Virus record (IMG/VR): IMGVR_UViG_3300030102_006261
Location: 32,001 to 96,000 of that record
Length of the DNA: 64,000 bases
Direction: 5' to 3' (one strand)
Origin: a virus
In this document: piece by piece, positions 1 through 64,000 of the stretch
Numbering within the stretch: position 1 is the stretch's first letter
Layout: every line of letters begins with the position of its first letter
Program-made: the position numbers and the translations under genes
Notes under the pieces: generated by a model
Seen by the model: the letters and a program-made list of their open reading frames with translations, nothing else
What the model was told of the DNA's origin: nothing
The model's database searches: none

Positions 1-12
1 ATTGGGGCTTCG

Positions 13-867
13 TTGTTGGGTTTAGAGAGTAATGCATCATTTATTAATGTTTTTGGTCACGAAGATATCGGCAATTTACCACACCTAAACTACACCAACG
101 AAGATGGTGCGAATATTACAGACCAAGAATTCTTTTCTGGATCACCCGGTGAAGTCTACGTATCATACCTAAACTCAAGTGGAGAAGCTCCGAGTTCGTC
201 AGAGCAAAGTATATTTTTCAATCAACTAAAAACTAAGTCGGTTGCCGGTTTATCGCTTCTTTATTATCCACCAAGAGTTGGTGAGTTGGTTGTCAAAATT
301 CAAAATCCATCCGAGCAAGAAATAAACACATTCAACACATTATTTCCAGATGGTTTCACCGACGTAAACTCAGAACTATTTGCAAATAGTGGTGGTCGTG
401 CTTTTAGCACAGCGACTATAACTTTTACTGATAACCCAAATAATGCCAGTGGTGGTAAGTTTTTCTTTAAAAACAAAATGGATCGAAACGTTCCATTCGT
501 AATGACTCCTGAAACGTTTATTCCACGACCAGATGAATTAGATACGACTGGAGTATGGTATGATTTGAGTTCAATTACAATTGATGAACCTTCTAGTGGA
601 AATGATGGTTATTTCTCACCTATTTTCGCTGCTGATGCCGAACAATATATTACCCAAGCCGGAGCCTGGTTTACCGCGTCCAAGCAAATAGGAGCCATAT
701 ATTGGGACACGGGAGAGATACAGATACTTAGTTTACAACAAAGCCCTGTTGATTATGGTAATATTACCTTTAGTGCGAATGTGGACTTCAACGCGGCAAA
801 TCAAAACCAAACAATTTACGCTCCACACAATTTCTACCTATCCTCTAAACTGGAAAATACCTCGTGA
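13..867 (+). CDS. Baseplate wedge subunit, gp6-like (C-terminal part; the gene probably begins before the window)
   Basis: C-terminal IGAIYWDTGEIQI resembles the G-x-I-D/Y-Y-x-T-G motif ending T4-like gp6; lies directly upstream of gp7- and gp8-like genes. Confidence 0.55.
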   Translation: MLGLESNASFINVFGHEDIGNLPHLNYTNEDGANITDQEFFSGSPGEVYVSYLNSSGEAPSSSEQSIFFNQLKTKSVAGLSLLYYPPRVGELVVKIQNPSEQEINTFNTLFPDGFTDVNSELFANSGGRAFSTATITFTDNPNNASGGKFFFKNKMDRNVPFVMTPETFIPRPDELDTTGVWYDLSSITIDEPSSGNDGYFSPIFAADAEQYITQAGAWFTASKQIGAIYWDTGEIQILSLQQSPVDYGNITFSANVDFNAANQNQTIYAPHNFYLSSKLENTS

Positions 868-1727
868 CACTATCGATTCTAGGACATCCAGATCAGAACC
901 CATCAGCAGGTGCAAGTGCTTCAGCAAATCTAATCACTCTGCGTGATAGTGTTGTTTCTACGTTTCCAGCGCAAAGATCTACCGCCCTTCTTCCAGAATC
1001 TGAAATAGAACGATCTTGTACGGGAAGACCACCATTCGACGTTCTAAATCAATTTCCCAGATGGATTCAAAAAAGACACAACAGTGGTGATAGCACTCTT
1101 ATTACTTTGATGGAATACTACTATAAATGGCTTTATTGTGAATTCGGAAGTGGATATATTTTAGATGACAGAATGTCATCGATACATGATATTGATGAAA
1201 CAACTGATGAATTTGTTGATCTTATTGCCAGAACATACGCACCAGATTTAGATGTGATTTCAGGTATTGCATCAGTTTCAACAAGCAGAGAATTCATTAA
1301 AAATATAAGAAAAGTTCTGTACTCATCAAAAGGCACAAAACAATCAATATACCATTTCTTCAACACGCTGTTTAAAGATTTTGTTTACGTTGAGATATTG
1401 TATCCAAATGATAATTATGGTGAGGGTGAGTCAATTGGCATTGGGGGTGCGGGTGATCCATTTAGAACAAATTCATCATTATTATCTGACTCAACACATA
1501 GATTAAATGAAGGACAGTCACAAGAGGTAAATCTAGGATCTGCCGGTAGTGGATCAGGTGAAATGTTTACGTATAGTGTAAAGGCGTATTTTACTGATTC
1601 TGGTATACCTCTAACCGAGCAACAAAAAAGAGATATAGAATCTTTGTATAGAAGGTTAATTCATCCGGTAGGAATGAAACTAAATTTTGAAATAAACACA
1701 ACCAACCTATTAAGAAACATAGACTAA
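864..1727 (+). CDS. Baseplate wedge initiator, compact gp7-like
   Basis: FPRWI..., MEYYYKWL, DIDET, FIKNIR..Y.SKGT..S...FF..LF and C-terminal IHPVGM motifs typical of marine T4-like gp7; GTGA overlap with upstream gene. Confidence 0.65.
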   Translation: MTLSILGHPDQNPSAGASASANLITLRDSVVSTFPAQRSTALLPESEIERSCTGRPPFDVLNQFPRWIQKRHNSGDSTLITLMEYYYKWLYCEFGSGYILDDRMSSIHDIDETTDEFVDLIARTYAPDLDVISGIASVSTSREFIKNIRKVLYSSKGTKQSIYHFFNTLFKDFVYVEILYPNDNYGEGESIGIGGAGDPFRTNSSLLSDSTHRLNEGQSQEVNLGSAGSGSGEMFTYSVKAYFTDSGIPLTEQQKRDIESLYRRLIHPVGMKLNFEINTTNLLRNID

Positions 1728-1728
1728 C

Positions 1729-2259
1729 ATGGTATACGCGGGGGACGGACAATCAAAGTTTACTACAGGTAAAAGTAGTAAAAAAGATAAAGCTAAACGT
1801 AATGCCGGTGAGATAAAAAGTTCTGGTAAAAGTTATGATAAAAGTTTTAGAAATGTGGTTGAAATCATAGAACCCGTTATTGGTAGTCTTTATAGTGTGT
1901 TTGGTGGTGGTGGATATGAATTTACAGCGGACGTTACTGGAACGGGAAACGGGGCAACCGGAGGAACTGGGTTAAATGAAGTTACAATCATACACAATTA
2001 TCTACCTTATGAACTTTCATCAGTTTCTGACCTAGGAATAACGGTTGGTTGCTCTGGATCAGGTTATCGTGGATGGTCTGGTGGTGTCACCGGGGCTACA
2101 TATAATGAAATCACATATGCACATCCTGATTGGTCTAACTCGATTATATCAGGATCCTCTTTTGGTGCTATTTCTTTAGGTGATTTCTTTGTTTTGACCG
2201 GAACATCAGAAAACGATTCAAGGCAGTGTTGCTATTCATGTCCAGCCACTGGATATTAA
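1729..2259 (+). CDS. Hypothetical virion/baseplate protein, Gly/Thr-rich with Cys-rich C-terminus
   Basis: 176-aa ORF filling the gap between gp7- and gp8-like genes; GATG/GVTG motifs; ends CCYSCPATGY. Confidence 0.6.
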   Translation: MVYAGDGQSKFTTGKSSKKDKAKRNAGEIKSSGKSYDKSFRNVVEIIEPVIGSLYSVFGGGGYEFTADVTGTGNGATGGTGLNEVTIIHNYLPYELSSVSDLGITVGCSGSGYRGWSGGVTGATYNEITYAHPDWSNSIISGSSFGAISLGDFFVLTGTSENDSRQCCYSCPATGY

Positions 2260-2272
2260 AGGGAAATAATTA

Positions 2273-4096
2273 ATGGCTACTAATAGAACAGTTACAAATA
2301 CAATGTCCTCCAGTAACGTGCTGGATGCTTATAATTTAGTAGGAACTGATGGTAGACATCAAGTTTTATTTTTAGGTGGTTTAACAGGTAATTCACCGAA
2401 TACAAATACACCTTTCGATCGAAACCGCATTTCAAACGAAATCAGTATAGTAAAACGAATAAAAAGAAATGACGTTATTCCCGTAGTTCAAAGAGTTGAT
2501 TGGACATCCGGCTCACCATATAATTATTATAACACAAGAGATGGTAACGTTGCGGATGGATCATACGCTTACTATGCCCTCGCGAGCAATGGTGTAGTTT
2601 ACTTGTGTTTAAGTAATAACGACAAAAATAGATCTGATCTTTCTTTACAGATCGCATCCACCGTAGAACCTAGTCATAGGGTGGGAATACAAAAATATTC
2701 TGATGGCTACACTTGGATGGCACTATTTAAAATTGACTACACTCTTAGCAAATTCTTAACATCAAATTGGATTCCTGTTCCTATATTAGAAAATTTATTT
2801 TCTGAGTTAAATACAGGTAACAGTCTAGTTGGACTTGCCACTGATATCTGTGGCTCTAGTGCTGGTGTTCTTGGAGCTTGTTGCTTATATAATAAAACCA
2901 AGGAATTCGATCCGATAACGTCTATCGAAATAACGGGGGGTAATCTTTTTGATTGTTTCTCATCAATACCATGTTACAGATGTAAAGAAATTTCAGATGC
3001 TCTGAATAAAGAGAGAGTTTTTATACAAGGAGCAACTTGTGCATCCTGCCCACCAACGACAGAAATACAAAGTCTAATTGAGAAGATAGACGCTAAAAGG
3101 GACAATTTTGCAAAAAATTCTACTATTATAACTCAGAGAGATATACAGCAAGACTCTGAAATCAATGACGGTAGAATATTGTCAGCGTTCATAGACTTAT
3201 CCGGAATTAGTGCCAGTAATTTGATAACGACAGAACAAAATCCTGTGGTTGATCTGAATAATGGTGGCGCTGACGGAGACGTAAGACTAAGCACATATCC
3301 AATTATAGATCCAAACGAAAGAACTCGCAAATATGTGATTGATGGAATTTTTGTAAACAATCCCGGAAACGGATATCATGTAGTAGATCCATACGTGGAG
3401 CCAGCTGGTAACTCAATCGCAGACATATTATCATCTCGATTGTTCATTAACCTTGACACAAGAGGAAGTCTCAGCAAAGACTTAGTTGAAATTTTAAATG
3501 TTAACAAATTGCTAACCAAAGTATGTCTAACATCAGAGGAAATTCAAACTCTAAATTCAAAGGCACGACACCAGAAGTTTAGTAGATTTGGAATTTTACA
3601 ACAGGTTAAGGATTCAAATGGTAGAATTATTGGTCAAGGTTTAAATACAAATGAAGGTGCAATTAAATCAGCAACTTACTTAATCACTGCCACCACATCA
3701 TCTTCCCAAACAATGCGAATAGGTGAACAGTTATCATCCGAATCGGGTATTATTCTAGCGAACGGGAATGCAAAACCATTCCAGAATAGTGGTAGAATAG
3801 TGGGTGTGGATGCAACTGGAGGCACTAATCATGTTCTAAGGATTATGACAGACAAAAAGTTATCCGTTGGAGAACAATACTATGTCAGCATTGATCCAAT
3901 ACAAGGTGGTATTCCATTCAATCCGAAATTAATTACATTAACAACTGTTAACGAACCCGATGTTGATCTTGATTTAACTGAGACTAAAGTTTTACACACA
4001 GGTAACACAAACATAGATATTCCGTTCCAGACAGAGTTCCTTTCTGGAAGCACACCAAGAAAAGAATATTGTTTCGAATTCGTAAAGGTTTTCTAA
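2273..4096 (+). CDS. gp8: Baseplate wedge subunit gp8-like
   Basis: RVDWTSG..Y, VYLCLSNN, ST.EP.H, DGYTW..LF.I and KFLTSNWIPVP motifs characteristic of gp8. Confidence 0.8.
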   Translation: MATNRTVTNTMSSSNVLDAYNLVGTDGRHQVLFLGGLTGNSPNTNTPFDRNRISNEISIVKRIKRNDVIPVVQRVDWTSGSPYNYYNTRDGNVADGSYAYYALASNGVVYLCLSNNDKNRSDLSLQIASTVEPSHRVGIQKYSDGYTWMALFKIDYTLSKFLTSNWIPVPILENLFSELNTGNSLVGLATDICGSSAGVLGACCLYNKTKEFDPITSIEITGGNLFDCFSSIPCYRCKEISDALNKERVFIQGATCASCPPTTEIQSLIEKIDAKRDNFAKNSTIITQRDIQQDSEINDGRILSAFIDLSGISASNLITTEQNPVVDLNNGGADGDVRLSTYPIIDPNERTRKYVIDGIFVNNPGNGYHVVDPYVEPAGNSIADILSSRLFINLDTRGSLSKDLVEILNVNKLLTKVCLTSEEIQTLNSKARHQKFSRFGILQQVKDSNGRIIGQGLNTNEGAIKSATYLITATTSSSQTMRIGEQLSSESGIILANGNAKPFQNSGRIVGVDATGGTNHVLRIMTDKKLSVGEQYYVSIDPIQGGIPFNPKLITLTTVNEPDVDLDLTETKVLHTGNTNIDIPFQTEFLSGSTPRKEYCFEFVKVF

Positions 4097-4097
4097 A

Positions 4098-5222
4098 ATG
4101 GCAGATGACGATACTGATTACACAAAATTTCCAATAACAGCTCGGGACACAATCTTTCAGGTTGGTGATAATACTTTTCAAGTAGATAACAAGTTTCCCA
4201 TGACAGACAATCCGTATGGTAGTCGTCTTGCGAGTCAGATTGCTCTACCAATCTCAGAGAGACAGAACACCAAGAATTATTATCTTCTTGGTTTTGCTCC
4301 ACAGAGAGCACTGCAAGCTGAAGATTTAAATGAAGTCCAAGAGAGATTCATGGTCAATAATACGCTGACTCAGCAAATGTGGTCAAATTGGAATTCATTC
4401 AACAACATGCAGACATGTGAATTTGGACCTGGATGGTTTGGCACCACTCCACTATATCCTCATGTTTGGAAATCAAACATTCGTTACTTGGACGAGCTAA
4501 TTTATTCCGAGGGTAATGTAAATGAACTTATATACGAAAAACCCAAAAACTTAATTAGTATTGATCATAAGTCCTTTTCTATTGGACTCGCACAAACATA
4601 TGATATACAGCTAACTCTGAATCCAGGCTGGTATTACATAAACGATACCTACACAACGGCATCGACACACGACAGTTCTGGACTTAAGTATTGGTATTAT
4701 CTTAAAGAAACAATTCACTCAGAGGTGGTTACAGTTATAGTAACTTACAATTTAGCTCCTATAGGGTTTACGATAAGCTCTCCAACGCACCCACAGGAGA
4801 TTATAGTAGAAAATAACGGTACCATGAATGCACATGTAGAACTTCCAATTGGAATTGTTCTGGACGATCTTAACTATGTTTCTGGTGGTGAGTTCCAATC
4901 AGGTGATTCTGACTCTGGAGCTGATCGTGTCGAAGTAAAGATAAAACCAAAGTTAGGATCTGGTACTACAGATGATCTAAGAACACCATCATACATCGGA
5001 TATGTTACCTTCGAAGATATAGGTATACCGTTTATTGGTGCGGGGCAGTCTATTGGATCGATACGAGCCAAATATCTCAACAATGTAAACTTAGACCTGT
5101 CTTCCATGAACAGAGTGGATGAATCAGATGGTGGTACTGATGGTCTTGGATTAGACAGGGGCGGATCTCAGTCAAATTATGATAATACAATTCTCCCTGA
5201 TGAAACTACGGAGTTTATTTGA
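4098..5222 (+). CDS. Virion structural protein, DUF4815/VrlC-like N-terminal domain (paralog 1)
   Basis: NYY..GF.P.RALQA.DLNE.Q motif typical of the DUF4815 N-terminus found after gp8 in marine T4-likes; GADR motif. Confidence 0.55.
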   Translation: MADDDTDYTKFPITARDTIFQVGDNTFQVDNKFPMTDNPYGSRLASQIALPISERQNTKNYYLLGFAPQRALQAEDLNEVQERFMVNNTLTQQMWSNWNSFNNMQTCEFGPGWFGTTPLYPHVWKSNIRYLDELIYSEGNVNELIYEKPKNLISIDHKSFSIGLAQTYDIQLTLNPGWYYINDTYTTASTHDSSGLKYWYYLKETIHSEVVTVIVTYNLAPIGFTISSPTHPQEIIVENNGTMNAHVELPIGIVLDDLNYVSGGEFQSGDSDSGADRVEVKIKPKLGSGTTDDLRTPSYIGYVTFEDIGIPFIGAGQSIGSIRAKYLNNVNLDLSSMNRVDESDGGTDGLGLDRGGSQSNYDNTILPDETTEFI

Positions 5223-6793
5223 TGCCAGTAGATCTCCGAAAATTCCCGCTACTTGCTTCTGAAAATACAAAATTACCTCTGGATAATTTAACATACGGAA
5301 GTAGACTTAAGAACTTCTATGTGGATGATGTAGACACAAAGAATTACATCGCGACTGCATTTCGTAATATTGGGGATGTGATACAAGCAGGTGAGCTAAA
5401 CGAGATATATGAGAGACAAATACTGCACGACACGTTGACTCACCAGATGTGGTCGAATTGGTCTGCATTCATATACCCACCAGATGGGGCTCCACTTGCA
5501 CCAGCACCAACTTTTGGTCCTGGCTGGGCGGGTACTACACCATTATATCCCGGTGCATTTGATGCGAACTCACAAAAAATTACTGATACTCGTCCATATT
5601 CACAAGTTGAAGCAGCTCTTTTCTTTGAAACCGTTAATACTAATGATATTGGATCTGGTTATTTACAAGCAGATCTAAAATTATTATTTAACACTGGTTG
5701 GTATTTAATAACCGAAAACACATTTGTTACACCAAGAAGTATGGGTGAGTCGGCCGCGGCTAATACTTTATATGATAGAGTTGTGCAGGCAAGTGGATTA
5801 AAACATTGGTACTACTTAAAACAACCAATATTATTTGATATACGTTTACTGGGAGTAAATAGCACTGGTTCTGCTGCGGGCGCGGTGCCTAACGTAGAAG
5901 CTGTCATGTTTAATGAAAACACATCTTACCTAATAAATTGGCAAAATTCTACTAAGGTAGCTTTCAGTATGCAAGGTCAAGAACTTTATGATCAAGCACA
6001 TTTCAATCAACATATAAGGGACACACACGACGGTGGATATTTTGCTTTAGATTTTGCAGATAAATCACTATGTCAACATATTGATCCAGTAAATTGCGAA
6101 GAAGATCAAACACATGATTCTAATGATGGTATACCGACTGGTAGTGTGTCTGATTCAAATCCAATTCAAACCACATCGATAGTGGACGATCCACTCTTTG
6201 CAAACCCAATAAATATTAACGCATCGGATGATGGTAACTCAAGAAGAGTACAAGTAAAAGCTGTTCCAAGATTTAGAACGGCAATAAATCATAGAATGGA
6301 TCCACTTTATGCGGCCGAATCAATTACACCATTCGTCGAGGAAGGCTCCGGAACCGTAGAAGCTAGAGCGCGAACCACAAATATTGTTCTCGGTAACATG
6401 AGGTTAAATACAAATCCTGGCGGTGATCAAACGCAAGATCAAGTTCCATCTTATTCTTTATGTGTTCAGGCTGAACACAACACACAAGGCACAGCAAACG
6501 CATTCTTTAACTTGTCCACATACCTTGATACACATGCACCTAATATGGTCATTCAGGACACTTTTGATATAAATGAAGTGATAAATCTTAGAGATCAAGT
6601 GTTCCAACAAATGAAAGAGGGAGTCAAGCCTCGATTTATAAATAATGTAAGAGTGAATACGACGGTATATGATGCGGATAACGAAGGGCAAACTGATGCC
6701 AGAAATGAGTGGAATAGTCATTTTTCAGAGTTAAATGATGCGTTAGTAATAACTAAATTTAATGTAGACTTACGACAGGTAGAACCAATTTGA
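5222..6793 (+). CDS. Virion structural protein, DUF4815-like (paralog 2)
   Basis: Shares YGSRL, TKNY, QA.(D/E)LNE, TLT.QMWSNW, FGPGW.GTTPLYP and SGLK.WYYLK blocks with the upstream gene; TGATG overlap puts the start at 5222. Confidence 0.55.
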   Translation: MPVDLRKFPLLASENTKLPLDNLTYGSRLKNFYVDDVDTKNYIATAFRNIGDVIQAGELNEIYERQILHDTLTHQMWSNWSAFIYPPDGAPLAPAPTFGPGWAGTTPLYPGAFDANSQKITDTRPYSQVEAALFFETVNTNDIGSGYLQADLKLLFNTGWYLITENTFVTPRSMGESAAANTLYDRVVQASGLKHWYYLKQPILFDIRLLGVNSTGSAAGAVPNVEAVMFNENTSYLINWQNSTKVAFSMQGQELYDQAHFNQHIRDTHDGGYFALDFADKSLCQHIDPVNCEEDQTHDSNDGIPTGSVSDSNPIQTTSIVDDPLFANPININASDDGNSRRVQVKAVPRFRTAINHRMDPLYAAESITPFVEEGSGTVEARARTTNIVLGNMRLNTNPGGDQTQDQVPSYSLCVQAEHNTQGTANAFFNLSTYLDTHAPNMVIQDTFDINEVINLRDQVFQQMKEGVKPRFINNVRVNTTVYDADNEGQTDARNEWNSHFSELNDALVITKFNVDLRQVEPI

Positions 6794-6803
6794 GGGAAAT
6801 TAA

Positions 6804-8957
6804 ATGGGCGTTGAAGACAATCTATTCGAAATAAATGAACTAGAGACTAGCGACACATTTCAAAGTTGGTTCACTAAAACTAACGCAGAAATCATTGCAA
6901 AGTTAAACAAACTAAAGATCTATGATCTAGAACTTTCAAACATTTCTGGTCTGAGTGGTGCAGTAGGGACTACTGCTGCTGGAACTGGTACTGCCGGTAA
7001 ACTAGAACTCAAACTATTACATACGATTCCACACGGTTTAACTCTGCAAGGTAACGCCACCATTACAGGTTCACTAGAAGCTGGTAGTTTTGCTGGTCCA
7101 AATTCATTTATTCTCAGGGGGCAGGTTGTTGACGGTGTAACCACTGCGTTTGATTTTGGTACGTTCGTTAGAATGGACTCCACAGGTCTTACTAAAGCGA
7201 AAGCAGATTCTGATACCAATGCAGAAGTTCTTGGTATGGTTACAGGAACATCTGATAACAGTATCACTGTAGCTCAGAGTGGATCAGTCACTGGTTTATT
7301 CTCACCCACAATGACAACTGGTGGTGTCTTCTTCCTAGATCCAAACGTAGCGGGTGGTTTTACAGCAACGGAACCAAACTTAGCAGGTCAAGTATCAAAA
7401 CCAGTTCTTATTGGAGGATCGGGTGATACAAACGCTGTTCTCCTATCAATGAGAGGTCAGTTACTACAAGACACTGGAACAGGTAACACTGGTGGATTTG
7501 CAACTCACAAAATTTATGTAAACACTGGATCAATTGATCACCACTTAGTTAAAGGTAAAGTGGTTGCATATAGCCCGGATACTTTAACATTCACCGATGG
7601 TAGATCTCAATTCAATGGATTCTTCCTCGCAAAGAATGATAAAAATATTGATGATACAATCGGTATTGTCACAGGTGAACCGGCTGCCGATACAATTGAA
7701 ATTACAACATCTGGACTAGCAGAGGGCATACCATCCGAGTACGGTAGAGGTAAGTTGTATGTTTCCGGTGTTACGGGTGAACTTAGAAATAATCCAGCCA
7801 CAAATCGAAGAAAACTTTTTGCGATAAATTTTGATCAATCAAATAACAACGCAATAGTCGTCAACCAAGCATCTGTCGCAGTAACGGATCTTCTTTCTGG
7901 ATCATCCCCAAACATACTAATTAACGGTGGATTTGATCTTTGGCAGAGATATCCAACTGGTGCAACAATTACAAGTGTCGATAATATCTATTCCACAGAT
8001 AGGTGGGTTCGCAACCTGAGTGCGACTGGTGCGACACTTTCAGCAGCCACATTTATCAGAAGAAAAGAATTTGATGTTGATCAAGTGGATATTAAGGGTA
8101 ACCCAAAATATTACTTAAGAACACATAATGTCATTACGGGGGCTGTAACTGGAGATCACCTACATTTTGAAAATAGGATTGAAGACTCTAGAACATTAGC
8201 AAGCGAAACTGCAACGGTAAGTGGATATGTTAGATCCGGTGCGGGTAAAGTGATTCCAATACGAATTAAACAAGTATGGAATGGTGTAACTGGATCTGAG
8301 TATAGTGGGGGAACTTTAGAATCATCCACAGATTGGGGATTCTTCAGTAGCACGTTCGATGTTCCCGGTATAACTGGAGCGTCTGCTAATCCAGAAATAA
8401 CTGGCGATCACTACTTGGCTCTTGCGTTTGATTTAACAAATGCAACAAATACTTTCCATGACTTTGCCCAGATAAAACTAGAACATGGTGACAAGGCAAC
8501 CGCCTTCTTCCCAGTCAACGCAGACGATGAACTCAGAAAATCTAGTCGATATTACCAGAGGAGTTACCGACTAGAAGAATTTACTGGTCAAGTCACCAAG
8601 GGTGGTGGTGTAGTTGACTCACACATAGTAGAATTTACACACACTCCATACAACGAAACTTCCTTCAAATATCCAGTTCCTATGAGAACTACACCACTGG
8701 TTAAACTCTACTCTCCAGACTCCGGTAATCAAGATGCATTCAACGCAGCGGCGAAAAGAGATCTCAGAAATACATCGGGAACGATAGCATTTGACGGCAC
8801 TGTTCGCATATGTGAGTCTGGTGTGACTGCCATAACTTCATTCCAAACATCCAGAATAGCCACAAGATTCAAAATTCATGCTGGAGCACATAGATTCGAT
8901 ACGATTCAATTGCACTATGTTGCGGATGCAGACTATAACAATAACGTAACAACATAA
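6804..8957 (+). CDS. Tail fibre / virion structural protein
   Basis: N-terminal SDTF..W..KTN attachment motif; C-terminal NILINGGFDLWQR...DRW...LE.G..AT.F...EL...RYYQ domain common in phage fibres. Confidence 0.65.
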   Translation: MGVEDNLFEINELETSDTFQSWFTKTNAEIIAKLNKLKIYDLELSNISGLSGAVGTTAAGTGTAGKLELKLLHTIPHGLTLQGNATITGSLEAGSFAGPNSFILRGQVVDGVTTAFDFGTFVRMDSTGLTKAKADSDTNAEVLGMVTGTSDNSITVAQSGSVTGLFSPTMTTGGVFFLDPNVAGGFTATEPNLAGQVSKPVLIGGSGDTNAVLLSMRGQLLQDTGTGNTGGFATHKIYVNTGSIDHHLVKGKVVAYSPDTLTFTDGRSQFNGFFLAKNDKNIDDTIGIVTGEPAADTIEITTSGLAEGIPSEYGRGKLYVSGVTGELRNNPATNRRKLFAINFDQSNNNAIVVNQASVAVTDLLSGSSPNILINGGFDLWQRYPTGATITSVDNIYSTDRWVRNLSATGATLSAATFIRRKEFDVDQVDIKGNPKYYLRTHNVITGAVTGDHLHFENRIEDSRTLASETATVSGYVRSGAGKVIPIRIKQVWNGVTGSEYSGGTLESSTDWGFFSSTFDVPGITGASANPEITGDHYLALAFDLTNATNTFHDFAQIKLEHGDKATAFFPVNADDELRKSSRYYQRSYRLEEFTGQVTKGGGVVDSHIVEFTHTPYNETSFKYPVPMRTTPLVKLYSPDSGNQDAFNAAAKRDLRNTSGTIAFDGTVRICESGVTAITSFQTSRIATRFKIHAGAHRFDTIQLHYVADADYNNNVTT

Positions 8958-8972
8958 GTCTAGGAAAAAACA

Positions 8973-10541
8973 ATGTCATCAAGTTTTAAAAACAACACCA
9001 CAAACGTCATAAAATCTTCTACTATTGGCACCCGCATATTGGCAGAGGTTCCAATTGGAAGTATTGAAGCTGGAACAACTGCTGGTGATGTATTAAGAAA
9101 TGGTTTTTCTGGTGCAACGTCTTTTTACTTTAGAGCTGGTGCAACAAGTGCTGCTGCCGCTCGTGTGTTTGGTGTTGTTGAAACCATTCAAGACAAAACT
9201 GCAAACGTTGTTTTACAGGGGCTAATTCAGTATCCTAGCACATTAATATCTGGTGATCCCACGAGTGAAAATTTCTTCCTGAGCGCAGCAACAGCGGGTA
9301 AAGTGCAAAGCTACGCACCACCACAAGCTAGTCAAATAAATAAAAAAGTTCTCCAACAAGTCACAGTGGGTGAATTTAACGCTGCGGTTATCGGAGCAAG
9401 TGATTTTGAATCCGGAGCAAACGTAGGAGAAATTCAAGCATCAAAAACAAGTGATGCTCCAGTTGGAACAGTTTTACCTTATCTTTCAGCGTCTGGTAGC
9501 ACGGCTGTAATTCCGGAGGGATGGGTTGATGGATCGACAATGCAATATTTGTCGGTGACAGAATTCGATGAATATAACACACAGTTTGGTGATATCTTTG
9601 GATTTGAAGAAACACTAACACTGTCGTTCCCAACTTCTGAATTCGCTTCTGGTTTAGTCGGTAAGCAAGTTGTAACCGATCAGGATCACCTGAATAAACA
9701 TGATCGTAGCACTGGTGGTGCTATTGTGACTAATGTTGACACAGCAAACAATAAGTTGACAATCAGGCAAAACAAGTATGATAGAGCACAATACGCTTCA
9801 GGTGTAACCGCTGGATCAACACCACTTTATTTGTATTTTATTCCGGATGACAATAATGGCTTCTTTGAACGTGGTGAACTAATAGGTTACATCAGCTCCG
9901 GTGTACATGATAAAAATGCTACACCCCATATTAGACATAACACGAACAAAATGTCAGAGCCATTTTCTGTTAACGGAACGTATCCTCTCTATAGCACACC
10001 GGGAGCCGCACACGTAGCAAGTCCAGACACCACAGATCCTAACTTTGCGGGTAGTAATTATCATGTTCACACTGGTGCGTTTTTTGGTAGCACCTACGGA
10101 AGCCAGCAGGATCAGGGTGTAGAATTTGGAGTTCTCGCCACCCATTTCCACAGTTACTATATGCCAAATGGGCTAGTATTGTTGGATAATTTTTCTAATG
10201 ATGGTATTTACAATAAAGAAGAATTGCAATACCATGGATCTTCTGGTGGTCAGCGTCTTTATGATGGAAGTCATAACAATCCTGTAACTGACTATCTGAT
10301 CAGACCAACTGGTAATGGAATACATACACATTACACTATGAAAGTGAAAAATATTGTTGCAGTTGACATACCCACTCAGGTGACAGTGCAGACATTAAAT
10401 GTAACACACGGTTTATCGGCTGGCTCCAGTGCGAATAATGTAGCAACTAGTGACGTTGCGTTAGATGTTCAATGTCTGAAAAATAGAATACGTGATCTAG
10501 AAATTAGAATCATGGGATCTGAGCAAAGCTGTGTGCTGTAA
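8973..10541 (+). CDS. Tail-collar-domain fibre protein
   Basis: PVGTVLPY....IPEGWV tail-collar-like motif; His-rich YPLY...HVH...YYMP segment; C-terminal coiled coil. Confidence 0.55.
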   Translation: MSSSFKNNTTNVIKSSTIGTRILAEVPIGSIEAGTTAGDVLRNGFSGATSFYFRAGATSAAAARVFGVVETIQDKTANVVLQGLIQYPSTLISGDPTSENFFLSAATAGKVQSYAPPQASQINKKVLQQVTVGEFNAAVIGASDFESGANVGEIQASKTSDAPVGTVLPYLSASGSTAVIPEGWVDGSTMQYLSVTEFDEYNTQFGDIFGFEETLTLSFPTSEFASGLVGKQVVTDQDHLNKHDRSTGGAIVTNVDTANNKLTIRQNKYDRAQYASGVTAGSTPLYLYFIPDDNNGFFERGELIGYISSGVHDKNATPHIRHNTNKMSEPFSVNGTYPLYSTPGAAHVASPDTTDPNFAGSNYHVHTGAFFGSTYGSQQDQGVEFGVLATHFHSYYMPNGLVLLDNFSNDGIYNKEELQYHGSSGGQRLYDGSHNNPVTDYLIRPTGNGIHTHYTMKVKNIVAVDIPTQVTVQTLNVTHGLSAGSSANNVATSDVALDVQCLKNRIRDLEIRIMGSEQSCVL

Positions 10542-10558
10542 ACTAGGAGAGCTTATTA

Positions 10559-11137
10559 ATGGGATGTAACTGTGGTAAAAAGAAAAAACAACAACAGCTC
10601 AAAAAATTCAAAGAAGAAAAAGAAAAAAAATTAAGTATAAGAAAATCTTGGGTTGACTTACGTAAAGAGGTTTCTAGAAATCTTACCCTAGTTCAAAGTT
10701 TTGGTCTTTCAATGGCTTCTAGGGGGATCAGAAATAAAAAAATTGATGGTCCAGTAAAACAATTGAGAGTGTTGAGCTGCTTTGGTAATCAAGGTGTTGG
10801 TGGTGAACTGATACCGTGTGAGGGTCTAAAAGAAAGTAAAACTGAGGGAAGACACTTCTGTGGATTGTGTGGTTGTGGTGATAGATCTGGCACACACCTA
10901 ATCTCAAACGGTGAAAAATATAGTAAGTTAGATTATCCCGTCTTATCGTGTCCACTACAAATGCCTGGATTTAGTAATTACGAACCGAGCGATGAGGAGG
11001 ATAGATTACCACCAATGTCAAGAAAAGCTTATATTGACAATCGTTTAACTCCACAGGACATACAGAAAATAGAAGTTTCTGTTCCAGAAAAAGATGAAAA
11101 ATTAAAAAAAGAAATAGAAGAGCATATCAAGGATTAA
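10559..11137 (+). CDS. Cys-rich hypothetical protein, probably metal-binding
   Basis: AGGAG SD; MGCNCG, CGLCGCG and CP motifs. Confidence 0.65.
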   Translation: MGCNCGKKKKQQQLKKFKEEKEKKLSIRKSWVDLRKEVSRNLTLVQSFGLSMASRGIRNKKIDGPVKQLRVLSCFGNQGVGGELIPCEGLKESKTEGRHFCGLCGCGDRSGTHLISNGEKYSKLDYPVLSCPLQMPGFSNYEPSDEEDRLPPMSRKAYIDNRLTPQDIQKIEVSVPEKDEKLKKEIEEHIKD

Positions 11138-11151
11138 TCATTTACTCTTAT

Positions 11152-11159
11152 TATAAATA
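11152..11159 (+). promoter_or_regulatory. T4-type late promoter (gp55-dependent)
   Basis: Exact TATAAATA in the intergenic gap, before the AGGAGG SD and gp13 start. Confidence 0.8.
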
Positions 11160-11176
11160 TAAAGTAGGAGGTAAAT

Positions 11177-11983
11177 ATGGCAACTCCAGATTCTAAACAG
11201 GGGATTATTGATTATGCTTTTAGGCGACTAGGTGCGCCCGTAATCGAGATAAACGTAGATCAAGAGCAAGCAGAAGAGCGTGTTGATGATGCGTTGCAGT
11301 TTTTCTCTGAGCGACACTTTGATGGTGTTGAGAGAGTTTATTTTGCGTATCAAATAACACAAGATGATCTAGATAATAAATTCATAGACACAAATAGTAT
11401 AGGACCGGCGAACGGTTCTGGTAATGATGGTCCAACCGGAAAAGATATCTTATCAATAGTAAGGGTATTTCCTTTTGGTGACTTTGGTAACATAAACATG
11501 TTTGATGTCAGATATCAAATGGCATTAACAGACTATTTTGGTATAAATCGAGGTCTTGGTGCTAATAGTTCAATGGGTATTGCTCGATATGATTCAACAA
11601 AGCGATATATTAATCTAATTCAACAAATATTTGATCCGGAAAAAGCATTGAGCTTTAGTAAAGTAACAAATAGATTACACCTAGAAATGAATCATAGTGA
11701 GGATATTAAAGAAGGTGAGTTTATTATACTAGAGGCATACGCATCGTTAAATCCAGATGTATTCACTGAGATTTATAATGATCGTCTTTTGAAAGAGTAT
11801 GTTACCGCTCTTATTAAACGTCAATGGGGGCTCAATTTATCTAAGTTCGACGGTGTTCAGTTGCCAGGTGGAGTTACTCTTCGTGGTGGGCAGATATATC
11901 AAGAGGCACTAGCTGAGATCGCTCAATTAGAACAAAGAGTTTACTCAGAGTATGAGCTTCCATCAGACTTTATGGTTGGATAA
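11177..11983 (+). CDS. gp13: Neck protein gp13
   Basis: RRLGAPVIEINV, HFDG, LK.Y.TALIKRQWG.NLSKF.GVQLPGGVT..G motifs. Confidence 0.92.
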   Translation: MATPDSKQGIIDYAFRRLGAPVIEINVDQEQAEERVDDALQFFSERHFDGVERVYFAYQITQDDLDNKFIDTNSIGPANGSGNDGPTGKDILSIVRVFPFGDFGNINMFDVRYQMALTDYFGINRGLGANSSMGIARYDSTKRYINLIQQIFDPEKALSFSKVTNRLHLEMNHSEDIKEGEFIILEAYASLNPDVFTEIYNDRLLKEYVTALIKRQWGLNLSKFDGVQLPGGVTLRGGQIYQEALAEIAQLEQRVYSEYELPSDFMVG

Positions 11984-11985
11984 TA

Positions 11986-12930
11986 ATGGCAAGAAATCCC
12001 TACATACGCGATGTAAATTCAGAGCAAAAGCTTGTTGAAGACCTAACTATTGAAACAATAAAGTCAATGGGTAGGAACATGGTGTACATTCCCAGAAAAC
12101 TACAGAGTGAGGATGATTTATTTGGTGAAGATGTAAACTCCAAGTTTGACGATGTTTATGACTTGGAAATGTATATTCTCAATGTCAGTGGGTTTGAGGG
12201 TGAGGGTGATATAATTGCAAAGTATGGTTTAGAAATCAAGGATAGAGCAACTTTTGTAGTGGCAAGAAAAAGATTTACAGACGAAGTAACCGAAGCCGAT
12301 GGATCAATTGATCGTCCAAGAGAGGGTGATCTAATATATTTTCCTCTAACTAAGGCACTTCTAGAAATCAATTTCGTGGAGCACGAAAATCCTTTTTATC
12401 AGCTAGGTTCATTATATACTTTTACATTGGTTTGTGAGACATTTACTTACAATAACGAAAAGTTTGATACTGGCATAGAAGATTTAGATGACATATTTAA
12501 AGACAGGAGAAAGAAAACAAGATCTCTTGTGCTTACTGGATCCCCCATCGCAGAGGGCAGCACCGGAAGAACCGCCAGCAATTATTTCCAAGGAGAGGTG
12601 CTTTTCCAAGTCGCAGGTCAACAAGGAGATACATTCTCGAATGCATCTGCAACTGCTGATATTGTTGACTGGGATGCCAATTCTAAGACACTACTCATCA
12701 CGAATATCTCCGGAAATCTTCTGTATACCTCAAACACAGAGAGTGTCAAGGGTGCCTCATCTGGAGCGGAGTACCTGATAACCACAGACGCAACCGCAGA
12801 TATAATAATACAGCACAACATAGAGGACAATGAGTTCTTTGGTGACAATGAATCAATTGAATTGGAAGGAAACATCGATAATATTATTGACTTCAGTGAC
12901 TCTGATCCATTCTCGGAGGGCAATTTCTAG
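11986..12930 (+). CDS. gp14: Neck/head completion protein gp14
   Basis: YIPR, LFGED..SKF, RPREGDLIYFP, FVEHE.PFYQLG motifs; terminal DFS..PF. Confidence 0.92.
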   Translation: MARNPYIRDVNSEQKLVEDLTIETIKSMGRNMVYIPRKLQSEDDLFGEDVNSKFDDVYDLEMYILNVSGFEGEGDIIAKYGLEIKDRATFVVARKRFTDEVTEADGSIDRPREGDLIYFPLTKALLEINFVEHENPFYQLGSLYTFTLVCETFTYNNEKFDTGIEDLDDIFKDRRKKTRSLVLTGSPIAEGSTGRTASNYFQGEVLFQVAGQQGDTFSNASATADIVDWDANSKTLLITNISGNLLYTSNTESVKGASSGAEYLITTDATADIIIQHNIEDNEFFGDNESIELEGNIDNIIDFSDSDPFSEGNF

Positions 12931-13703
12931 TGTTTGAATATTATAACAATGAGGCTTTACGTAAACTGGTAATTGGATTTGGTTCATTATTTGATGATAT
13001 TCTAGTCTCAAAAGATGATAACCAAGGAAACTCTTTAGAAAAAATTAGAGTCCCTCTTTCATATGGACCTAAAGAAAAATTCATACAAAGAATACGACAG
13101 TTAAGCTCGATATCAGACGAGGTTCGTTTACAGACCACAATGCCCAGGCTGGCATTTGAGTTACTGAGTCTAACTTATGATCCAACAAGAAAAGCTAACA
13201 AACTAAGAAAAACTTCAAAAATATATGATACAGGCGCAACTAGCTTTAGTTTTTCAGAAGTTCCTTATATTGCATCTTTCGGTCTTTACACTTTCACTAG
13301 AAATATCAACGAAAACTTGCAAGTTATAGAGCAGATATTACCATACTTTCAACCAGAATTTGTAATATCATTAAATATAAACGAGGTAAACAAAAGAGTT
13401 GACGTTCCTATCATACTAAACGGTCTTAGTATAACCGAAGATTATGAGGGTGGTTATGATACTCGAAGAAGTGTCAACACCGTTTTTCAGTTCACCGCAA
13501 AGACCTACGTTTACGGACCAATCAAAACTAAGCCAATTATTACAGGTGTTACTGCTGAAATATTCAACATTCTAGGTAACACTGGTTTTGGTGGAGATGG
13601 TTTTACATCAGAGTCTATCGGTATTGTTGGTGCTACCGGAGAAATTACTAGTGACGGAACACTCACAAGAAATAAACCTTTTGATACGGATGCGGGAGTA
13701 TAA
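12930..13703 (+). CDS. gp15: Tail sheath stabiliser/terminator gp15
   Basis: FG.LF.DI, VPLSYGPKEKF, PR..FE....YD..RK, QVIEQILPYFQP, FTAKTY.YGP motifs. Confidence 0.92.
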   Translation: MFEYYNNEALRKLVIGFGSLFDDILVSKDDNQGNSLEKIRVPLSYGPKEKFIQRIRQLSSISDEVRLQTTMPRLAFELLSLTYDPTRKANKLRKTSKIYDTGATSFSFSEVPYIASFGLYTFTRNINENLQVIEQILPYFQPEFVISLNINEVNKRVDVPIILNGLSITEDYEGGYDTRRSVNTVFQFTAKTYVYGPIKTKPIITGVTAEIFNILGNTGFGGDGFTSESIGIVGATGEITSDGTLTRNKPFDTDAGV

Positions 13704-14155
13704 TGAGTGAATCTAGTTATGATAAAATTTCTGATGCATTAGAGACAACATTCAAATCGAAAGAAATAGTGAAAAAAGAAGTAAAGGAAATTTCGGTATC
13801 TGATGAGGACCGATTTAAAAAAGACTTCTCTGACGTTAGAACTAATATCAGAGAATTGATCGACACCGGAAAAGATGCGATTGATGGGATACTTAAAGTG
13901 GCTACAGAGGGTGATGCCCCTCGTGCGTATGAGGTGGTATCACAATTGTTAAAAACTGTCTCTGAAATGAACCACGATTTAATCGATCTACATAAGAAAA
14001 CAAAAGATATAACAAAGGAGGAGACAGTAAATAATACACATAATTCAATTTATGTGGGCTCAACCTCCGATTTACAGGACTTAATTAACTCCTCACGGAG
14101 TAGAAAAAAAGTTATACAAAATGAAAATGTAATTGATCATGACGACGAAACGTGA
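13703..14155 (+). CDS. gp16: Terminase small subunit gp16
   Basis: PRAYEV..QL.K and ..VGST.DLQ motifs; position before gp17. Confidence 0.88.
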   Translation: MSESSYDKISDALETTFKSKEIVKKEVKEISVSDEDRFKKDFSDVRTNIRELIDTGKDAIDGILKVATEGDAPRAYEVVSQLLKTVSEMNHDLIDLHKKTKDITKEETVNNTHNSIYVGSTSDLQDLINSSRSRKKVIQNENVIDHDDET

Positions 14156-15788
14156 CGGATATTTAGGAAACCCAAATCTAAAAGCAGCGGGTGTTGAATT
14201 AGACTATACCGAGGAGCAAGTCAAAGAATATATTAAATGCTCTCAGGATCCATCCTACTTCATCAAGAAGTACATCAAGGTAGTCTCTCTAGACGAAGGA
14301 TTGGTACCATTTGGATTATATGACTACCAAGAAGATATAATAGAAACTGTTCACAACAACCGATTTGTGATCGCAAAACTACCTCGTCAGTCAGGTAAGT
14401 CAACAACAATTATTGCCTATATTTTACATTATATTATGTTCAATCAGAGCATGAGTGTTGCAGTTCTTGCAAACAAGCAATCAACCGCACGAGATATTTT
14501 ATCTCGTTTGAAGTTAGCATATGAATATTTACCATTATGGCTTCAGCAGGGTATAGTTGAATGGAACAAAGGTAGTATTCAACTTGAAAACGGCTCTAAG
14601 ATTCTCGCGTCGTCCACATCAGCATCTGCGGTTCGTGGTGGTTCGTATAACATGATCTTCCTTGATGAGTTCGCTCACGTTCCTGTTCACATTGCGGAGG
14701 AGTTTTTTAGTTCAGTATATCCAACAATTACGTCTGGACAAACCACCAAAGTTCTTATGGTATCAACTCCAAACGGATTGAATATGTTTTATCACTTCTG
14801 GCGAGGTGCGACAAAGAAACAGGGTGAGCCGGGTAAAAATGAGTATATCCCAATTGAGGTTCACTGGAGTAATGTTCCACTATACCCAAATGGTCCTATG
14901 CGAGACGAAGAGTGGAAACGAAAACAGATAGCAAATACGAGTGAGCAGCAATTTGAATCTGAATTCGAATGTGACTTTGTTGGTTCAACGAATACTTTAG
15001 TAAATAGCGCAAAACTAAAATGTTTATCTTGGATTTCACCCATAGAAAAAACAAATGATGGATTGATGATTTATGAGCAACCAAAAAAGGATCATACTTA
15101 TGTAATTACCGTAGACACTGCGAGAGGACAGGGGAAGGACTACAGCGCATTTGCGGTTATTGATATTACCGAGCCACCATATAAAGTGGTAGCTAAGTTT
15201 AGAAACAATTTAATATCACCTTTGGTTTATCCCACTGTTATAAAATCAGTGGCTGAGAAATATAATCAAGCTTTTTGTTTAGTTGAAATTAATGATATTG
15301 GTCAGCAAGTGGCTGATATTTTACATCGTGATTTAGAATATGAACATGTATTGATGACGGTATATAAAGGAAGGGCTGGACAACAAATATCTGGTGGCTT
15401 CGGTGGAGGAGGTACATCTCTCGGTGTTCGAACAACCACACCCGTCAAGAAATTGGGTTGCTCTGTTCTAAAAAGTTTAGTGGAAAATGATAAACTAATC
15501 ATAGAAGATGTTGACATGGTGAATGAAATGATAACCTTTGTAGCAAAAGGTCAATCTTTTGAGGCGGACGAGGGTCACAATGACGATTTAGCCATGTGTT
15601 TAGTTTTATTTGGTTGGTTAACTAGACAGGACTATTTTAAAAACTTAACAAACTTAGACATCAGAACCGACATTTACAAAGAGGAAATGGAAAGAATAGA
15701 AGAGGAGATACTCCCATTTGGGTTCATAAGCACTGAGGACAACACAGATACATATATTGACTCTAATGGAGATAGATGGGAAGCATGA
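14139..15788 (+). CDS. gp17: Terminase large subunit gp17
   Basis: YLGNPNLK, Walker A PRQSGKST, Walker B IFLDEFA, STPNG, nuclease VDTARG.G.DYSA and HNDDL.M. Confidence 0.96.
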   Translation: MTTKRDGYLGNPNLKAAGVELDYTEEQVKEYIKCSQDPSYFIKKYIKVVSLDEGLVPFGLYDYQEDIIETVHNNRFVIAKLPRQSGKSTTIIAYILHYIMFNQSMSVAVLANKQSTARDILSRLKLAYEYLPLWLQQGIVEWNKGSIQLENGSKILASSTSASAVRGGSYNMIFLDEFAHVPVHIAEEFFSSVYPTITSGQTTKVLMVSTPNGLNMFYHFWRGATKKQGEPGKNEYIPIEVHWSNVPLYPNGPMRDEEWKRKQIANTSEQQFESEFECDFVGSTNTLVNSAKLKCLSWISPIEKTNDGLMIYEQPKKDHTYVITVDTARGQGKDYSAFAVIDITEPPYKVVAKFRNNLISPLVYPTVIKSVAEKYNQAFCLVEINDIGQQVADILHRDLEYEHVLMTVYKGRAGQQISGGFGGGGTSLGVRTTTPVKKLGCSVLKSLVENDKLIIEDVDMVNEMITFVAKGQSFEADEGHNDDLAMCLVLFGWLTRQDYFKNLTNLDIRTDIYKEEMERIEEEILPFGFISTEDNTDTYIDSNGDRWEA

Positions 15789-15807
15789 ATTCCTAAATGT
15801 ATATTTG

Positions 15808-15815
15808 TCTAAATA
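15808..15815 (+). promoter_or_regulatory. Probable late promoter variant
   Basis: TCTAAATA (1 mismatch to TATAAATA) in the gap before the sheath gene. Confidence 0.5.
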
Positions 15816-15839
15816 CATTAGTATCATTGGAGAAATAAC

Positions 15840-17189
15840 ATGCCCACAGATATTACTGTATCAGTAAATGACGAACGATTTATAGTACCCAGACAAGAGA
15901 CTTCTAGTGATTTTGTCGCTGGTTTTTTAAGTAAAGTACCAGAAAACGAATTAATACGAGCGTTAGGAAGCACCGGAGAGAGACAACAGGGATTCTTAGT
16001 TGTACCTGAACTGTCTGACTGGTTTGCCCGACTTAATAATCCACTTGGTACAGACATGCTTACCGATGGACATGATGCCTATAGTGGCTCTGAGAACGGA
16101 GCAGCGGCAGGAGCTAGATTAAATGGAACCAACCCACGCTGGCCAGACGGACCAACAGGATCTTGGGAAAGAGAATGGTACGCTGTACACAATTACCTTA
16201 AATATGGTGGTTCCGCTGTTGTTGCTGGCACTGGTTCAGTTCAAAATACAGTCTCACCCAAAAATACTTTAGCTGATTATACAGATCAACTTGACATTAT
16301 CTTCGCTGCTACGGGAGGTGTTTTAGCTAACACTGACATCTCCTTCGTTGCCAATACCAGAGAGGATGTTATTGGTATTCTTGGAGCAGGGTTCAGTGGG
16401 GATGTAATTCCAAGTCTTCTTTACAACGGGTTAACTGGATTTTCTGGACCTGGTATTACTCACAGTAAATATACATTCTCTGTTCCCGGAACTAAATTCC
16501 ATCTTAAAACATCTAGAAACATTCAAACAGAGACTGATTTTGATCTACTTCAGGAATCATTCCTAGCCCCAGACATCGCTGGTTGCTTTGCAAGAACCAT
16601 GGTCGAGGGTAGATCATTCAAATCACCTGCTGGAATGGAAAGAGGAAAAATTTTAGACGTTGTTAGAATAGGAAAAGTTATTAGTGACAATGAATATGAT
16701 CTCCTATACAACGCAGGAATAAACCCAGTTAGAACTTTCCCAGAGGGTTCATTCTTATTCGGAGATAAGTCAGGAGAGTCTGTTCCCGGTGGTGTTAATA
16801 CTGAAGGAGGTGACATTGCCACTCCTCCCATGGGTGGGGAAGTCAATAAGACTGGTGTTAAGGTATTCAGTAGAATCAACGTTGTTAGAACATTCCTTTT
16901 CCTCAAAAATGTCCTCGGTGAGTCTGCCAGAAGATTCTTATTCGAGATCAATGATGGTTCAACAAGACAAGCGTTCATAAGCACAATAACACCAATTCTT
17001 AGGTCTGTTGAAGCAGGAAGAGGAATTAGTGAATTCAGTGTGGTTTGTGATGAGAGTAACAATACACAAGCAGTCATAGATGCGAATGAGTTTGTTGCTG
17101 ACGTGTTTATCAAACCAATAAAATCTATTAACTTTATCAGGTTGAGATTCACTAATAAAGATAATAATCAAGAACTGATCACAGAATAG
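15840..17189 (+). CDS. gp18: Contractile tail sheath protein gp18 (short, divergent)
   Basis: NYLKYGG, DIAG..AR, SPAG..RG, LY..GINPV, LFGDK, FSRINV.R.F, LFE.ND, VVCDESNNT..VID.NEF.AD..IKP..SINFI.L.F. Confidence 0.92.
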   Translation: MPTDITVSVNDERFIVPRQETSSDFVAGFLSKVPENELIRALGSTGERQQGFLVVPELSDWFARLNNPLGTDMLTDGHDAYSGSENGAAAGARLNGTNPRWPDGPTGSWEREWYAVHNYLKYGGSAVVAGTGSVQNTVSPKNTLADYTDQLDIIFAATGGVLANTDISFVANTREDVIGILGAGFSGDVIPSLLYNGLTGFSGPGITHSKYTFSVPGTKFHLKTSRNIQTETDFDLLQESFLAPDIAGCFARTMVEGRSFKSPAGMERGKILDVVRIGKVISDNEYDLLYNAGINPVRTFPEGSFLFGDKSGESVPGGVNTEGGDIATPPMGGEVNKTGVKVFSRINVVRTFLFLKNVLGESARRFLFEINDGSTRQAFISTITPILRSVEAGRGISEFSVVCDESNNTQAVIDANEFVADVFIKPIKSINFIRLRFTNKDNNQELITE

Positions 17190-17198
17190 GAGTAAGTA

Positions 17199-17726
17199 AT
17201 GCCAGGACCATCTAGTCTTTCAACTTTTATTAACGAATTTAAGGGTGGTAACCGCGCTCACCGTTATCGAGTTAGCGGAGAAATTGGACCAACAGATCCA
17301 TCTCGTGGTCTAAATAAATTTTTTGTGCGAGCAGTAAGTCTACCACCATCGCAGATTAATGAAATTCGTATTCCATATAGAGGTAGAATTCTAAAGTGGC
17401 CAGGTGACAGAGTGTATCAACCATGGACTATTAGAATTCTAGATGAAAATGGTAATGATAACAACTTGTGGAAAGCATTCCACAAGTGGAGTGATGAAAT
17501 CAATAACCACATTGAAAATGATCAGAAGTTAGATAACTTGGATGATTTTGCAGTTGACTGGGTAATTGAGCAGGTTGATGAAAATGAAGATGTTACAAAA
17601 AGAATTGATCTTATTGGATGTTGGCCAAATCTAGTGGGTCCAATAGACATGGACGCAAACGCCGTTGACACTTTAGTAGAATTTAACGTGGTAGTGAATT
17701 ATCAATATTATGATTTAGTGGATTAA
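17199..17726 (+). CDS. gp19: Tail tube protein gp19
   Basis: GG.R...Y.V, A.SLP.S, PYRGR..K.PGDR...W, WP..VGPID motifs. Confidence 0.9.
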   Translation: MPGPSSLSTFINEFKGGNRAHRYRVSGEIGPTDPSRGLNKFFVRAVSLPPSQINEIRIPYRGRILKWPGDRVYQPWTIRILDENGNDNNLWKAFHKWSDEINNHIENDQKLDNLDDFAVDWVIEQVDENEDVTKRIDLIGCWPNLVGPIDMDANAVDTLVEFNVVVNYQYYDLVD

Positions 17727-17739
17727 TTAGGAGTATATT

Positions 17740-19284
17740 ATGGCATTAGACCTATTTGGTTTTACAATAGAAAAGAAGTCTAAACGTGAACAACAGGTAG
17801 AGGCTGTTAAGAAAGAAACTTTTGTTTCTCCAGATGAATACGACGGAAGTTATAACTTCGAAACTGGCGGAGTTTTTGGTACATATGTGGATTTTTCTGG
17901 TGCTGTTCGAGACGAAAACGCAGCACTTTCCATGTACAGAACCATGGCTCTATATCCAGAGGTAGATTCTGCGATAGAGGATATCGTAAATGAAGCGATA
18001 GTTCTCGACGAGGATCGAAGACCTATTAAGTTAGATCTTGATCGTGTTGATATATCTGAAACAATTAAAAATAAAATTTATGATGAGTTTAATATAATTC
18101 TAAAACTATTAGATTTTGGTAAAAAATCACATGAAATTTTTAGACGTTGGTATATTGATTCAAAATTATTTTATCACATTGTAATAGACAAAACAGATCC
18201 AAGACGAGGTATTCAAGACTTGCGAGCGATAGATCCTTTAAACATTAAAAAGGTTAAAAAGGTTCTTCGAGACAAAGAAAAATTAGGTCAAGGTGCCGCT
18301 AAAATCCCAATGGTTACTGGTATGGATGAGTTTTTTGTTTACACAAATACAGACAAAAAATCAATGTACCAAACACCTGCGAGTGGTATCAAGATTAGCT
18401 CAGATTCAATCTGCTACTGTCATTCTGGAATCATAGATGCCAATACAAAACGTGTTGTTGGGTATCTCCAGAAAGCAATTCGACCTCTAAACATGCTCAG
18501 ACAAATAGAAGATGCTGTTGTTATCTACAGAATATCTAGAGCACCAGAGAGAAGAATATTCTACATTGATGTGGGTAATTTACCAAAACAAAAAGCAGAG
18601 CAATATCTTAGATCTCTGATGACTAGGTATAGAAGTAAGTTAGTCTATGATCAGGGTACCGGTGAAATTAGAGACGATAGAAGACATATGTCCATGCTTG
18701 AAGACTACTGGTTGCCTCGTAGAGAGGGTGGTAGGGGAACTGAAATTTCAACTCTTCCCGGTGGACAGAACCTTGGAGAAATGACTGATGTTGAATATCT
18801 TTTGAGAAAGGTATACAACGCTCTGAACGTGCCAATCACCAGAATGTTACCACAAGATGGATTCAATCTAGGTAGATCTGCTGAAATCACTCGTGATGAG
18901 GTTACCTTCTATAAATTTATAGAACGATTGAGAATGAAATTTTCCTTGATGTTCCTACAACTCCTAAGAGTTCAGTTAATACTAAAGGGAGTGATGACAG
19001 AAGAGGAATGGAACACTATTCAGAGTGACATATTCTTTGTTTTTGCAAAGGATTCCTACTTCAATGAGATGAAAGAAGCAGAGGTGCTGAGAAATAGAAT
19101 AGACATGGCAGCAGCACTTGAACCTCTAGTTGGTAAATATTATTCTACCAGATATATTCGTAAAAACATCCTCAAGCAAACAGAAGAAGAAATCAGAATT
19201 ATAGATACTGAAAATATGGCAGAATTAGCGTCTCAACCACAGCAAATGCTACCACCAGGTCAAGAATCGGGAATGATTCAATGA
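17740..19284 (+). CDS. gp20: Portal vertex protein gp20
   Basis: PEVDSAIEDIVNEAI, FRRWYID, EDAVVIYRISRAPERRIFYIDVGNLPK, EDYWLPRREGGRGTEI.TLPGGQNLG. Confidence 0.97.
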   Translation: MALDLFGFTIEKKSKREQQVEAVKKETFVSPDEYDGSYNFETGGVFGTYVDFSGAVRDENAALSMYRTMALYPEVDSAIEDIVNEAIVLDEDRRPIKLDLDRVDISETIKNKIYDEFNIILKLLDFGKKSHEIFRRWYIDSKLFYHIVIDKTDPRRGIQDLRAIDPLNIKKVKKVLRDKEKLGQGAAKIPMVTGMDEFFVYTNTDKKSMYQTPASGIKISSDSICYCHSGIIDANTKRVVGYLQKAIRPLNMLRQIEDAVVIYRISRAPERRIFYIDVGNLPKQKAEQYLRSLMTRYRSKLVYDQGTGEIRDDRRHMSMLEDYWLPRREGGRGTEISTLPGGQNLGEMTDVEYLLRKVYNALNVPITRMLPQDGFNLGRSAEITRDEVTFYKFIERLRMKFSLMFLQLLRVQLILKGVMTEEEWNTIQSDIFFVFAKDSYFNEMKEAEVLRNRIDMAAALEPLVGKYYSTRYIRKNILKQTEEEIRIIDTENMAELASQPQQMLPPGQESGMIQ

Positions 19285-19715
19285 ATTCACGTCTAGGAAA
19301 AATCATAAACTATGCTCTCGATAAAAATAAAGATGATTTTTCCTCTTTGTTGCGGGAAGAAATAGAGGAGCGAGTAAATCACATTAAAAAGAGTAAGTAT
19401 CCTGAACTCTTAGATCGACTAGTTTTTTCGCCTAAAGATCAACAAACACTAAATATTAGTGAAGAGGAATATGCTGAATCAATCAAAATAATTCCATTAT
19501 TAAATGAATTAGCAAATAAAAAAGGCAATGTTAGCGTAACGTTTTCAGATAATAGCGAAACAGTAGTAACATCAAAGGATATAGATAGTTTGATTAAACT
19601 GCATGATGCATTAAATGAAGAAAATCAAGTAATTTTAAGATCTTCTTTAGTTGAAAGCAAAGAATCATTTAAAAGTAGTGCTAATTTTGCAAAAAAATAC
19701 ACCAGAAAGGGTTAA
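19281..19715 (+). CDS. Prohead core protein-like hypothetical (gp67/gp68 position)
   Basis: Between portal and protease; ATGA overlap; L..LHD.LNEENQ motif seen in T4-like core proteins. Confidence 0.5.
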   Translation: MNSRLGKIINYALDKNKDDFSSLLREEIEERVNHIKKSKYPELLDRLVFSPKDQQTLNISEEEYAESIKIIPLLNELANKKGNVSVTFSDNSETVVTSKDIDSLIKLHDALNEENQVILRSSLVESKESFKSSANFAKKYTRKG

Positions 19716-19719
19716 ATAA

Positions 19720-20271
19720 ATGTCCAAGTCTTTAAACATAATTCAGAACATCATTGATGAGAATCTTATCGATGCAAAGAGAGAAACTCAGGCATATCTC
19801 AATGATATATTATCTGAGGCACTTAAAGAAAAATTCGAAGAGGTAGCCCCTACCGTCATCGGAGAAAAGTATCACGGTGATAAAAAGAAAAAGAATAAAA
19901 AAGGTAAGAAGCACTCATGTGCAAATAAAGTAGAGCACGTTGATTGGGGTGAGGGCACCTGTATTAGTGAACACCATGCCAACCCAGATGAAAATGGTTT
20001 TGTCTCTTGGTATGATGTTCAATTTGAACATGGTGTAGAGAAGAGAGTTCCCACCGAGGACCTTACAATTCTTGCTGAGTCCATGCACGAACATGCAGAA
20101 AATCCAGAAGACTTAGACGTGATCGAAGAAGAAGAGGGTAATGACAAAGATGGTGATGGTGATGGCGACTTTGCCGATATTATGATGGCTAGAATGATCA
20201 AGTCTGGTATGTCAAAAGAAGAAGCAATGAAAAAGACCAGAAAGCATAACAAAAAAGGTAAGAAGGATTGA
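19720..20271 (+). CDS. Putative internal head/core protein
   Basis: Between portal and protease; charged, His-rich, DKDGDGDGDFAD motif, several L/I-x-E potential gp21 sites. Confidence 0.5.
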   Translation: MSKSLNIIQNIIDENLIDAKRETQAYLNDILSEALKEKFEEVAPTVIGEKYHGDKKKKNKKGKKHSCANKVEHVDWGEGTCISEHHANPDENGFVSWYDVQFEHGVEKRVPTEDLTILAESMHEHAENPEDLDVIEEEEGNDKDGDGDGDFADIMMARMIKSGMSKEEAMKKTRKHNKKGKKD

Positions 20272-20275
20272 TCCA

Positions 20276-20923
20276 ATGAAATTAATCACGGAAATGAACG
20301 AGGACGTTCAATTAATCACCGAAAAGCGTGACGATGGAACCAAGGAGTTTTATATCCGTGGTAATTTCATGCAAGCGGGTGTAAAAAACAGAAACAATAG
20401 AATTTATGATATTGATGTTTTATCTCCTGCTGTTGACAAGTATATGACTGAATATGTTGAAAAGAATAGGGCTCTGGGTGAACTCAATCACCCTAGTGGT
20501 CCAACAGTTAACTTGGATAGGGTTTCTCATATCATCAAAGAAATGACTGCCGAAGGTAATAACTTTGTTGGTAAAGCCAAAATTCTCAACACTCCCATGG
20601 GAAAAATTGTACAGAACTTAATTGAAGAGGGTGCATGTCTCGGGGTATCATCTCGGGGAATGGGATCTCTGAAAAAGAACAATAGTGGAATAAATGAGGT
20701 ACAAAAAGATTTCATTCTGTCTGCGGTAGATATCGTGGCAGATCCATCTGCACCTGATGCCTTTGTTGACGGTATCATGGAGGGTAGAGAGTGGATATGG
20801 GATAATGGGGTAATCCGTGAAAAACAAATCGCTGAGTATGAAAGAGTAATCAAGGAATCAACCAGAAAAAACTTAGAAGAAAACGCGATTCGAGCATTCA
20901 AAGATTTCATTTCCAAATTGTAA
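20276..20923 (+). CDS. gp21: Prohead protease gp21
   Basis: MKLITE, KNRN.RIY, RALGEL.HP, KIL.TPMG, LGVSSRGMGS, DIVADPSAPDAFV.GIME. Confidence 0.96.
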   Translation: MKLITEMNEDVQLITEKRDDGTKEFYIRGNFMQAGVKNRNNRIYDIDVLSPAVDKYMTEYVEKNRALGELNHPSGPTVNLDRVSHIIKEMTAEGNNFVGKAKILNTPMGKIVQNLIEEGACLGVSSRGMGSLKKNNSGINEVQKDFILSAVDIVADPSAPDAFVDGIMEGREWIWDNGVIREKQIAEYERVIKESTRKNLEENAIRAFKDFISKL

Positions 20924-20928
20924 AAAAT

Positions 20929-20936
20929 TATAAATA
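20929..20936 (+). promoter_or_regulatory. T4-type late promoter
   Basis: Exact intergenic TATAAATA upstream of the scaffold gene. Confidence 0.8.
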
Positions 20937-20964
20937 ACAAAGAATAGGCTTTAAGGAGCACCTA

Positions 20965-21921
20965 ATGGAAGACCAAACAAACATGGCCTCAGAAACTGAG
21001 GATAAGAAAAAGAAAAAGAAGGCAACCCAAGGCACCACACAAGTGGTCCAAGATGCTGAGGGTGGTGGTGATCAAGACGCAGAAGGTAAGGGTACCATGC
21101 TACAAACCCTAGAACCAGTTGCGAACGCACAAACTGCTGCCAACATGGCAACAATCGCATGTCCAAAGATGGAGAGTGTGGATGTTGACGAGTGCATGGG
21201 AGCACTTTTTTCAGATGAAAGTTTATCTGAAGAGTTTGCGTCAAAGGTTCGTGTCGTATTTGAAGCCGCAGTAAACACAAAAATTGAGGACTACAGTGCT
21301 CAAATTCAGGAATCATACGATGAGCTAATCAAAGAGCAACTAACTGATGTTGTTGCTGACTTATCAGAAAAGCTTGATGATTACCTCAACTTTGTAGTCA
21401 CTGAGTGGATGCAAGAAAATGAATTAGCTGTAGAACGAGGAATTAAGTCTGATATTGCAGAAAGCTTTATCTCTGGAATCAAGACTCTATTCGAAAATCA
21501 TTACATTGACGTTCCAAATGAACGTTATGATGTTCTTGATGAATTGTTTGAAGCAAATGAACAACTACAGAGTCAACTTAACGAACAAATTGAAAAGAAC
21601 ATTGATCTTTTCAATGAATTAAAGAATGCAAAGGCACAAGAAATTTTTGTTGAGTCAACTTATGATTTAACTGAGACTCAGAAAGAAAAATTCTTTGATC
21701 TTGCGAAGAACGTGGCGTTCGAAGATGAAACATCATTTGCCGATAAGCTTAACGCTCTTAAAGAAAACTACTTCCCCCTACAACCAGAGGGAATTTTAAC
21801 TGAATCCACTGATCCAATGACAGAAGAAGTCCAAGGATTAAAGGATGTTAATGTTGATTCGTCAATGAACGCTTATGTTTCTCATCTACAACATCAAATG
21901 AGACACGCAAAAAAATCTTAA
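20965..21921 (+). CDS. gp22: Prohead core scaffold gp22
   Basis: LSEEF..K...FEAAV, DDYL..V..EW..ENE.A.E.G, LFE.HYIDVP, KL..LKE.YF, M..Y motifs. Confidence 0.92.
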   Translation: MEDQTNMASETEDKKKKKKATQGTTQVVQDAEGGGDQDAEGKGTMLQTLEPVANAQTAANMATIACPKMESVDVDECMGALFSDESLSEEFASKVRVVFEAAVNTKIEDYSAQIQESYDELIKEQLTDVVADLSEKLDDYLNFVVTEWMQENELAVERGIKSDIAESFISGIKTLFENHYIDVPNERYDVLDELFEANEQLQSQLNEQIEKNIDLFNELKNAKAQEIFVESTYDLTETQKEKFFDLAKNVAFEDETSFADKLNALKENYFPLQPEGILTESTDPMTEEVQGLKDVNVDSSMNAYVSHLQHQMRHAKKS

Positions 21922-21948
21922 ATTAAAACTCTAAGGAGACAAAAAAAA

Positions 21949-23460
21949 ATGTCTAATTTCGATACTACTACACCTTTTGACGCACTATGCGAGAAGTGGG
22001 ATCCCCTACTTGAGCATGACAGCGTTCAGTCCATCGATGACCCCTACAAAAAGAAGGTCACCGCAGCTCTACTTGAGAACCAAGAGAGAGCCATTCTTGA
22101 GCAGAACTTAAACGAGGCTGCTCCCACCAACAGCATGGGTGCTGCCGCTTTTGGCTACACCGATGGTGTTTCACCATCCAGCCGTCAGGGTGCCCTTCAG
22201 GGTTATGATCCCATTCTGATCAGCCTTGTTCGTCGTGCTATGCCAAACTTAATGGCATATGATCTTGCTGGTGTTCAGCCCATGAGCGCACCCACCGGAC
22301 TCATCTTCGCAATGAGATCCCGTTACGGCGCTGCTCGTGGAACAGCCAACAGCACCACCAACGAAGCACTCTTCCAAGAGCCCTTCGCAGTATTCTCTGG
22401 TGGTGGTTCTGGTGCTACTGTTGGTCACGGTTACGGTAAGACTTCTGGTATTGATGGTACTACCGGTACCACGGCCGACGGTGGACCCACTGCTGCGTTC
22501 TCTGCTGCTGATGGTGTTAAGCCAATTAGTGAATCCGGTACCCGTGGTGGAGACTTCAACAAGCAGAACTTTGAAATGTTCAGAGGAATGCTTACTGGTG
22601 CTGGTGAAGCACTCGGCACTGATGGTAACTCCGCATTCGCAGAGATGAACTTCACCATCGAAAGAATCGCTGTTGAAGCAAGAACTCGTGCCCTCAAGGC
22701 AGAGTACACCACTGAACTCGCTCAGGATCTCCGAGCAGTCCATGGTCTCGACGCTGAAACTGAACTTGCTAACATTCTTAGCACCGAGATTCTCACTGAA
22801 ATCAACCGTGAACTCATCCGCACTCTGTACTATAAGGCTAAGATCGGATGTCAGCAGACTGATATCGAGAACAACGGTGTTTACGATCTGACTCTTGATT
22901 CAGACGGTCGTTGGAGTGCTGAAAGATTCCGTGGACTCATGTTCCAAATCGAGCGTGAGTGTAACGTAATCGCAAAGGAAACTCGCCGTGGTAAGGGTAA
23001 CTTCATCGTCGTTTCGTCCGACGTTGCAAGTGCTCTTGCAATGGGTGGCTTCCTTAACCTTTCACCCGCTCTCAACACTCAGCTAGAAGTTGATGACACT
23101 GGTAACACCTTCGCAGGTATTCTTAACGGTAGGATTCGAGTCTACATCGATCCCTACGCTGCAACCGATACCGATACGGATACCGCTCACTCGAACTTCT
23201 GCCTAGTTGGTTACAAGGGAACCAGCCCATATGATGCAGGTATGTTCTACTGCCCATACGTACCCCTCCAGATGGTACGAGCGGTTGACACCGGTAGCTT
23301 CCAGCCCAAGATCGGGTTCAAGACCCGCTACGGCATGGTTAGCAACCCATTCGCGCAGACAGTTGATATCGCGCAGCCCGGTGGTAACCAGTACTACAGA
23401 CTGTTCGCAGTCAAGAACCTTCACGGTAACAACGCTAACCTCCTCGAAGCTAGCTCCTAA
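21949..23460 (+). CDS. gp23: Major capsid protein gp23
   Basis: EKW.PLL, LLENQE, DPILISLVRRAMPNL.AYD..GVQPM..PTGLIFAMRS, RALKAEY..ELAQDL.AVHGLDAE.EL, FYCPYVPLQMVRA, FQPKIGFKTRYG. Confidence 0.98.
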   Translation: MSNFDTTTPFDALCEKWDPLLEHDSVQSIDDPYKKKVTAALLENQERAILEQNLNEAAPTNSMGAAAFGYTDGVSPSSRQGALQGYDPILISLVRRAMPNLMAYDLAGVQPMSAPTGLIFAMRSRYGAARGTANSTTNEALFQEPFAVFSGGGSGATVGHGYGKTSGIDGTTGTTADGGPTAAFSAADGVKPISESGTRGGDFNKQNFEMFRGMLTGAGEALGTDGNSAFAEMNFTIERIAVEARTRALKAEYTTELAQDLRAVHGLDAETELANILSTEILTEINRELIRTLYYKAKIGCQQTDIENNGVYDLTLDSDGRWSAERFRGLMFQIERECNVIAKETRRGKGNFIVVSSDVASALAMGGFLNLSPALNTQLEVDDTGNTFAGILNGRIRVYIDPYAATDTDTDTAHSNFCLVGYKGTSPYDAGMFYCPYVPLQMVRAVDTGSFQPKIGFKTRYGMVSNPFAQTVDIAQPGGNQYYRLFAVKNLHGNNANLLEASS

Positions 23461-23489
23461 TAGCTGCTGGTTAGTCGAAGTCAAAATAG

Positions 23490-23522
23490 CAGCGAGGGTC
23501 TTCGGACCCTCGCTGTTTTTTT
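23490..23522 (+). terminator. Rho-independent terminator after gp23, with a C(UUCG)G tetraloop
   Basis: Perfect 11-bp stem CAGCGAGGGTC-TTCG-GACCCTCGCTG followed by T7. Confidence 0.93.
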
Positions 23523-23523
23523 A

Positions 23524-23531
23524 TATAAATA
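23524..23531 (+). promoter_or_regulatory. T4-type late promoter
   Basis: Exact TATAAATA immediately after the terminator, before the GGAGG SD and gp3. Confidence 0.8.
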
Positions 23532-23546
23532 TTATGGAGGAATAAT

Positions 23547-24107
23547 ATGCCTTTAACAGGACCAGCCGAACTTCTTCATAGCTCTGAAATTAGAAAGCCC
23601 ACAACTAACAATTTTCTGGGCACAAACTACTTCCAATTTGTTTTAAATAGAGCGCCCCTCTTGACATACTTCTGTCAATCTGTTAACCTACCATCATTAA
23701 CTATTGGTTTTGCTGATATTCCAGTGGCTGGAGTTGGTGTTCCATTTAAAAATCCAGTTGGTAGGTACTCGTATGAGCAGTTAACTGTTTCCTTCCTAGT
23801 GGATGAGGAAATGAAAAACTGGCGAGAGATACACGATTGGATGAGAACCCTGAGTACAGCAGAGTCAATGGGTAGTGAAAAAACTTCAGAGGTAATACCA
23901 CATGAAGAAAGATTTGATACCGCAACTCTTATAATTATGAACAGTGCTTACAAACCAAATGTTAGGGTGACACTAAATGAATTATTCCCAGTGGGAATCA
24001 GTGGTATTCAGTTTTCGTCAGTTTCAGTTGATACAGAACCAGTTGTAGCCACTGCAACATTCGCATACACTTCGTACAAGGTAGAAGATATATCTAATGA
24101 ATCTTAA
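23547..24107 (+). CDS. gp3: Tail completion/tube terminator gp3
   Basis: NFL....F.F...R.P...YFCQ.V.LP, F.VDE.M.NW.EI..W, FP...SGI.F motifs; position after gp23. Confidence 0.85.
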   Translation: MPLTGPAELLHSSEIRKPTTNNFLGTNYFQFVLNRAPLLTYFCQSVNLPSLTIGFADIPVAGVGVPFKNPVGRYSYEQLTVSFLVDEEMKNWREIHDWMRTLSTAESMGSEKTSEVIPHEERFDTATLIIMNSAYKPNVRVTLNELFPVGISGIQFSSVSVDTEPVVATATFAYTSYKVEDISNES

Positions 24108-24531
24108 TGAAATACGTGAAATGGTTTCCAAAGATGTAATTATAGATGAAACCAACCTAGATCAAGAGTCAATAAAGACACCACAACTTCATAATAAATA
24201 CCTAATATTTTTTGGTGATGAGAAGCTCATTTTGAAGAAATTAGAAACAGATCTAAGAGGTCTCAAGAAAGTGAAATGGTTATACTATACAGGTAAACTT
24301 TCACAAGAAGAACTTGAGGAGCAGGGTTGGGAACCTTTTGATTATCATGTGCTCAAGACTGACGTTGATCGATTCATCAACGCCGATGACGACATCATCC
24401 TACTTGAAAATAAAGTAGCTCTTCAAAAGGAAAAGGTTGATTATCTAGAGAACGTGATAAAAATTGTGACTGGTAGACAGTGGAATATAAAGACCGCGTT
24501 GGACTGGTTCAAATTCACCAGTGGTGCATGA
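24097..24531 (+). CDS. uvsY: Recombination mediator UvsY
   Basis: D..ID...LD.ES...P.LH.KY, KW.YY.GK, R.WNIK.A..W.KF. Confidence 0.88.
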   Translation: MNLNEIREMVSKDVIIDETNLDQESIKTPQLHNKYLIFFGDEKLILKKLETDLRGLKKVKWLYYTGKLSQEELEEQGWEPFDYHVLKTDVDRFINADDDIILLENKVALQKEKVDYLENVIKIVTGRQWNIKTALDWFKFTSGA

Positions 24532-24533
24532 GA

Positions 24534-24541
24534 CATAAATA
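24534..24541 (+). promoter_or_regulatory. Possible late promoter variant
   Basis: CATAAATA in the short gap before uvsW. Confidence 0.4.
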
Positions 24542-24547
24542 TGGTAT

Positions 24548-26059
24548 ATGAGTGATTTAATTATTAAACCTGTGGATTCTGTTCACATATACATTGAGTG
24601 TGAAGAAAGTTTAGCCCGAGAGTTAAACGAATATTTTACGTTTCTTGTACCAAATTATCAATTCACACCAGCATACAAAAAAAGAAAATGGGATGGTCAA
24701 ATTCGTCTGTTTAATTTGTACAGTCGAAGAATATACACTGGACTATTGAACTATGTAATTAAGTTTGCTATTGATCGAAATTATTCATATGAAAATCAAG
24801 TTCAGTCAGATAATAGTGTGACAAAAGAATCTGTAATAGATTTACTCACAAGTATCAAAGTTAGTGCGAATGGTGAAAATATAACACCACACGATCACCA
24901 AGTAAAAGCCATATATCATGCTCTAAAGAAAAATAGATGCTTACTACTTTCTCCTACTGGAAGCGGTAAATCTCTGATAATTTATTATTTGATGCGTCAC
25001 TATCTGGAAAATATTGACGAGGATAAAAAAATACTCATAGTTGTTCCCACCACAGGGTTAGTGTCGCAAATGTACAATGACTTCAAAGAATATTCCTCGA
25101 ATGATACATGGGATATCACAAAAAATGCACATGTAATATTCTCAGGTCAGGATAAGTTGACTGACAAAAGAATAGTTATTTCTACGTGGCAAAGTATATA
25201 CAAGATGCCCATTGAATATTTTAATGACTTTTCGGTTGTCTTCGGTGACGAGTGTCATTTATTCAAAGCAAAGTCCCTGACTTCTTTGATGTCTAAAACA
25301 AAAGATTGCCCCTATAAGATAGGAACAACCGGAACTCTAGATGGATCCCAAACTCATAAGTTAGTTATCGAGGGATTATTTGGACCTGTTTTTAACGTGG
25401 TAAAAACAAAAGAACTAATGGAGCAGGATCTACTTTCAAACTTATCCATTGATTGTATTACCTTACAATATAATCAGGATTCAATCAACGAGATCAAAAG
25501 AGCAAAGTACATGGATGAAATTAAATGGCTAACACAGAAAAAAGAGAGAAATGATTTCATAACCAATTTATGCTGTAGACTAAAGGGAAATACACTTTTG
25601 CTGTTCAATTATGTCGAGCAACATGGAATCCCTTTATATGAAAAAATTAAAGAGATATGTCCAAATGAAAAGGTTTTTCTGATTCATGGGGGCACAGACA
25701 CAGAGCAAAGAGAAAGGATAAGAAAAATTGTTGATAAGGAATCTAAAGCTATTCTTGTCGCGTCTTATGGAACCTGCTCTACTGGCATTAATATTAGGAA
25801 TATTAACAATATTGTTTTTGCTTCGCCTTCTAAGTCAGTAGTCAGAGTATTGCAGTCTATAGGTAGAGGATTAAGAAAAACAAAGACAAAGGACAAAGTA
25901 AAATTGTATGATATATCTGATGATTTATGTCATAAGAGCTATAGAAACCACACCCTCCGTCACCTCGATGAAAGAATCAAGATATATACTAATGAAGAAT
26001 TTAAGTATGAGAAAACTAATATCCGCATAGAAGGAGATACTCATGAGCAACTCTTATAG
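24548..26059 (+). CDS. uvsW: SF2 DNA helicase UvsW
   Basis: WDG.IRL, LLSPTGSGKS, ISTWQS, GDECH.FKAKSL, GTTGT, ASYGT.STGINI, LQSIGR.LR. Confidence 0.95.
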   Translation: MSDLIIKPVDSVHIYIECEESLARELNEYFTFLVPNYQFTPAYKKRKWDGQIRLFNLYSRRIYTGLLNYVIKFAIDRNYSYENQVQSDNSVTKESVIDLLTSIKVSANGENITPHDHQVKAIYHALKKNRCLLLSPTGSGKSLIIYYLMRHYLENIDEDKKILIVVPTTGLVSQMYNDFKEYSSNDTWDITKNAHVIFSGQDKLTDKRIVISTWQSIYKMPIEYFNDFSVVFGDECHLFKAKSLTSLMSKTKDCPYKIGTTGTLDGSQTHKLVIEGLFGPVFNVVKTKELMEQDLLSNLSIDCITLQYNQDSINEIKRAKYMDEIKWLTQKKERNDFITNLCCRLKGNTLLLFNYVEQHGIPLYEKIKEICPNEKVFLIHGGTDTEQRERIRKIVDKESKAILVASYGTCSTGINIRNINNIVFASPSKSVVRVLQSIGRGLRKTKTKDKVKLYDISDDLCHKSYRNHTLRHLDERIKIYTNEEFKYEKTNIRIEGDTHEQLL

Positions 26060-26651
26060 AATTATAAAATTAAAAAGCGGAGAGGATCTAATTACAAAAA
26101 TCAAGGGTAGAGAAAAGGGTAAGTTAATCGTAGAAACGCCCATGATTTTCAAATCAAATATAATCACAGACTTTGGTGGTATTCCAAAGGAAGTCACCAT
26201 ACTTCAAAAATGGTCTAAGTACTCAACAAATAAGGAAGTAAAAATTCCAGAGGATTACATCATTAGTTACTTCACACCAATTGATGAAGCTATTCGTCTT
26301 TATAATCTAGAGAAAAATAAAGAGGAAAAGGAATCAAAAATTAGTAAGCAACTGCCTCCAATGAATAATGATGTTATCAAAAAAATGCTCGATGATTTAG
26401 TTGATTTTAAATCAAATCAAGAGCCGTATGAAGGTGTGTTTAAGTTTATAGGCTCAGAGAAAGACATGGAAGAATTTCTTGATAAGCTAGAAATGAACTT
26501 AGATGACGAGTTTTATAATGAGGAAATGTACATACCATTCGAAGAAATAAACGAGGATATGTACACTGGGGATGATGTACATCATCCGGATTATGGTAAT
26601 AGGTGGACTGATTGGGATTCAGACTTAACTGATTTTCTAGAAGAAGATTAA
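26043..26651 (+). CDS. Conserved T4-like hypothetical protein (Sm-like N-terminal domain, acidic tail)
   Basis: IIKL.SGED.I N-terminus typical of the gene between uvsW and gp55 in marine T4-likes; GGAG SD. Confidence 0.6.
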   Translation: MSNSYRIIKLKSGEDLITKIKGREKGKLIVETPMIFKSNIITDFGGIPKEVTILQKWSKYSTNKEVKIPEDYIISYFTPIDEAIRLYNLEKNKEEKESKISKQLPPMNNDVIKKMLDDLVDFKSNQEPYEGVFKFIGSEKDMEEFLDKLEMNLDDEFYNEEMYIPFEEINEDMYTGDDVHHPDYGNRWTDWDSDLTDFLEED

Positions 26652-26682
26652 TACTATTACCCTTTTCCCTCTGACACAGAGG

Positions 26683-26710
26683 ATTTTATAGTGGTTTAGC
26701 TATTTGTCAA
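26683..26710 (-). promoter_or_regulatory. Leftward sigma70-type promoter, antisense to the upstream genes
   Basis: Minus strand TTGACA-N16-TAAAAT; no ORF of 60 aa or more downstream on that strand. Confidence 0.5.
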
Positions 26711-26718
26711 GTATTTTC

Positions 26719-26746
26719 TTGATTAATTAGAGAAAAGAAGTAGTAT
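26719..26746 (+). promoter_or_regulatory. Sigma70-type promoter for gp55 (leaderless geometry)
   Basis: TTGATT-N16-TAGTAT, then 6 nt to the ATG. Confidence 0.5.
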
Positions 26747-26752
26747 ATTCAT

Positions 26753-27262
26753 ATGAGTAAAAAATCTTCACATTACATAGACAACGACGAATTTTTCAAA
26801 GAGATGTCTGATTGGAAAAGTAAAGTCATAGAGGCAGAAAGCGTCGGAGAAAAACGACCACCTGTAAATGAGTATGTTGGTAAGTGTTTTCTAGATATAG
26901 CAGAGCACTTGGCGCAAAAACCTAACTTTACTAATTATCCATATAAAGACGAGATGATAAGTGACGCTGTAGAAAATTGTCTTCTATATGCACACAATTT
27001 CAATCCAGAAAAATCAAAGAATCCATTTTCATACTTCACTCAAATAACATACTATGCATTTTTGCGTAGAATAGAAAAAGAAAAAAAGCAGCAATACATA
27101 AAGTTTAAGATAACAGAGATGAATGATGATGGTTCTTTGTCCTCTTGGTTTAAAAACAATTATTTTGAAAAAGAAACAACGTCGGATGCAATGAAGGAAC
27201 ATTTCAATATTTCTGATAATGACTTAGAGAGATTAGAGCCTAAAAAGAAAAAGAAAAAATGA
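26753..27262 (+). CDS. gp55: Late-transcription sigma factor gp55
   Basis: HYIDN.EF, G.CFL.IA..L..KPNF.NY.Y..EMISDA.ENC, NF.PEKS.NPF.YFTQI.YYAFLRRI.KEKKQ. Confidence 0.95.
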   Translation: MSKKSSHYIDNDEFFKEMSDWKSKVIEAESVGEKRPPVNEYVGKCFLDIAEHLAQKPNFTNYPYKDEMISDAVENCLLYAHNFNPEKSKNPFSYFTQITYYAFLRRIEKEKKQQYIKFKITEMNDDGSLSSWFKNNYFEKETTSDAMKEHFNISDNDLERLEPKKKKKK

Positions 27263-28314
27263 AAATCGCATTAATAAATGATACTCATTTTGGGGCAAGA
27301 AATGATTCATCTATTTTTCTAAATTACTTCTTAGAATTTTTTGAAGAACAATTTTTCCCCTACTGTATCGAAAATAATATAGATCAAGTATTACATCTAG
27401 GCGATTTGATGGATCGTAGAAAGTTTGTCAACTTCAATACGTTACATGAGGTTCGCACCAGATTTTTTAATAAGTTCAAAGAGAACAGAATTAATTTACA
27501 TTGCACTATTGGTAACCACGATACTTTCTATAGAAATACCAATGAAATAAATTCACTAAAAGAACTATTTGATGATAAGAATGAATATTTTCATTTGTAT
27601 GAAAATCCAACCTCTGTGCATTTTGACAGTCTCTGCGTTGGGCTGATTCCTTGGATTAACAATACAAATCGTCAGGAGTGTGAAGACTTTTTGAAAACAT
27701 GCGCTTGCCCAATTGTAGGTGGTCACTTTGAGCTTAATGGTTACCAAGTTATGCGTGGGGTGAACTTCAGACACGGTATGTCCGATAAATTGTTGCAGCG
27801 ATTTGAGACTGTTTTATCTGGTCATTTTCACAGTAAGAGCACGAAAAATAACGTGTATTATCTGGGCACTCAGTATCAAATAACATTTAGTGATCTAAAT
27901 GACAATAAAGGGTTTCATGTATTAGACACGGAAACAAGAGAACTTCAATTTATAGAGAATAAGAGAAGAAAGTTCTATCATATTGAGTATGATGATACTG
28001 ATCCAAAGTCACTTTCAGACATAGATTACAGTTTCTACAAAGATTGTTATGTTAAGGTTATAGTAAAGAATAAAAACAAAAGAAAAATATTTGACTCATT
28101 CCTCGATACCTTATATAAAAATAAAGTGATTGATATCACTGTTGTGGAGGACATGAGTGATTTTCTCATCGAAGAGGAAACCATTGATATGGCAAAAGAT
28201 ACTTTGACTATAATCAATGATGAAATTGACAGTGATGTTGATATAGAGGAAAAGGGTAAGATAAAGGAAATAATTCGTGATCTTTACATGGAAGGTCTAA
28301 GTTCGTGGGAATAG
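27259..28314 (+). CDS. gp47: Recombination endonuclease gp47 (Mre11/SbcD-like)
   Basis: Metallophosphoesterase DTHFG, GDL.D, GNHD, GHFE, SGHFH motifs. Confidence 0.95.
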   Translation: MKIALINDTHFGARNDSSIFLNYFLEFFEEQFFPYCIENNIDQVLHLGDLMDRRKFVNFNTLHEVRTRFFNKFKENRINLHCTIGNHDTFYRNTNEINSLKELFDDKNEYFHLYENPTSVHFDSLCVGLIPWINNTNRQECEDFLKTCACPIVGGHFELNGYQVMRGVNFRHGMSDKLLQRFETVLSGHFHSKSTKNNVYYLGTQYQITFSDLNDNKGFHVLDTETRELQFIENKRRKFYHIEYDDTDPKSLSDIDYSFYKDCYVKVIVKNKNKRKIFDSFLDTLYKNKVIDITVVEDMSDFLIEEETIDMAKDTLTIINDEIDSDVDIEEKGKIKEIIRDLYMEGLSSWE

Positions 28315-28315
28315 T

Positions 28316-30031
28316 ATGTTAGTATTTAAAAGTGTTAAGTTTAAAAACTTTGGTTCCTTTGGTAATACGTTTACACACATAGACTTAAACAGACATAACA
28401 CCGTGCTAGTGTCTGGTAAAAATGGTCATGGTAAATCGTTTGCTTTGTTGGATTCTATAACATTTGGTTTGTTTGGTAAACCTTTTAGGAAAGTGAATAT
28501 TCCCCAGTTAACCAATAGTGTGAACCAAAAAGATTGTGTTGTGGAGGTGGAATTTGACACACCTAAACACTCTTACAAAGTTATTCGTGGTCTACAACCA
28601 AAAGTCTTTGAGATTTACAAAGACGGTGATCTGCTACCGCAAAATGCAAAGGCAAAAGATTATCAAAAAATTCTAGAGGAACAAATATTACGTATGAACT
28701 ATAAGTCGTTCATGCAGATTGTCATATTGGGTTCGTCATCGTTTGTTCCATTTATGCAACTGTCTAGTAATGACAGAAGAGAAGTTATTGAAGACATTCT
28801 AGATATTAAAATCTTTAGTGTGATGAACTCCTTACTAAAGGTTAAACTTTCACAGTTAAAGGAAAATTTGAATGAAATTGAAAACAAGATCACGATCTCA
28901 AAAGAAAAAATTGATCTACAAAAGAGTCATGTGCAAACCCTTGAAAATAAAAGTCAAGAGAGTCTCGATAAAAACAAAACCAAGTTACAGTCACTCATCG
29001 AAGAGGGTAAGGCTAAACAAGAAAATATTTCCGGGATATCAACTAAGATCGAGGAAATTCGCGAGAAAACTCCTAAAAAGGAGCAGTTCTTATCGAGCAT
29101 AAAGGGCATAGAGAGAACAGAAAATGAAGTCTCTGTTAGTCTTAAAAGGTTAAACAAAGACATCACTTTCTATACGTCGAATACTAATTGTCCATCTTGT
29201 AAGCAAGAAATTGATGAAGAGTTTAGACAAGAGACACTTGATAAAAAATCCAAAGAAAAAGAAAATCTTGAGTCTAGACTAGAGGGAATCGAGCAACTAC
29301 TAAAAGAAACATCTGAAAAAATAGAGTTTATAGACGATAGAGAAAAAGAGATTAGAACACAAGAAAATCTAATCCTAGAGCAGAAAAGCATGATAAAGTC
29401 TTTGTATTCTCAGATTCAATATATTGAACAAGAAATTTCTGATCTAGAGAATAATAGGGATAACATTGATGAAGAAAAAGATAAACTATATGGATTCTGT
29501 GAAACCCAAAGAAAAGCACTAGATGAAAAAGATTCTGTTTTAAACCAGAAGTATAATTATGACGTGGTTCATGATTTACTGAAAGACGCCGGAATCAAAT
29601 CAAAAATTATTAAGTATTATTTGCCTATAATTAATAAACTGATAAACAAGCATCTTTCTTCGATGAACTTTTTTGCTAATTTTACTTTAGATGAAGAGTT
29701 TAACGAAACAATCAAAAGTCGGCACAGAGACACATTTAGTTACATGAGTTTCAGTGAGGGTGAAAAACTTAGGATTGATTTGGCTTTAATTCTGTCTTGG
29801 AGAGAAATTGCAAAGCTCAAGAACAGTGCGAGTTGCAACCTATTGATTCTTGATGAAGTTTTTGACTCGTCACTTGATGCGATGGGAACAGATGATCTTA
29901 TGAAGCTACTTGATGATTTGTCCATAAATACAAATGTGTTTGTGATTAGTCATAAGTCAGATCAATTAGCAGACAAATTTTCTAATTACCTCACATTTGA
30001 AAAGAAAAACAACTTTAGTAGGATAAAGTAA
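28316..30031 (+). CDS. gp46: Recombination ATPase gp46 (Rad50/SbcC-like)
   Basis: G.NG.GKS Walker A, coiled coil with CPSC zinc hook, FSEGEK signature, LILDE, VISH. Confidence 0.95.
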   Translation: MLVFKSVKFKNFGSFGNTFTHIDLNRHNTVLVSGKNGHGKSFALLDSITFGLFGKPFRKVNIPQLTNSVNQKDCVVEVEFDTPKHSYKVIRGLQPKVFEIYKDGDLLPQNAKAKDYQKILEEQILRMNYKSFMQIVILGSSSFVPFMQLSSNDRREVIEDILDIKIFSVMNSLLKVKLSQLKENLNEIENKITISKEKIDLQKSHVQTLENKSQESLDKNKTKLQSLIEEGKAKQENISGISTKIEEIREKTPKKEQFLSSIKGIERTENEVSVSLKRLNKDITFYTSNTNCPSCKQEIDEEFRQETLDKKSKEKENLESRLEGIEQLLKETSEKIEFIDDREKEIRTQENLILEQKSMIKSLYSQIQYIEQEISDLENNRDNIDEEKDKLYGFCETQRKALDEKDSVLNQKYNYDVVHDLLKDAGIKSKIIKYYLPIINKLINKHLSSMNFFANFTLDEEFNETIKSRHRDTFSYMSFSEGEKLRIDLALILSWREIAKLKNSASCNLLILDEVFDSSLDAMGTDDLMKLLDDLSINTNVFVISHKSDQLADKFSNYLTFEKKNNFSRIK

Positions 30032-30792
30032 TGCCAAGTCTTTTTGATGATGATTTAGTGTCTGAACTTGCTAACTGGGAGGATCCATTTCCTGCTCCGA
30101 TAATTGAAGAGCACGATGGGTTTATGATTGTTCGCGATGATCTACTTAATGGTGGATCGAAAATGCGTTTTGCTGATTACTTAATTAAAAGTCAACCGGA
30201 GATAGAAGAATGGGTATATGGGAGTTCTCCCGCAACTGGGTACGCACAGATTTCACTTTCTTACTTGTGCCGCAAATATGGTAAGAAGTCAGTTATTTTT
30301 ATGGCAAATAGAGCGTGGGATAAATTACACAATTATCAAATAGAAGCATTAGAAGCTGGAGCAGATATGAGATTTGTTCCAAATGGGATGTTGTCAGTAA
30401 CAGAGAAAAGAGCAAGAGATTATGTACAAGAAAGTCCTAACACCCGTAGATTACTTCCTATTGGGTTCGATCATCCTAGTGTTATCGCTTCCGTTACTCG
30501 GGTTGCTCAGACCATGGACATTGCACCCAGAGAGGTTTGGACAGTTGGATCTTCCGGAACTCTCACTAGAGGATTGCAGCAAGCATGGCCAGATGCATCG
30601 TTCCATTGTGTTGCTGTGGGGCACAAAGGTGACTACGGAAGAGCCAAAGTTTACAAATGTGAAATCCCATTCAATAAGGAAACAAAAGTAAAGCCTCCCT
30701 TTCCATCGGCACCAACGTATGATGCAAAGGCTTGGGAGTTCATGAAGCAATACGCTTCTAAGGGTGCTTTGTTTTGGAATGTCGGTGCTTGA
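30031..30792 (+). CDS. PLP-dependent enzyme, fold type II (ACC deaminase/D-cysteine desulfhydrase-like)
   Basis: RDDLL.GGSK.R (Schiff-base Lys), GSSGT..RGL phosphate loop, PTYDAKAW, LFWNVG; TAATG coupling to gp46. Confidence 0.75.
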   Translation: MPSLFDDDLVSELANWEDPFPAPIIEEHDGFMIVRDDLLNGGSKMRFADYLIKSQPEIEEWVYGSSPATGYAQISLSYLCRKYGKKSVIFMANRAWDKLHNYQIEALEAGADMRFVPNGMLSVTEKRARDYVQESPNTRRLLPIGFDHPSVIASVTRVAQTMDIAPREVWTVGSSGTLTRGLQQAWPDASFHCVAVGHKGDYGRAKVYKCEIPFNKETKVKPPFPSAPTYDAKAWEFMKQYASKGALFWNVGA

Positions 30793-30816
30793 CAATAAAG
30801 TTTAAGTTGATATAAT
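30789..30816 (+). promoter_or_regulatory. Consensus sigma70 promoter with extended -10
   Basis: TTGACA-N16-TATAAT with TGn before the -10; ATG follows 8 nt later. Confidence 0.8.
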
Positions 30817-30824
30817 ACACTGTC

Positions 30825-32405
30825 ATGAAAAAGTTCTACGAAAGAAATGATTATGTAATTAATAGTGACGTGAATGTGTTGTTCGAAGAACTTCTGTCTA
30901 TGACAGTTTCCGAGTTCGAGGAGTGGGTTATCCGTATGCGGAGAGAGATAACGTATGCGTGGGATACATACGGATGCCCTCCTCGAACTGGGAAAAATAA
31001 AAATGACATACTTGATTCCTTTAACAAATTAGCAGAGTATCCAGTTCATCTATTCACTAAAACAGATGAACTTTCTGACATCGATGATGATGTTATCACA
31101 AACAAATCTCGTGCTGGTGTTGAGGTTGATCAATGGTTTTCTAATATGTTTAAAACGAGAATTAATTATAATGAAAAAGATGAAGGATATTCTATTTACG
31201 ATTTGGTTGCTAATCCTGATTATCTCGGGCGTGTTATACGTGGTGCTTCTAGGCACTTACGACGGGATTCATTTTATAGTCACGCGCTATCTGCAATCAA
31301 ACACAGTAAAAAATACTCCATCATTGACGTTTCATCCGGAGAAGAGTGGATAAAGGCTTACTTTAAAAACCCTGATGTGTTTAGAGGGTATGACTTCATG
31401 ATAGAAGAGGTAAAGCTCAGGGATGGGTTGAACACTAGTTACTTTCAGCTTGAGCAGTCTGATATACTACAATTAACAAAAGATCAAATGAATGAGTGGA
31501 AAGATTTACTCTCATACAGACATCACTCTACATTTGATATAGAGGATATGTCTGATGAAAAACTTTATGCCATCAGAATATACAAAAAGGGAAATCGGAT
31601 ATTTCCTTCTGGCTTTAAGTGTTTTAGAATTGGTTATATACAGCCTGCTGTTAACTTTCCTCCTATGACGGCTAAATACCTTTATGAGAGGTTTACCAAT
31701 GACATTAAATCACAGGAAACAATTAAAATCTTTGACCCGAGTTCAGGCTGGGGTGGTAGAATTCTTGGGGCTATGTCTTGTCGTGATGATAGGAATATTC
31801 TTTACATTGGCACTGATCCCAATCCTGACAATTTCTATGCTGATGGCACTTCTAAATATTCTTCTGTTGCCGATTTTTATAATACGGAAACGTATCGCGG
31901 CAATCCCTTCTTCAGTTCAACAAATAATTACGAGCTATACCAGCTAGGATCTGAGGAAATACACAAGGATGAAAGCTTTCAAAAACATCGGGGATCGATT
32001 GATTTGGTATTTACTTCACCTCCTTATTTTAACAGAGAGGCGTATAGTGAGGATGAGAATCAGTCTTACAAAAAGTATGGCTCGTCGTATGAATCATGGA
32101 GAGACGGATTTCTTCGTCCTACCCTAAAGAATTGTGTTGACTGGCTTAAGTCTGAACGTTATCTTTTATGGAATGTAGCGGACATAAAAGTCAAAGATAG
32201 CTATCTTCCCTTGGAAAAAGATTCTAGAAATATTCTAGAAGAATATGGGATGGTATATAAATATACACTGAAAATGGCAATGGAATCTATGCCCGGTCAA
32301 AATAGGTTAGATGAGAATGGAATCCCTAAGTGTAAAAACTTTTGTAAAGTAGATGGACGTTACCTTAAGTATGAACCCGTATTTGTTTTTTGGAAACCAA
32401 AATGA
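30825..32405 (+). CDS. DNA amino-methyltransferase-like protein (m4C/m6A type)
   Basis: SAM-binding FDPSSGWGGR followed by catalytic DLVFTSPPYF; long N-terminal extension. Confidence 0.75.
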   Translation: MKKFYERNDYVINSDVNVLFEELLSMTVSEFEEWVIRMRREITYAWDTYGCPPRTGKNKNDILDSFNKLAEYPVHLFTKTDELSDIDDDVITNKSRAGVEVDQWFSNMFKTRINYNEKDEGYSIYDLVANPDYLGRVIRGASRHLRRDSFYSHALSAIKHSKKYSIIDVSSGEEWIKAYFKNPDVFRGYDFMIEEVKLRDGLNTSYFQLEQSDILQLTKDQMNEWKDLLSYRHHSTFDIEDMSDEKLYAIRIYKKGNRIFPSGFKCFRIGYIQPAVNFPPMTAKYLYERFTNDIKSQETIKIFDPSSGWGGRILGAMSCRDDRNILYIGTDPNPDNFYADGTSKYSSVADFYNTETYRGNPFFSSTNNYELYQLGSEEIHKDESFQKHRGSIDLVFTSPPYFNREAYSEDENQSYKKYGSSYESWRDGFLRPTLKNCVDWLKSERYLLWNVADIKVKDSYLPLEKDSRNILEEYGMVYKYTLKMAMESMPGQNRLDENGIPKCKNFCKVDGRYLKYEPVFVFWKPK

Positions 32406-33082
32406 TATCTGAAACTGCATGTACTCTTGAAAATTGGATTGATGAATATATCACTGCTCTCCAGACAAATAGTAATGTTGTTCGAAAAAATGTAAAGAGT
32501 TTGATAAAAACTAATCGTGTAAAGCCGCGAGAGGCTAAAAAAATATCTGATCACTTTCGTCGTCTTTTGGACGAGGTCAATTGTGTTCTACATAATGATG
32601 ACGAAGATTTAGCTGAGGGATGGTCTTATTTGAACCACACCAAACTAAAACGACTTCAGGGGTATTTGGAAACTATCGTCGATGAGTTTGCAATCGCTGG
32701 AACCATCAAACGTAAAAAGAAGAAAATTTCTCCAGATAAACTTGTTAGATCACTTAAGTATCTACCCAGTTTTAATTCAATGTCTAGTGTAGATCCAATC
32801 GGTGTGATCGGTGCAAAGGGAGTTCTTTTGTATAATGTAAAACAAAAGAAAATATCTCTATATGAATCAAAAACCGGTCTTTCGATTAAAGGAAGCACTC
32901 TACAGAATTTTGATTCTGGTGATGTAAAAAGTTGTGGACGCAAAGATACTAAATGGTTAAATCTTTTAACAACTTGCACTGTGATGAGAATGAAAAAAGA
33001 GATAAATACTTTGAGGGCTAAGACACAGGAGCCTACCGGCAGGATAAATAAAGACACACTAATCTTAAGAATCATAAGATGA
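32402..33082 (+). CDS. Conserved T4-like hypothetical protein
   Basis: LKY...S..P...IGA.....YN.K.K....Y....GL.IKG.TL..FD and GRIN....IL motifs recognised from marine T4-likes; ATGA overlaps at both ends. Confidence 0.6.
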   Translation: MISETACTLENWIDEYITALQTNSNVVRKNVKSLIKTNRVKPREAKKISDHFRRLLDEVNCVLHNDDEDLAEGWSYLNHTKLKRLQGYLETIVDEFAIAGTIKRKKKKISPDKLVRSLKYLPSFNSMSSVDPIGVIGAKGVLLYNVKQKKISLYESKTGLSIKGSTLQNFDSGDVKSCGRKDTKWLNLLTTCTVMRMKKEINTLRAKTQEPTGRINKDTLILRIIR

Positions 33083-33417
33083 ACTACACCACAATTAAAA
33101 AAATCTCTAATTTTGATGCAATATCCTTTAGGGGTGATTTTAAAATGAACAACACAAAAGGATCTCCTACGATTTACTCTCGTGGTGATGTGGTTCTTTA
33201 CGAGGGTAAAACTTTCATAGCAAACGAGACTGTTTTTGGAGTATATCCTACGTTCGACAAAGAACAAAGATGGTACTGTTTAGCTGGAAGTGCAGTTTAT
33301 GTGCAAAGTGATGTTCCTCCATCAGCCAAAAATGGAGATGAGTGGTTCAATTCATCGAGCGGTAGATTATACCGATACCTACAAGATGCCTCGGGGGAGC
33401 AGTGGGTAGAAATTTAG
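33079..33417 (+). CDS. Small protein with a CBM5/12-like motif and a fibre-type C-terminal module
   Basis: YSRGDVVLYEGKTFIA; C-terminal P....GDEWFN...G.L......QWVEI. Confidence 0.55.
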   Translation: MNYTTIKKISNFDAISFRGDFKMNNTKGSPTIYSRGDVVLYEGKTFIANETVFGVYPTFDKEQRWYCLAGSAVYVQSDVPPSAKNGDEWFNSSSGRLYRYLQDASGEQWVEI

Positions 33418-33427
33418 CAAAAGGATT

Positions 33428-33455
33428 TTGACTTGACTAGTAAAAATGATAAAAT
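33428..33455 (+). promoter_or_regulatory. Sigma70-type promoter upstream of the clamp operon
   Basis: TTGACT-N16-TAAAAT with extended TGn. Confidence 0.55.
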
Positions 33456-33627
33456 AAGTGATCATAATCATGGTGATTATGAACAATATGATTATTCTGA
33501 TATCAGAAAACAAAGAAACAAAAAGAGAAACAAAAAAAGACGACATCGATCTAAGGATATACTTAGAGATGTAAAGAATGGAAATATAGATTATGACTCA
33601 TTTGAAGAATGGAGCGAATTTCAATGA
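33433..33627 (+). CDS. Small basic hypothetical protein
   Basis: AAGGA SD before a TTG start; stop overlaps the gp45 ATG; start uncertain because it overlaps the promoter. Confidence 0.45.
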   Translation: MTSKNDKISDHNHGDYEQYDYSDIRKQRNKKRNKKRRHRSKDILRDVKNGNIDYDSFEEWSEFQ

Positions 33628-34295
33628 AACTCTCTAAGGGGACTCTCTCAGTCCTGAAAAATTATTCGTCAATCAACACGAATATTCTTGTTCATCCGGG
33701 ATCTAAAATTTCAACTATTACACCAGCGAAGAATTTACTTTCTGAGGCAGTGGTTGAAGAGGATTTCCCAGTTCAATTCGGTATCTGGGATCTACCTAAG
33801 TTTCTGGGTACAGTATCCTTGTTTCAAGATCCTGATTTTTCATTTCATGATAAGTATGTTCTAATTAAAAGTTCAACGGGATCATGTGTTAAGTATTACT
33901 ACTCGGAACCATCATTGCTTACTGTTCCTACTAAAAAGCTGGATATGCCCACCGCTGTTGTCAACTTTAAGCTAACAGAGTCTGTGTTCAACGAAATTCT
34001 TCGCTCCGCATCTGTTCTGCAACTGCCTGACTTGGCGATTAGATCCAGTTCGGGTAGAGTGTTTGCTGTTGTTTTTGACAAGAGTGAACCAACCAGCAAT
34101 GATTATTCAATTGATTTGGGTGAGCATAATGGAACTAGTGAATTTGATTTTCACTTCAAGATTGAAAATCTCAAGTTCCTCCCCGGTGAATATGAAGTTG
34201 GTATTAGTAATAAGGTGGTTAGTCAGTTTAAGAATGTGAGTAATTCAGTAACATACTGGGTTGCATTGGAATCAACTAGCACTTATAGTGAGTAA
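33624..34295 (+). CDS. gp45: Sliding clamp gp45
   Basis: MKLS..T..VLKN.S.IN.N, F.IWDL..FL, K.ENLK.LPG.Y.V, Y.VALE; GGAG SD places the start at 33624. Confidence 0.93.
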   Translation: MKLSKGTLSVLKNYSSINTNILVHPGSKISTITPAKNLLSEAVVEEDFPVQFGIWDLPKFLGTVSLFQDPDFSFHDKYVLIKSSTGSCVKYYYSEPSLLTVPTKKLDMPTAVVNFKLTESVFNEILRSASVLQLPDLAIRSSSGRVFAVVFDKSEPTSNDYSIDLGEHNGTSEFDFHFKIENLKFLPGEYEVGISNKVVSQFKNVSNSVTYWVALESTSTYSE

Positions 34296-34301
34296 TAGAA
34301 A

Positions 34302-35234
34302 ATGACTGGTCTCTTTGTTGAAAAGTATCGTCCAGCGACGATCAATGATTGTATATTGCCTGACTCACTTAAGAAAACTTTTAATGATATCGTTAAGAGT
34401 GGTGAGTGTCAGAACCTTCTTTTGACTGGGGGCGCAGGGTGCGGAAAGACTAGCGTGTCTCGCGCTCTTTGTAATGAGCTAGAAGCAGACTACATTCTAA
34501 TTAACTGTTCGGAGGATGGTAACATAGACACTCTCAGAACTAAGATTAGAACGTTTGCAAGCACAGTTTCAATTAGTGGTGGTAAGAAGATCGTAATTCT
34601 AGATGAGTTTGATTACAGTAACGCACAAAGTATTCAACCTGCTCTTCGTGGTGCTATTGAGGAGTTTGCTGATAATTGTAGATTCATTATCACTTGCAAC
34701 TACAAGAACAGAATTATCTCACCAATTCACTCTAGATGTACGAACATCGAGTTTATTATCCCGTCTGATGAAAAGCCAGCACTCGCTGCTCAATTCATGG
34801 AGAGAGTCAAATACATACTCGGTGAGGAAGGGATTCGATACGAGGACTCCGTTCTCGCTCAGTTGATAACCAAATATTTTCCTGATTTTCGGCGAGTTCT
34901 TAATGAGCTACAGCGGTATTCGGTTGCCGGAATTATTGACGTTGGAATTTTATCTCAGGTTGGTGAACTACAAGTTAAGGAACTTGTCTCTTCAATGAAA
35001 GAGAAAAATTTCACGGAGGCTAGGAAATGGGTAGTGTCTAATTTAGACAACTCCCAAACAGAATTGTTCCGAAAAATATATGATGGGTTATATAAGTACA
35101 TGGAGTCATCATCTATTCCGCAAGCGATTCTTATCCTAGCCGATTATCAACACAAAGCTGCCTTTGTTGCAGATCAAGAAATTAACCTAACGGCGTGTAT
35201 CGTCGAACTTATGATGGAGTGTGAATTTAAATGA
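34302..35234 (+). CDS. gp44: Clamp loader large subunit gp44 (AAA+)
   Basis: VEKYRP, G.AG.GKT, IILDE.D, Q.ALR..IE, SRC, FPDFRR.LNELQRY. Confidence 0.95.
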   Translation: MTGLFVEKYRPATINDCILPDSLKKTFNDIVKSGECQNLLLTGGAGCGKTSVSRALCNELEADYILINCSEDGNIDTLRTKIRTFASTVSISGGKKIVILDEFDYSNAQSIQPALRGAIEEFADNCRFIITCNYKNRIISPIHSRCTNIEFIIPSDEKPALAAQFMERVKYILGEEGIRYEDSVLAQLITKYFPDFRRVLNELQRYSVAGIIDVGILSQVGELQVKELVSSMKEKNFTEARKWVVSNLDNSQTELFRKIYDGLYKYMESSSIPQAILILADYQHKAAFVADQEINLTACIVELMMECEFK

Positions 35235-35527
35235 GAGTGATACCCACAGGAGATTATATTGCAATCGCACCATGGAGTCCCCCAAGCACTACTGCTGAGG
35301 GAATTCATTACACCCCCAGAGAGAATCCTCGGATTGGTAAAGGTATTGTTGTCGGGATTGGACCTGGTGCTATGACATCACGGGGGTGGATTTATGAGCA
35401 CGACCTTAAGGTTGGTGATTGTGTCCTCTATGATAAAAGTGACGGATTCAATGTTGTCACTGGTAATGCGATGATTGATGTGAGAAATATCGTAGCAGTT
35501 ATTGATGAGAGTATAGAAATAGAATGA
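35231..35527 (+). CDS. groES: Co-chaperonin GroES-like protein
   Basis: P.GD.I.I, T.EGI mobile loop, G.VV..GPG, LKVGD.VLY, I.AVI. Confidence 0.75.
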   Translation: MRVIPTGDYIAIAPWSPPSTTAEGIHYTPRENPRIGKGIVVGIGPGAMTSRGWIYEHDLKVGDCVLYDKSDGFNVVTGNAMIDVRNIVAVIDESIEIE

Positions 35528-35913
35528 AGCTATCAGATTATCTCAACTCCATCAATTACACAAAACAAGATCTATTTGACACAGAGGATCACACTGTAGA
35601 AAAGGAGTATGTTCCTTTTGTTACGAATAGGTGTCTATCGTATTTTCCGGATACTATTCTGTATGTCAATCAGATGAATAAATATTGCTCTTTGGATAAA
35701 AAGATGCAGTTTGATTACCTTCGCATGTCAATCAGAAAGCGAAAGCGGTTTAGTAAGTGGTTGAAAAGGGAATCCGTGGAGAATCTTGAGTTAATCAAGA
35801 CTTATTTCAACTACTCGGATACTAAAGCCAGAGAGGCATTGGAAATTCTATCACCCGAAGATGTGGAGAAAATTAGGCAAATGAGTTACCAAGGGGGTAA
35901 AAATCCTATATAA
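35524..35913 (+). CDS. gp62: Clamp loader small subunit gp62
   Basis: DYLNSIN..K, Y.PF..NR.LS.F.DT, Q.DY....IRKRKRFSKW, Y.YS..KA.EAL. Confidence 0.92.
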   Translation: MKLSDYLNSINYTKQDLFDTEDHTVEKEYVPFVTNRCLSYFPDTILYVNQMNKYCSLDKKMQFDYLRMSIRKRKRFSKWLKRESVENLELIKTYFNYSDTKAREALEILSPEDVEKIRQMSYQGGKNPI

Positions 35914-35916
35914 GTA
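35909..35916 (+). promoter_or_regulatory. Possible late promoter variant upstream of regA and the glycan island
   Basis: TATAAGTA (1 mismatch) at the gp62 stop. Confidence 0.3.
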
Positions 35917-35945
35917 AGCTACATTCTTTTTTATGAGGAGTTAGG

Positions 35946-36353
35946 ATGTGTGATGAAGATGACATTTTTCAAGGTTTAGGGATAGAGATCGCCCTAAAAG
36001 AAAAAGATGATTTCCTTAAGATAAGAGAAACTTTAACTAGAATTGGTGTTTCTTCTAGAAAAGAGAACAAGCTTTTTCAGTCTTGTCATATTCTTCATAA
36101 GCGTGGTAGATATGCCATTATGCACTTTAAAGAGCTTTTTGTTCTTGACGGGCTTGAAAGTGATATTTCAGACGCAGACATAAAAAGAAGAAACACCATA
36201 GTCAATCTTTTGTTAGAATGGGGCCTAATAGAGACCGATGAAGAGGATTTGTTCAAGGAAAATCTAGGAAGTCTCGCTCAGATAAAAATTATTTCTCATA
36301 AAGACAAGTCAGACTGGGAACTGATACCTAAATACCATATCGGAAAAAAGTGA
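35946..36353 (+). CDS. regA: Translational repressor RegA
   Basis: DDFLK.RETLTRIG..S, L.QSCHILHK.G.Y.I.HFKELF.LDG, RRN.I..LL..WGL, W.L..KY.IG. Confidence 0.96.
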   Translation: MCDEDDIFQGLGIEIALKEKDDFLKIRETLTRIGVSSRKENKLFQSCHILHKRGRYAIMHFKELFVLDGLESDISDADIKRRNTIVNLLLEWGLIETDEEDLFKENLGSLAQIKIISHKDKSDWELIPKYHIGKK

Positions 36354-36381
36354 CTAACTATTAAAATGGAGAATTTACATC

Positions 36382-37182
36382 ATGAAAGATAATCTGATAA
36401 CTGAAAAACCAAAACTACTAATCAAAGCTCCTACTAGAGCAAGACCAGATAAATTCAAAGAGGTGTTGCAAAAGTATGTTGACTACCTGTCCAATAAATA
36501 CCCTGTTCGTTTTGTAATCACATGTGATACTGATGATGAGACAATGAACAACCAAGAAATGCGTGGTTGGATGGATCAGCTTGCGGATAAATTAAAGGAA
36601 AAAAATCATTCTTTGGTTTACCACTTTGGTGACTCTAAAAATAAAATTGAAGCAGTCAATGCCAATATGGAAAATGAAGAGTTCGACGTTCTACTTCTTT
36701 TTTCTGATGATATGATACCAAAGGTTGTTGATTATGATGAGATTATCGTTAGGAGCATGGAGTATATTTTCCCTGAAGGTGGCGGTGCCTTGAATTTCAA
36801 TGATGGTTACAGAAGAGACTGGCCAGCACTCATGACACTAACTGTTATGCATTATGATCTGTACAAAAAATTTGGATATATCTATAGTCCAGAGTACATT
36901 TCCTTGTGGGCGGACAATGAGCAAACACTAGCATGTAGAATGATGGGTAAATTGGCTGATGTTAATCTTTGTATCATTAGACATGAATGGGTGCCAGGTA
37001 ATGATCCATCCGCTGATGAGTTGCACATTAGAAACGAAGATCCTGCCATGTATGAGCATGATGAGAAGATTTTCAAAAATAGAATGCAGAGAGATTTTGA
37101 TATTAAAAAGGAAGATCTTAAATTTAAATTAACGATAAATGACAAAAATCAGTTTACCATGGAAACAGTCGGTAATGATTAA
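36382..37182 (+). CDS. Glycosyltransferase, GT-A/GT2-like
   Basis: PTR.RP, K..A.N, SDDM (DxD-like), Y.S.WADNE, IRHEW. Confidence 0.7.
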   Translation: MKDNLITEKPKLLIKAPTRARPDKFKEVLQKYVDYLSNKYPVRFVITCDTDDETMNNQEMRGWMDQLADKLKEKNHSLVYHFGDSKNKIEAVNANMENEEFDVLLLFSDDMIPKVVDYDEIIVRSMEYIFPEGGGALNFNDGYRRDWPALMTLTVMHYDLYKKFGYIYSPEYISLWADNEQTLACRMMGKLADVNLCIIRHEWVPGNDPSADELHIRNEDPAMYEHDEKIFKNRMQRDFDIKKEDLKFKLTINDKNQFTMETVGND

Positions 37183-37984
37183 ATATCTTTTATATACAAA
37201 CACAGGTGCTAGTGATATGGCACTTAACTGTGTGTATAGTATGATTAAATCGGGTATAGAAAAAAATGACATTCTGTTATACACGATTGATACTGACACA
37301 GAAAATAAATTCAAAGATCATAATATAAATGTCACTAAATTGGACGCATCAGAATCTATTGGTGAGTCTAATTTGTTTGCTGACAGTAAATATCAGGACT
37401 GGAACACAAAGGGCTTTCACAGAGTTGTTCACTACAAAATAAAGTCAATTATTGATGCTTTGTCTACAGGTGATGATATTTTTTACTTGGATACTGATAA
37501 CGTTGTATTTAAAGATCCTAGAGAGTTTGTAGAATCTGTTGACTCAGACATAGTTATTCAAGATGATTCTGATATCCATGGTAGATGGAAAAGTCTGTGT
37601 ACCGGAGTTGTTTTTATTAAATCAAACGAAAAGACTAAACTGTTCTATGAGAAGTGCTTGGACTTACATATGAAAAACATAGAACTAGACAAGTCAACTG
37701 GAGATCAGGCGGCATTCAATCAAGTGTTAGTGGAGAAACACAGACATGGATTAAGTGATTTGATTGTCTCGGTTTTTCCACATGAAATATTCCCAAACGG
37801 TCAAATTTACTTTGAGTCATCTGTAGACAAAGAAAACATGTATCTTTTCCACAATAATCATATTAGTGGACTGGAGGCAAAAGTAGAGAGATTCAAAGAC
37901 AATGGTTATTGGTATGTTGACTGTGATAATTTTTATAATGTATTGAGTGGAAAAATCTGTGGACAAACTCAAATTACACCTTGA
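37175..37984 (+). CDS. Nucleotide-diphospho-sugar transferase (GT77-like)
   Basis: YLDTD.V...DP, C.G..F, DQ.AFN, FPNG..YF, HNN...G...K..R.K..G.W. Confidence 0.75.
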   Translation: MIKYLLYTNTGASDMALNCVYSMIKSGIEKNDILLYTIDTDTENKFKDHNINVTKLDASESIGESNLFADSKYQDWNTKGFHRVVHYKIKSIIDALSTGDDIFYLDTDNVVFKDPREFVESVDSDIVIQDDSDIHGRWKSLCTGVVFIKSNEKTKLFYEKCLDLHMKNIELDKSTGDQAAFNQVLVEKHRHGLSDLIVSVFPHEIFPNGQIYFESSVDKENMYLFHNNHISGLEAKVERFKDNGYWYVDCDNFYNVLSGKICGQTQITP

Positions 37985-38954
37985 TATAAAAAAAATCGAG
38001 CTGTCTTCGTTACATGCGAAAAACGAATTGGTTTTTGCTTTACCCTTTTTGAAAAAAGAGCAGTTTGAATATTTTAATAATGTTGTTCTTCAACCACATG
38101 AAAAAGCAAGATTTGTTTCTGTGTATAGTGATGGAAGATCTTATGTTGAGTTAACTTCAGTTGAAGATTGTGAATATGTTCTACTTCCATTTAAATGGAA
38201 AACAACACAGTTAGATCAGACTGACGGTAGACGCTTTGCGGAACCATACATCAAACTAGCTAAAGATAATGGTAAGAAGCTATTAGTTCTTTTTGAGGAT
38301 GATTATGCAGGTCCTCTAAATCTAAGATCAGATGAGGGCATTATTCTTAGAACTTCTTTCTTCAAATCTAAAAGAAGATCTAATGAATTTGCTTTACCCG
38401 TTTTTAGATGTGACAGATTTAAAAGTGGTAATTATATCAAGGAAAAACCAAAAAAGCCTACTGTTGGATTTTGTGGATTTTTTAATTCTCCAGCGCACGG
38501 TATCCGAAAATATGCACTACACAATCTAGAAAATGATAATAGAGTCCACTCTAATTATATTATTCGAGATTATTTTTGGGCACATGGAATAGATAAAAAT
38601 TTAGCAGTATCAGATCATTATACTAACGTAGAAAATAACATGTTTACGTTGTGTTCTCGTGGTGCCGGTAACCATTCGATGAGATTATATGAGGTTTTGT
38701 CGATGGGTAGGATACCTATTCAGGTTGACACCGATTGTGTTTATCCATTTGAAGATGTGATTGACTGGTCTAAGCATTGTGTGATTGTACCAGAAAAGGA
38801 TATACATAATATTGGTGATTATGTTATGGATTTTTATAATTCTAAAAGCTCTGGTGATTTATTAAATATGCAAAAGAACAATAGAAAAATTTGGGAAGAA
38901 TATCTATCACCCTTGGGTTTTATGAAAAATGTGAAGGAGTCTTTTCATGATTGA
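37947..38954 (+). CDS. Exostosin-family glycosyltransferase (GT47-like)
   Basis: GFCG, F.LC.RG.GN.S.RLYE.L..GRIP, PF...IDW. Confidence 0.78.
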   Translation: MEKSVDKLKLHLDIKKIELSSLHAKNELVFALPFLKKEQFEYFNNVVLQPHEKARFVSVYSDGRSYVELTSVEDCEYVLLPFKWKTTQLDQTDGRRFAEPYIKLAKDNGKKLLVLFEDDYAGPLNLRSDEGIILRTSFFKSKRRSNEFALPVFRCDRFKSGNYIKEKPKKPTVGFCGFFNSPAHGIRKYALHNLENDNRVHSNYIIRDYFWAHGIDKNLAVSDHYTNVENNMFTLCSRGAGNHSMRLYEVLSMGRIPIQVDTDCVYPFEDVIDWSKHCVIVPEKDIHNIGDYVMDFYNSKSSGDLLNMQKNNRKIWEEYLSPLGFMKNVKESFHD

Positions 38955-39924
38955 TCCAATTAGCAGTTATCCATATATTTCTTCGTATACTTTTAGAAAA
39001 GAATGTGACTGGGCAATAATGACCAGTAGGGATACACCACACATTCTAAAACTAGGTAGTGGTGTGGATCCAGAAAAAGTTAAATCTGGCGCTCGTATTT
39101 ACGTCACAACAGAGGGACTCCCGTACTTTCTAAATGAGATTGAACCAAAAATTAAAGTGCCATATTTTCTTCTCACTGGAAGAAGTGATGTGCAGGTGAA
39201 TGGTGAATTAGCCTCTCATGTCTTACGACCAAATCTAATTCGTTGGTATGCTGTTAATGTTAATCTAGAAAAAACACACCCCAAAATAGTGTCAGTCCCT
39301 CTTGGTTTGGATAATGCAAATTGGAATGTTGACGGCAATCCTCAAACTGATATAACGCTTTTCTTTGATGTCAATCAAGACAATATCCAAGCAGAAAAAG
39401 ATATTTTGATTTCTTTTCAAAGACACACCAATACACATCAAAGAAATAAATGTTACGACTATTTTAAAGACAATCTAAAAAAGATTTGTACATTTAGGAA
39501 GTATAAAAACAAAAACAGACTCGATAGAGACTTTTTGCGAGAATATTATGTTGAAGTCAAAAGACATAAATTTAATGTGTGTCCACCGGGTGCAGGTTTT
39601 GATTGTCATAGAATATGGCAAACATTGATTCTAGGTTCATTTCCAATAGTGAAAAATAGTTGGGCATGGAGGGAGTTTCAAGACTTACCGGTATGGTACG
39701 TGAACAGGTTCTCTGATGTAACTAAGAAGTCTCTAGACGAAAAATATGAGGAAATAGTTACTAATCTAAAATCAGGAAAGTATAATCTAGATAAAATTAA
39801 ATTTGATTATTGGAAAAAGGTGATGGACGATGACAGAATTAATTTCTACAGAAACTATAAAGAAGAAAATACAGGATCTACAATTCACAAGTCCTATAAT
39901 ATCGACGAACTTCTTACTGGGTGA
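38947..39924 (+). CDS. Exostosin/GT47-like glycosyltransferase
   Basis: G.SD, PLGL, KF.VCPPG.G.DCHR.W..L.LG..PIV, LPV. Confidence 0.65.
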   Translation: MIDPISSYPYISSYTFRKECDWAIMTSRDTPHILKLGSGVDPEKVKSGARIYVTTEGLPYFLNEIEPKIKVPYFLLTGRSDVQVNGELASHVLRPNLIRWYAVNVNLEKTHPKIVSVPLGLDNANWNVDGNPQTDITLFFDVNQDNIQAEKDILISFQRHTNTHQRNKCYDYFKDNLKKICTFRKYKNKNRLDRDFLREYYVEVKRHKFNVCPPGAGFDCHRIWQTLILGSFPIVKNSWAWREFQDLPVWYVNRFSDVTKKSLDEKYEEIVTNLKSGKYNLDKIKFDYWKKVMDDDRINFYRNYKEENTGSTIHKSYNIDELLTG

Positions 39925-40789
39925 CTTAGAGATTGGTGGATTTGGTGCGATGGTTGCTAGAAGGAAACTTCTCATGCAAATTGGTTATGCAACTAATAGA
40001 GCAGTTTTATTCAGACATACCTCGTATCTTTATGATGAGTGTTACCAACCGCCATCTAGATATAAAATGTTGGACGTAATCAATGGTTATCAAGGTAAAG
40101 TAAAATCGATAGATGATATCAATGACTCCTCTTGTTCCTTGATTTATTTTGATTTTGACTACTATTGGAATCACCCACAATATAAGGATCATTATCAGTG
40201 TTGGAGACCTGATGGTATAAGTTATATTGAGTTCTGTGGAGCCATTCTTGATGAATTTAAACTGCTACCAGATTATCAAGAGTATGTTGATTCTGTTCGT
40301 CAGCGTTTATCAATCGATCATGAAACCATAGGATTGCATATCAGGAGAGGGGACAAGGGAATCGAGACTGGTAAGCATACCTTTGTTTCGCTTGATGGAT
40401 ATGAACGTGAGGTGAGAAAAGCATCCGAAAAATTGGGATCTAAAAGAGTTTTCATTTCATCAGATTCAGAGGAAGCGATGGGGGAAATGAAAAATCGTCT
40501 AGATGGGTATGATGTTTTTTGGGATGAAGACGAGAAACGTTATGATAACGCTAATTGGTCCATGGTAAAAGAAAATCCAGAAATGCGTAGAGATGAGACG
40601 ATGACAGGGGCGAAGATTATCGATCTTTTTGGTTCCTGTGGCCATGTTATTGGGCAGGAGAATACTCAGTTTGCTAAACTAGGTGGATCTCTTTGTTGTG
40701 CTAGGACTGGTAATAAAGATTGTATGACACTAATTGAATATGGATCCGAGGAGGTTGTCAAATATGGCTCAAGATCATCCAACAGTTAA
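39830..40789 (+). CDS. Alpha-1,6-fucosyltransferase-like (GT23/FUT8/NodZ-like)
   Basis: GFG, IGLHIRRGDK GDP-sugar-binding motif, VFISSD. Confidence 0.72.
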   Translation: MTELISTETIKKKIQDLQFTSPIISTNFLLGDLEIGGFGAMVARRKLLMQIGYATNRAVLFRHTSYLYDECYQPPSRYKMLDVINGYQGKVKSIDDINDSSCSLIYFDFDYYWNHPQYKDHYQCWRPDGISYIEFCGAILDEFKLLPDYQEYVDSVRQRLSIDHETIGLHIRRGDKGIETGKHTFVSLDGYEREVRKASEKLGSKRVFISSDSEEAMGEMKNRLDGYDVFWDEDEKRYDNANWSMVKENPEMRRDETMTGAKIIDLFGSCGHVIGQENTQFAKLGGSLCCARTGNKDCMTLIEYGSEEVVKYGSRSSNS

Positions 40790-41483
40790 GGTTGGTTTCT
40801 CTGTAACGAATCACTACAGCGAAAGGATTCGCCCGCAAGGGAGAGAGTTGCTCTCAGCGTACCTAGAATCGCTTGAGAAGTCCTGTAAGTATCCTTTTGA
40901 GGTATTCATCGTTGATAATGAATCAGAGGATAGATTGGATGAGAATAAGTTACCAGATCATTATCACTATTACTATATTGAGAATCAGACTACCGGTGGT
41001 TTGACACATGCGTGGAACACTGGTATACGAAAAGCATTTGATCATGGTTGTGATATTGTATTCAATACAAATGAAGACCTAACTTTCAATGAATCAATAA
41101 ATAATTTTGTTGATGTGATACTTAATCACGAGGACAGTAACGTCGCTTTATATGGTCCGATGTCTGATGGTGTCTCTACACACCATCAACAGGCGACTGA
41201 AGCTGGTGAGAACGTTTTAATTGAAACAACAAACGATGCTTGGGACAATAGGCGTGGGTATGCTTTGAATGGTTTTTTCTACGGGTTAACAAAGGAAATG
41301 TATGAAAGATTCCGATATGATGAGAAGAATCTTTTTAGCACAGAATATTGGTGTTCTTGGAACGGGCAAGAAATTGAAATTCATGATAGGTGCTGGCCGC
41401 TGGGTATGCGAAGTTTCATCGCTCAGGGGTGTTTTGTCCCACACATTAAATTAAAAGACTGGCAACATTTTAGGAGTTGTTGA
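40764..41483 (+). CDS. Glycosyltransferase GT2-like
   Basis: IVDNES, G...AWNTG, NED, H.K motifs; GAGGAGG SD puts the start at 40764. Confidence 0.7.
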   Translation: MAQDHPTVKVGFSVTNHYSERIRPQGRELLSAYLESLEKSCKYPFEVFIVDNESEDRLDENKLPDHYHYYYIENQTTGGLTHAWNTGIRKAFDHGCDIVFNTNEDLTFNESINNFVDVILNHEDSNVALYGPMSDGVSTHHQQATEAGENVLIETTNDAWDNRRGYALNGFFYGLTKEMYERFRYDEKNLFSTEYWCSWNGQEIEIHDRCWPLGMRSFIAQGCFVPHIKLKDWQHFRSC

Positions 41484-42298
41484 TGATTGTATCTACGATT
41501 GATTCTGGATTGGGAAATAGAATTAAGTGTCTTCTAAGTTGTATGAGACTAGACGAAGACACAAAATTAATTTGGCCTCGTAATAGGTTTACCACATGTG
41601 ATTTCAACCAGTTGTTTGATGGAGATTGGGAGATACCCTCTGTCCCTGAAGCGGCTGATGTAGCAACACGTTTCAATGAAAGATTACTTGTTCTTGATTC
41701 TGATCCCATTGGTGACGGCTTTGCTCAGGAACATCCCAATAAGAAGCACGAGAACGGTAAACTTCGTAAAAAGATAGAGGTTAACAATGGCAGAAACATA
41801 GATCATGAATATGAAAGAATACCACAAAGTGTAAAGGATTCATACATCGAGCAAGTCAGAAAGCTTACTCCAGTAAAATACATTCGAGATCAGATAGAAG
41901 AATTTTCATCTGTGAACTTTGATGAGGATACTGTGTCTGTTCATATGCGATCTTGGGCTGATGATCCTCGAAGACAATGTTTGTTTAGTTACGAGGATTA
42001 TTATAAGCATATGGACAAGATGGAAGATAAGACATTCTTCGTTTGTGCTGATCATCAAAGTTGTATAGATACGTTGAGACGTAGATACGGAAACAGAGTA
42101 TTTGATTATCCAAAAAGAGGTGACGGGAATTATAGTCCAGGCACCGCTTATATGACAACATTGGAAGCATCTCAGGATGCAATTATTGAAATGTATCTTT
42201 TAGGTAAAAACCCGACCATACTTGGATCTTACCTCAGCACCTTTGTTGAAGTTGGTTGGTGGTTGAATGAATGTAAAGGAAAGGTAACAATAGTATGA
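41483..42298 (+). CDS. Fucosyltransferase-like GT-B enzyme (NodZ/O-FucT-like)
   Basis: GLGNR, VHMR, FFVCAD, A.IE.YLL, GS..STF motifs. Confidence 0.68.
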   Translation: MIVSTIDSGLGNRIKCLLSCMRLDEDTKLIWPRNRFTTCDFNQLFDGDWEIPSVPEAADVATRFNERLLVLDSDPIGDGFAQEHPNKKHENGKLRKKIEVNNGRNIDHEYERIPQSVKDSYIEQVRKLTPVKYIRDQIEEFSSVNFDEDTVSVHMRSWADDPRRQCLFSYEDYYKHMDKMEDKTFFVCADHQSCIDTLRRRYGNRVFDYPKRGDGNYSPGTAYMTTLEASQDAIIEMYLLGKNPTILGSYLSTFVEVGWWLNECKGKVTIV

Positions 42299-42954
42299 GT
42301 AACATACCGGCGGCGGGAGTGTGGAACAGTGATTATGAAAATGCTCGATACAATTGTCCATATTTAAACGAGAATAGTTGTGTTTTGGATCTCGGTGGGT
42401 ATATGGGTGAATTTTCTCATAAGATACAAGAAAAGTATGGGTGTGATGTTCACGTATATGAGCCTATCCATGAGTATTGTGATGCCATCGAAGAAAAATT
42501 AAATTCAAAAATTCACGTTAACAGATTCGCTTTGGGTTCATCTACAGGTGAAGAGAAAATTTTGTTGAGTGGTGAAGGCACTACCTTAGAAAAATACGAC
42601 AGAAGAAACAACTCTTCTCATAAAGGCAGCCCGGGTGAAGACATTAAATCATCTCCATCAGAAGAAATTGATGTGGTAGATATTTTAGATGAAATTAAAA
42701 AGTATGATGAAATTGATTTGATGAAAATAAATGTGGAAGGGGCTGAGTATGAGATATTACCAATTTTAATTGAATCTGGTGATATCAAAAAAGTCAAAAA
42801 TCTTCAGGTTCAGTTTCATAGTTTTGTTGATAATGGCTATGACATGTATGTTGAATTGAAACATATTTTGTCTGAGACACATGAGGTAGTATTGGATTCT
42901 GTATGGAAGTGGACATTCTGGACAAGGAAAAATCATGCCGATATCAAACGGTAA
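42295..42954 (+). CDS. FkbM-family SAM-dependent methyltransferase
   Basis: VLDLGGY.G, YEP, IDLMKIN.EG.EY, QVQFH. Confidence 0.85.
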   Translation: MSNIPAAGVWNSDYENARYNCPYLNENSCVLDLGGYMGEFSHKIQEKYGCDVHVYEPIHEYCDAIEEKLNSKIHVNRFALGSSTGEEKILLSGEGTTLEKYDRRNNSSHKGSPGEDIKSSPSEEIDVVDILDEIKKYDEIDLMKINVEGAEYEILPILIESGDIKKVKNLQVQFHSFVDNGYDMYVELKHILSETHEVVLDSVWKWTFWTRKNHADIKR

Positions 42955-43729
42955 TAAAGAAGCTAAAAAACAGGTAATATTCATTCATATACCAAAAACA
43001 GCGGGTCACAGTGTCCGAAATGCCATGGAGAAAACTGGTTATGAATGGTTTGATTTTGTCAATAAACACATGCCTGCACGGCTTGTAGCTGAAGCTATGG
43101 ATCTGACTCTCGATAGAATTCAAACACTTGTCGATGTTAAGTTTAATTCAGATGAGTTTCTGAGTTTATCTAGAAAGCATGGGGAAATAAAATCATACAA
43201 ATGGATTATTAACATGTTAAGTCAATTGTATAAAAACAAATGTTACAACTTAGATACCTTTGATGTATATTATTCTTTCGGTTTTGTTAGAAATCCGTTT
43301 GCAGTCGCTCTATCTAGATTTCTTTATCACCACAGGGATGACAAAAAAACTGATCTTGATCTTGCAGTAAAAAATGAATTTGACCGTAGCTCGCTAGGAT
43401 TTAACAAATGGTTAGAGAAACTAGAAGATAAACAATGGGATAGGTATTTTTACCACAACATGGGAAGTTTTAAAAATACACAAGCTAGTTACTTGATGGA
43501 TAACACTAACAGAATTATGGTTAATGATGTGTATCGATATGAAAATTTAAAAAATGACTATGCCAAAGTGTGTTCTATTCTTGGTTGTACTAATTATTTG
43601 GATGAATTTCATTTCAATAAGTCAAGTAAAACACCTGTGAAATATAAGGATTACTATACTTCAACTGGTATAGATATCATTGAAAAGATATACAAAGATG
43701 ATTTGGAGTATTTTAATTATGAGTTTTAA
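42935..43729 (+). CDS. Carbohydrate sulfotransferase (Sulfotransfer_2-like)
   Basis: 5'-PSB FIHIPKTAG.S, 3'-PB FVRNP....S, RYENL, Y..D...F.Y.F. Confidence 0.85.
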   Translation: MPISNGNKEAKKQVIFIHIPKTAGHSVRNAMEKTGYEWFDFVNKHMPARLVAEAMDLTLDRIQTLVDVKFNSDEFLSLSRKHGEIKSYKWIINMLSQLYKNKCYNLDTFDVYYSFGFVRNPFAVALSRFLYHHRDDKKTDLDLAVKNEFDRSSLGFNKWLEKLEDKQWDRYFYHNMGSFKNTQASYLMDNTNRIMVNDVYRYENLKNDYAKVCSILGCTNYLDEFHFNKSSKTPVKYKDYYTSTGIDIIEKIYKDDLEYFNYEF

Positions 43730-44843
43730 TTTAGCTGTTGTTGGTATTGGTAGATTGGGATTGTGCTTTGCCTTAAATTTAGAAAAAGCAGGGCACAAGG
43801 TAGTAGGGTATGACATTAGAGATGACTATATTGATTCAATCAACGATAAAACGTTTCGATCATCTGAGCCGTATTTAAATGAGTATGTAAAAAATTACAG
43901 TAACTTTAAGGCAACTTCTTCTTTGAAAGATGTCCTTGATACGTCCGATATGCTTTTTGTGACATTACGAACAGAGTCAGATGAAAATGGTAAATATAAT
44001 CACGATCAAATAGAAAGTTTTTTGGAAAGATTGCTGTCTTTCGGTAAGCAAGAAACACAAAAGCATTTGGTAATATGTAGCAATGTGCAGCCCGGTTATA
44101 CAGATACCGTCGCAGAAAGAGTCAAAGAATATAACTACACCACTACATTTAACCCAGAGACAATTGCACAGGGTCAGATTATAAAGGATCAACTGAATCC
44201 CAGTATCATAATTATTGGAGAAGAGAAGGATTGTACAAAAAAGGAGGATAATAGAACTCCCGGTAATATGTTAGCGGAGATATATGAGAGTATGTGCGTA
44301 CCCACATATGATCTCCATTTCATGGATAGAACAAGCGCAGAATTAACTAAGGTTGGTCTTAATTGTTCACTCACCGCAAAAATATCAATGGCTAACACCA
44401 TAGGTGATGTTGCAATTAGAATGGGAGCAAACCCAGATAAAATATTAAATGCGATTGGTTCCGATGACAGAATCGGCAACAAATATTTTAAGTTTGGATT
44501 TGGATATGGTGGTCCTTGTTTCCCACGAGATAACAGAGCCTTTATTCGATCTGCTGAGTCTGTTGGTGTGACAGCACACATGAACATAGCGTGTGATAAA
44601 ACAAATGAAGATCATTTAGAACACCAATTGAATCATTTTTGTGAAAATCGAGATAAGAAAAATCCAATTGTGGCTAGACAGGTTTCATTCAAAGAAAACT
44701 GTCCAAGCATAGAGGAGTCTGAGCAATTAAAATTTGCAGTCGGACTTGCACATAGGGGGTATTCTGTTATAATAGCTGACTCAAAAGAAGTTATAGAACA
44801 AGTACGTGACATATATGGCGATTTATTCACTTATGCAAAATAA
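43719..44843 (+). CDS. ugd: UDP-glucose/GDP-mannose dehydrogenase family
   Basis: VVGIGRLG, NPE, AEL.K...N...KIS.AN, D.RIG, catalytic GYGGPCFPRD. Confidence 0.88.
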   Translation: MSFNLAVVGIGRLGLCFALNLEKAGHKVVGYDIRDDYIDSINDKTFRSSEPYLNEYVKNYSNFKATSSLKDVLDTSDMLFVTLRTESDENGKYNHDQIESFLERLLSFGKQETQKHLVICSNVQPGYTDTVAERVKEYNYTTTFNPETIAQGQIIKDQLNPSIIIIGEEKDCTKKEDNRTPGNMLAEIYESMCVPTYDLHFMDRTSAELTKVGLNCSLTAKISMANTIGDVAIRMGANPDKILNAIGSDDRIGNKYFKFGFGYGGPCFPRDNRAFIRSAESVGVTAHMNIACDKTNEDHLEHQLNHFCENRDKKNPIVARQVSFKENCPSIEESEQLKFAVGLAHRGYSVIIADSKEVIEQVRDIYGDLFTYAK

Positions 44844-45849
44844 AAAAATATTGATCTTCGGTGGTTCTGGTTCTCTAGGTAAAACATTAATTAGTCGTTT
44901 GTATAAGCATAATGATGTATTGATTTACTCTAGGGATGAGGCTAAACACTGGACAATCAAAAACACGTTCAATTCAATTAATCTTAGTTTTAGTGTTGGT
45001 GACATACGAGATTTTAGTAGAATTAAAGAAATCTTGTTTCAGTTTCAGCCAAATATTATCATAATGGCTTCTGCATTAAAGCAAGTTGATACTTGTGAGT
45101 TGTCTCCTAATGAAAGTATACAGACGAATGTAATTGGTATTGATAACATTGTTAGGGCAGTCGAGGAAAACATCAATAATCTTCCTGAACTAGAGTCTGT
45201 CTTGATGGTTAGCACAGATAAGGCTTGCGCTCCAGTTAATGTATATGGTATGTGTAAGGCAATATCAGAGCGAACTGTCACCGCCAGATCACGATTTGAT
45301 CATTTGGGTGGAGTTAATTTTCTTTGTGTTCGTTATGGAAATGTTCTAGACTCTAGAGGGAGCATACTCCCTCTGTTTAGGCACCAAGTTAAAACTCAAG
45401 ATTTCATAACAGTCACACACCCAGACATGACAAGATTTTTGATGACACTCGATGAGAGTGTTGATTTGATTTTAACAACACTAAAAACTGCTAAATCTGG
45501 TGAGACTTGGATACCTGTTTTAAAGTCTATGAGAATTTTAGACTTAGCTAAAATATATGCGGATATGTATGGTAAAGACATACAGATTAGTGGTATAAGA
45601 CCTGGTGAAAAATTACATGAGGCACTAGTGTCTGAGTGTGAATCAACACGAGCTAAGATGATCAATGATCACCACGTACTGGAACCATCGTATAGTTCTC
45701 AAATAAACGATAATATTTTTAGTTACACAAGTGAAGATTCTACGATGTCCGAGGTAGAGCTTAAAGACTACTTGGTTGAATTGGATCTTCTTGACAGAGA
45801 TCCTGAAGATTTTATTGGTAAAACCATAGAAGAACAAAAGAGACATTAA
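44833..45849 (+). CDS. UDP-GlcNAc 4,6-dehydratase (PseB/CapD/FnlA family)
   Basis: GGSGSLG, SRDE.K, GDIRD, ALKQV, STDKA..P.N.YG..K, RYGNV..SRGS, MTRF, GIRPGEKLHE. Confidence 0.88.
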   Translation: MQNKKILIFGGSGSLGKTLISRLYKHNDVLIYSRDEAKHWTIKNTFNSINLSFSVGDIRDFSRIKEILFQFQPNIIIMASALKQVDTCELSPNESIQTNVIGIDNIVRAVEENINNLPELESVLMVSTDKACAPVNVYGMCKAISERTVTARSRFDHLGGVNFLCVRYGNVLDSRGSILPLFRHQVKTQDFITVTHPDMTRFLMTLDESVDLILTTLKTAKSGETWIPVLKSMRILDLAKIYADMYGKDIQISGIRPGEKLHEALVSECESTRAKMINDHHVLEPSYSSQINDNIFSYTSEDSTMSEVELKDYLVELDLLDRDPEDFIGKTIEEQKRH

Positions 45850-45850
45850 G

Positions 45851-46987
45851 ATGAAAAAGTATGACTATCCAATGTTCAAAGTTCATGTTGATGTTAATTC
45901 TGCGTTGGACGAATTGAGCAATGTTTTATCTAGTGGGTTTTTGAATGAGGGTGAGCAAGTAAAGAAATTTTCTGATGCAATGTCGTCGTACTTGGATCAC
46001 CCACATGTAATTCCACTTAATAGTTGTACGAGCGCGTTAACATTGGCATTAAAGTTATCTGGTGTTGATCCGGATAGTGAAGTTATCACTACATCGATGA
46101 CATGCATAGCATCTATAACTCCAATATCAAATCTTGGTGCCAAAATTGTCTGGGCAGATATAGAAAAAGATACAGGTAATATATCAGTGGATAGCGTAAA
46201 AGAATTGATTACAAAAAAAACTAAAGCAGTTTTATGTGTTGATTGGGCTGGTTTGCCTTGTGATTTAATCGCTTTGCAGAAGTTGTGTCGTTCACATAAT
46301 ATTAGGTTGATACAAGATGCGGCTCATGCTTTTGGATCAAACTATGAGGGAAAGTCGGTGTGTCACTTTGCTGATTTTACATGCTATAGCTTTCAGGCTA
46401 TAAAGCACATTACGTGTGGTGATGGGGGACTTTTAGTTTGTGCTAATAAAGGAGACTATGCTAGGGCTAAGAATTTAAAGTGGTTTGGTTTTGATCGAGA
46501 TGGTTGTAAAACTTCTAAGGGGGAGTGGAAGGGTCAACGTTGGGAAGTTGATATAAATGAGGCGGGGTACAAATTTTACATGAATAATGTGTCTGCTGCG
46601 ATAGGGTTGTCGCAACTCAAACATATTGACAATGTGTTAAGCTCCCATAAAAATAATGCTAAGATATATGCGAAATACTTCTCCGATAAATTTGAAGTAG
46701 AACCATTGACAGTCTCTATTGGTGGAGATCCGGCATATTGGGTTTATACGGTTTTACTTGATGAAAGTGTGGATAGAGACGGTATTCTGAAAAACTTAAA
46801 TGATATGGGCATAGGTGCAGGTTTGGTTCATATACCCTGTCACAATTATAGTTGTTTTAGTGAGAGTTTCACAGAGCTACCAATGACTGATTACTTTCAC
46901 ACACATCAATTATCGTTGCCTTGTGGGTGGTGGTTAACTGATTGTGATGTAAAAAATATCATCAATGAAATGGATGCTATGTTATGA
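45851..46987 (+). CDS. DegT/DnrJ/EryC1/StrS sugar aminotransferase
   Basis: NSCTSAL, DAAHAFG, SFQAIKHIT.GDGG (PLP Lys), LSLP. Confidence 0.92.
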   Translation: MKKYDYPMFKVHVDVNSALDELSNVLSSGFLNEGEQVKKFSDAMSSYLDHPHVIPLNSCTSALTLALKLSGVDPDSEVITTSMTCIASITPISNLGAKIVWADIEKDTGNISVDSVKELITKKTKAVLCVDWAGLPCDLIALQKLCRSHNIRLIQDAAHAFGSNYEGKSVCHFADFTCYSFQAIKHITCGDGGLLVCANKGDYARAKNLKWFGFDRDGCKTSKGEWKGQRWEVDINEAGYKFYMNNVSAAIGLSQLKHIDNVLSSHKNNAKIYAKYFSDKFEVEPLTVSIGGDPAYWVYTVLLDESVDRDGILKNLNDMGIGAGLVHIPCHNYSCFSESFTELPMTDYFHTHQLSLPCGWWLTDCDVKNIINEMDAML

Positions 46988-47721
46988 CAATAACTTGTGG
47001 GATACTTTTTAATTGTAAACAAAAGTTTGATCCATACGTTGATTGGTTGTTGGAAAACCAAGATGTTTATGGGTATACAGTTTATGGTATCCACGCATCA
47101 ACAGACTATACCATACAACAGTTTATCAGATACAATGATTCATTTAAAACTTTTGATGAAGTGGTTGAAAATTCTGATATTATATTATCATTAGGTTATT
47201 GGAATATAATAGATAGTTCCACCATAAAAAAGATCCCTATGGGGATCATAAATTTTCATCACTCATACAAGTTGAAATACAAGGGTAGACACTGCGCCAC
47301 ATGGGCTATAAAAAATAAAGAATCAGTGCATGGTAGCACCATGCACTTTATCGATGAAAAGTTAGATTGTGGTAAAATAATAGATACAAATTATTTTAAA
47401 ATACAAGATTATCATACTTCCCAAGATCTTTTCACGAGAGCGACTGATGTTGGATTTAATTTGTTGAAGGATAATTTCCCAAAAATAATTGGTAAAGAAC
47501 ATATTGAATATAAATCACATAGCGAAAAGTCTTTTTATAATAAAGAGGTTGATCTGAATCATAAAATTGATGTCTCTACCTTACAAGACACAGATGAACT
47601 TTATAGGCATATTAGATCTTTAACTTTTGCTGGTTGTCCATCACCATATGTTGTTATTGGTGGTAAAAAGGTATATCTTAAGTTGGAGGGTTATGATACA
47701 GGGGTTTTACATGCAAAGTAA
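46984..47721 (+). CDS. Sugar N-formyltransferase
   Basis: INFH.S....YKG, G.T.H.ID..LD.G, R.LTF motifs. Confidence 0.8.
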   Translation: MTITCGILFNCKQKFDPYVDWLLENQDVYGYTVYGIHASTDYTIQQFIRYNDSFKTFDEVVENSDIILSLGYWNIIDSSTIKKIPMGIINFHHSYKLKYKGRHCATWAIKNKESVHGSTMHFIDEKLDCGKIIDTNYFKIQDYHTSQDLFTRATDVGFNLLKDNFPKIIGKEHIEYKSHSEKSFYNKEVDLNHKIDVSTLQDTDELYRHIRSLTFAGCPSPYVVIGGKKVYLKLEGYDTGVLHAK

Positions 47722-48394
47722 TAATAGGTTTACTATAAAATATTATGATGAAATAATCAAAAAAGCAAAATCGAATGATTATGTTTTTGTTACTGTGCAT
47801 GAATATTTTGATCTAGGTTGCCCTACCACGGGGTATTTTATTCTTAGACATGATTTAGATAAACACCCACAAACATTACAGAAGCAATTGGATGTTGAAA
47901 TTTCTAATGGTGTTCGTTCAACAATTTATGCGAGGGTCACTGCAAACGATTATAATGTTTTGTCATATCCAGTTTTAAAAATGTTAAGGAGTGCGGAGGA
48001 TGATGGATTTGAAATTGGATTGCATACTAATTTTGTCGAATACGCAACAATAAATTCTTTAGATCCTATGAAGGTTTTGTCCATGGAGAATGAACTATTA
48101 AGTTCTTTTTTTGATGTGCGAGGTCTTGCTCCACACAGGGATTTAAATTATGCGTACAACTCTCTTCCGTTCATAAAAAGAAATTGGAACCAAATAAAAA
48201 CTATTGGTTTTGACTATGAGGCATATGATGATCAAATCTTTTCCTCTTGTGTGTACGTAAATGAAGGTTTTAATCCACATCTATGTTGGAGAAATAACGC
48301 ACCAGAAGATGTGATTGAGACTGGTGTTTCAATTTATATGATGACACATAACCACTGGTGGTATGATGAAAATCCATTCGAGGAGTGGAGATGA
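47711..48394 (+). CDS. Polysaccharide deacetylase-like (CE4/WbmS-like)
   Basis: LRHDLD, GFEIGLH and H..WW metal-binding motifs. Confidence 0.65.
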   Translation: MQSNNRFTIKYYDEIIKKAKSNDYVFVTVHEYFDLGCPTTGYFILRHDLDKHPQTLQKQLDVEISNGVRSTIYARVTANDYNVLSYPVLKMLRSAEDDGFEIGLHTNFVEYATINSLDPMKVLSMENELLSSFFDVRGLAPHRDLNYAYNSLPFIKRNWNQIKTIGFDYEAYDDQIFSSCVYVNEGFNPHLCWRNNAPEDVIETGVSIYMMTHNHWWYDENPFEEWR

Positions 48395-49035
48395 AACTAG
48401 CATTACTTGGCTATAGAAAATGGGCATTAAATGCTTTTAGTCTTATTCAAAAAGAATATCCGATGCATGATTACACCGTGATCACGAATCCAGACGAGGT
48501 TGGAGATTTAGAGGATTGTGTTGTTTTAGGTGCTGGGTGGAGTTGGTTGATCTCTAACGAGTTTTTAGCTAAAAATGAAATAGTTGCATTGGTACATCCA
48601 TCTGATTTACCTGAATATGCAGGGGGCACACCAATACAACATCAAATACTCGATGGACTATTGAATACGAAGGCCACTTTGTTTGAAGTTACTAATAAAC
48701 TTGATGCAGGACCTATAATCTACAAAACAGATTTCAATTTGTCTGGTAGCATGGATGACATATTTGTTTCTCTAACCAAAGCAACCATGAATCTTTTTTC
48801 TAATTTCTTAGATAATTATCCTGACATACCCAGACGATCACAGAAAGTGGGTATGGTTCGAAAAAGGTTAACCCCCGATCAAAGTGAATTATCGGCTGAT
48901 GACTTTAAAACTATGTCTGCACATGACATATATAATCATATTAGATGTAGAGAGTATCCTTATCCAAATGCGTATATTGAGGATCACTCAGGTAGATTAT
49001 ATTTTAGTAATGTTCGTTTTGAGAGAAGTGAGTAA
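48391..49035 (+). CDS. Formyltransferase (second copy)
   Basis: GWSW.I, HPSDLP.Y.GG.PIQ.QI, LDAG, IR....PYPNAY. Confidence 0.8.
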   Translation: MKLALLGYRKWALNAFSLIQKEYPMHDYTVITNPDEVGDLEDCVVLGAGWSWLISNEFLAKNEIVALVHPSDLPEYAGGTPIQHQILDGLLNTKATLFEVTNKLDAGPIIYKTDFNLSGSMDDIFVSLTKATMNLFSNFLDNYPDIPRRSQKVGMVRKRLTPDQSELSADDFKTMSAHDIYNHIRCREYPYPNAYIEDHSGRLYFSNVRFERSE

Positions 49036-49037
49036 AA

Positions 49038-49955
49038 TTGAAAGAAGATATAATTCAAATTGGAATACCTTGTTTTTCCTACGAGGGTGATTGTGAAAAC
49101 TACGTTAGATTTGTCATACAATCCATGGTTTTGACTGCCAATGATTCAACAAAGTTGGAATTTTTAATTGGTCTAAATGGTGATGGTATTGATTTAAAGA
49201 AGATGTCTGGTGTGCATGATAACGTAAAGTTTATAGATGTGATTGGCGAGATTGAACGAAGAGTCGGTGATGCCCCGCATAAAACTAAGTTTACGACTTC
49301 ATCATTAAATCATGGTGAATTATTAGACACTCTGTTTAAACATCTTGATTCTCGTTATGGTATGTGGGTTGATTCAGATATGGCATTTTTATGTCTTGAT
49401 TGGGACATAAAAATGAAAGCTTGCTTAAATGAAAACTGTGCCATAGTTGGATTGACGTACCCAAAAAATAGAAATAGATATGAGGATTTTCCTACTGTGA
49501 TGGCTTGCATGTTTGATGTGGAAGTTATGAAAAAATTAAACATGACGTTCACCACGGAAAATATGGGATCTGTTAGATCAACTCTTGTAGATCAAAATGA
49601 AAGTAAAATTTTTAATCAGCAAGTAGGATCCACAATAAATCTTGATAGCGGAGAAATGTTACCTACTATTCAGCTTCACGGATACAGTGGTAAGCCCATA
49701 CATAGTATTCATCTTTTTCAAGATGACGGTGTTAGAATTTTCTTGGATCGTGACTTAGACGTTGCTAGGAGAAAATCACCAGTCAAAGGTGGGAATGGTA
49801 AAATTTGTGAGGGACATTTAGATGGTGAATTAATTTTAACGCACTTGTCGGAATCGCGGTATAGAAAATACAATGATGATCCTTTGTCGATAATTTGGCT
49901 ACAAAAAGTTCAACTTTGGCTCAAAGAAAAATGTGGTGTTGAGGTAGAGATATGA
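49038..49955 (+). CDS. Glycosyltransferase GT-A-like
   Basis: S..HG..LD, VDSD..FL...WD, D.G motifs. Confidence 0.6.
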   Translation: MKEDIIQIGIPCFSYEGDCENYVRFVIQSMVLTANDSTKLEFLIGLNGDGIDLKKMSGVHDNVKFIDVIGEIERRVGDAPHKTKFTTSSLNHGELLDTLFKHLDSRYGMWVDSDMAFLCLDWDIKMKACLNENCAIVGLTYPKNRNRYEDFPTVMACMFDVEVMKKLNMTFTTENMGSVRSTLVDQNESKIFNQQVGSTINLDSGEMLPTIQLHGYSGKPIHSIHLFQDDGVRIFLDRDLDVARRKSPVKGGNGKICEGHLDGELILTHLSESRYRKYNDDPLSIIWLQKVQLWLKEKCGVEVEI

Positions 49956-50776
49956 AAAAAGTTGTTTCAGTGAAATACAGTGATGGATTTGGTAATCACA
50001 TATTTCAGTACTGTGGATCTAGGGTATTGGCGGAAAAAAATGGATATGAGTTATCACATCATGGCATACCAGAGTTAAATCTTAAAGACAATATTAGAGA
50101 CGGTAGTGTTGGTGATACTAGATTTATTTTCAATGTGACAAATAATTTTGAAGACTACACCTTATATAAGGATAGACTTGACGACATTAGATCATGGTTT
50201 CCAAAAGTAGAAAAAACCAACACTAAGGATCTGATATTACATTTGAGATTGGGTAACAGAATAGCTCAAAATACTCATCATATGAATCATGTTGATTCTA
50301 AAAGATACTGTAGTGTCATTGAAACTTTTGATTTTGATCGACTGCACATCATAACTGATGCAGATAAATGGGATGTTCATGAAACAGAGGATGTTAGAAA
50401 TCTGTACTCAGAATTACAATCATTCAATAGTGTTCGAGGATTCGATCCACGGCACAATTTGGTATCTGAGTCTACTGCGGTTGATTACATAAACGAACTG
50501 GTGAGTGGACTCTCTCATTATGATCCCATAATACACACAGAAAAAGCTGGTGTGATTAAAAATGAATCTGCCCTTAAAGCTAATTTTATAGATCATTTTA
50601 ACTTCATTCGTTCCTTTGATAAAATATTATTTAAGGACAGCACGTTCTCTTGGTGGGCATCAGTTTTGAGTGAGGCCACGGATGTCTGTGTATATGGTCC
50701 ATGGAAACCAAATAAAGGGAAGAAAAATAAAAACTTAGGTAAAACAGATTATGCTGGATGGAGATCATGGTCATGA
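49952..50776 (+). CDS. Alpha-1,2-fucosyltransferase-like (GT11)
   Basis: G.GN.IFQY, HLRLG, STFSWWA. Confidence 0.75.
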   Translation: MKKVVSVKYSDGFGNHIFQYCGSRVLAEKNGYELSHHGIPELNLKDNIRDGSVGDTRFIFNVTNNFEDYTLYKDRLDDIRSWFPKVEKTNTKDLILHLRLGNRIAQNTHHMNHVDSKRYCSVIETFDFDRLHIITDADKWDVHETEDVRNLYSELQSFNSVRGFDPRHNLVSESTAVDYINELVSGLSHYDPIIHTEKAGVIKNESALKANFIDHFNFIRSFDKILFKDSTFSWWASVLSEATDVCVYGPWKPNKGKKNKNLGKTDYAGWRSWS

Positions 50777-51837
50777 ATGAGATAATCGCAGATAGAGTTC
50801 GTAATATAGAAAAGAAAGTCGGTAAGAATCAACTGTATCCGTTAAATATTGTACCACCTAGACGGTTGATTCTTGATCGTATCCCAGAAAAAAGAAAGTT
50901 ACTCGGAACAATAATTCCTGGCGCTCAGGAAACATATGTGTTTACTGAGCAAGAACCATACTATAAAGATTATCAAGAAAGTTATTTCGGATATAATTGG
51001 AAAAAGGGTCAATGGGATACAGGGAGAAATCAGGAAATCATGATGAATGGTTGTGTCCCTTTATTCATGGATATAGATAAATGTCCTGAGTATTGTCTTA
51101 TGCATCACCCCAAAGAAAAATATGAAAGCATTAGAAATCGATACGCTGGAAAATCTCTGGGATATATTAATAATTTTGATGGTGATGAATATGAGCAGGA
51201 CTGTTTATGGTTGATGGATTACTGTAGAGAAAATTTAAACAGTGAGGCAATGGCTAAATTTTCTTTATCAGTAACACAGAATGAGAAAGTTAAAAATGTA
51301 CTATTCATTACACTTGGTGATCGAGCAGATCAATTGAATGATTACATGTTTATCGGATTTAGAAATTTATTGGGGAGTGGTGTGGTTGAAACTAATAAAT
51401 TGTGGTGGGTATATAAAGATGTTAATGAGGGATATACCTATAGAGGAACTAATGATGATCGAGTTCAGATAAATCCAAATGATCCAAATTTGTCAAAAAA
51501 GGACAGAGATGGTTTAGTAAAAAATAAAGTTAAGGTTACCGAGTTGCGTGGTGGTGGCTTTACTTACTCTGGTCATCTAGATGATGTTGATGTTGACCGG
51601 GAGAATATAGAGGATAAAATAAGAGATAAATATTATGATCTAATTGTTTATGGATCTTTTAATAGGTGCAAAGATCACTTAGATTTGGTTTTAGATAATT
51701 ATGAAAAAGATAATATTTTCTTTTTTGATGTTGATGATGATGTAGTAAACAAAAAAATTAGACCTGATACGTATGAAAAATACAAAAGCAAAGGTATTTA
51801 TTTTTGTCCAGATTTAAGGGTTATGCTGAATGATTGA
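50773..51837 (+). CDS. Putative glycosyltransferase
   Basis: YY.DY..S.FG...KKG.WD..R..EI..NGC.P.F motif (GT-B C-terminal-like); island context. Confidence 0.5.
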   Translation: MNEIIADRVRNIEKKVGKNQLYPLNIVPPRRLILDRIPEKRKLLGTIIPGAQETYVFTEQEPYYKDYQESYFGYNWKKGQWDTGRNQEIMMNGCVPLFMDIDKCPEYCLMHHPKEKYESIRNRYAGKSLGYINNFDGDEYEQDCLWLMDYCRENLNSEAMAKFSLSVTQNEKVKNVLFITLGDRADQLNDYMFIGFRNLLGSGVVETNKLWWVYKDVNEGYTYRGTNDDRVQINPNDPNLSKKDRDGLVKNKVKVTELRGGGFTYSGHLDDVDVDRENIEDKIRDKYYDLIVYGSFNRCKDHLDLVLDNYEKDNIFFFDVDDDVVNKKIRPDTYEKYKSKGIYFCPDLRVMLND

Positions 51838-51857
51838 ACAAAAGGATGTGTGTTGAT

Positions 51858-52559
51858 ATGAAAAAACTAACGATTGTAATGACGTATTATAACCAAGATA
51901 AAATGCTCAAGAAGCAAATTGAAAATTGGAATTCATATTCCAAAGATATCAGAGATCAAGTGCATTTTATTTTGGTTGATGATTGTTCAATGGAAAATTC
52001 AACGGAAAGTTTTGATTTTTCTGGGTGTGATTTTGACCTTGATGTTTACAGAGTTCTTGATGACGTTTACTTTAACGTTCCGGGTGCGGTGAATCTCGGT
52101 GCGGATAAAACGGAAACTGAGTGGTTTATCAAGCAAGATATGGATACAATTATTCCAGAATACACCATGGATGAAATTATACAATTAACTGAATCTGCAC
52201 CGGAGAAGTCTATCTACAAGTTTTATAGAATAAACGGCACAGAAATAAGCAACGCAAACAAAATTACCCCAGGTCAGTTTATGATTCGCAAGGATGATTT
52301 TTGGGATATCGGTGCTTGGGATGAGGATTTTTGTGAAGACTATGGTATGAATGATCCTGCGTTTTTCTGGAGAGCGTCCCAAGATAATTACACAGTCTTT
52401 GAAAGACACGATCTTCACGTTACTATTGATGGTGATGGTGAGTCTGACATAGAGAGAGATTGCACGGTAAACTCTACTTTACTGGAGCAAAAGAAGTCTG
52501 GTCAAGTTGAGTGGTCGGATGATTATATCAGATTTAATTGGAAACAAATCGAAATATGA
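51858..52559 (+). CDS. Glycosyltransferase GT2/GT7-like
   Basis: LVDD.S, N.GA, DMD, FW.IG.WDEDF...YG..D. Confidence 0.72.
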   Translation: MKKLTIVMTYYNQDKMLKKQIENWNSYSKDIRDQVHFILVDDCSMENSTESFDFSGCDFDLDVYRVLDDVYFNVPGAVNLGADKTETEWFIKQDMDTIIPEYTMDEIIQLTESAPEKSIYKFYRINGTEISNANKITPGQFMIRKDDFWDIGAWDEDFCEDYGMNDPAFFWRASQDNYTVFERHDLHVTIDGDGESDIERDCTVNSTLLEQKKSGQVEWSDDYIRFNWKQIEI

Positions 52560-53212
52560 AGATAGCTCTATACACGGTGAATATTGGAAACTACGATGAA
52601 AGAATCGTAGCTCCTGAGATACCCGGAGTTGATTTGTACATGATCACCGATGATGAGGAGGAAGTTCAGGTTCCCGGTTGGAGAATGAAATCTCCCATGG
52701 TTCTGTCGGACACGGCTAGAAAAACCTCAAGACATCCGAAAATTAATTCCCACTTATACTTTCCCGACTACGACTACACAATTTATATTGATTCTAATAT
52801 GTTCATCAATAGACATCCAAAGTTTTTTATAGAAGAATTTCTTGGCGAACATGATATCGCTCTACACAAAAATCCATACCGATCATGTGCGTATGATGAA
52901 GCAAAAGAAATACGGGATGTTCTGAAGTATGAAGATCCAGACGTTGTTGATCAGCAAGTAGCACATATGCGGTTTAATGGTTACCCAGAACATAATGGTC
53001 TTGGTGCCTGTCATTTATTAGTGCGACGTAATACACCACAGATATCTAAATTAAACGAGCACTGGTGGTCTATGGTCGCTCAGTTTAGTTACAGAGATCA
53101 GTTGAGTTTTAATTATTCTTGTTATAAAACTAATAATAAATATAAGGTAATAGAACCATATAAAAAATATACGGTACAACAGAATCACAAAAAGAAGAAA
53201 GTGACTTTTTAA
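52556..53212 (+). CDS. DUF616 (TOD1/MUCI70-like) glycosyltransferase
   Basis: YT...G.YD, R..K...H..FP.Y..TIYID, H.....R.C.Y.E, WW......RDQLSFNY. Confidence 0.75.
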   Translation: MKIALYTVNIGNYDERIVAPEIPGVDLYMITDDEEEVQVPGWRMKSPMVLSDTARKTSRHPKINSHLYFPDYDYTIYIDSNMFINRHPKFFIEEFLGEHDIALHKNPYRSCAYDEAKEIRDVLKYEDPDVVDQQVAHMRFNGYPEHNGLGACHLLVRRNTPQISKLNEHWWSMVAQFSYRDQLSFNYSCYKTNNKYKVIEPYKKYTVQQNHKKKKVTF

Positions 53213-53213
53213 A

Positions 53214-54218
53214 ATGAAAGTATTGATTACAGGTGTAGCAGGGCTTTTAGGATCTAGGTTAGCTGATTGGATTATAGAAAATAAACCAGAGTGTGAAGTT
53301 GTCGGTTATGATGATATGTCTGGGGGATATAAAGAAAATGTAAACCCCGAGGTTAAATTTTGGACTAGACACCAAGAAAATTTGTTAAACTCAGAGAATC
53401 TAAACTGGGTGTTCGAGGAAGAGAAACCTGATTATGTTTTTCACTTCGCAGCGTATGCAGCAGAGGGTCTTAGTCCATTTATCAGGAGTTACAATTATCA
53501 AAACAATACTGTATGCACCGCAAATGTTATTAATAATTGTATTAACCATGATGTTAAGCGTCTAGTTTTTACCTCTAGCATGGCTGTTTATGGTGATCAA
53601 CAACCACCCTTTTCAGAGGAGATGGTACGATCACCCATTGATCCGTATGGTATTGCAAAATCTGCGTGTGAGCAGGATATAGAAATAGCGGGTAAGCAGC
53701 ATGACCTTGACTGGTGTGTTATTCGTCCACATAACGTATATGGTATCAAACAAAATATCTGGGACAAATACAGGAATGTTTTAGGTATTTGGATGTATCA
53801 ACATCTCAATGGACAACCAATAACTATTTTTGGGGATGGAGAACAGAAGAGGGCGTTTAGCTACATTGATGATTGTGTCGAGTCATTGTGGAAAGCTGCG
53901 GTGGATTCAAGAGCCTCTAGAGAAATAATTAATCTCGGTGGTACGAAAGAATATTCGATCAATGAAGCCGCTAATATTTTACTTGACGTAATGGGCGGTG
54001 GTGAGGTAAAATACTTAGAGGAAAGACACGAAGCAAAATACGCTTGGTCTACACACCAGAAGTCATTGGATCTTTTGGATTACGAGGACAAGACTTCTCT
54101 TAAAGATGGTCTAACTGAGATGTGGAACTGGGCAAAAAAACAAGAAAATCGCGAACGTCGAGATTTTGATAAATTTGAAATTGACAAGGGAATTTATTCG
54201 TTTTGGAGAAAAAAATGA
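53214..54218 (+). CDS. NAD-dependent sugar epimerase/dehydratase (extended SDR)
   Basis: TGVAG.LG, HFAA, SSMAVYG, YGIAK, NVYG, GDG.Q.R.F.YIDD. Confidence 0.9.
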   Translation: MKVLITGVAGLLGSRLADWIIENKPECEVVGYDDMSGGYKENVNPEVKFWTRHQENLLNSENLNWVFEEEKPDYVFHFAAYAAEGLSPFIRSYNYQNNTVCTANVINNCINHDVKRLVFTSSMAVYGDQQPPFSEEMVRSPIDPYGIAKSACEQDIEIAGKQHDLDWCVIRPHNVYGIKQNIWDKYRNVLGIWMYQHLNGQPITIFGDGEQKRAFSYIDDCVESLWKAAVDSRASREIINLGGTKEYSINEAANILLDVMGGGEVKYLEERHEAKYAWSTHQKSLDLLDYEDKTSLKDGLTEMWNWAKKQENRERRDFDKFEIDKGIYSFWRKK

Positions 54219-55300
54219 AAACAGCATTAGTTTGTGGAGCAGGTGGTTTTATTGGTGGACATTTAGTTCAAAGACTAAAGGACGAGGGCTATTGGGTTCG
54301 TGGGGTTGATATTAAAAACCATGAATACACGGATCTTCCGTGTGACGATTTTCAGATTCTTGATCTAAGAAGCGAAACCAATGTTAGACGAGCAATGAAA
54401 GCTGCTCTAGGCGATCTCAGTATTACATTCGACGAAGTATATCAACTTGCTGCGGACATGGGTGGTGCTGGTTACATTTTCACTGGAGACAATGATGCAA
54501 ACGTTATGCATAACTCAGCGATGATTAATCTTAATGTCGCTAAGGTGGCTAGTGAGTTTAGTAACCCACCCAAGATCTTTTACTCTTCGTCTGCCTGTAT
54601 GTACCCCGAGTATAACCAACTGGATCCAGATAACCCAAAGTGCTCTGAGGATTCCGCATATCCCGCTGCACCCGACAGTGAGTATGGTTGGGAGAAGTTG
54701 TTCAGTGAAAGACTTTACTTCGCGTTCAATAGAAACTACGGGCTTGATATTAGAGTCGCTAGATTCCATAACATCTTTGGACCCCAAGGATCTTGGAACA
54801 ATGGTAAAGAGAAGGCTCCAGCAGCTATGTGTCGTAAGGTAGCAGAAGTTGAGGATGGTGGAGAGATTGAAATGTGGGGAGACGGAGAACAGACTCGTTC
54901 GTTCCTTTACATTGATGAGTGTCTTGATGCGATGCGTAAGATGATGGAAAGTGATTTCATGGGACCAATGAATATTGGATCAGAGGAGATGGTAACAATC
55001 AATCAGCTAGTTGATATTGTCAGTGATGTTTCAGGTAAGACAGTGAATATTAATCATATTGATGGTCCAACTGGTGTCCGGGGTAGAAACTCTGATAACG
55101 ATCTTATGCGAGAAAAGCTAAATTGGAGTCCATCGAAGTCTTTGCGAGAGGGTATTGAGAAGACATACGCATGGATTAGTCGTAATGTCGAAATGGGATT
55201 AGATGATGTTGTTATGACAAACGAAGAAGCGATTGAAACTAATCTAAATACATACACAGAAACCGCAGAGTTAGATACTGCTGACAAGTTTTCATTATAA
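54215..55300 (+). CDS. GDP-D-mannose 3',5'-epimerase-like
   Basis: GAGGFIG, LAADMGG.G, SSAC.YP, AYPA.P...YG.EKL, RFHNI.GP.G.W..G.EKAPAA.CRK and GVRGRNSDN, all GME signatures. Confidence 0.85.
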   Translation: MKTALVCGAGGFIGGHLVQRLKDEGYWVRGVDIKNHEYTDLPCDDFQILDLRSETNVRRAMKAALGDLSITFDEVYQLAADMGGAGYIFTGDNDANVMHNSAMINLNVAKVASEFSNPPKIFYSSSACMYPEYNQLDPDNPKCSEDSAYPAAPDSEYGWEKLFSERLYFAFNRNYGLDIRVARFHNIFGPQGSWNNGKEKAPAAMCRKVAEVEDGGEIEMWGDGEQTRSFLYIDECLDAMRKMMESDFMGPMNIGSEEMVTINQLVDIVSDVSGKTVNINHIDGPTGVRGRNSDNDLMREKLNWSPSKSLREGIEKTYAWISRNVEMGLDDVVMTNEEAIETNLNTYTETAELDTADKFSL

Positions 55301-55309
55301 GGATTCACC

Positions 55310-56608
55310 ATGGACAAACCAACAATTACATTATGCATGATCGTAAAAGACGAAACTCACGTTATCGAAAGGTGTTTGAGATCAATCGCGCCCTTTGTGG
55401 ATCGTTATGATATCACTGATACCGGATCGACTGACGGAACACCAGAAAAAATTGAAGAGATTATGAAGGAGCTAAATGTTCCCGGTAAAGTGCATCTCTC
55501 AGACTGGAAGGGGTTTGGTGATCACGGTGAAAAGAAAGGCTCACGAACTGAGGCATTTGAAAACGCAAAAGAAGGTGGTGCTGATTACGCTTGGGTAATT
55601 GATGCTGATGATGAAATTGTTGGTGATCCTGACATTAGCTCCTTAGAGTTTGACTCTTATGCGTTGTTAATTCATCGTGGTGATTACAGTTGGTGGAGAA
55701 ATCAAATTTTTAAACTCTCTGCTGGGTGGAGATATGTTGGTGTTCTTCATGAGTACGCTGAGTGTATTGGTACACCTGAACCAAAAATTGGTAAATTGGG
55801 TGGTGATTACCATGTTCTAGCCAGAACAGAGGGTGCGAGAAATGTTGGTATTGATCCAAAGGAAAAATACGAACGAGATGCTAAGGAGTTAGAAAAAGCT
55901 CTTGAGGATGATCCAAAGAACGGCCGTTATCAGTTCTATCTTGGACAGAGTTACTTTGACTCTCAGCAATGGGAGAAATCTGCCGAGGCTTATCAGAAAC
56001 GAGCAGAGATGGGTGGATGGCCAGAGGAGTGCTATTTTTCATTACTTAGAGTTGCCATGTGTTACGCTCTACTTGGTAAACCATTTGAAGAGATACAGGA
56101 AAAATTTCTTCTTGCACACGCTGCTCGGCCGACTAGAGCGGAGGCTCTTTATCACTTAGCTAGAATTAATAGGCTGAATGGTAGACCAGCCATCGCATAT
56201 GTATTCGCTAAAAATGCAGTAGAGATACCATATCCACAAGATGATATTCTTTTTGTTCAGGAGGACGTATATAAGTGGGGAGTCTTGGATGAAATTGGTG
56301 CATGTGCTTATTATGCAGGTAAGCCACATGTTGGATATTCTGCTTGCAAGAAACTCTTAGAAGACAACCTAGTTCCAGATGGTGAAGCAAAAGAAAGAGT
56401 TACGAAGAACTTTTCTGAGTATGAGCGTGTCTTAGGTGAAATTCATGCGGATGAATTTAAAAATAACATGGATCACGAGTTAGAGGCAATCAAAAAACAA
56501 AAAGATGAGATGGAAAAGAAGTTAGAGAAGAAAAAGAATCGGGGAGTTAAGAAGTCAACCAAAACTCCCGGAGCAAAGGGAAAAAAGAAAACTGTAAAGA
56601 GTAGGTAA
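55310..56608 (+). CDS. GT2 glycosyltransferase with C-terminal TPR repeats (protein O-glycosyltransferase-like)
   Basis: LCMIVKDE, DTGSTDGT, IDADD, Y.G.LHE, R..FYL.QSY, helical TPR-like repeats. Confidence 0.82.
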   Translation: MDKPTITLCMIVKDETHVIERCLRSIAPFVDRYDITDTGSTDGTPEKIEEIMKELNVPGKVHLSDWKGFGDHGEKKGSRTEAFENAKEGGADYAWVIDADDEIVGDPDISSLEFDSYALLIHRGDYSWWRNQIFKLSAGWRYVGVLHEYAECIGTPEPKIGKLGGDYHVLARTEGARNVGIDPKEKYERDAKELEKALEDDPKNGRYQFYLGQSYFDSQQWEKSAEAYQKRAEMGGWPEECYFSLLRVAMCYALLGKPFEEIQEKFLLAHAARPTRAEALYHLARINRLNGRPAIAYVFAKNAVEIPYPQDDILFVQEDVYKWGVLDEIGACAYYAGKPHVGYSACKKLLEDNLVPDGEAKERVTKNFSEYERVLGEIHADEFKNNMDHELEAIKKQKDEMEKKLEKKKNRGVKKSTKTPGAKGKKKTVKSR

Positions 56609-57793
56609 ATGCAATTCATAGTTGCCAAAAACATACACGAAAACTTACCAGTTGGTTCTGTAGTTGAGCAGGTGAATCCAACTGATCCTGATGTCACTAT
56701 ATCATTGGGATTTGGTTTGGGTGAAGTGCATGTAATAAGTGAAGGTGGTGAAATATTTCTCTTTCAGGGACCTCAAAAAACAATTAAACAGGTTTTAGAG
56801 GTTGTCTATGAAAGTAAACCAACAAAAACTTTACCACCAAAAGTTAAGGAATCTGTCACTAAACCTAAACCAGTTGTGGAGCAAGTTCAAGGTAGACCTG
56901 GTGTACCCGGACCTCCCGGTCAGAAGGGAGATCCGGGTGTCATGGGTCCGGAGGGACCGAGAGGCTTACCCGGTGCTGATGGTGCTGATGGTGCTGATGG
57001 CGTGCCCGGCCCACAGGGTGAACAGGGTGAAGTTGGACCACAAGGAGCACAGGGTGAGCCTGGTGTGCAGGGAGAGCAGGGAATCGCTGGACCTCAAGGT
57101 GAACCAGGCGCGCCCGGATCTCCCGGTTTGGATGGGAAAGATGGTGTTGATGGTAAAGATGGATTAGACGGCAAAGATGGTGTTGATGGTAAAGATGGTG
57201 TTGATGGTAAAGATGGTTTAGACGGCAAAGACGGCACTGATGGTAGAGATGGTATAGACGGAAAAGCTGGTGCAAAGGGTCAGCGTGGTCCAAAAGGTTC
57301 AAAGGGTGATCCGGGTAAGATTGGACCGAAGGGCGATCGAGGTGATGCAGGTGAAAGAGGAGAAAAGGGAGATGCAGGAAAAGATGGTGAAGCTCCTGTA
57401 ATGAGAGCTAAATTCCCTCTTAAACTCGAAGAGGATGGTGTGTTGTCATTCGACAGAGTTTCTTTGGACAACTTACTTCGAGTTAGTTCTGGTACAAACG
57501 GTCCTGACTATGCCGCCGTGAATGACTGGTTGGCAGCAGCGGGTGGTGCGGTTGGTATTAGAAAAGATGGTAATCTTTTAATTAGTTCCGTTAGTGATAT
57601 GAAGTTTCGTGGTATAAATATGAATGTAACACTACAAGGAAAAGATGTGGATCTAACCTCTGGTGTGTATATTTCAGACACTGATCCTACCACAGAGGGT
57701 GTAGAGACTGTGTCAGGCGAACTTTGGTTTGATACAAGCGGCGGGGGCGGAGTTTTAAGAATGAGAAACGTTAACGAATGGTTTGAAATCTAA
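56609..57793 (+). CDS. Collagen-like fibre protein
   Basis: 56 uninterrupted G-X-Y triplets; C-terminal G.LWFD...W.EI module. Confidence 0.85.
   Translation: MQFIVAKNIHENLPVGSVVEQVNPTDPDVTISLGFGLGEVHVISEGGEIFLFQGPQKTIKQVLEVVYESKPTKTLPPKVKESVTKPKPVVEQVQGRPGVPGPPGQKGDPGVMGPEGPRGLPGADGADGADGVPGPQGEQGEVGPQGAQGEPGVQGEQGIAGPQGEPGAPGSPGLDGKDGVDGKDGLDGKDGVDGKDGVDGKDGLDGKDGTDGRDGIDGKAGAKGQRGPKGSKGDPGKIGPKGDRGDAGERGEKGDAGKDGEAPVMRAKFPLKLEEDGVLSFDRVSLDNLLRVSSGTNGPDYAAVNDWLAAAGGAVGIRKDGNLLISSVSDMKFRGINMNVTLQGKDVDLTSGVYISDTDPTTEGVETVSGELWFDTSGGGGVLRMRNVNEWFEI
56891..57394 (+). repeat. Collagen G-X-Y repeat with nested (GAD)3 and six 18-nt G(L/V)D-GKD units (57125-57232)
   Basis: Directly visible tandem repeats, e.g. 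GGTGTTGATGGTAAAGAT. Confidence 0.9.
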
Positions 57794-59196
57794 TGGGTAA
57801 AGAAACAATTGCATTTCCAACAACAGGATTAGTCACGAATGTGAGTAAGCACACCATCGGTACCAAGTCGTGGGTGTGGAATGGTTCTGCGTGGGATAAA
57901 GACGAACATGGGCACAGTGGAAATAATGTTGTTGATTCTTTCAACGGTCAAACTGGTGATGTGACAGGTGTTGGTTCATTTGATGGTTTGACTGGTAGTG
58001 TTCTTGCACGGAACATATTACCACACATTCACCTAGCAGGTATCTCCTCCGATGGTGGAGCAACCTTTGGTGGTATCGTCAACCACAGTGGTGACGTTAA
58101 TATTACAGGTGCATTGGACGTAACTGGTAACTCCCACCTCATTGGTGGTATATCTGCTGACAGGGGAGCAACACTCAGTGAAATTACTATCGTGGCCGGT
58201 AGTGGTATTAAGAACACGAATGATGCACCTAACCTAGCAGTCAAATTCGAAACCGGCAAAGTAACATTGGGTGACGCCTCGGGTAGTGATGATAACACAA
58301 CAGTTGTGGTTGATGATGGGAATACAACAATTGAATTGAACTCCCCCACTGTCACAGTCAGTGAGGACATCGTTCATTCTGGTGACACGAATACTAAACT
58401 CACATTCAACACAGATCAGATTAAAACTGATGCTGGTGGAAACACAATAATAGAAGTGAACGCTGGTGATTTCAAAGTCCTTACTGGTATATCCGCAGCA
58501 GCAGGGGCCACGTTCGCAGGGTTGGTAGAGTCGAGTGGTATATCGTGTGGTACGTCCACAGTCGGATCGGTTACTATTGGTGGTGGTGTCATGGTAGGTA
58601 CAGCAACTGTCGCTCTTTTGGCAAACACCGCAACAGCAGCGACTACTGCAACTAACGTTAGTATATCAGCAGTGGATGATGATACACAATATAGAATTCC
58701 TTTTGCAGCAGGTGCAGCAGCAGGAACAGTCGCTCTTGGATTAAAGAGTGACAGTGGTAACACATCTGAAGGGCTGTTCTTCCGCCCTGACATCGCAACA
58801 CTCACAACCGGAACTGTGCAAGCTCTTGGTGTAACTTTAGGTGACAGAGGAATTACGTTTGCTGATGGAACTGGTATTGTCACCGCCACGAGAACTGATT
58901 CATACACTGGACAAATCGAAACTGTATCGGACAAAACATATATCATCGATCCCTCTGCCGCCACTGACAGAACAATTACCGGGTATTATATCAAATCTGG
59001 TGCTGGTACGGTAACAGCAACTCTGAAAAACGCAAACGACACAGTTAAGGCTGCTAGTGTTGCGACTACAAGCGGTGATCAAAGTTCTTTGGCTAATACC
59101 TCCGTGTCCGCAGGTGCAACCATGAGTATTGTTACGTCCAGTAATTCGTCTGCAACTGATGTCGTGTTCAGCGTGGAGTATACTACAATATCATGA
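57793..59196 (+). CDS. Fibre-like structural protein
   Basis: N-terminal FP....W.WNG.AW, V.SFNGQTG trimer motif, repeated GIS...GAT(F/L), Ala/Thr-rich; TAATG coupling to the collagen gene. Confidence 0.65.
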   Translation: MGKETIAFPTTGLVTNVSKHTIGTKSWVWNGSAWDKDEHGHSGNNVVDSFNGQTGDVTGVGSFDGLTGSVLARNILPHIHLAGISSDGGATFGGIVNHSGDVNITGALDVTGNSHLIGGISADRGATLSEITIVAGSGIKNTNDAPNLAVKFETGKVTLGDASGSDDNTTVVVDDGNTTIELNSPTVTVSEDIVHSGDTNTKLTFNTDQIKTDAGGNTIIEVNAGDFKVLTGISAAAGATFAGLVESSGISCGTSTVGSVTIGGGVMVGTATVALLANTATAATTATNVSISAVDDDTQYRIPFAAGAAAGTVALGLKSDSGNTSEGLFFRPDIATLTTGTVQALGVTLGDRGITFADGTGIVTATRTDSYTGQIETVSDKTYIIDPSAATDRTITGYYIKSGAGTVTATLKNANDTVKAASVATTSGDQSSLANTSVSAGATMSIVTSSNSSATDVVFSVEYTTIS

Positions 59197-59654
59197 GCCC
59201 CAAATGGTTATTTTTTCCTGCACCAGCACCAGATCAATACATCTATACATTCAATACTGATAGATCAGTTGTTCGCGGTTCCGCATCACCCACCGCCAGG
59301 AAGCAAACAGCAGTCGGTACAGAAAGTGGAACTCTAGTGGATCAATTCGCTCCATTTGCTACCAACACTCAAATACAGTTGTCGATCCCAAACAGAATTA
59401 CATTTAAAGTTCAGAGTAACGATACGTCTACGCCGGGGTTTGAAAACACCACGAACATAGCAAACAATATAACGGCTTGCACTCTTACTGTGGGAGGTAA
59501 TACGTTTACTCCAGAGTCGATAACAATAGGCGGGAATAACACCAAACCACAATTTCAAATGAACACCACTGATGGCTCCGCTAGTACATTTTATAGTGAC
59601 AACAACCTTGATGACACTGACAACATAGATATTGTCATGACACTAACATTCTAA
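59193..59654 (+). CDS. Hypothetical protein (fibre-associated, beta-rich)
   Basis: ATGA overlap with the upstream fibre; Thr/Asn-rich. Confidence 0.55.
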   Translation: MSPKWLFFPAPAPDQYIYTFNTDRSVVRGSASPTARKQTAVGTESGTLVDQFAPFATNTQIQLSIPNRITFKVQSNDTSTPGFENTTNIANNITACTLTVGGNTFTPESITIGGNNTKPQFQMNTTDGSASTFYSDNNLDDTDNIDIVMTLTF

Positions 59655-59665
59655 AGGTAGATAAG

Positions 59666-60190
59666 ATGACAGAAATTAGATACGAAGTGAATGTTCCAAA
59701 TGGGGTCTCTGGTAACTTTAAGGTGGTTGGTGGGGACGAGACAGTTCTCTACCAAAACATCGGTGATAAGTGGATGAACATAATGGATGACAGTGAACTT
59801 GAAGCAGAACAAGCGACCGCATTTCTGTCTGCTGCAACTGGTGATGTTTTACTCGCTGGACTGGGGTTGGGTATGGTCTTACAGCCGCTGATCGATAATC
59901 GAAATGTGACGAGTATTACCATCATAGAAAAATATCAAGAAGTCATTGATTTGGTTTCGCCTCATGTTGTTTCCTCGAAGACAATTAATATTATAAATGA
60001 TGATATCTATACTTGGACACCAGACAAAAATTATGATGTGGCGTGGTTTGACTCTTACGTCTACCCACAGGATGGTGATGAGCCTCTTGGGGATTATCTT
60101 ATTGACATGACAAACAAATATAGAACAGTTGTTGGATCAGCATATTTTTGGCCCGGTGGTTCCGTAATCACTGGCCATCGTGCTTGGTAA
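59666..60190 (+). CDS. Class I SAM-dependent methyltransferase (spermidine-synthase-like fold)
   Basis: GDVLLAGLGLG, IIEK..EVIDLV, D.YTW, YDVAWFD. Confidence 0.75.
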   Translation: MTEIRYEVNVPNGVSGNFKVVGGDETVLYQNIGDKWMNIMDDSELEAEQATAFLSAATGDVLLAGLGLGMVLQPLIDNRNVTSITIIEKYQEVIDLVSPHVVSSKTINIINDDIYTWTPDKNYDVAWFDSYVYPQDGDEPLGDYLIDMTNKYRTVVGSAYFWPGGSVITGHRAW

Positions 60191-60197
60191 AATATAC

Positions 60198-60225
60198 TTG
60201 ACTTTTGATACGAGAATGCTATTAT
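60198..60225 (+). promoter_or_regulatory. Sigma70-type promoter for the dUTPase-polymerase operon (leaderless geometry)
   Basis: TTGACT-N16-TATTAT with extended TGn, then 6 nt to the ATG at 60232; no SD. Confidence 0.65.
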
Positions 60226-60231
60226 AACTAC

Positions 60232-60786
60232 ATGCAAATACACAAACTTTATCCTAACGTAATCGTGCCCAAGCGACAGACGGATCTTTCGGCTTGCTAC
60301 GATATTCACGCACATCTAAGAAGCGGTGTTATCTCGGAGGACAGAACACCTGAATTCAGAAAGATCAAAATGATTGATCGAATGAATCATGCAATTGAAA
60401 TTATGCCGGAAACCACATGGGATAGTGATATGCCACACACTACCATTACAATTCCAGCTAATACTCGTGCGCTGATTCCCACAGGTATCATCTTCGATGT
60501 TGAACCAGAATATTCAATTCGTATGCATCCAAGATCAGGTCTATCTTGGAAGCATGGTGTTACCATGATCAATTGTGAGGGTGTGATCGATGCAGATTAC
60601 AGTGAAGAAGTCTTTATCCCACTGTTTAACGTGTCTGAGGCACCATACACAATTGAACACGGAGATAGGATTGCACAGTTTGAAATTGTTCGATATTATG
60701 ATACAGTTACGTATCTTACTGTAACTGAAGCAGAAGCAAAGAGAAAAACAAATCGAGTCGGCGGATTCGGATCAACAGGAGTATAA
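60232..60786 (+). CDS. dut: Trimeric dUTPase
   Basis: SACYDI, IPTG, PRSGLS, GVIDADY, GDRIAQ, R.GGFGSTG; promoter geometry supports the 60232 start. Confidence 0.93.
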   Translation: MQIHKLYPNVIVPKRQTDLSACYDIHAHLRSGVISEDRTPEFRKIKMIDRMNHAIEIMPETTWDSDMPHTTITIPANTRALIPTGIIFDVEPEYSIRMHPRSGLSWKHGVTMINCEGVIDADYSEEVFIPLFNVSEAPYTIEHGDRIAQFEIVRYYDTVTYLTVTEAEAKRKTNRVGGFGSTGV

Positions 60787-60789
60787 ATT

Positions 60790-61284
60790 ATGAATCGCGA
60801 TGAGTTACTGAAGTTTCACGCATCGGTGTGTGAAGACGCTAGAAATCTTATGAAGCTTAAGAATCGTGACTATGCTGGGAACGGTGGAACAGAGCCTTTT
60901 GCTAATTTTACTAGGTGTGAAGCGATGGGTGTATGTCAGACTGAAGCTGGTATTCTTGTTCGGGTAATCGATAAGATTAGTCGAATGAGTTCTTTTCTTG
61001 AATCTGGTAAGATGCATGTCGAAGATGAGAGTTTTTATGACGCGATGATTGATGTTGTAAACTACATGGTTCTTCTTGGTGCTTATGTGCAAGACAAGGA
61101 TAAATCAGCAAATGCCGAGACGCTTCCCGGTAGTCTGGTGAAAAATTGGTCTTATGGTGAGGAGGATCTAACTCCAAAGGAAGTAGTGTCTACCATGGAC
61201 ACACACCTTAGTTCTACAGTATCGATGTATGACGAAGAGACTAAAGATTTACCAAGAGAAACCATTTTTCATCACCAAGTTTAA
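60790..61284 (+). CDS. DUF1599/Nmad1-like all-alpha nucleotide-modification-associated protein
   Basis: KN.DYA, F.NF, G..VR..DK.SR and ES..D...D..NY motifs. Confidence 0.65.
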   Translation: MNRDELLKFHASVCEDARNLMKLKNRDYAGNGGTEPFANFTRCEAMGVCQTEAGILVRVIDKISRMSSFLESGKMHVEDESFYDAMIDVVNYMVLLGAYVQDKDKSANAETLPGSLVKNWSYGEEDLTPKEVVSTMDTHLSSTVSMYDEETKDLPRETIFHHQV

Positions 61285-61286
61285 AT

Positions 61287-63809
61287 ATGCAAAATTTTTA
61301 TACTAATGTTTCGCTAGTTGGGGATGGTATTCTCTATCGGGCGGTGGAGAACGGTGTATCCGTGAAGAGAGTTGTCAAGTATCAACCAACTCTCTTTGTT
61401 CCATCCAATAAAGAAACTAAATTCAAAACTCTTGATGGAAAGTTTGTTGAACCAATAAATCCTGGTCATATTTCCGATTGTCGTGAGTTTGTAAACAAGT
61501 ACAAAGATATTCCTAATTTTAATATTCATGGCAACACAGACTACGTTTATCAGTACATTGGTGACGAATTCGCAGATGAGGTTGACTATGATATGAATAA
61601 GATCGTAGTCGCTCATATCGATATCGAAACTCAATGTGAGCACGGGTTCCCCCAAGTCGATGATCCTCAAGAGGAAGTGATTGGTATTACACTTTCTGTT
61701 AATCGTAAAAAGTATGTTTTAGGATTGGGTGATTTTAACATTGATGGTGTTGATTGTAGAAACTATGAACACGAGGAAGATCTTCTTGCCGACTTCTTAG
61801 ATATTTGGAAGAGTGAACACCCAGACATCGTGACTGGTTGGAACATTAAGTTCTTTGATATTCCATACCTTGTCCAGAGAATGAACAAACTTCTTTCCCC
61901 GATGGAAACATCTAATCTATCACCTTGGAAAAAGATTCGTGAAAAATTTATTGAGAGATCAAGTAAAAAGCATCGAACATTTCAAATTCTTGGTGTGTCT
62001 ATCCTTGATTATCTGGATTTGTATAAAACATTCACATATACAAATCAGGAGTCATATAGACTTGATCATATTGCTTTTGTTGAACTTGGAGAACGAAAGT
62101 TGGATTATGGTCAATATGAGACTATTCGAGATTTTTATCGAAATGATTTTCAGAAGTTTATGGAATATAATGTTCGAGATGTTGAACTGATTGAAATGCT
62201 CGAAGATAAGATGAAACTCCTAGAACTCGCACTTGCACTCGCCTATTCTGCAAAGGTCAATTATGAGGATGTCTTCTCACAAGTGCGAACTTGGGATCAA
62301 ATTATCTACCACCACCTGAGAAAGGATAATATCGTAATCCCACCCAAGAAGGGTGGTAAGAAAGATGAGCAGTACGTTGGAGCATATGTTAAGGATCCGA
62401 TCACGGGTATGCATGACTGGATTGTTTCTTTTGACTTGAATAGTCTGTACCCTCACCTAATCATGCAGTATAACATCAGCCCGGAAACTATGATCCATCA
62501 AATGCAGGATCATATTATCACACCCAATGCTATTCTTGGTGAGCAATCCAACCATTTGAAGCAAGCGTTAAAAAAGCACACCGATAAAAATTATTCGGTG
62601 GCGGCAAACGGTACTTGTTACAGCCGAGATACTCGTGGGTTCCTTCCAAAGCTTATGTCTAAGATGTATGACGAACGTAAAGCGTACAAGAAGAAGATGA
62701 TCGAGTGTCAGAAACAAAAAGAAAAAGATCCCAGCAATAAGAAGCTCGACTTTGAGATTGCAAAATACAATAACTTCCAGATGGTTCGTAAGATTCAATT
62801 GAACTCAGCTTATGGTGCAATCGGAAATCAGTACTTCCGGTATTACGCCACTGATATGGCTGAAGCAATTACAACTTCTGGTCAATTAAGCATTCGGTGG
62901 ATCGCGGACAAACTCAATGAATTTTTAAATTCTACTGTTGGAACAGACGGATACGATTATGTTGTTGCATCAGATACAGATTCAGTTTATATTCGTCTTG
63001 GTAAATTGGTGGATAAGTTTTTAGATAAAGACTCTGTTGACACGGATAGAATTATTAAATTCTTGGATGACAGTTCTGAAAAAATCATTCAACCTTTCAT
63101 TGACAAGCAATATGACGAACTATGTAAAATGATGAACGCATATGAAAACAAAATGCAGATGGGTAGGGAGGTTATTGCGGAGAGAGGTGTTTGGACCGCC
63201 AAGAAACGATATGCTCTTAACGTTTGGGACTCTGAAGGTGTTCGTTACGAGAGTCCAAAACTCAAGATCATGGGGATTGAAACCACTAGAAGTTCAACTC
63301 CGGCAGTTGTGAGACAAAAACTAAAAGAGGCAATCCGTCTTATTCTAACCACGGATGAAAAGTCTATACAAAATTTTGTGCATGATTTCCATGAATACTT
63401 CTTTGCTCTAGATCCAGATGAAATCGCCTTCCCTCGAAGTGTTTCTAATCTGGAGAAGTACTCTTCTTCTTCTGACATCTACAAAAAGGCTACACCAATC
63501 GCAGTTAAGGGATCACTAATTTACAATCATTTCATAGAGGGTAAAAACTTATCATCCAAGTATGAAAAAATTCAAGAGGGTGATAAAATTAAGTTCATCT
63601 ATCTAAAAGAACCAAATCCAATTGGTGGTGGTAGAGGTGATAAGGTAATATCTTTCCCAACAAAATTACCAAAAGAACTAGATTTACACAGGTTTGTAGA
63701 TTATGATAAGCAATTCAACACGAGTTTCTTGGATCCACTTGAGAATATTCTAAATGTGGTTGATTGGAAGTCCAAACAGGAAGCTTCTTTGGAGGATTTT
63801 TTCTCATGA
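61287..63809 (+). CDS. gp43: Family B DNA polymerase gp43
   Basis: Exonuclease DIET, GWN...FD.PY, YN..D; polymerase SFDLNSLYP, KI.LNS.YG, SDTDS, KKRY. Confidence 0.98.
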   Translation: MQNFYTNVSLVGDGILYRAVENGVSVKRVVKYQPTLFVPSNKETKFKTLDGKFVEPINPGHISDCREFVNKYKDIPNFNIHGNTDYVYQYIGDEFADEVDYDMNKIVVAHIDIETQCEHGFPQVDDPQEEVIGITLSVNRKKYVLGLGDFNIDGVDCRNYEHEEDLLADFLDIWKSEHPDIVTGWNIKFFDIPYLVQRMNKLLSPMETSNLSPWKKIREKFIERSSKKHRTFQILGVSILDYLDLYKTFTYTNQESYRLDHIAFVELGERKLDYGQYETIRDFYRNDFQKFMEYNVRDVELIEMLEDKMKLLELALALAYSAKVNYEDVFSQVRTWDQIIYHHLRKDNIVIPPKKGGKKDEQYVGAYVKDPITGMHDWIVSFDLNSLYPHLIMQYNISPETMIHQMQDHIITPNAILGEQSNHLKQALKKHTDKNYSVAANGTCYSRDTRGFLPKLMSKMYDERKAYKKKMIECQKQKEKDPSNKKLDFEIAKYNNFQMVRKIQLNSAYGAIGNQYFRYYATDMAEAITTSGQLSIRWIADKLNEFLNSTVGTDGYDYVVASDTDSVYIRLGKLVDKFLDKDSVDTDRIIKFLDDSSEKIIQPFIDKQYDELCKMMNAYENKMQMGREVIAERGVWTAKKRYALNVWDSEGVRYESPKLKIMGIETTRSSTPAVVRQKLKEAIRLILTTDEKSIQNFVHDFHEYFFALDPDEIAFPRSVSNLEKYSSSSDIYKKATPIAVKGSLIYNHFIEGKNLSSKYEKIQEGDKIKFIYLKEPNPIGGGRGDKVISFPTKLPKELDLHRFVDYDKQFNTSFLDPLENILNVVDWKSKQEASLEDFFS

Positions 63810-63997
63810 AAATAGAGATTACATCGCAAGAATTGGAAAAGATGAAAAGTGTGATAGATAAATTATACCAAAATTACAGTGAACAAATTAGACAAGCTTA
63901 CGCAGATGAAAACACACCGATAAAAGAAATAAATCGACTTAATGGTGAGAGAGATGATCTCAAGCCAATTTTAGAGATGCTTAAAAGACATAGATAG
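63806..63997 (+). CDS. Small hypothetical protein
   Basis: GGAGG SD and ATGA overlap with the gp43 stop. Confidence 0.5.
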   Translation: MKIEITSQELEKMKSVIDKLYQNYSEQIRQAYADENTPIKEINRLNGERDDLKPILEMLKRHR

Positions 63998-64000
63998 GAG

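Follow-up and report, generated by a model that had tools for sequence, protein, structure and literature searches.

Does a marine T4-like phage coat its own particle with sugar, and does one short peptide motif mark the places? The question is raised by a 64,000-nt stretch of DNA (hereafter the window; positions 32,001-96,000 of IMGVR_UViG_3300030102_006261, a 142-kb record of an uncultured marine T4-like phage, estimated to be 78% complete) that carries structural genes, a block of sugar-enzyme genes and, at the end of that block, the gene of a glycosyltransferase with a TPR domain (GT2-TPR; Table 1). The original prediction held that this enzyme primes Thr in G-x-T-(G/A) motifs over the whole virion and that the neighbouring glycan island elongates the sugar; judged from the sequences, this interpretation is partly supported, by circumstantial evidence. 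Genes of the window were called as simple longest ORFs. The virion set comprised 18 virion or virion-block ORFs (6,816 aa), the unannotated ORFs of the baseplate and fibre block being placed in this class by position only.

Table 1. Features of the window bearing on virion glycosylation (single coordinates locate individual island genes).
Feature	Position	Strand	Basis and remarks
Gly-rich 176-aa ORF, baseplate block	1729..2259	+	3 GxT[GA], 2 GxS[GA]; no family match
Two fibre ORFs, 717 aa and 522 aa	6804..10541	+	PHROG tail fibre family
Neck proteins gp13, gp14, gp15	11177..13703	+	PHROGs; 1, 2 and 3 GxT[GA], respectively
Tail sheath gp18, 449 aa	15840..17189	+	PHROG; 3 GxT[GA], 4 GxS[GA]
Major capsid protein gp23	21949..23460	+	PHROG; motif cluster at residues 152-182, lineage-specific loop; GNSA at residue 226
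Glycan island, regA to GT2-TPR, 22 soluble ORFs	36382..55300	+	Pfam, hydropathy
Island, glycosyltransferase-like	37139; 37947, 38947; 39830		Nucleotid_trans; GT47-like (two); FUT8-like
Island, glycosyltransferase-like	40734, 51834; 52538		GT2 (two); TOD1/MUCI70-like
Island, modifiers	42295; 42935		FkbM methyltransferase; sulfotransferase
Island, nucleotide-sugar genes	43680; 44806; 45851		UDP-sugar dehydrogenase; PseB/CapD-type dehydratase; DegT aminotransferase
Island, nucleotide-sugar genes	46984, 48385; 53214, 54203		Formyltransferases; epimerases/dehydratases
Island, six further ORFs			No assigned function
GT2-TPR glycosyltransferase, 432 aa	55310..56608	+	Pfam PF00535 and TPR families; candidate priming protein O-glycosyltransferase
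Collagen-repeat fibre protein, 394 aa	56609..57793	+	Pfam Collagen 1e-28; PHROG tail fibre families
Gly/Thr/Ala-rich fibre-like protein, 467 aa	57793..59196	+	GQTG, GLTG near N-terminus; no Pfam/PHROG match
Two small ORFs, module end	59193..60190	+	Thr-rich 153 aa (17% Thr); methyltransferase-like 174 aa

GT2-TPR consists of an N-terminal GT-A domain, a TPR-like helical domain (about residues 183-351) and a Lys-rich tail. The D98-A-D100-D101 element, which contains the DxD metal/nucleotide-sugar motif, is invariant across 21 homologues (alignment A1), and TPR_16, TPR_17 and TPR_6 match at residues 191-231. The AF2 model (pLDDT 86) has a Rossmann-like N-terminal domain of alternating β-strands and α-helices and helical repeats at residues 183-351. 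Foldseek identifies SunS and ThuS [PDB: 7MSN, 7MSP, 7MSK], S-/O-glycosyltransferases of glycocins, as the best full-length fold matches (E = 1e-14, extending over the GT-A domain as well as the helical repeats), with TPR proteins also among the matches. A profile of the enzyme run against PDB sequences matches GmaR (6e-9), ThuS (2e-4) and SunS (4e-3), the only glycosyltransferases among the sequence matches. All the closest relatives of solved structure glycosylate proteins or peptides, and the assignment of the ORF as a GT2-TPR of the protein-glycosylating kind is upheld by Pfam, PDB profile and fold. The residue that SunS and ThuS glycosylate lies in a Gly-rich peptide loop. The phage enzyme shares only ~16% identity with them, neither a glycocin precursor nor a glycocin transporter is present here, and since it scores 19.6 bits against an NCBIfam cut-off of 350 it lies outside the SunS family (TIGR04195), the likeness being at fold level only. 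IMG/VR holds 143 relatives, and metagenomes more than 2,000 related proteins.

None of the island ORFs in the window has three or more hydrophobic segments by hydropathy scan, and the same scan of 80 related loci finds 2 such ORFs in 1,526. The island is thus made of soluble enzymes only and therefore fits cytoplasmic stepwise glycosylation. The whole island is common, gene by gene, to one other contig at 35-82% identity (mostly 46-82%), with core genes at only ~50-60%; among nearly all related contigs its gene content differs. Downstream, the start codon of the collagen ORF abuts the GT2-TPR stop codon; its triplets are GxQ, GxD and GxK and it has no GxT[GA], whereas about half of its counterparts in the clade are of GxT type. 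The fibre-like ORF is kept after the collagen gene in relatives, as are the two small ORFs at the module end (phrog_15480 match, 2e-14; weak match to a Maf N-terminal domain).

The motif instances named in the original prediction are all present in their ORFs, and its expectation that structural ORFs would remain enriched after shuffling, with replication and enzyme genes sparse, is borne out. The virion ORFs contain 28 G.T[GA] against 8.8 expected from whole-protein shuffles (z ~6.5; 0 of 1000 shuffles reach 28), and the excess persists when residues are shuffled locally (10.1 expected with 30-residue and 10.9 with 15-residue shuffles; z = 5.5 to 5.75). The third position is occupied by Ser as often as by Thr: G.S[GA] occurs 24 times (7.8 expected) and the joint G.[ST][GA] 52 times (16.6 to 20.8 expected). 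Control motifs of the same composition are flat [observed/expected: [GA]T.G 12/8.8, T.G[GA] 8/8.9, GT.[GA] 11/8.8, G.T[ST] 8/9.5, A.T[GA] 8/6.8]. There is no excess in 23 replication ORFs (2 observed, 1.7 expected), in 23 island ORFs (2 observed, 1.8 expected) or in large proteins encoded at other sites of the genome (3218, 1306 and 977 aa). Among 27,401 patterns of the form a.b[cd], G.T[AG] ranks first in the virion set (p = 2.3e-7); each outgroup phage has an idiosyncratic top pattern of its own, equally strong or stronger.

The 717-aa fibre ORF carries 7 GxT[GA] (1.6 expected) and the 522-aa fibre ORF 3 (0.8 expected), with 4 GxS[GA] besides. Alignments with six T4-like outgroups place the motifs of gp13, gp14, gp15, gp18 and gp23 in lineage-specific loops, insertions and tails, as had been predicted; in the neck they occupy a loop of gp13, the variable C-terminal part of gp14 and the C-terminal tail of gp15. 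The gp23 cluster aligns with T4 gp23 residues ~157-176, where I-domain linker 1 gives way to the surface I domain. On this alignment the capsid cluster, the one so placed, would face outward, as predicted. The motif is absent from ORFs 13-867, 4098-5222, 5219-6793 and 10559-11137, gp19, gp21, gp22 and the collagen ORF, and the sole motif of gp20 is GRSA, conserved in the clade. 'Whole-virion' glycosylation is therefore an overstatement, because the tube, portal, scaffold and several baseplate ORFs are without GxT[GA], although neck, sheath, head and fibres do carry it.

Within one monophyletic clade of T4-likes, GT2-TPR belongs to the fixed core genes and invariably closes, on the 3' side, a hypervariable island of soluble sugar enzymes; no member without it was found among contigs long enough to test. 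The gene order regA, variable island, GT2-TPR, small ORF, collagen, fibre, dCTP deaminase, gp43 is kept in 80 clade loci, the minimal ones reading regA, GT2-TPR, dCTP deaminase. Core virion orthologues of ten other clade contigs contain 74 GxT[GA] against 24.5 expected (32.8 with local shuffles; rank 2 of 59,243 patterns), whereas non-virion core proteins of these contigs have 13 against 11.3 and six outgroup T4-likes without GT2-TPR 19 against ~17. Motif density thus co-varies with the enzyme, as predicted, but this amounts to a single evolutionary contrast because all enzyme-bearing T4-likes form one clade. The clade excess is confined to gp13 (3.2-fold), gp14 (3.8-fold), gp15 (6.8-fold; outgroups 0.7-1.8-fold for these neck proteins), gp18 (48 against 15.3 expected; outgroups 12 against 12.2) and, partly, gp23, where it is not above that in outgroups; tube, scaffold, protease and terminase have none. 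The data support an excess restricted to the exposed virion proteins of the clade that bears the enzyme, with exposure inferred from alignment for gp23 only. Motif sites turn over among the phages, hot-spot columns holding G, S/T and G/A with x varying. Relative to phages ~84% identical, 29 of 37 motif sites are retained, no better than controls (80-85%); this and the lack of GxT in the adjoining collagen go against the explanation that we favour below. In relatives, the genes directly 3' of GT2-TPR often encode collagen fibres of GxT type or a small protein whose loop is rich in GxTG (observed/expected: collagen-like ORFs 680/98, small first ORF 133/19.8, others 164/74), while the enzyme ORFs 5' of it have 51/60.7.

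Cellular homologues come mostly from spore-forming Bacillota, with 25-36% identity over both domains. A collagen-like ORF of GxT type lies no more than 8 kb away, in most cases directly adjacent, in 11 of 80 bacterial GT2-TPR loci. Two genomes of 4 Mb have all their (GxT)5-coding DNA within the homologue locus (165 of 166 matches in one, 4 of 4 in the other), and a third has most or all of it there. In the jumbo phage Tunturi_5, 3.7 kb separate a homologue from a tail fibre that carries 66 GxT[GA] (8.7 expected), the remaining genome being free of such an excess. Two megaphage homologues have no GxT-rich ORF among their neighbours. GT2-TPR homologues thus recur near fibre genes rich in G-x-T-G: those of Bacillota, of a jumbo phage and of the clade itself.

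A close parallel is SgtA, the spore exosporium O-GlcNAc transferase of C. difficile, a GT-A and TPR protein of 358 aa encoded immediately upstream of bclA3, which adds β-O-GlcNAc to Thr of the GPT repeats of the collagen-like BclA3, with Ser tolerated and further sugars added by other enzymes (PMC7157674). The domain order is the same, the SgtA acceptor is Thr in G-x-T-G, as proposed for the phage enzyme, and the Bacillota homologues of the phage enzyme also pair with collagen-like genes. The phage enzyme differs in its length (432 aa) and in being borne by a T4-like phage, the comparison with SgtA being one of architecture and described activity; it is attached to a ~19-kb island of sugar enzymes, its adjoining collagen lacks GxT, and the motifs are single sites scattered over unrelated virion proteins, not long repeat arrays. 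GmaR, the flagellin O-GlcNAc transferase of L. monocytogenes (PDB: 22ao; PMC9638930), is a cytoplasmic GT2 and TPR protein with a filament protein as substrate; this best sequence match among solved structures covers only the first ~100 residues, and GmaR doubles as an anti-repressor in a flagellar context that is absent here. Glycosyltransferases encoded by mycobacteriophages glycosylate their own capsid and tail proteins (Freeman et al., 2023, as summarized in PMC12619734); the glycans described in that summary are on C-terminal tails of capsid and tail-tube subunits in siphoviruses of actinobacteria. For the present marine myovirus the proposal involves a different type of enzyme and a short motif within neck, sheath, head and fibre proteins.

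We consider it about evenly balanced (probability roughly 0.5) that ORF 55310-56608 is an SgtA-like protein O-glycosyltransferase that primes G-x-[T/S]-[G/A] of virion proteins, the island extending the glycan. The enzyme would act in the cytoplasm, its TPR domain holding the protein substrate while the GT-A domain transfers the first sugar from a nucleotide sugar to Thr or Ser in G-x-[T/S]-[G/A] turns of new virion proteins, before or during assembly. Likely targets would be the fibres, gp13, gp14, gp15, the sheath, the surface loop of the capsid protein and a small loop-bearing protein encoded outside the window. The nucleotide sugars predicted from the island enzymes are unusual ones (an amino-deoxy sugar with an N-formyl group, a uronic acid, 6-deoxy or epimerized hexoses), and the seven other glycosyltransferase-like enzymes, the methyltransferase and the sulfotransferase may extend and decorate the glycan.

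The enzyme could instead modify just the neighbouring collagen or fibre and the small proteins with GxTG loops, the dispersed motifs being an unmodified loop style of the clade. The heaviest motif loads are indeed those of the Tunturi_5 fibre and, in relatives, of the genes directly 3' of the enzyme, the known relatives SgtA, GmaR and SunS each have one dedicated substrate, and both the ordinary retention of motif sites in close relatives and the gp23 excess, no greater than in outgroups, agree with it. However, the excess in gp13, gp14, gp15 and gp18 is 3- to 7-fold and clade-specific, survives local shuffling and belongs to sites that turn over; it is also order-specific (the reversed motif is flat), for which a neutral loop style is not a ready explanation, and in this phage the adjoining collagen lacks an acceptor motif. 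Such a restricted role seems to us rather unlikely. That G-x-[S/T]-[G/A] is a turn spread in clade loops for folding or assembly, with GT2-TPR doing something else, would suit the small, turn-prone residues, the enriched peptide patterns that every phage examined has of its own and the single clade contrast, but is distinctly improbable given three independent linkages of enzyme and GxTG (Bacillota, Tunturi_5 and the clade's downstream genes) and the flat controls of equal composition.

Sugar islands in phages also invite readings that do not involve the virion. Marine cyanomyoviruses such as S-SSM7 carry LPS-type gene clusters, usually taken to remodel the host envelope. S-SSM7 resembles this T4-like marine phage in its large hypervariable block of nucleotide-sugar and glycosyltransferase genes, and 2-3 island genes have homologues there (a few in S-SSM7 and AG-345-L05 together), but it has neither GT2-TPR nor the motif excess. 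An island that remodels LPS, capsule, S-layer or another host protein, or makes free polysaccharide, would account for these homologues, the O-antigen-like nucleotide-sugar genes and the hypervariability typical of O-antigen loci. It would leave the motif statistics unexplained as an unrelated feature, and the island always closes with a protein-type glycosyltransferase followed by fibre genes. The hydropathy scan, in the window and in the related loci, also tells against it: the island has no membrane protein resembling an initiating phosphoglycosyltransferase, flippase, polymerase or ABC transporter, so that the phosphoglycosyltransferase with Wzx/Wzy or ABC transporter of an Und-P-dependent O-antigen or capsule locus is missing, although host enzymes could substitute. 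We hold this reading to be improbable. T4 glucosyltransferases glycosylate a modified DNA base, and GT2-TPR lies beside a dCTP deaminase/dUTPase-like gene and gp43, in a replication module near nucleotide-metabolism genes both here and in Tunturi_5, as in the minimal clade loci. Even so, DNA glycosylation is extremely improbable: PF00303 (thymidylate synthase/dCMP hydroxymethylase) is unmatched in the 142-kb record (estimated to be 78% complete) while control genomes match, the enzyme has a GT-A and not the GT-B fold of T4-type DNA glucosylation, fold and TPR domain match peptide or protein glycosyltransferases, and fibre genes and motif would both go unexplained.

We thus return to priming of virion proteins by GT2-TPR. 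By sequence, this phage and its entire clade have a sugar-adding enzyme of the spore-fibre type, and the motif is ~3-fold over-represented on neck, sheath, head and fibres; the statistical part, the motif excess, is already solid. Because the clade encodes an enzyme of the Gly-x-Thr type and the motif is so over-represented on virion proteins, the particle probably bears a coat of sugar. Since the island passes between phages as a cassette, this coat would vary in the manner of a serotype. More speculatively, and unlikely if taken as a whole, a widespread marine T4-like clade may hang a complex, cassette-exchangeable glycan on many outer proteins via a G-x-[T/S]-[G/A] sequon, in this phage sulfated, methylated and rich in N-formyl amino sugar; such serotype-like coats would perhaps mimic marine algal polysaccharides and lure polysaccharide-foraging hosts, or shield the particle.

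To our knowledge, glycosylated phage particles are known experimentally from only a few actinobacteriophages. If the proposal is true, the enzyme and its peptide would offer a simple, testable pair for glyco-engineering, and phages would have recruited a bacterial spore-coat type of enzyme together with a short recognizable sequon. A large uncultured clade of marine myoviruses would then make its own glycans to cover neck, sheath, head and fibres, and would trade them from phage to phage in cassette form, which would bear on phage adsorption, on the stickiness and sinking of particles, on grazing and on immune-type recognition in the sea.

The phage is a T4-like myovirus by PHROG and Pfam searches of the window ORFs, and its 18 virion-block ORFs hold 28 GxT[GA] motifs. 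Shuffling whole proteins predicts 8.8, and shuffling within 15-residue windows predicts 10.9. The serine variant GxS[GA] occurs 24 times against 7.8 expected. Control motifs of equal composition (reversed, shifted, with another fourth residue, or with A or S replacing the first G) stay at expectation; these controls and the global and local shuffles rule out chance or composition as the source of the excess. The original prediction had left enrichment in structural ORFs to be counted against composition-preserving shuffles, and the count bears it out; all of its motif examples were found at the ORFs named, and the motif is, as it had claimed, sparse in replication ORFs (2 against 1.7) and in the sugar-enzyme ORFs of the island downstream of regA (2 against 1.8). 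Its 'whole-virion' wording is too wide: the excess in the 18 ORFs stands, but the tube, scaffold, protease, collagen protein and five baseplate-block ORFs have zero motifs. The only G.[ST][GA] site in the portal is a clade-conserved GRSA, and no excess is seen in large proteins encoded in other parts of the genome. The one such site in UvsW is conserved in the clade and in outgroups alike, and is a conserved helicase site separate from the virion signal. Among 27,401 a.b[cd] patterns G.T[AG] ranks first (p 2.3e-7); taken alone that is unremarkable, as six other T4-like phages have top patterns of their own, all of them stronger.

Those six outgroups (HTVC008M, Melnitz, marine virus AG-345-L05, Syn19, S-SSM7 and T4) were compared as whole genomes, and 0/6 encode a relative of GT2-TPR, the candidate priming glycosyltransferase. 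GxT[GA] counts over the orthologues of gp3, 13, 14, 15, 18, 19, 20 and 23 are 12 in this phage (2.2 expected) and 19 in the pooled outgroups (~17 expected), which rules out a generic trait of T4-like virion proteins. Alignment of gp13, gp15, gp18 and gp23 to T4-like homologues, the comparison suggested at the outset, was carried out and extended to gp14. The motifs of this phage lie in a loop of gp13, the variable C-terminal region of gp14, the tail of gp15, variable stretches of gp18 and a loop inserted in gp23, and at these positions the outgroups show other residues or gaps. For validation, the core virion orthologues of ten other contigs of the clade (T4-like phages bearing GT2-TPR) were counted. 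They hold 74 GxT[GA], where 24.5 are expected or 32.8 under local shuffling, and 48 GxS[GA] against 21.7, with 32 against 24.2 for the reversed control and 13 against 11.3 in non-virion core proteins. G.T[AG] ranks 2nd of 59,243 patterns in this set and 15,847th in the outgroups. The fold excess per protein in the clade is 6.8 for gp15, 3.8 for gp14, 3.2 for gp13 and 3.1 for gp18; it is absent from clade tube, scaffold, protease and terminase, and in gp23 is not above that of the outgroups. Motif sites turn over from phage to phage. Several hot-spot columns, all without the motif in the outgroups, retain G, S/T and G/A around a variable x. Co-variation of motif density with GT2-TPR, a check suggested at the outset, amounts among T4-like phages to one contrast between this clade and the rest.

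In alignment, the motif cluster of gp23 falls on T4 gp23 residues about 157–176. In T4 gp23, linker 1 of the I domain comprises aa 132–160 and the I domain protrudes from the capsid surface (PMC9546572); on this sequence alignment the cluster is where linker 1 ends and the I domain begins. By the gp18 profile match to T4 gp18, it is only from residue about 139 onward that this protein can be placed on the conserved core, and the predicted gp18 structure (pLDDT 36.7) is too low in confidence for mapping sites.

GT2-TPR (432 aa) has a GT2 domain followed by TPR repeats, and D98-A-D100-D101 is invariant in an alignment of 21 homologues. A profile of these homologues run against all PDB sequences matches as glycosyltransferases only GmaR (6e-9), ThuS (2e-4) and SunS (4e-3). 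The AlphaFold model (pLDDT 86) matches SunS and ThuS across both domains (E 1e-14 to 5e-13), followed by bare TPR proteins and then wall-teichoic-acid GT-A enzymes (E around 5e-6); by the curated SunS family model GT2-TPR is not a member. The two-domain build matches that of Clostridioides difficile SgtA, whose gene lies immediately upstream of bclA3 and which puts beta-O-GlcNAc on Thr of GPT collagen repeats, also accepting Ser (PMC7157674). IMG/VR holds 143 relatives with 43–65% identity, and 2,148 proteins of the protein collection have E below 1e-5 to GT2-TPR.

A search of one genome per prokaryotic species gives 127 relatives, the best 80 of which are mostly from spore-forming Bacillota. 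In 11 of these best 80 loci a collagen-like ORF lies within 8 kb, usually adjacent, and it is of the GxT type in 11/11. In two ~4 Mb genomes all DNA for five consecutive GxT triplets is in the enzyme locus (165/166 and 4/4 matches), and in a third most or all of it; this genome-wide control counts only 3/5 genomes because the pattern misses collagen genes that alternate GxT with GPS or GPA triplets. In Psychrobacillus (L293/L361, L299), very long collagen-like genes of the (GxT)n type, with up to 1,524 aa and 329 motifs, cluster in twos or threes beside one or two GT-A+TPR genes, with nearly all GxT-repeat DNA per genome confined to one locus. The homologue in the jumbo phage Tunturi_5, gp35, is 3.7 kb away from the tail fibre gp29, whose 66 GxT[GA] (8.7 expected) are arranged in eight (GPT/GAT)n blocks; gp29 alone accounts for the motif excess of the entire genome. 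The gp29 blocks (L272/L274, record 28905–33314; the host is Tunturiibacter) alternate with repeated ~100-aa globular modules, and four paralogous ~285-aa genes separate gp29 from the GT2-TPR homologue. Two megaphage homologues have no GxT-rich neighbour within 10 kb.

The window covers bases 32001–96000 of the viral record; every gene in it is on the + strand, and the table gives their order. The major capsid protein is ~52–54% identical to its counterparts in HTVC008M (Pelagibacter phage), Melnitz (Methylophilales phage) and cyanomyoviruses; megablast of the structural block and island against GenBank phages returns short major capsid matches or nothing. Over the major capsid gene (22001–24000) G+C is 48% and GC skew goes negative; nearly everywhere else in the window G+C is 33–41%. 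The PLP-enzyme-like and DNA-methylase-like ORFs between gp46 and gp45 (62–75% identity) are kept in part of the clade only and may be a DNA-modification cassette.

Features of the window, with one homologue located beyond it
Feature	Position	Strand	Basis
Baseplate and fibre ORFs	13-11137	+	PHROG/Pfam
gp13, gp14, gp15, gp16, gp17, gp18, gp19, gp20, gp21, gp22, gp23, gp3	11177-24107	+	PHROG/Pfam
UvsY, UvsW, gp55, gp47, gp46, gp45, gp44, gp62, regA	up to 36353	+	PHROG/Pfam
UvsW	24548-26059	+
PLP-enzyme-like ORF ('threonine dehydratase') and 526-aa N6/N4 DNA-methylase-like ORF	30031-32405	+	PHROG (first ORF)
GroES-like ORF, 98 aa, inserted between gp44 and gp62	35231-35527	+
Island: 22 soluble ORFs, sugar-related or unknown	36382-55300	+	Pfam
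GT2-TPR	55310-56608	+	Pfam
Collagen-repeat gene	56609-57793	+	Pfam
Gly/Thr/Ala-rich fibre-like gene	57793-59196	+
Two small ORFs, dCTP-deaminase/dUTPase-like gene, one further ORF	small ORFs 59193-60190; others before gp43	+
gp43	from 61287	+	PHROG/Pfam
Small-protein homologue, 160 aa	own genome 100729-101211 (L371:4729-5211)		E 2e-31

The regA–gp43 interval is a block of ~25 kb. Across 80 loci the recurrent order is regA, variable island, GT2-TPR, small ORF, collagen, fibre, dCTP deaminase, gp43. GT2-TPR is present in nearly every locus of the 80 closest gp43 relatives that extends far enough upstream; a clade member lacking it was sought among them, and the few loci without the gene in view, such as the 15-kb contig L264, are of insufficient length for this test. 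In a gp20+gp23 tree the enzyme-bearing phages are monophyletic (support 0.98), and the group of HTVC008M, Melnitz and cyanophages is their sister. Clade ORFs between GT2-TPR and dCTP deaminase are rich in the motif: 34 collagen-like ORFs have 680 against 98 expected, with Thr at the Y position in about half; a conserved ~140-aa protein directly after the enzyme (40 related loci) has 133 against 19.8, packed in a loop with GxTG; the other ORFs have 164 against 74. Upstream island enzymes have 51 against 60.7. The motif-loaded downstream ORFs are likely dedicated substrates of GT2-TPR. In this phage the small-protein gene has moved ~5 kb beyond gp43, and the only match of its product is to a PHROG without an assigned function.

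We favour a reading in which several virion proteins are glycosylated at motif sites, at a probability of about 50%. That only dedicated fibre and loop proteins are glycosylated is a clearly less probable reading; it agrees with the motif sites in ~84% identical relatives, which are kept no better than controls, but in this phage the motif is missing from the collagen protein encoded next to the enzyme. These weights are set by the single clade contrast, the lack of extra site conservation, that motif-free collagen, no excess in other large proteins, surface exposure placed by alignment for gp23 alone, and a glycan that is predicted only. Host-directed, purely structural and DNA-directed readings jointly take the rest of the probability. 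DNA glycosylation is counted against because the 142,160-bp record, estimated to be 78% complete, has no thymidylate-synthase-family hydroxymethylase gene.

For glycosylated virion proteins, the island genes suggest what the glycan would contain. A dehydratase, an aminotransferase and two formyltransferases would yield an N-formylated amino-deoxy sugar; a uronic acid and epimerised or deoxy hexoses are predicted as well, as are seven more transferases, O-methylation and sulfation. Six island ORFs of unknown function have no NCBIfam match. The pathway looks cytoplasmic and stepwise on the acceptor, not lipid-linked, since the island ORFs all have fewer than three hydrophobic segments (in related loci, 2/1,526 ORFs have at least three). 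Island content differs from contig to contig, and in six contigs without an island GT2-TPR directly follows regA. The clade contig G001 (L146-L150) has the whole island gene by gene at 35–82% identity, mostly 46–82%, although its core genes are only ~50–60% identical and its GT2-TPR 49%, which points to exchange of islands as a cassette between distant members of the clade.
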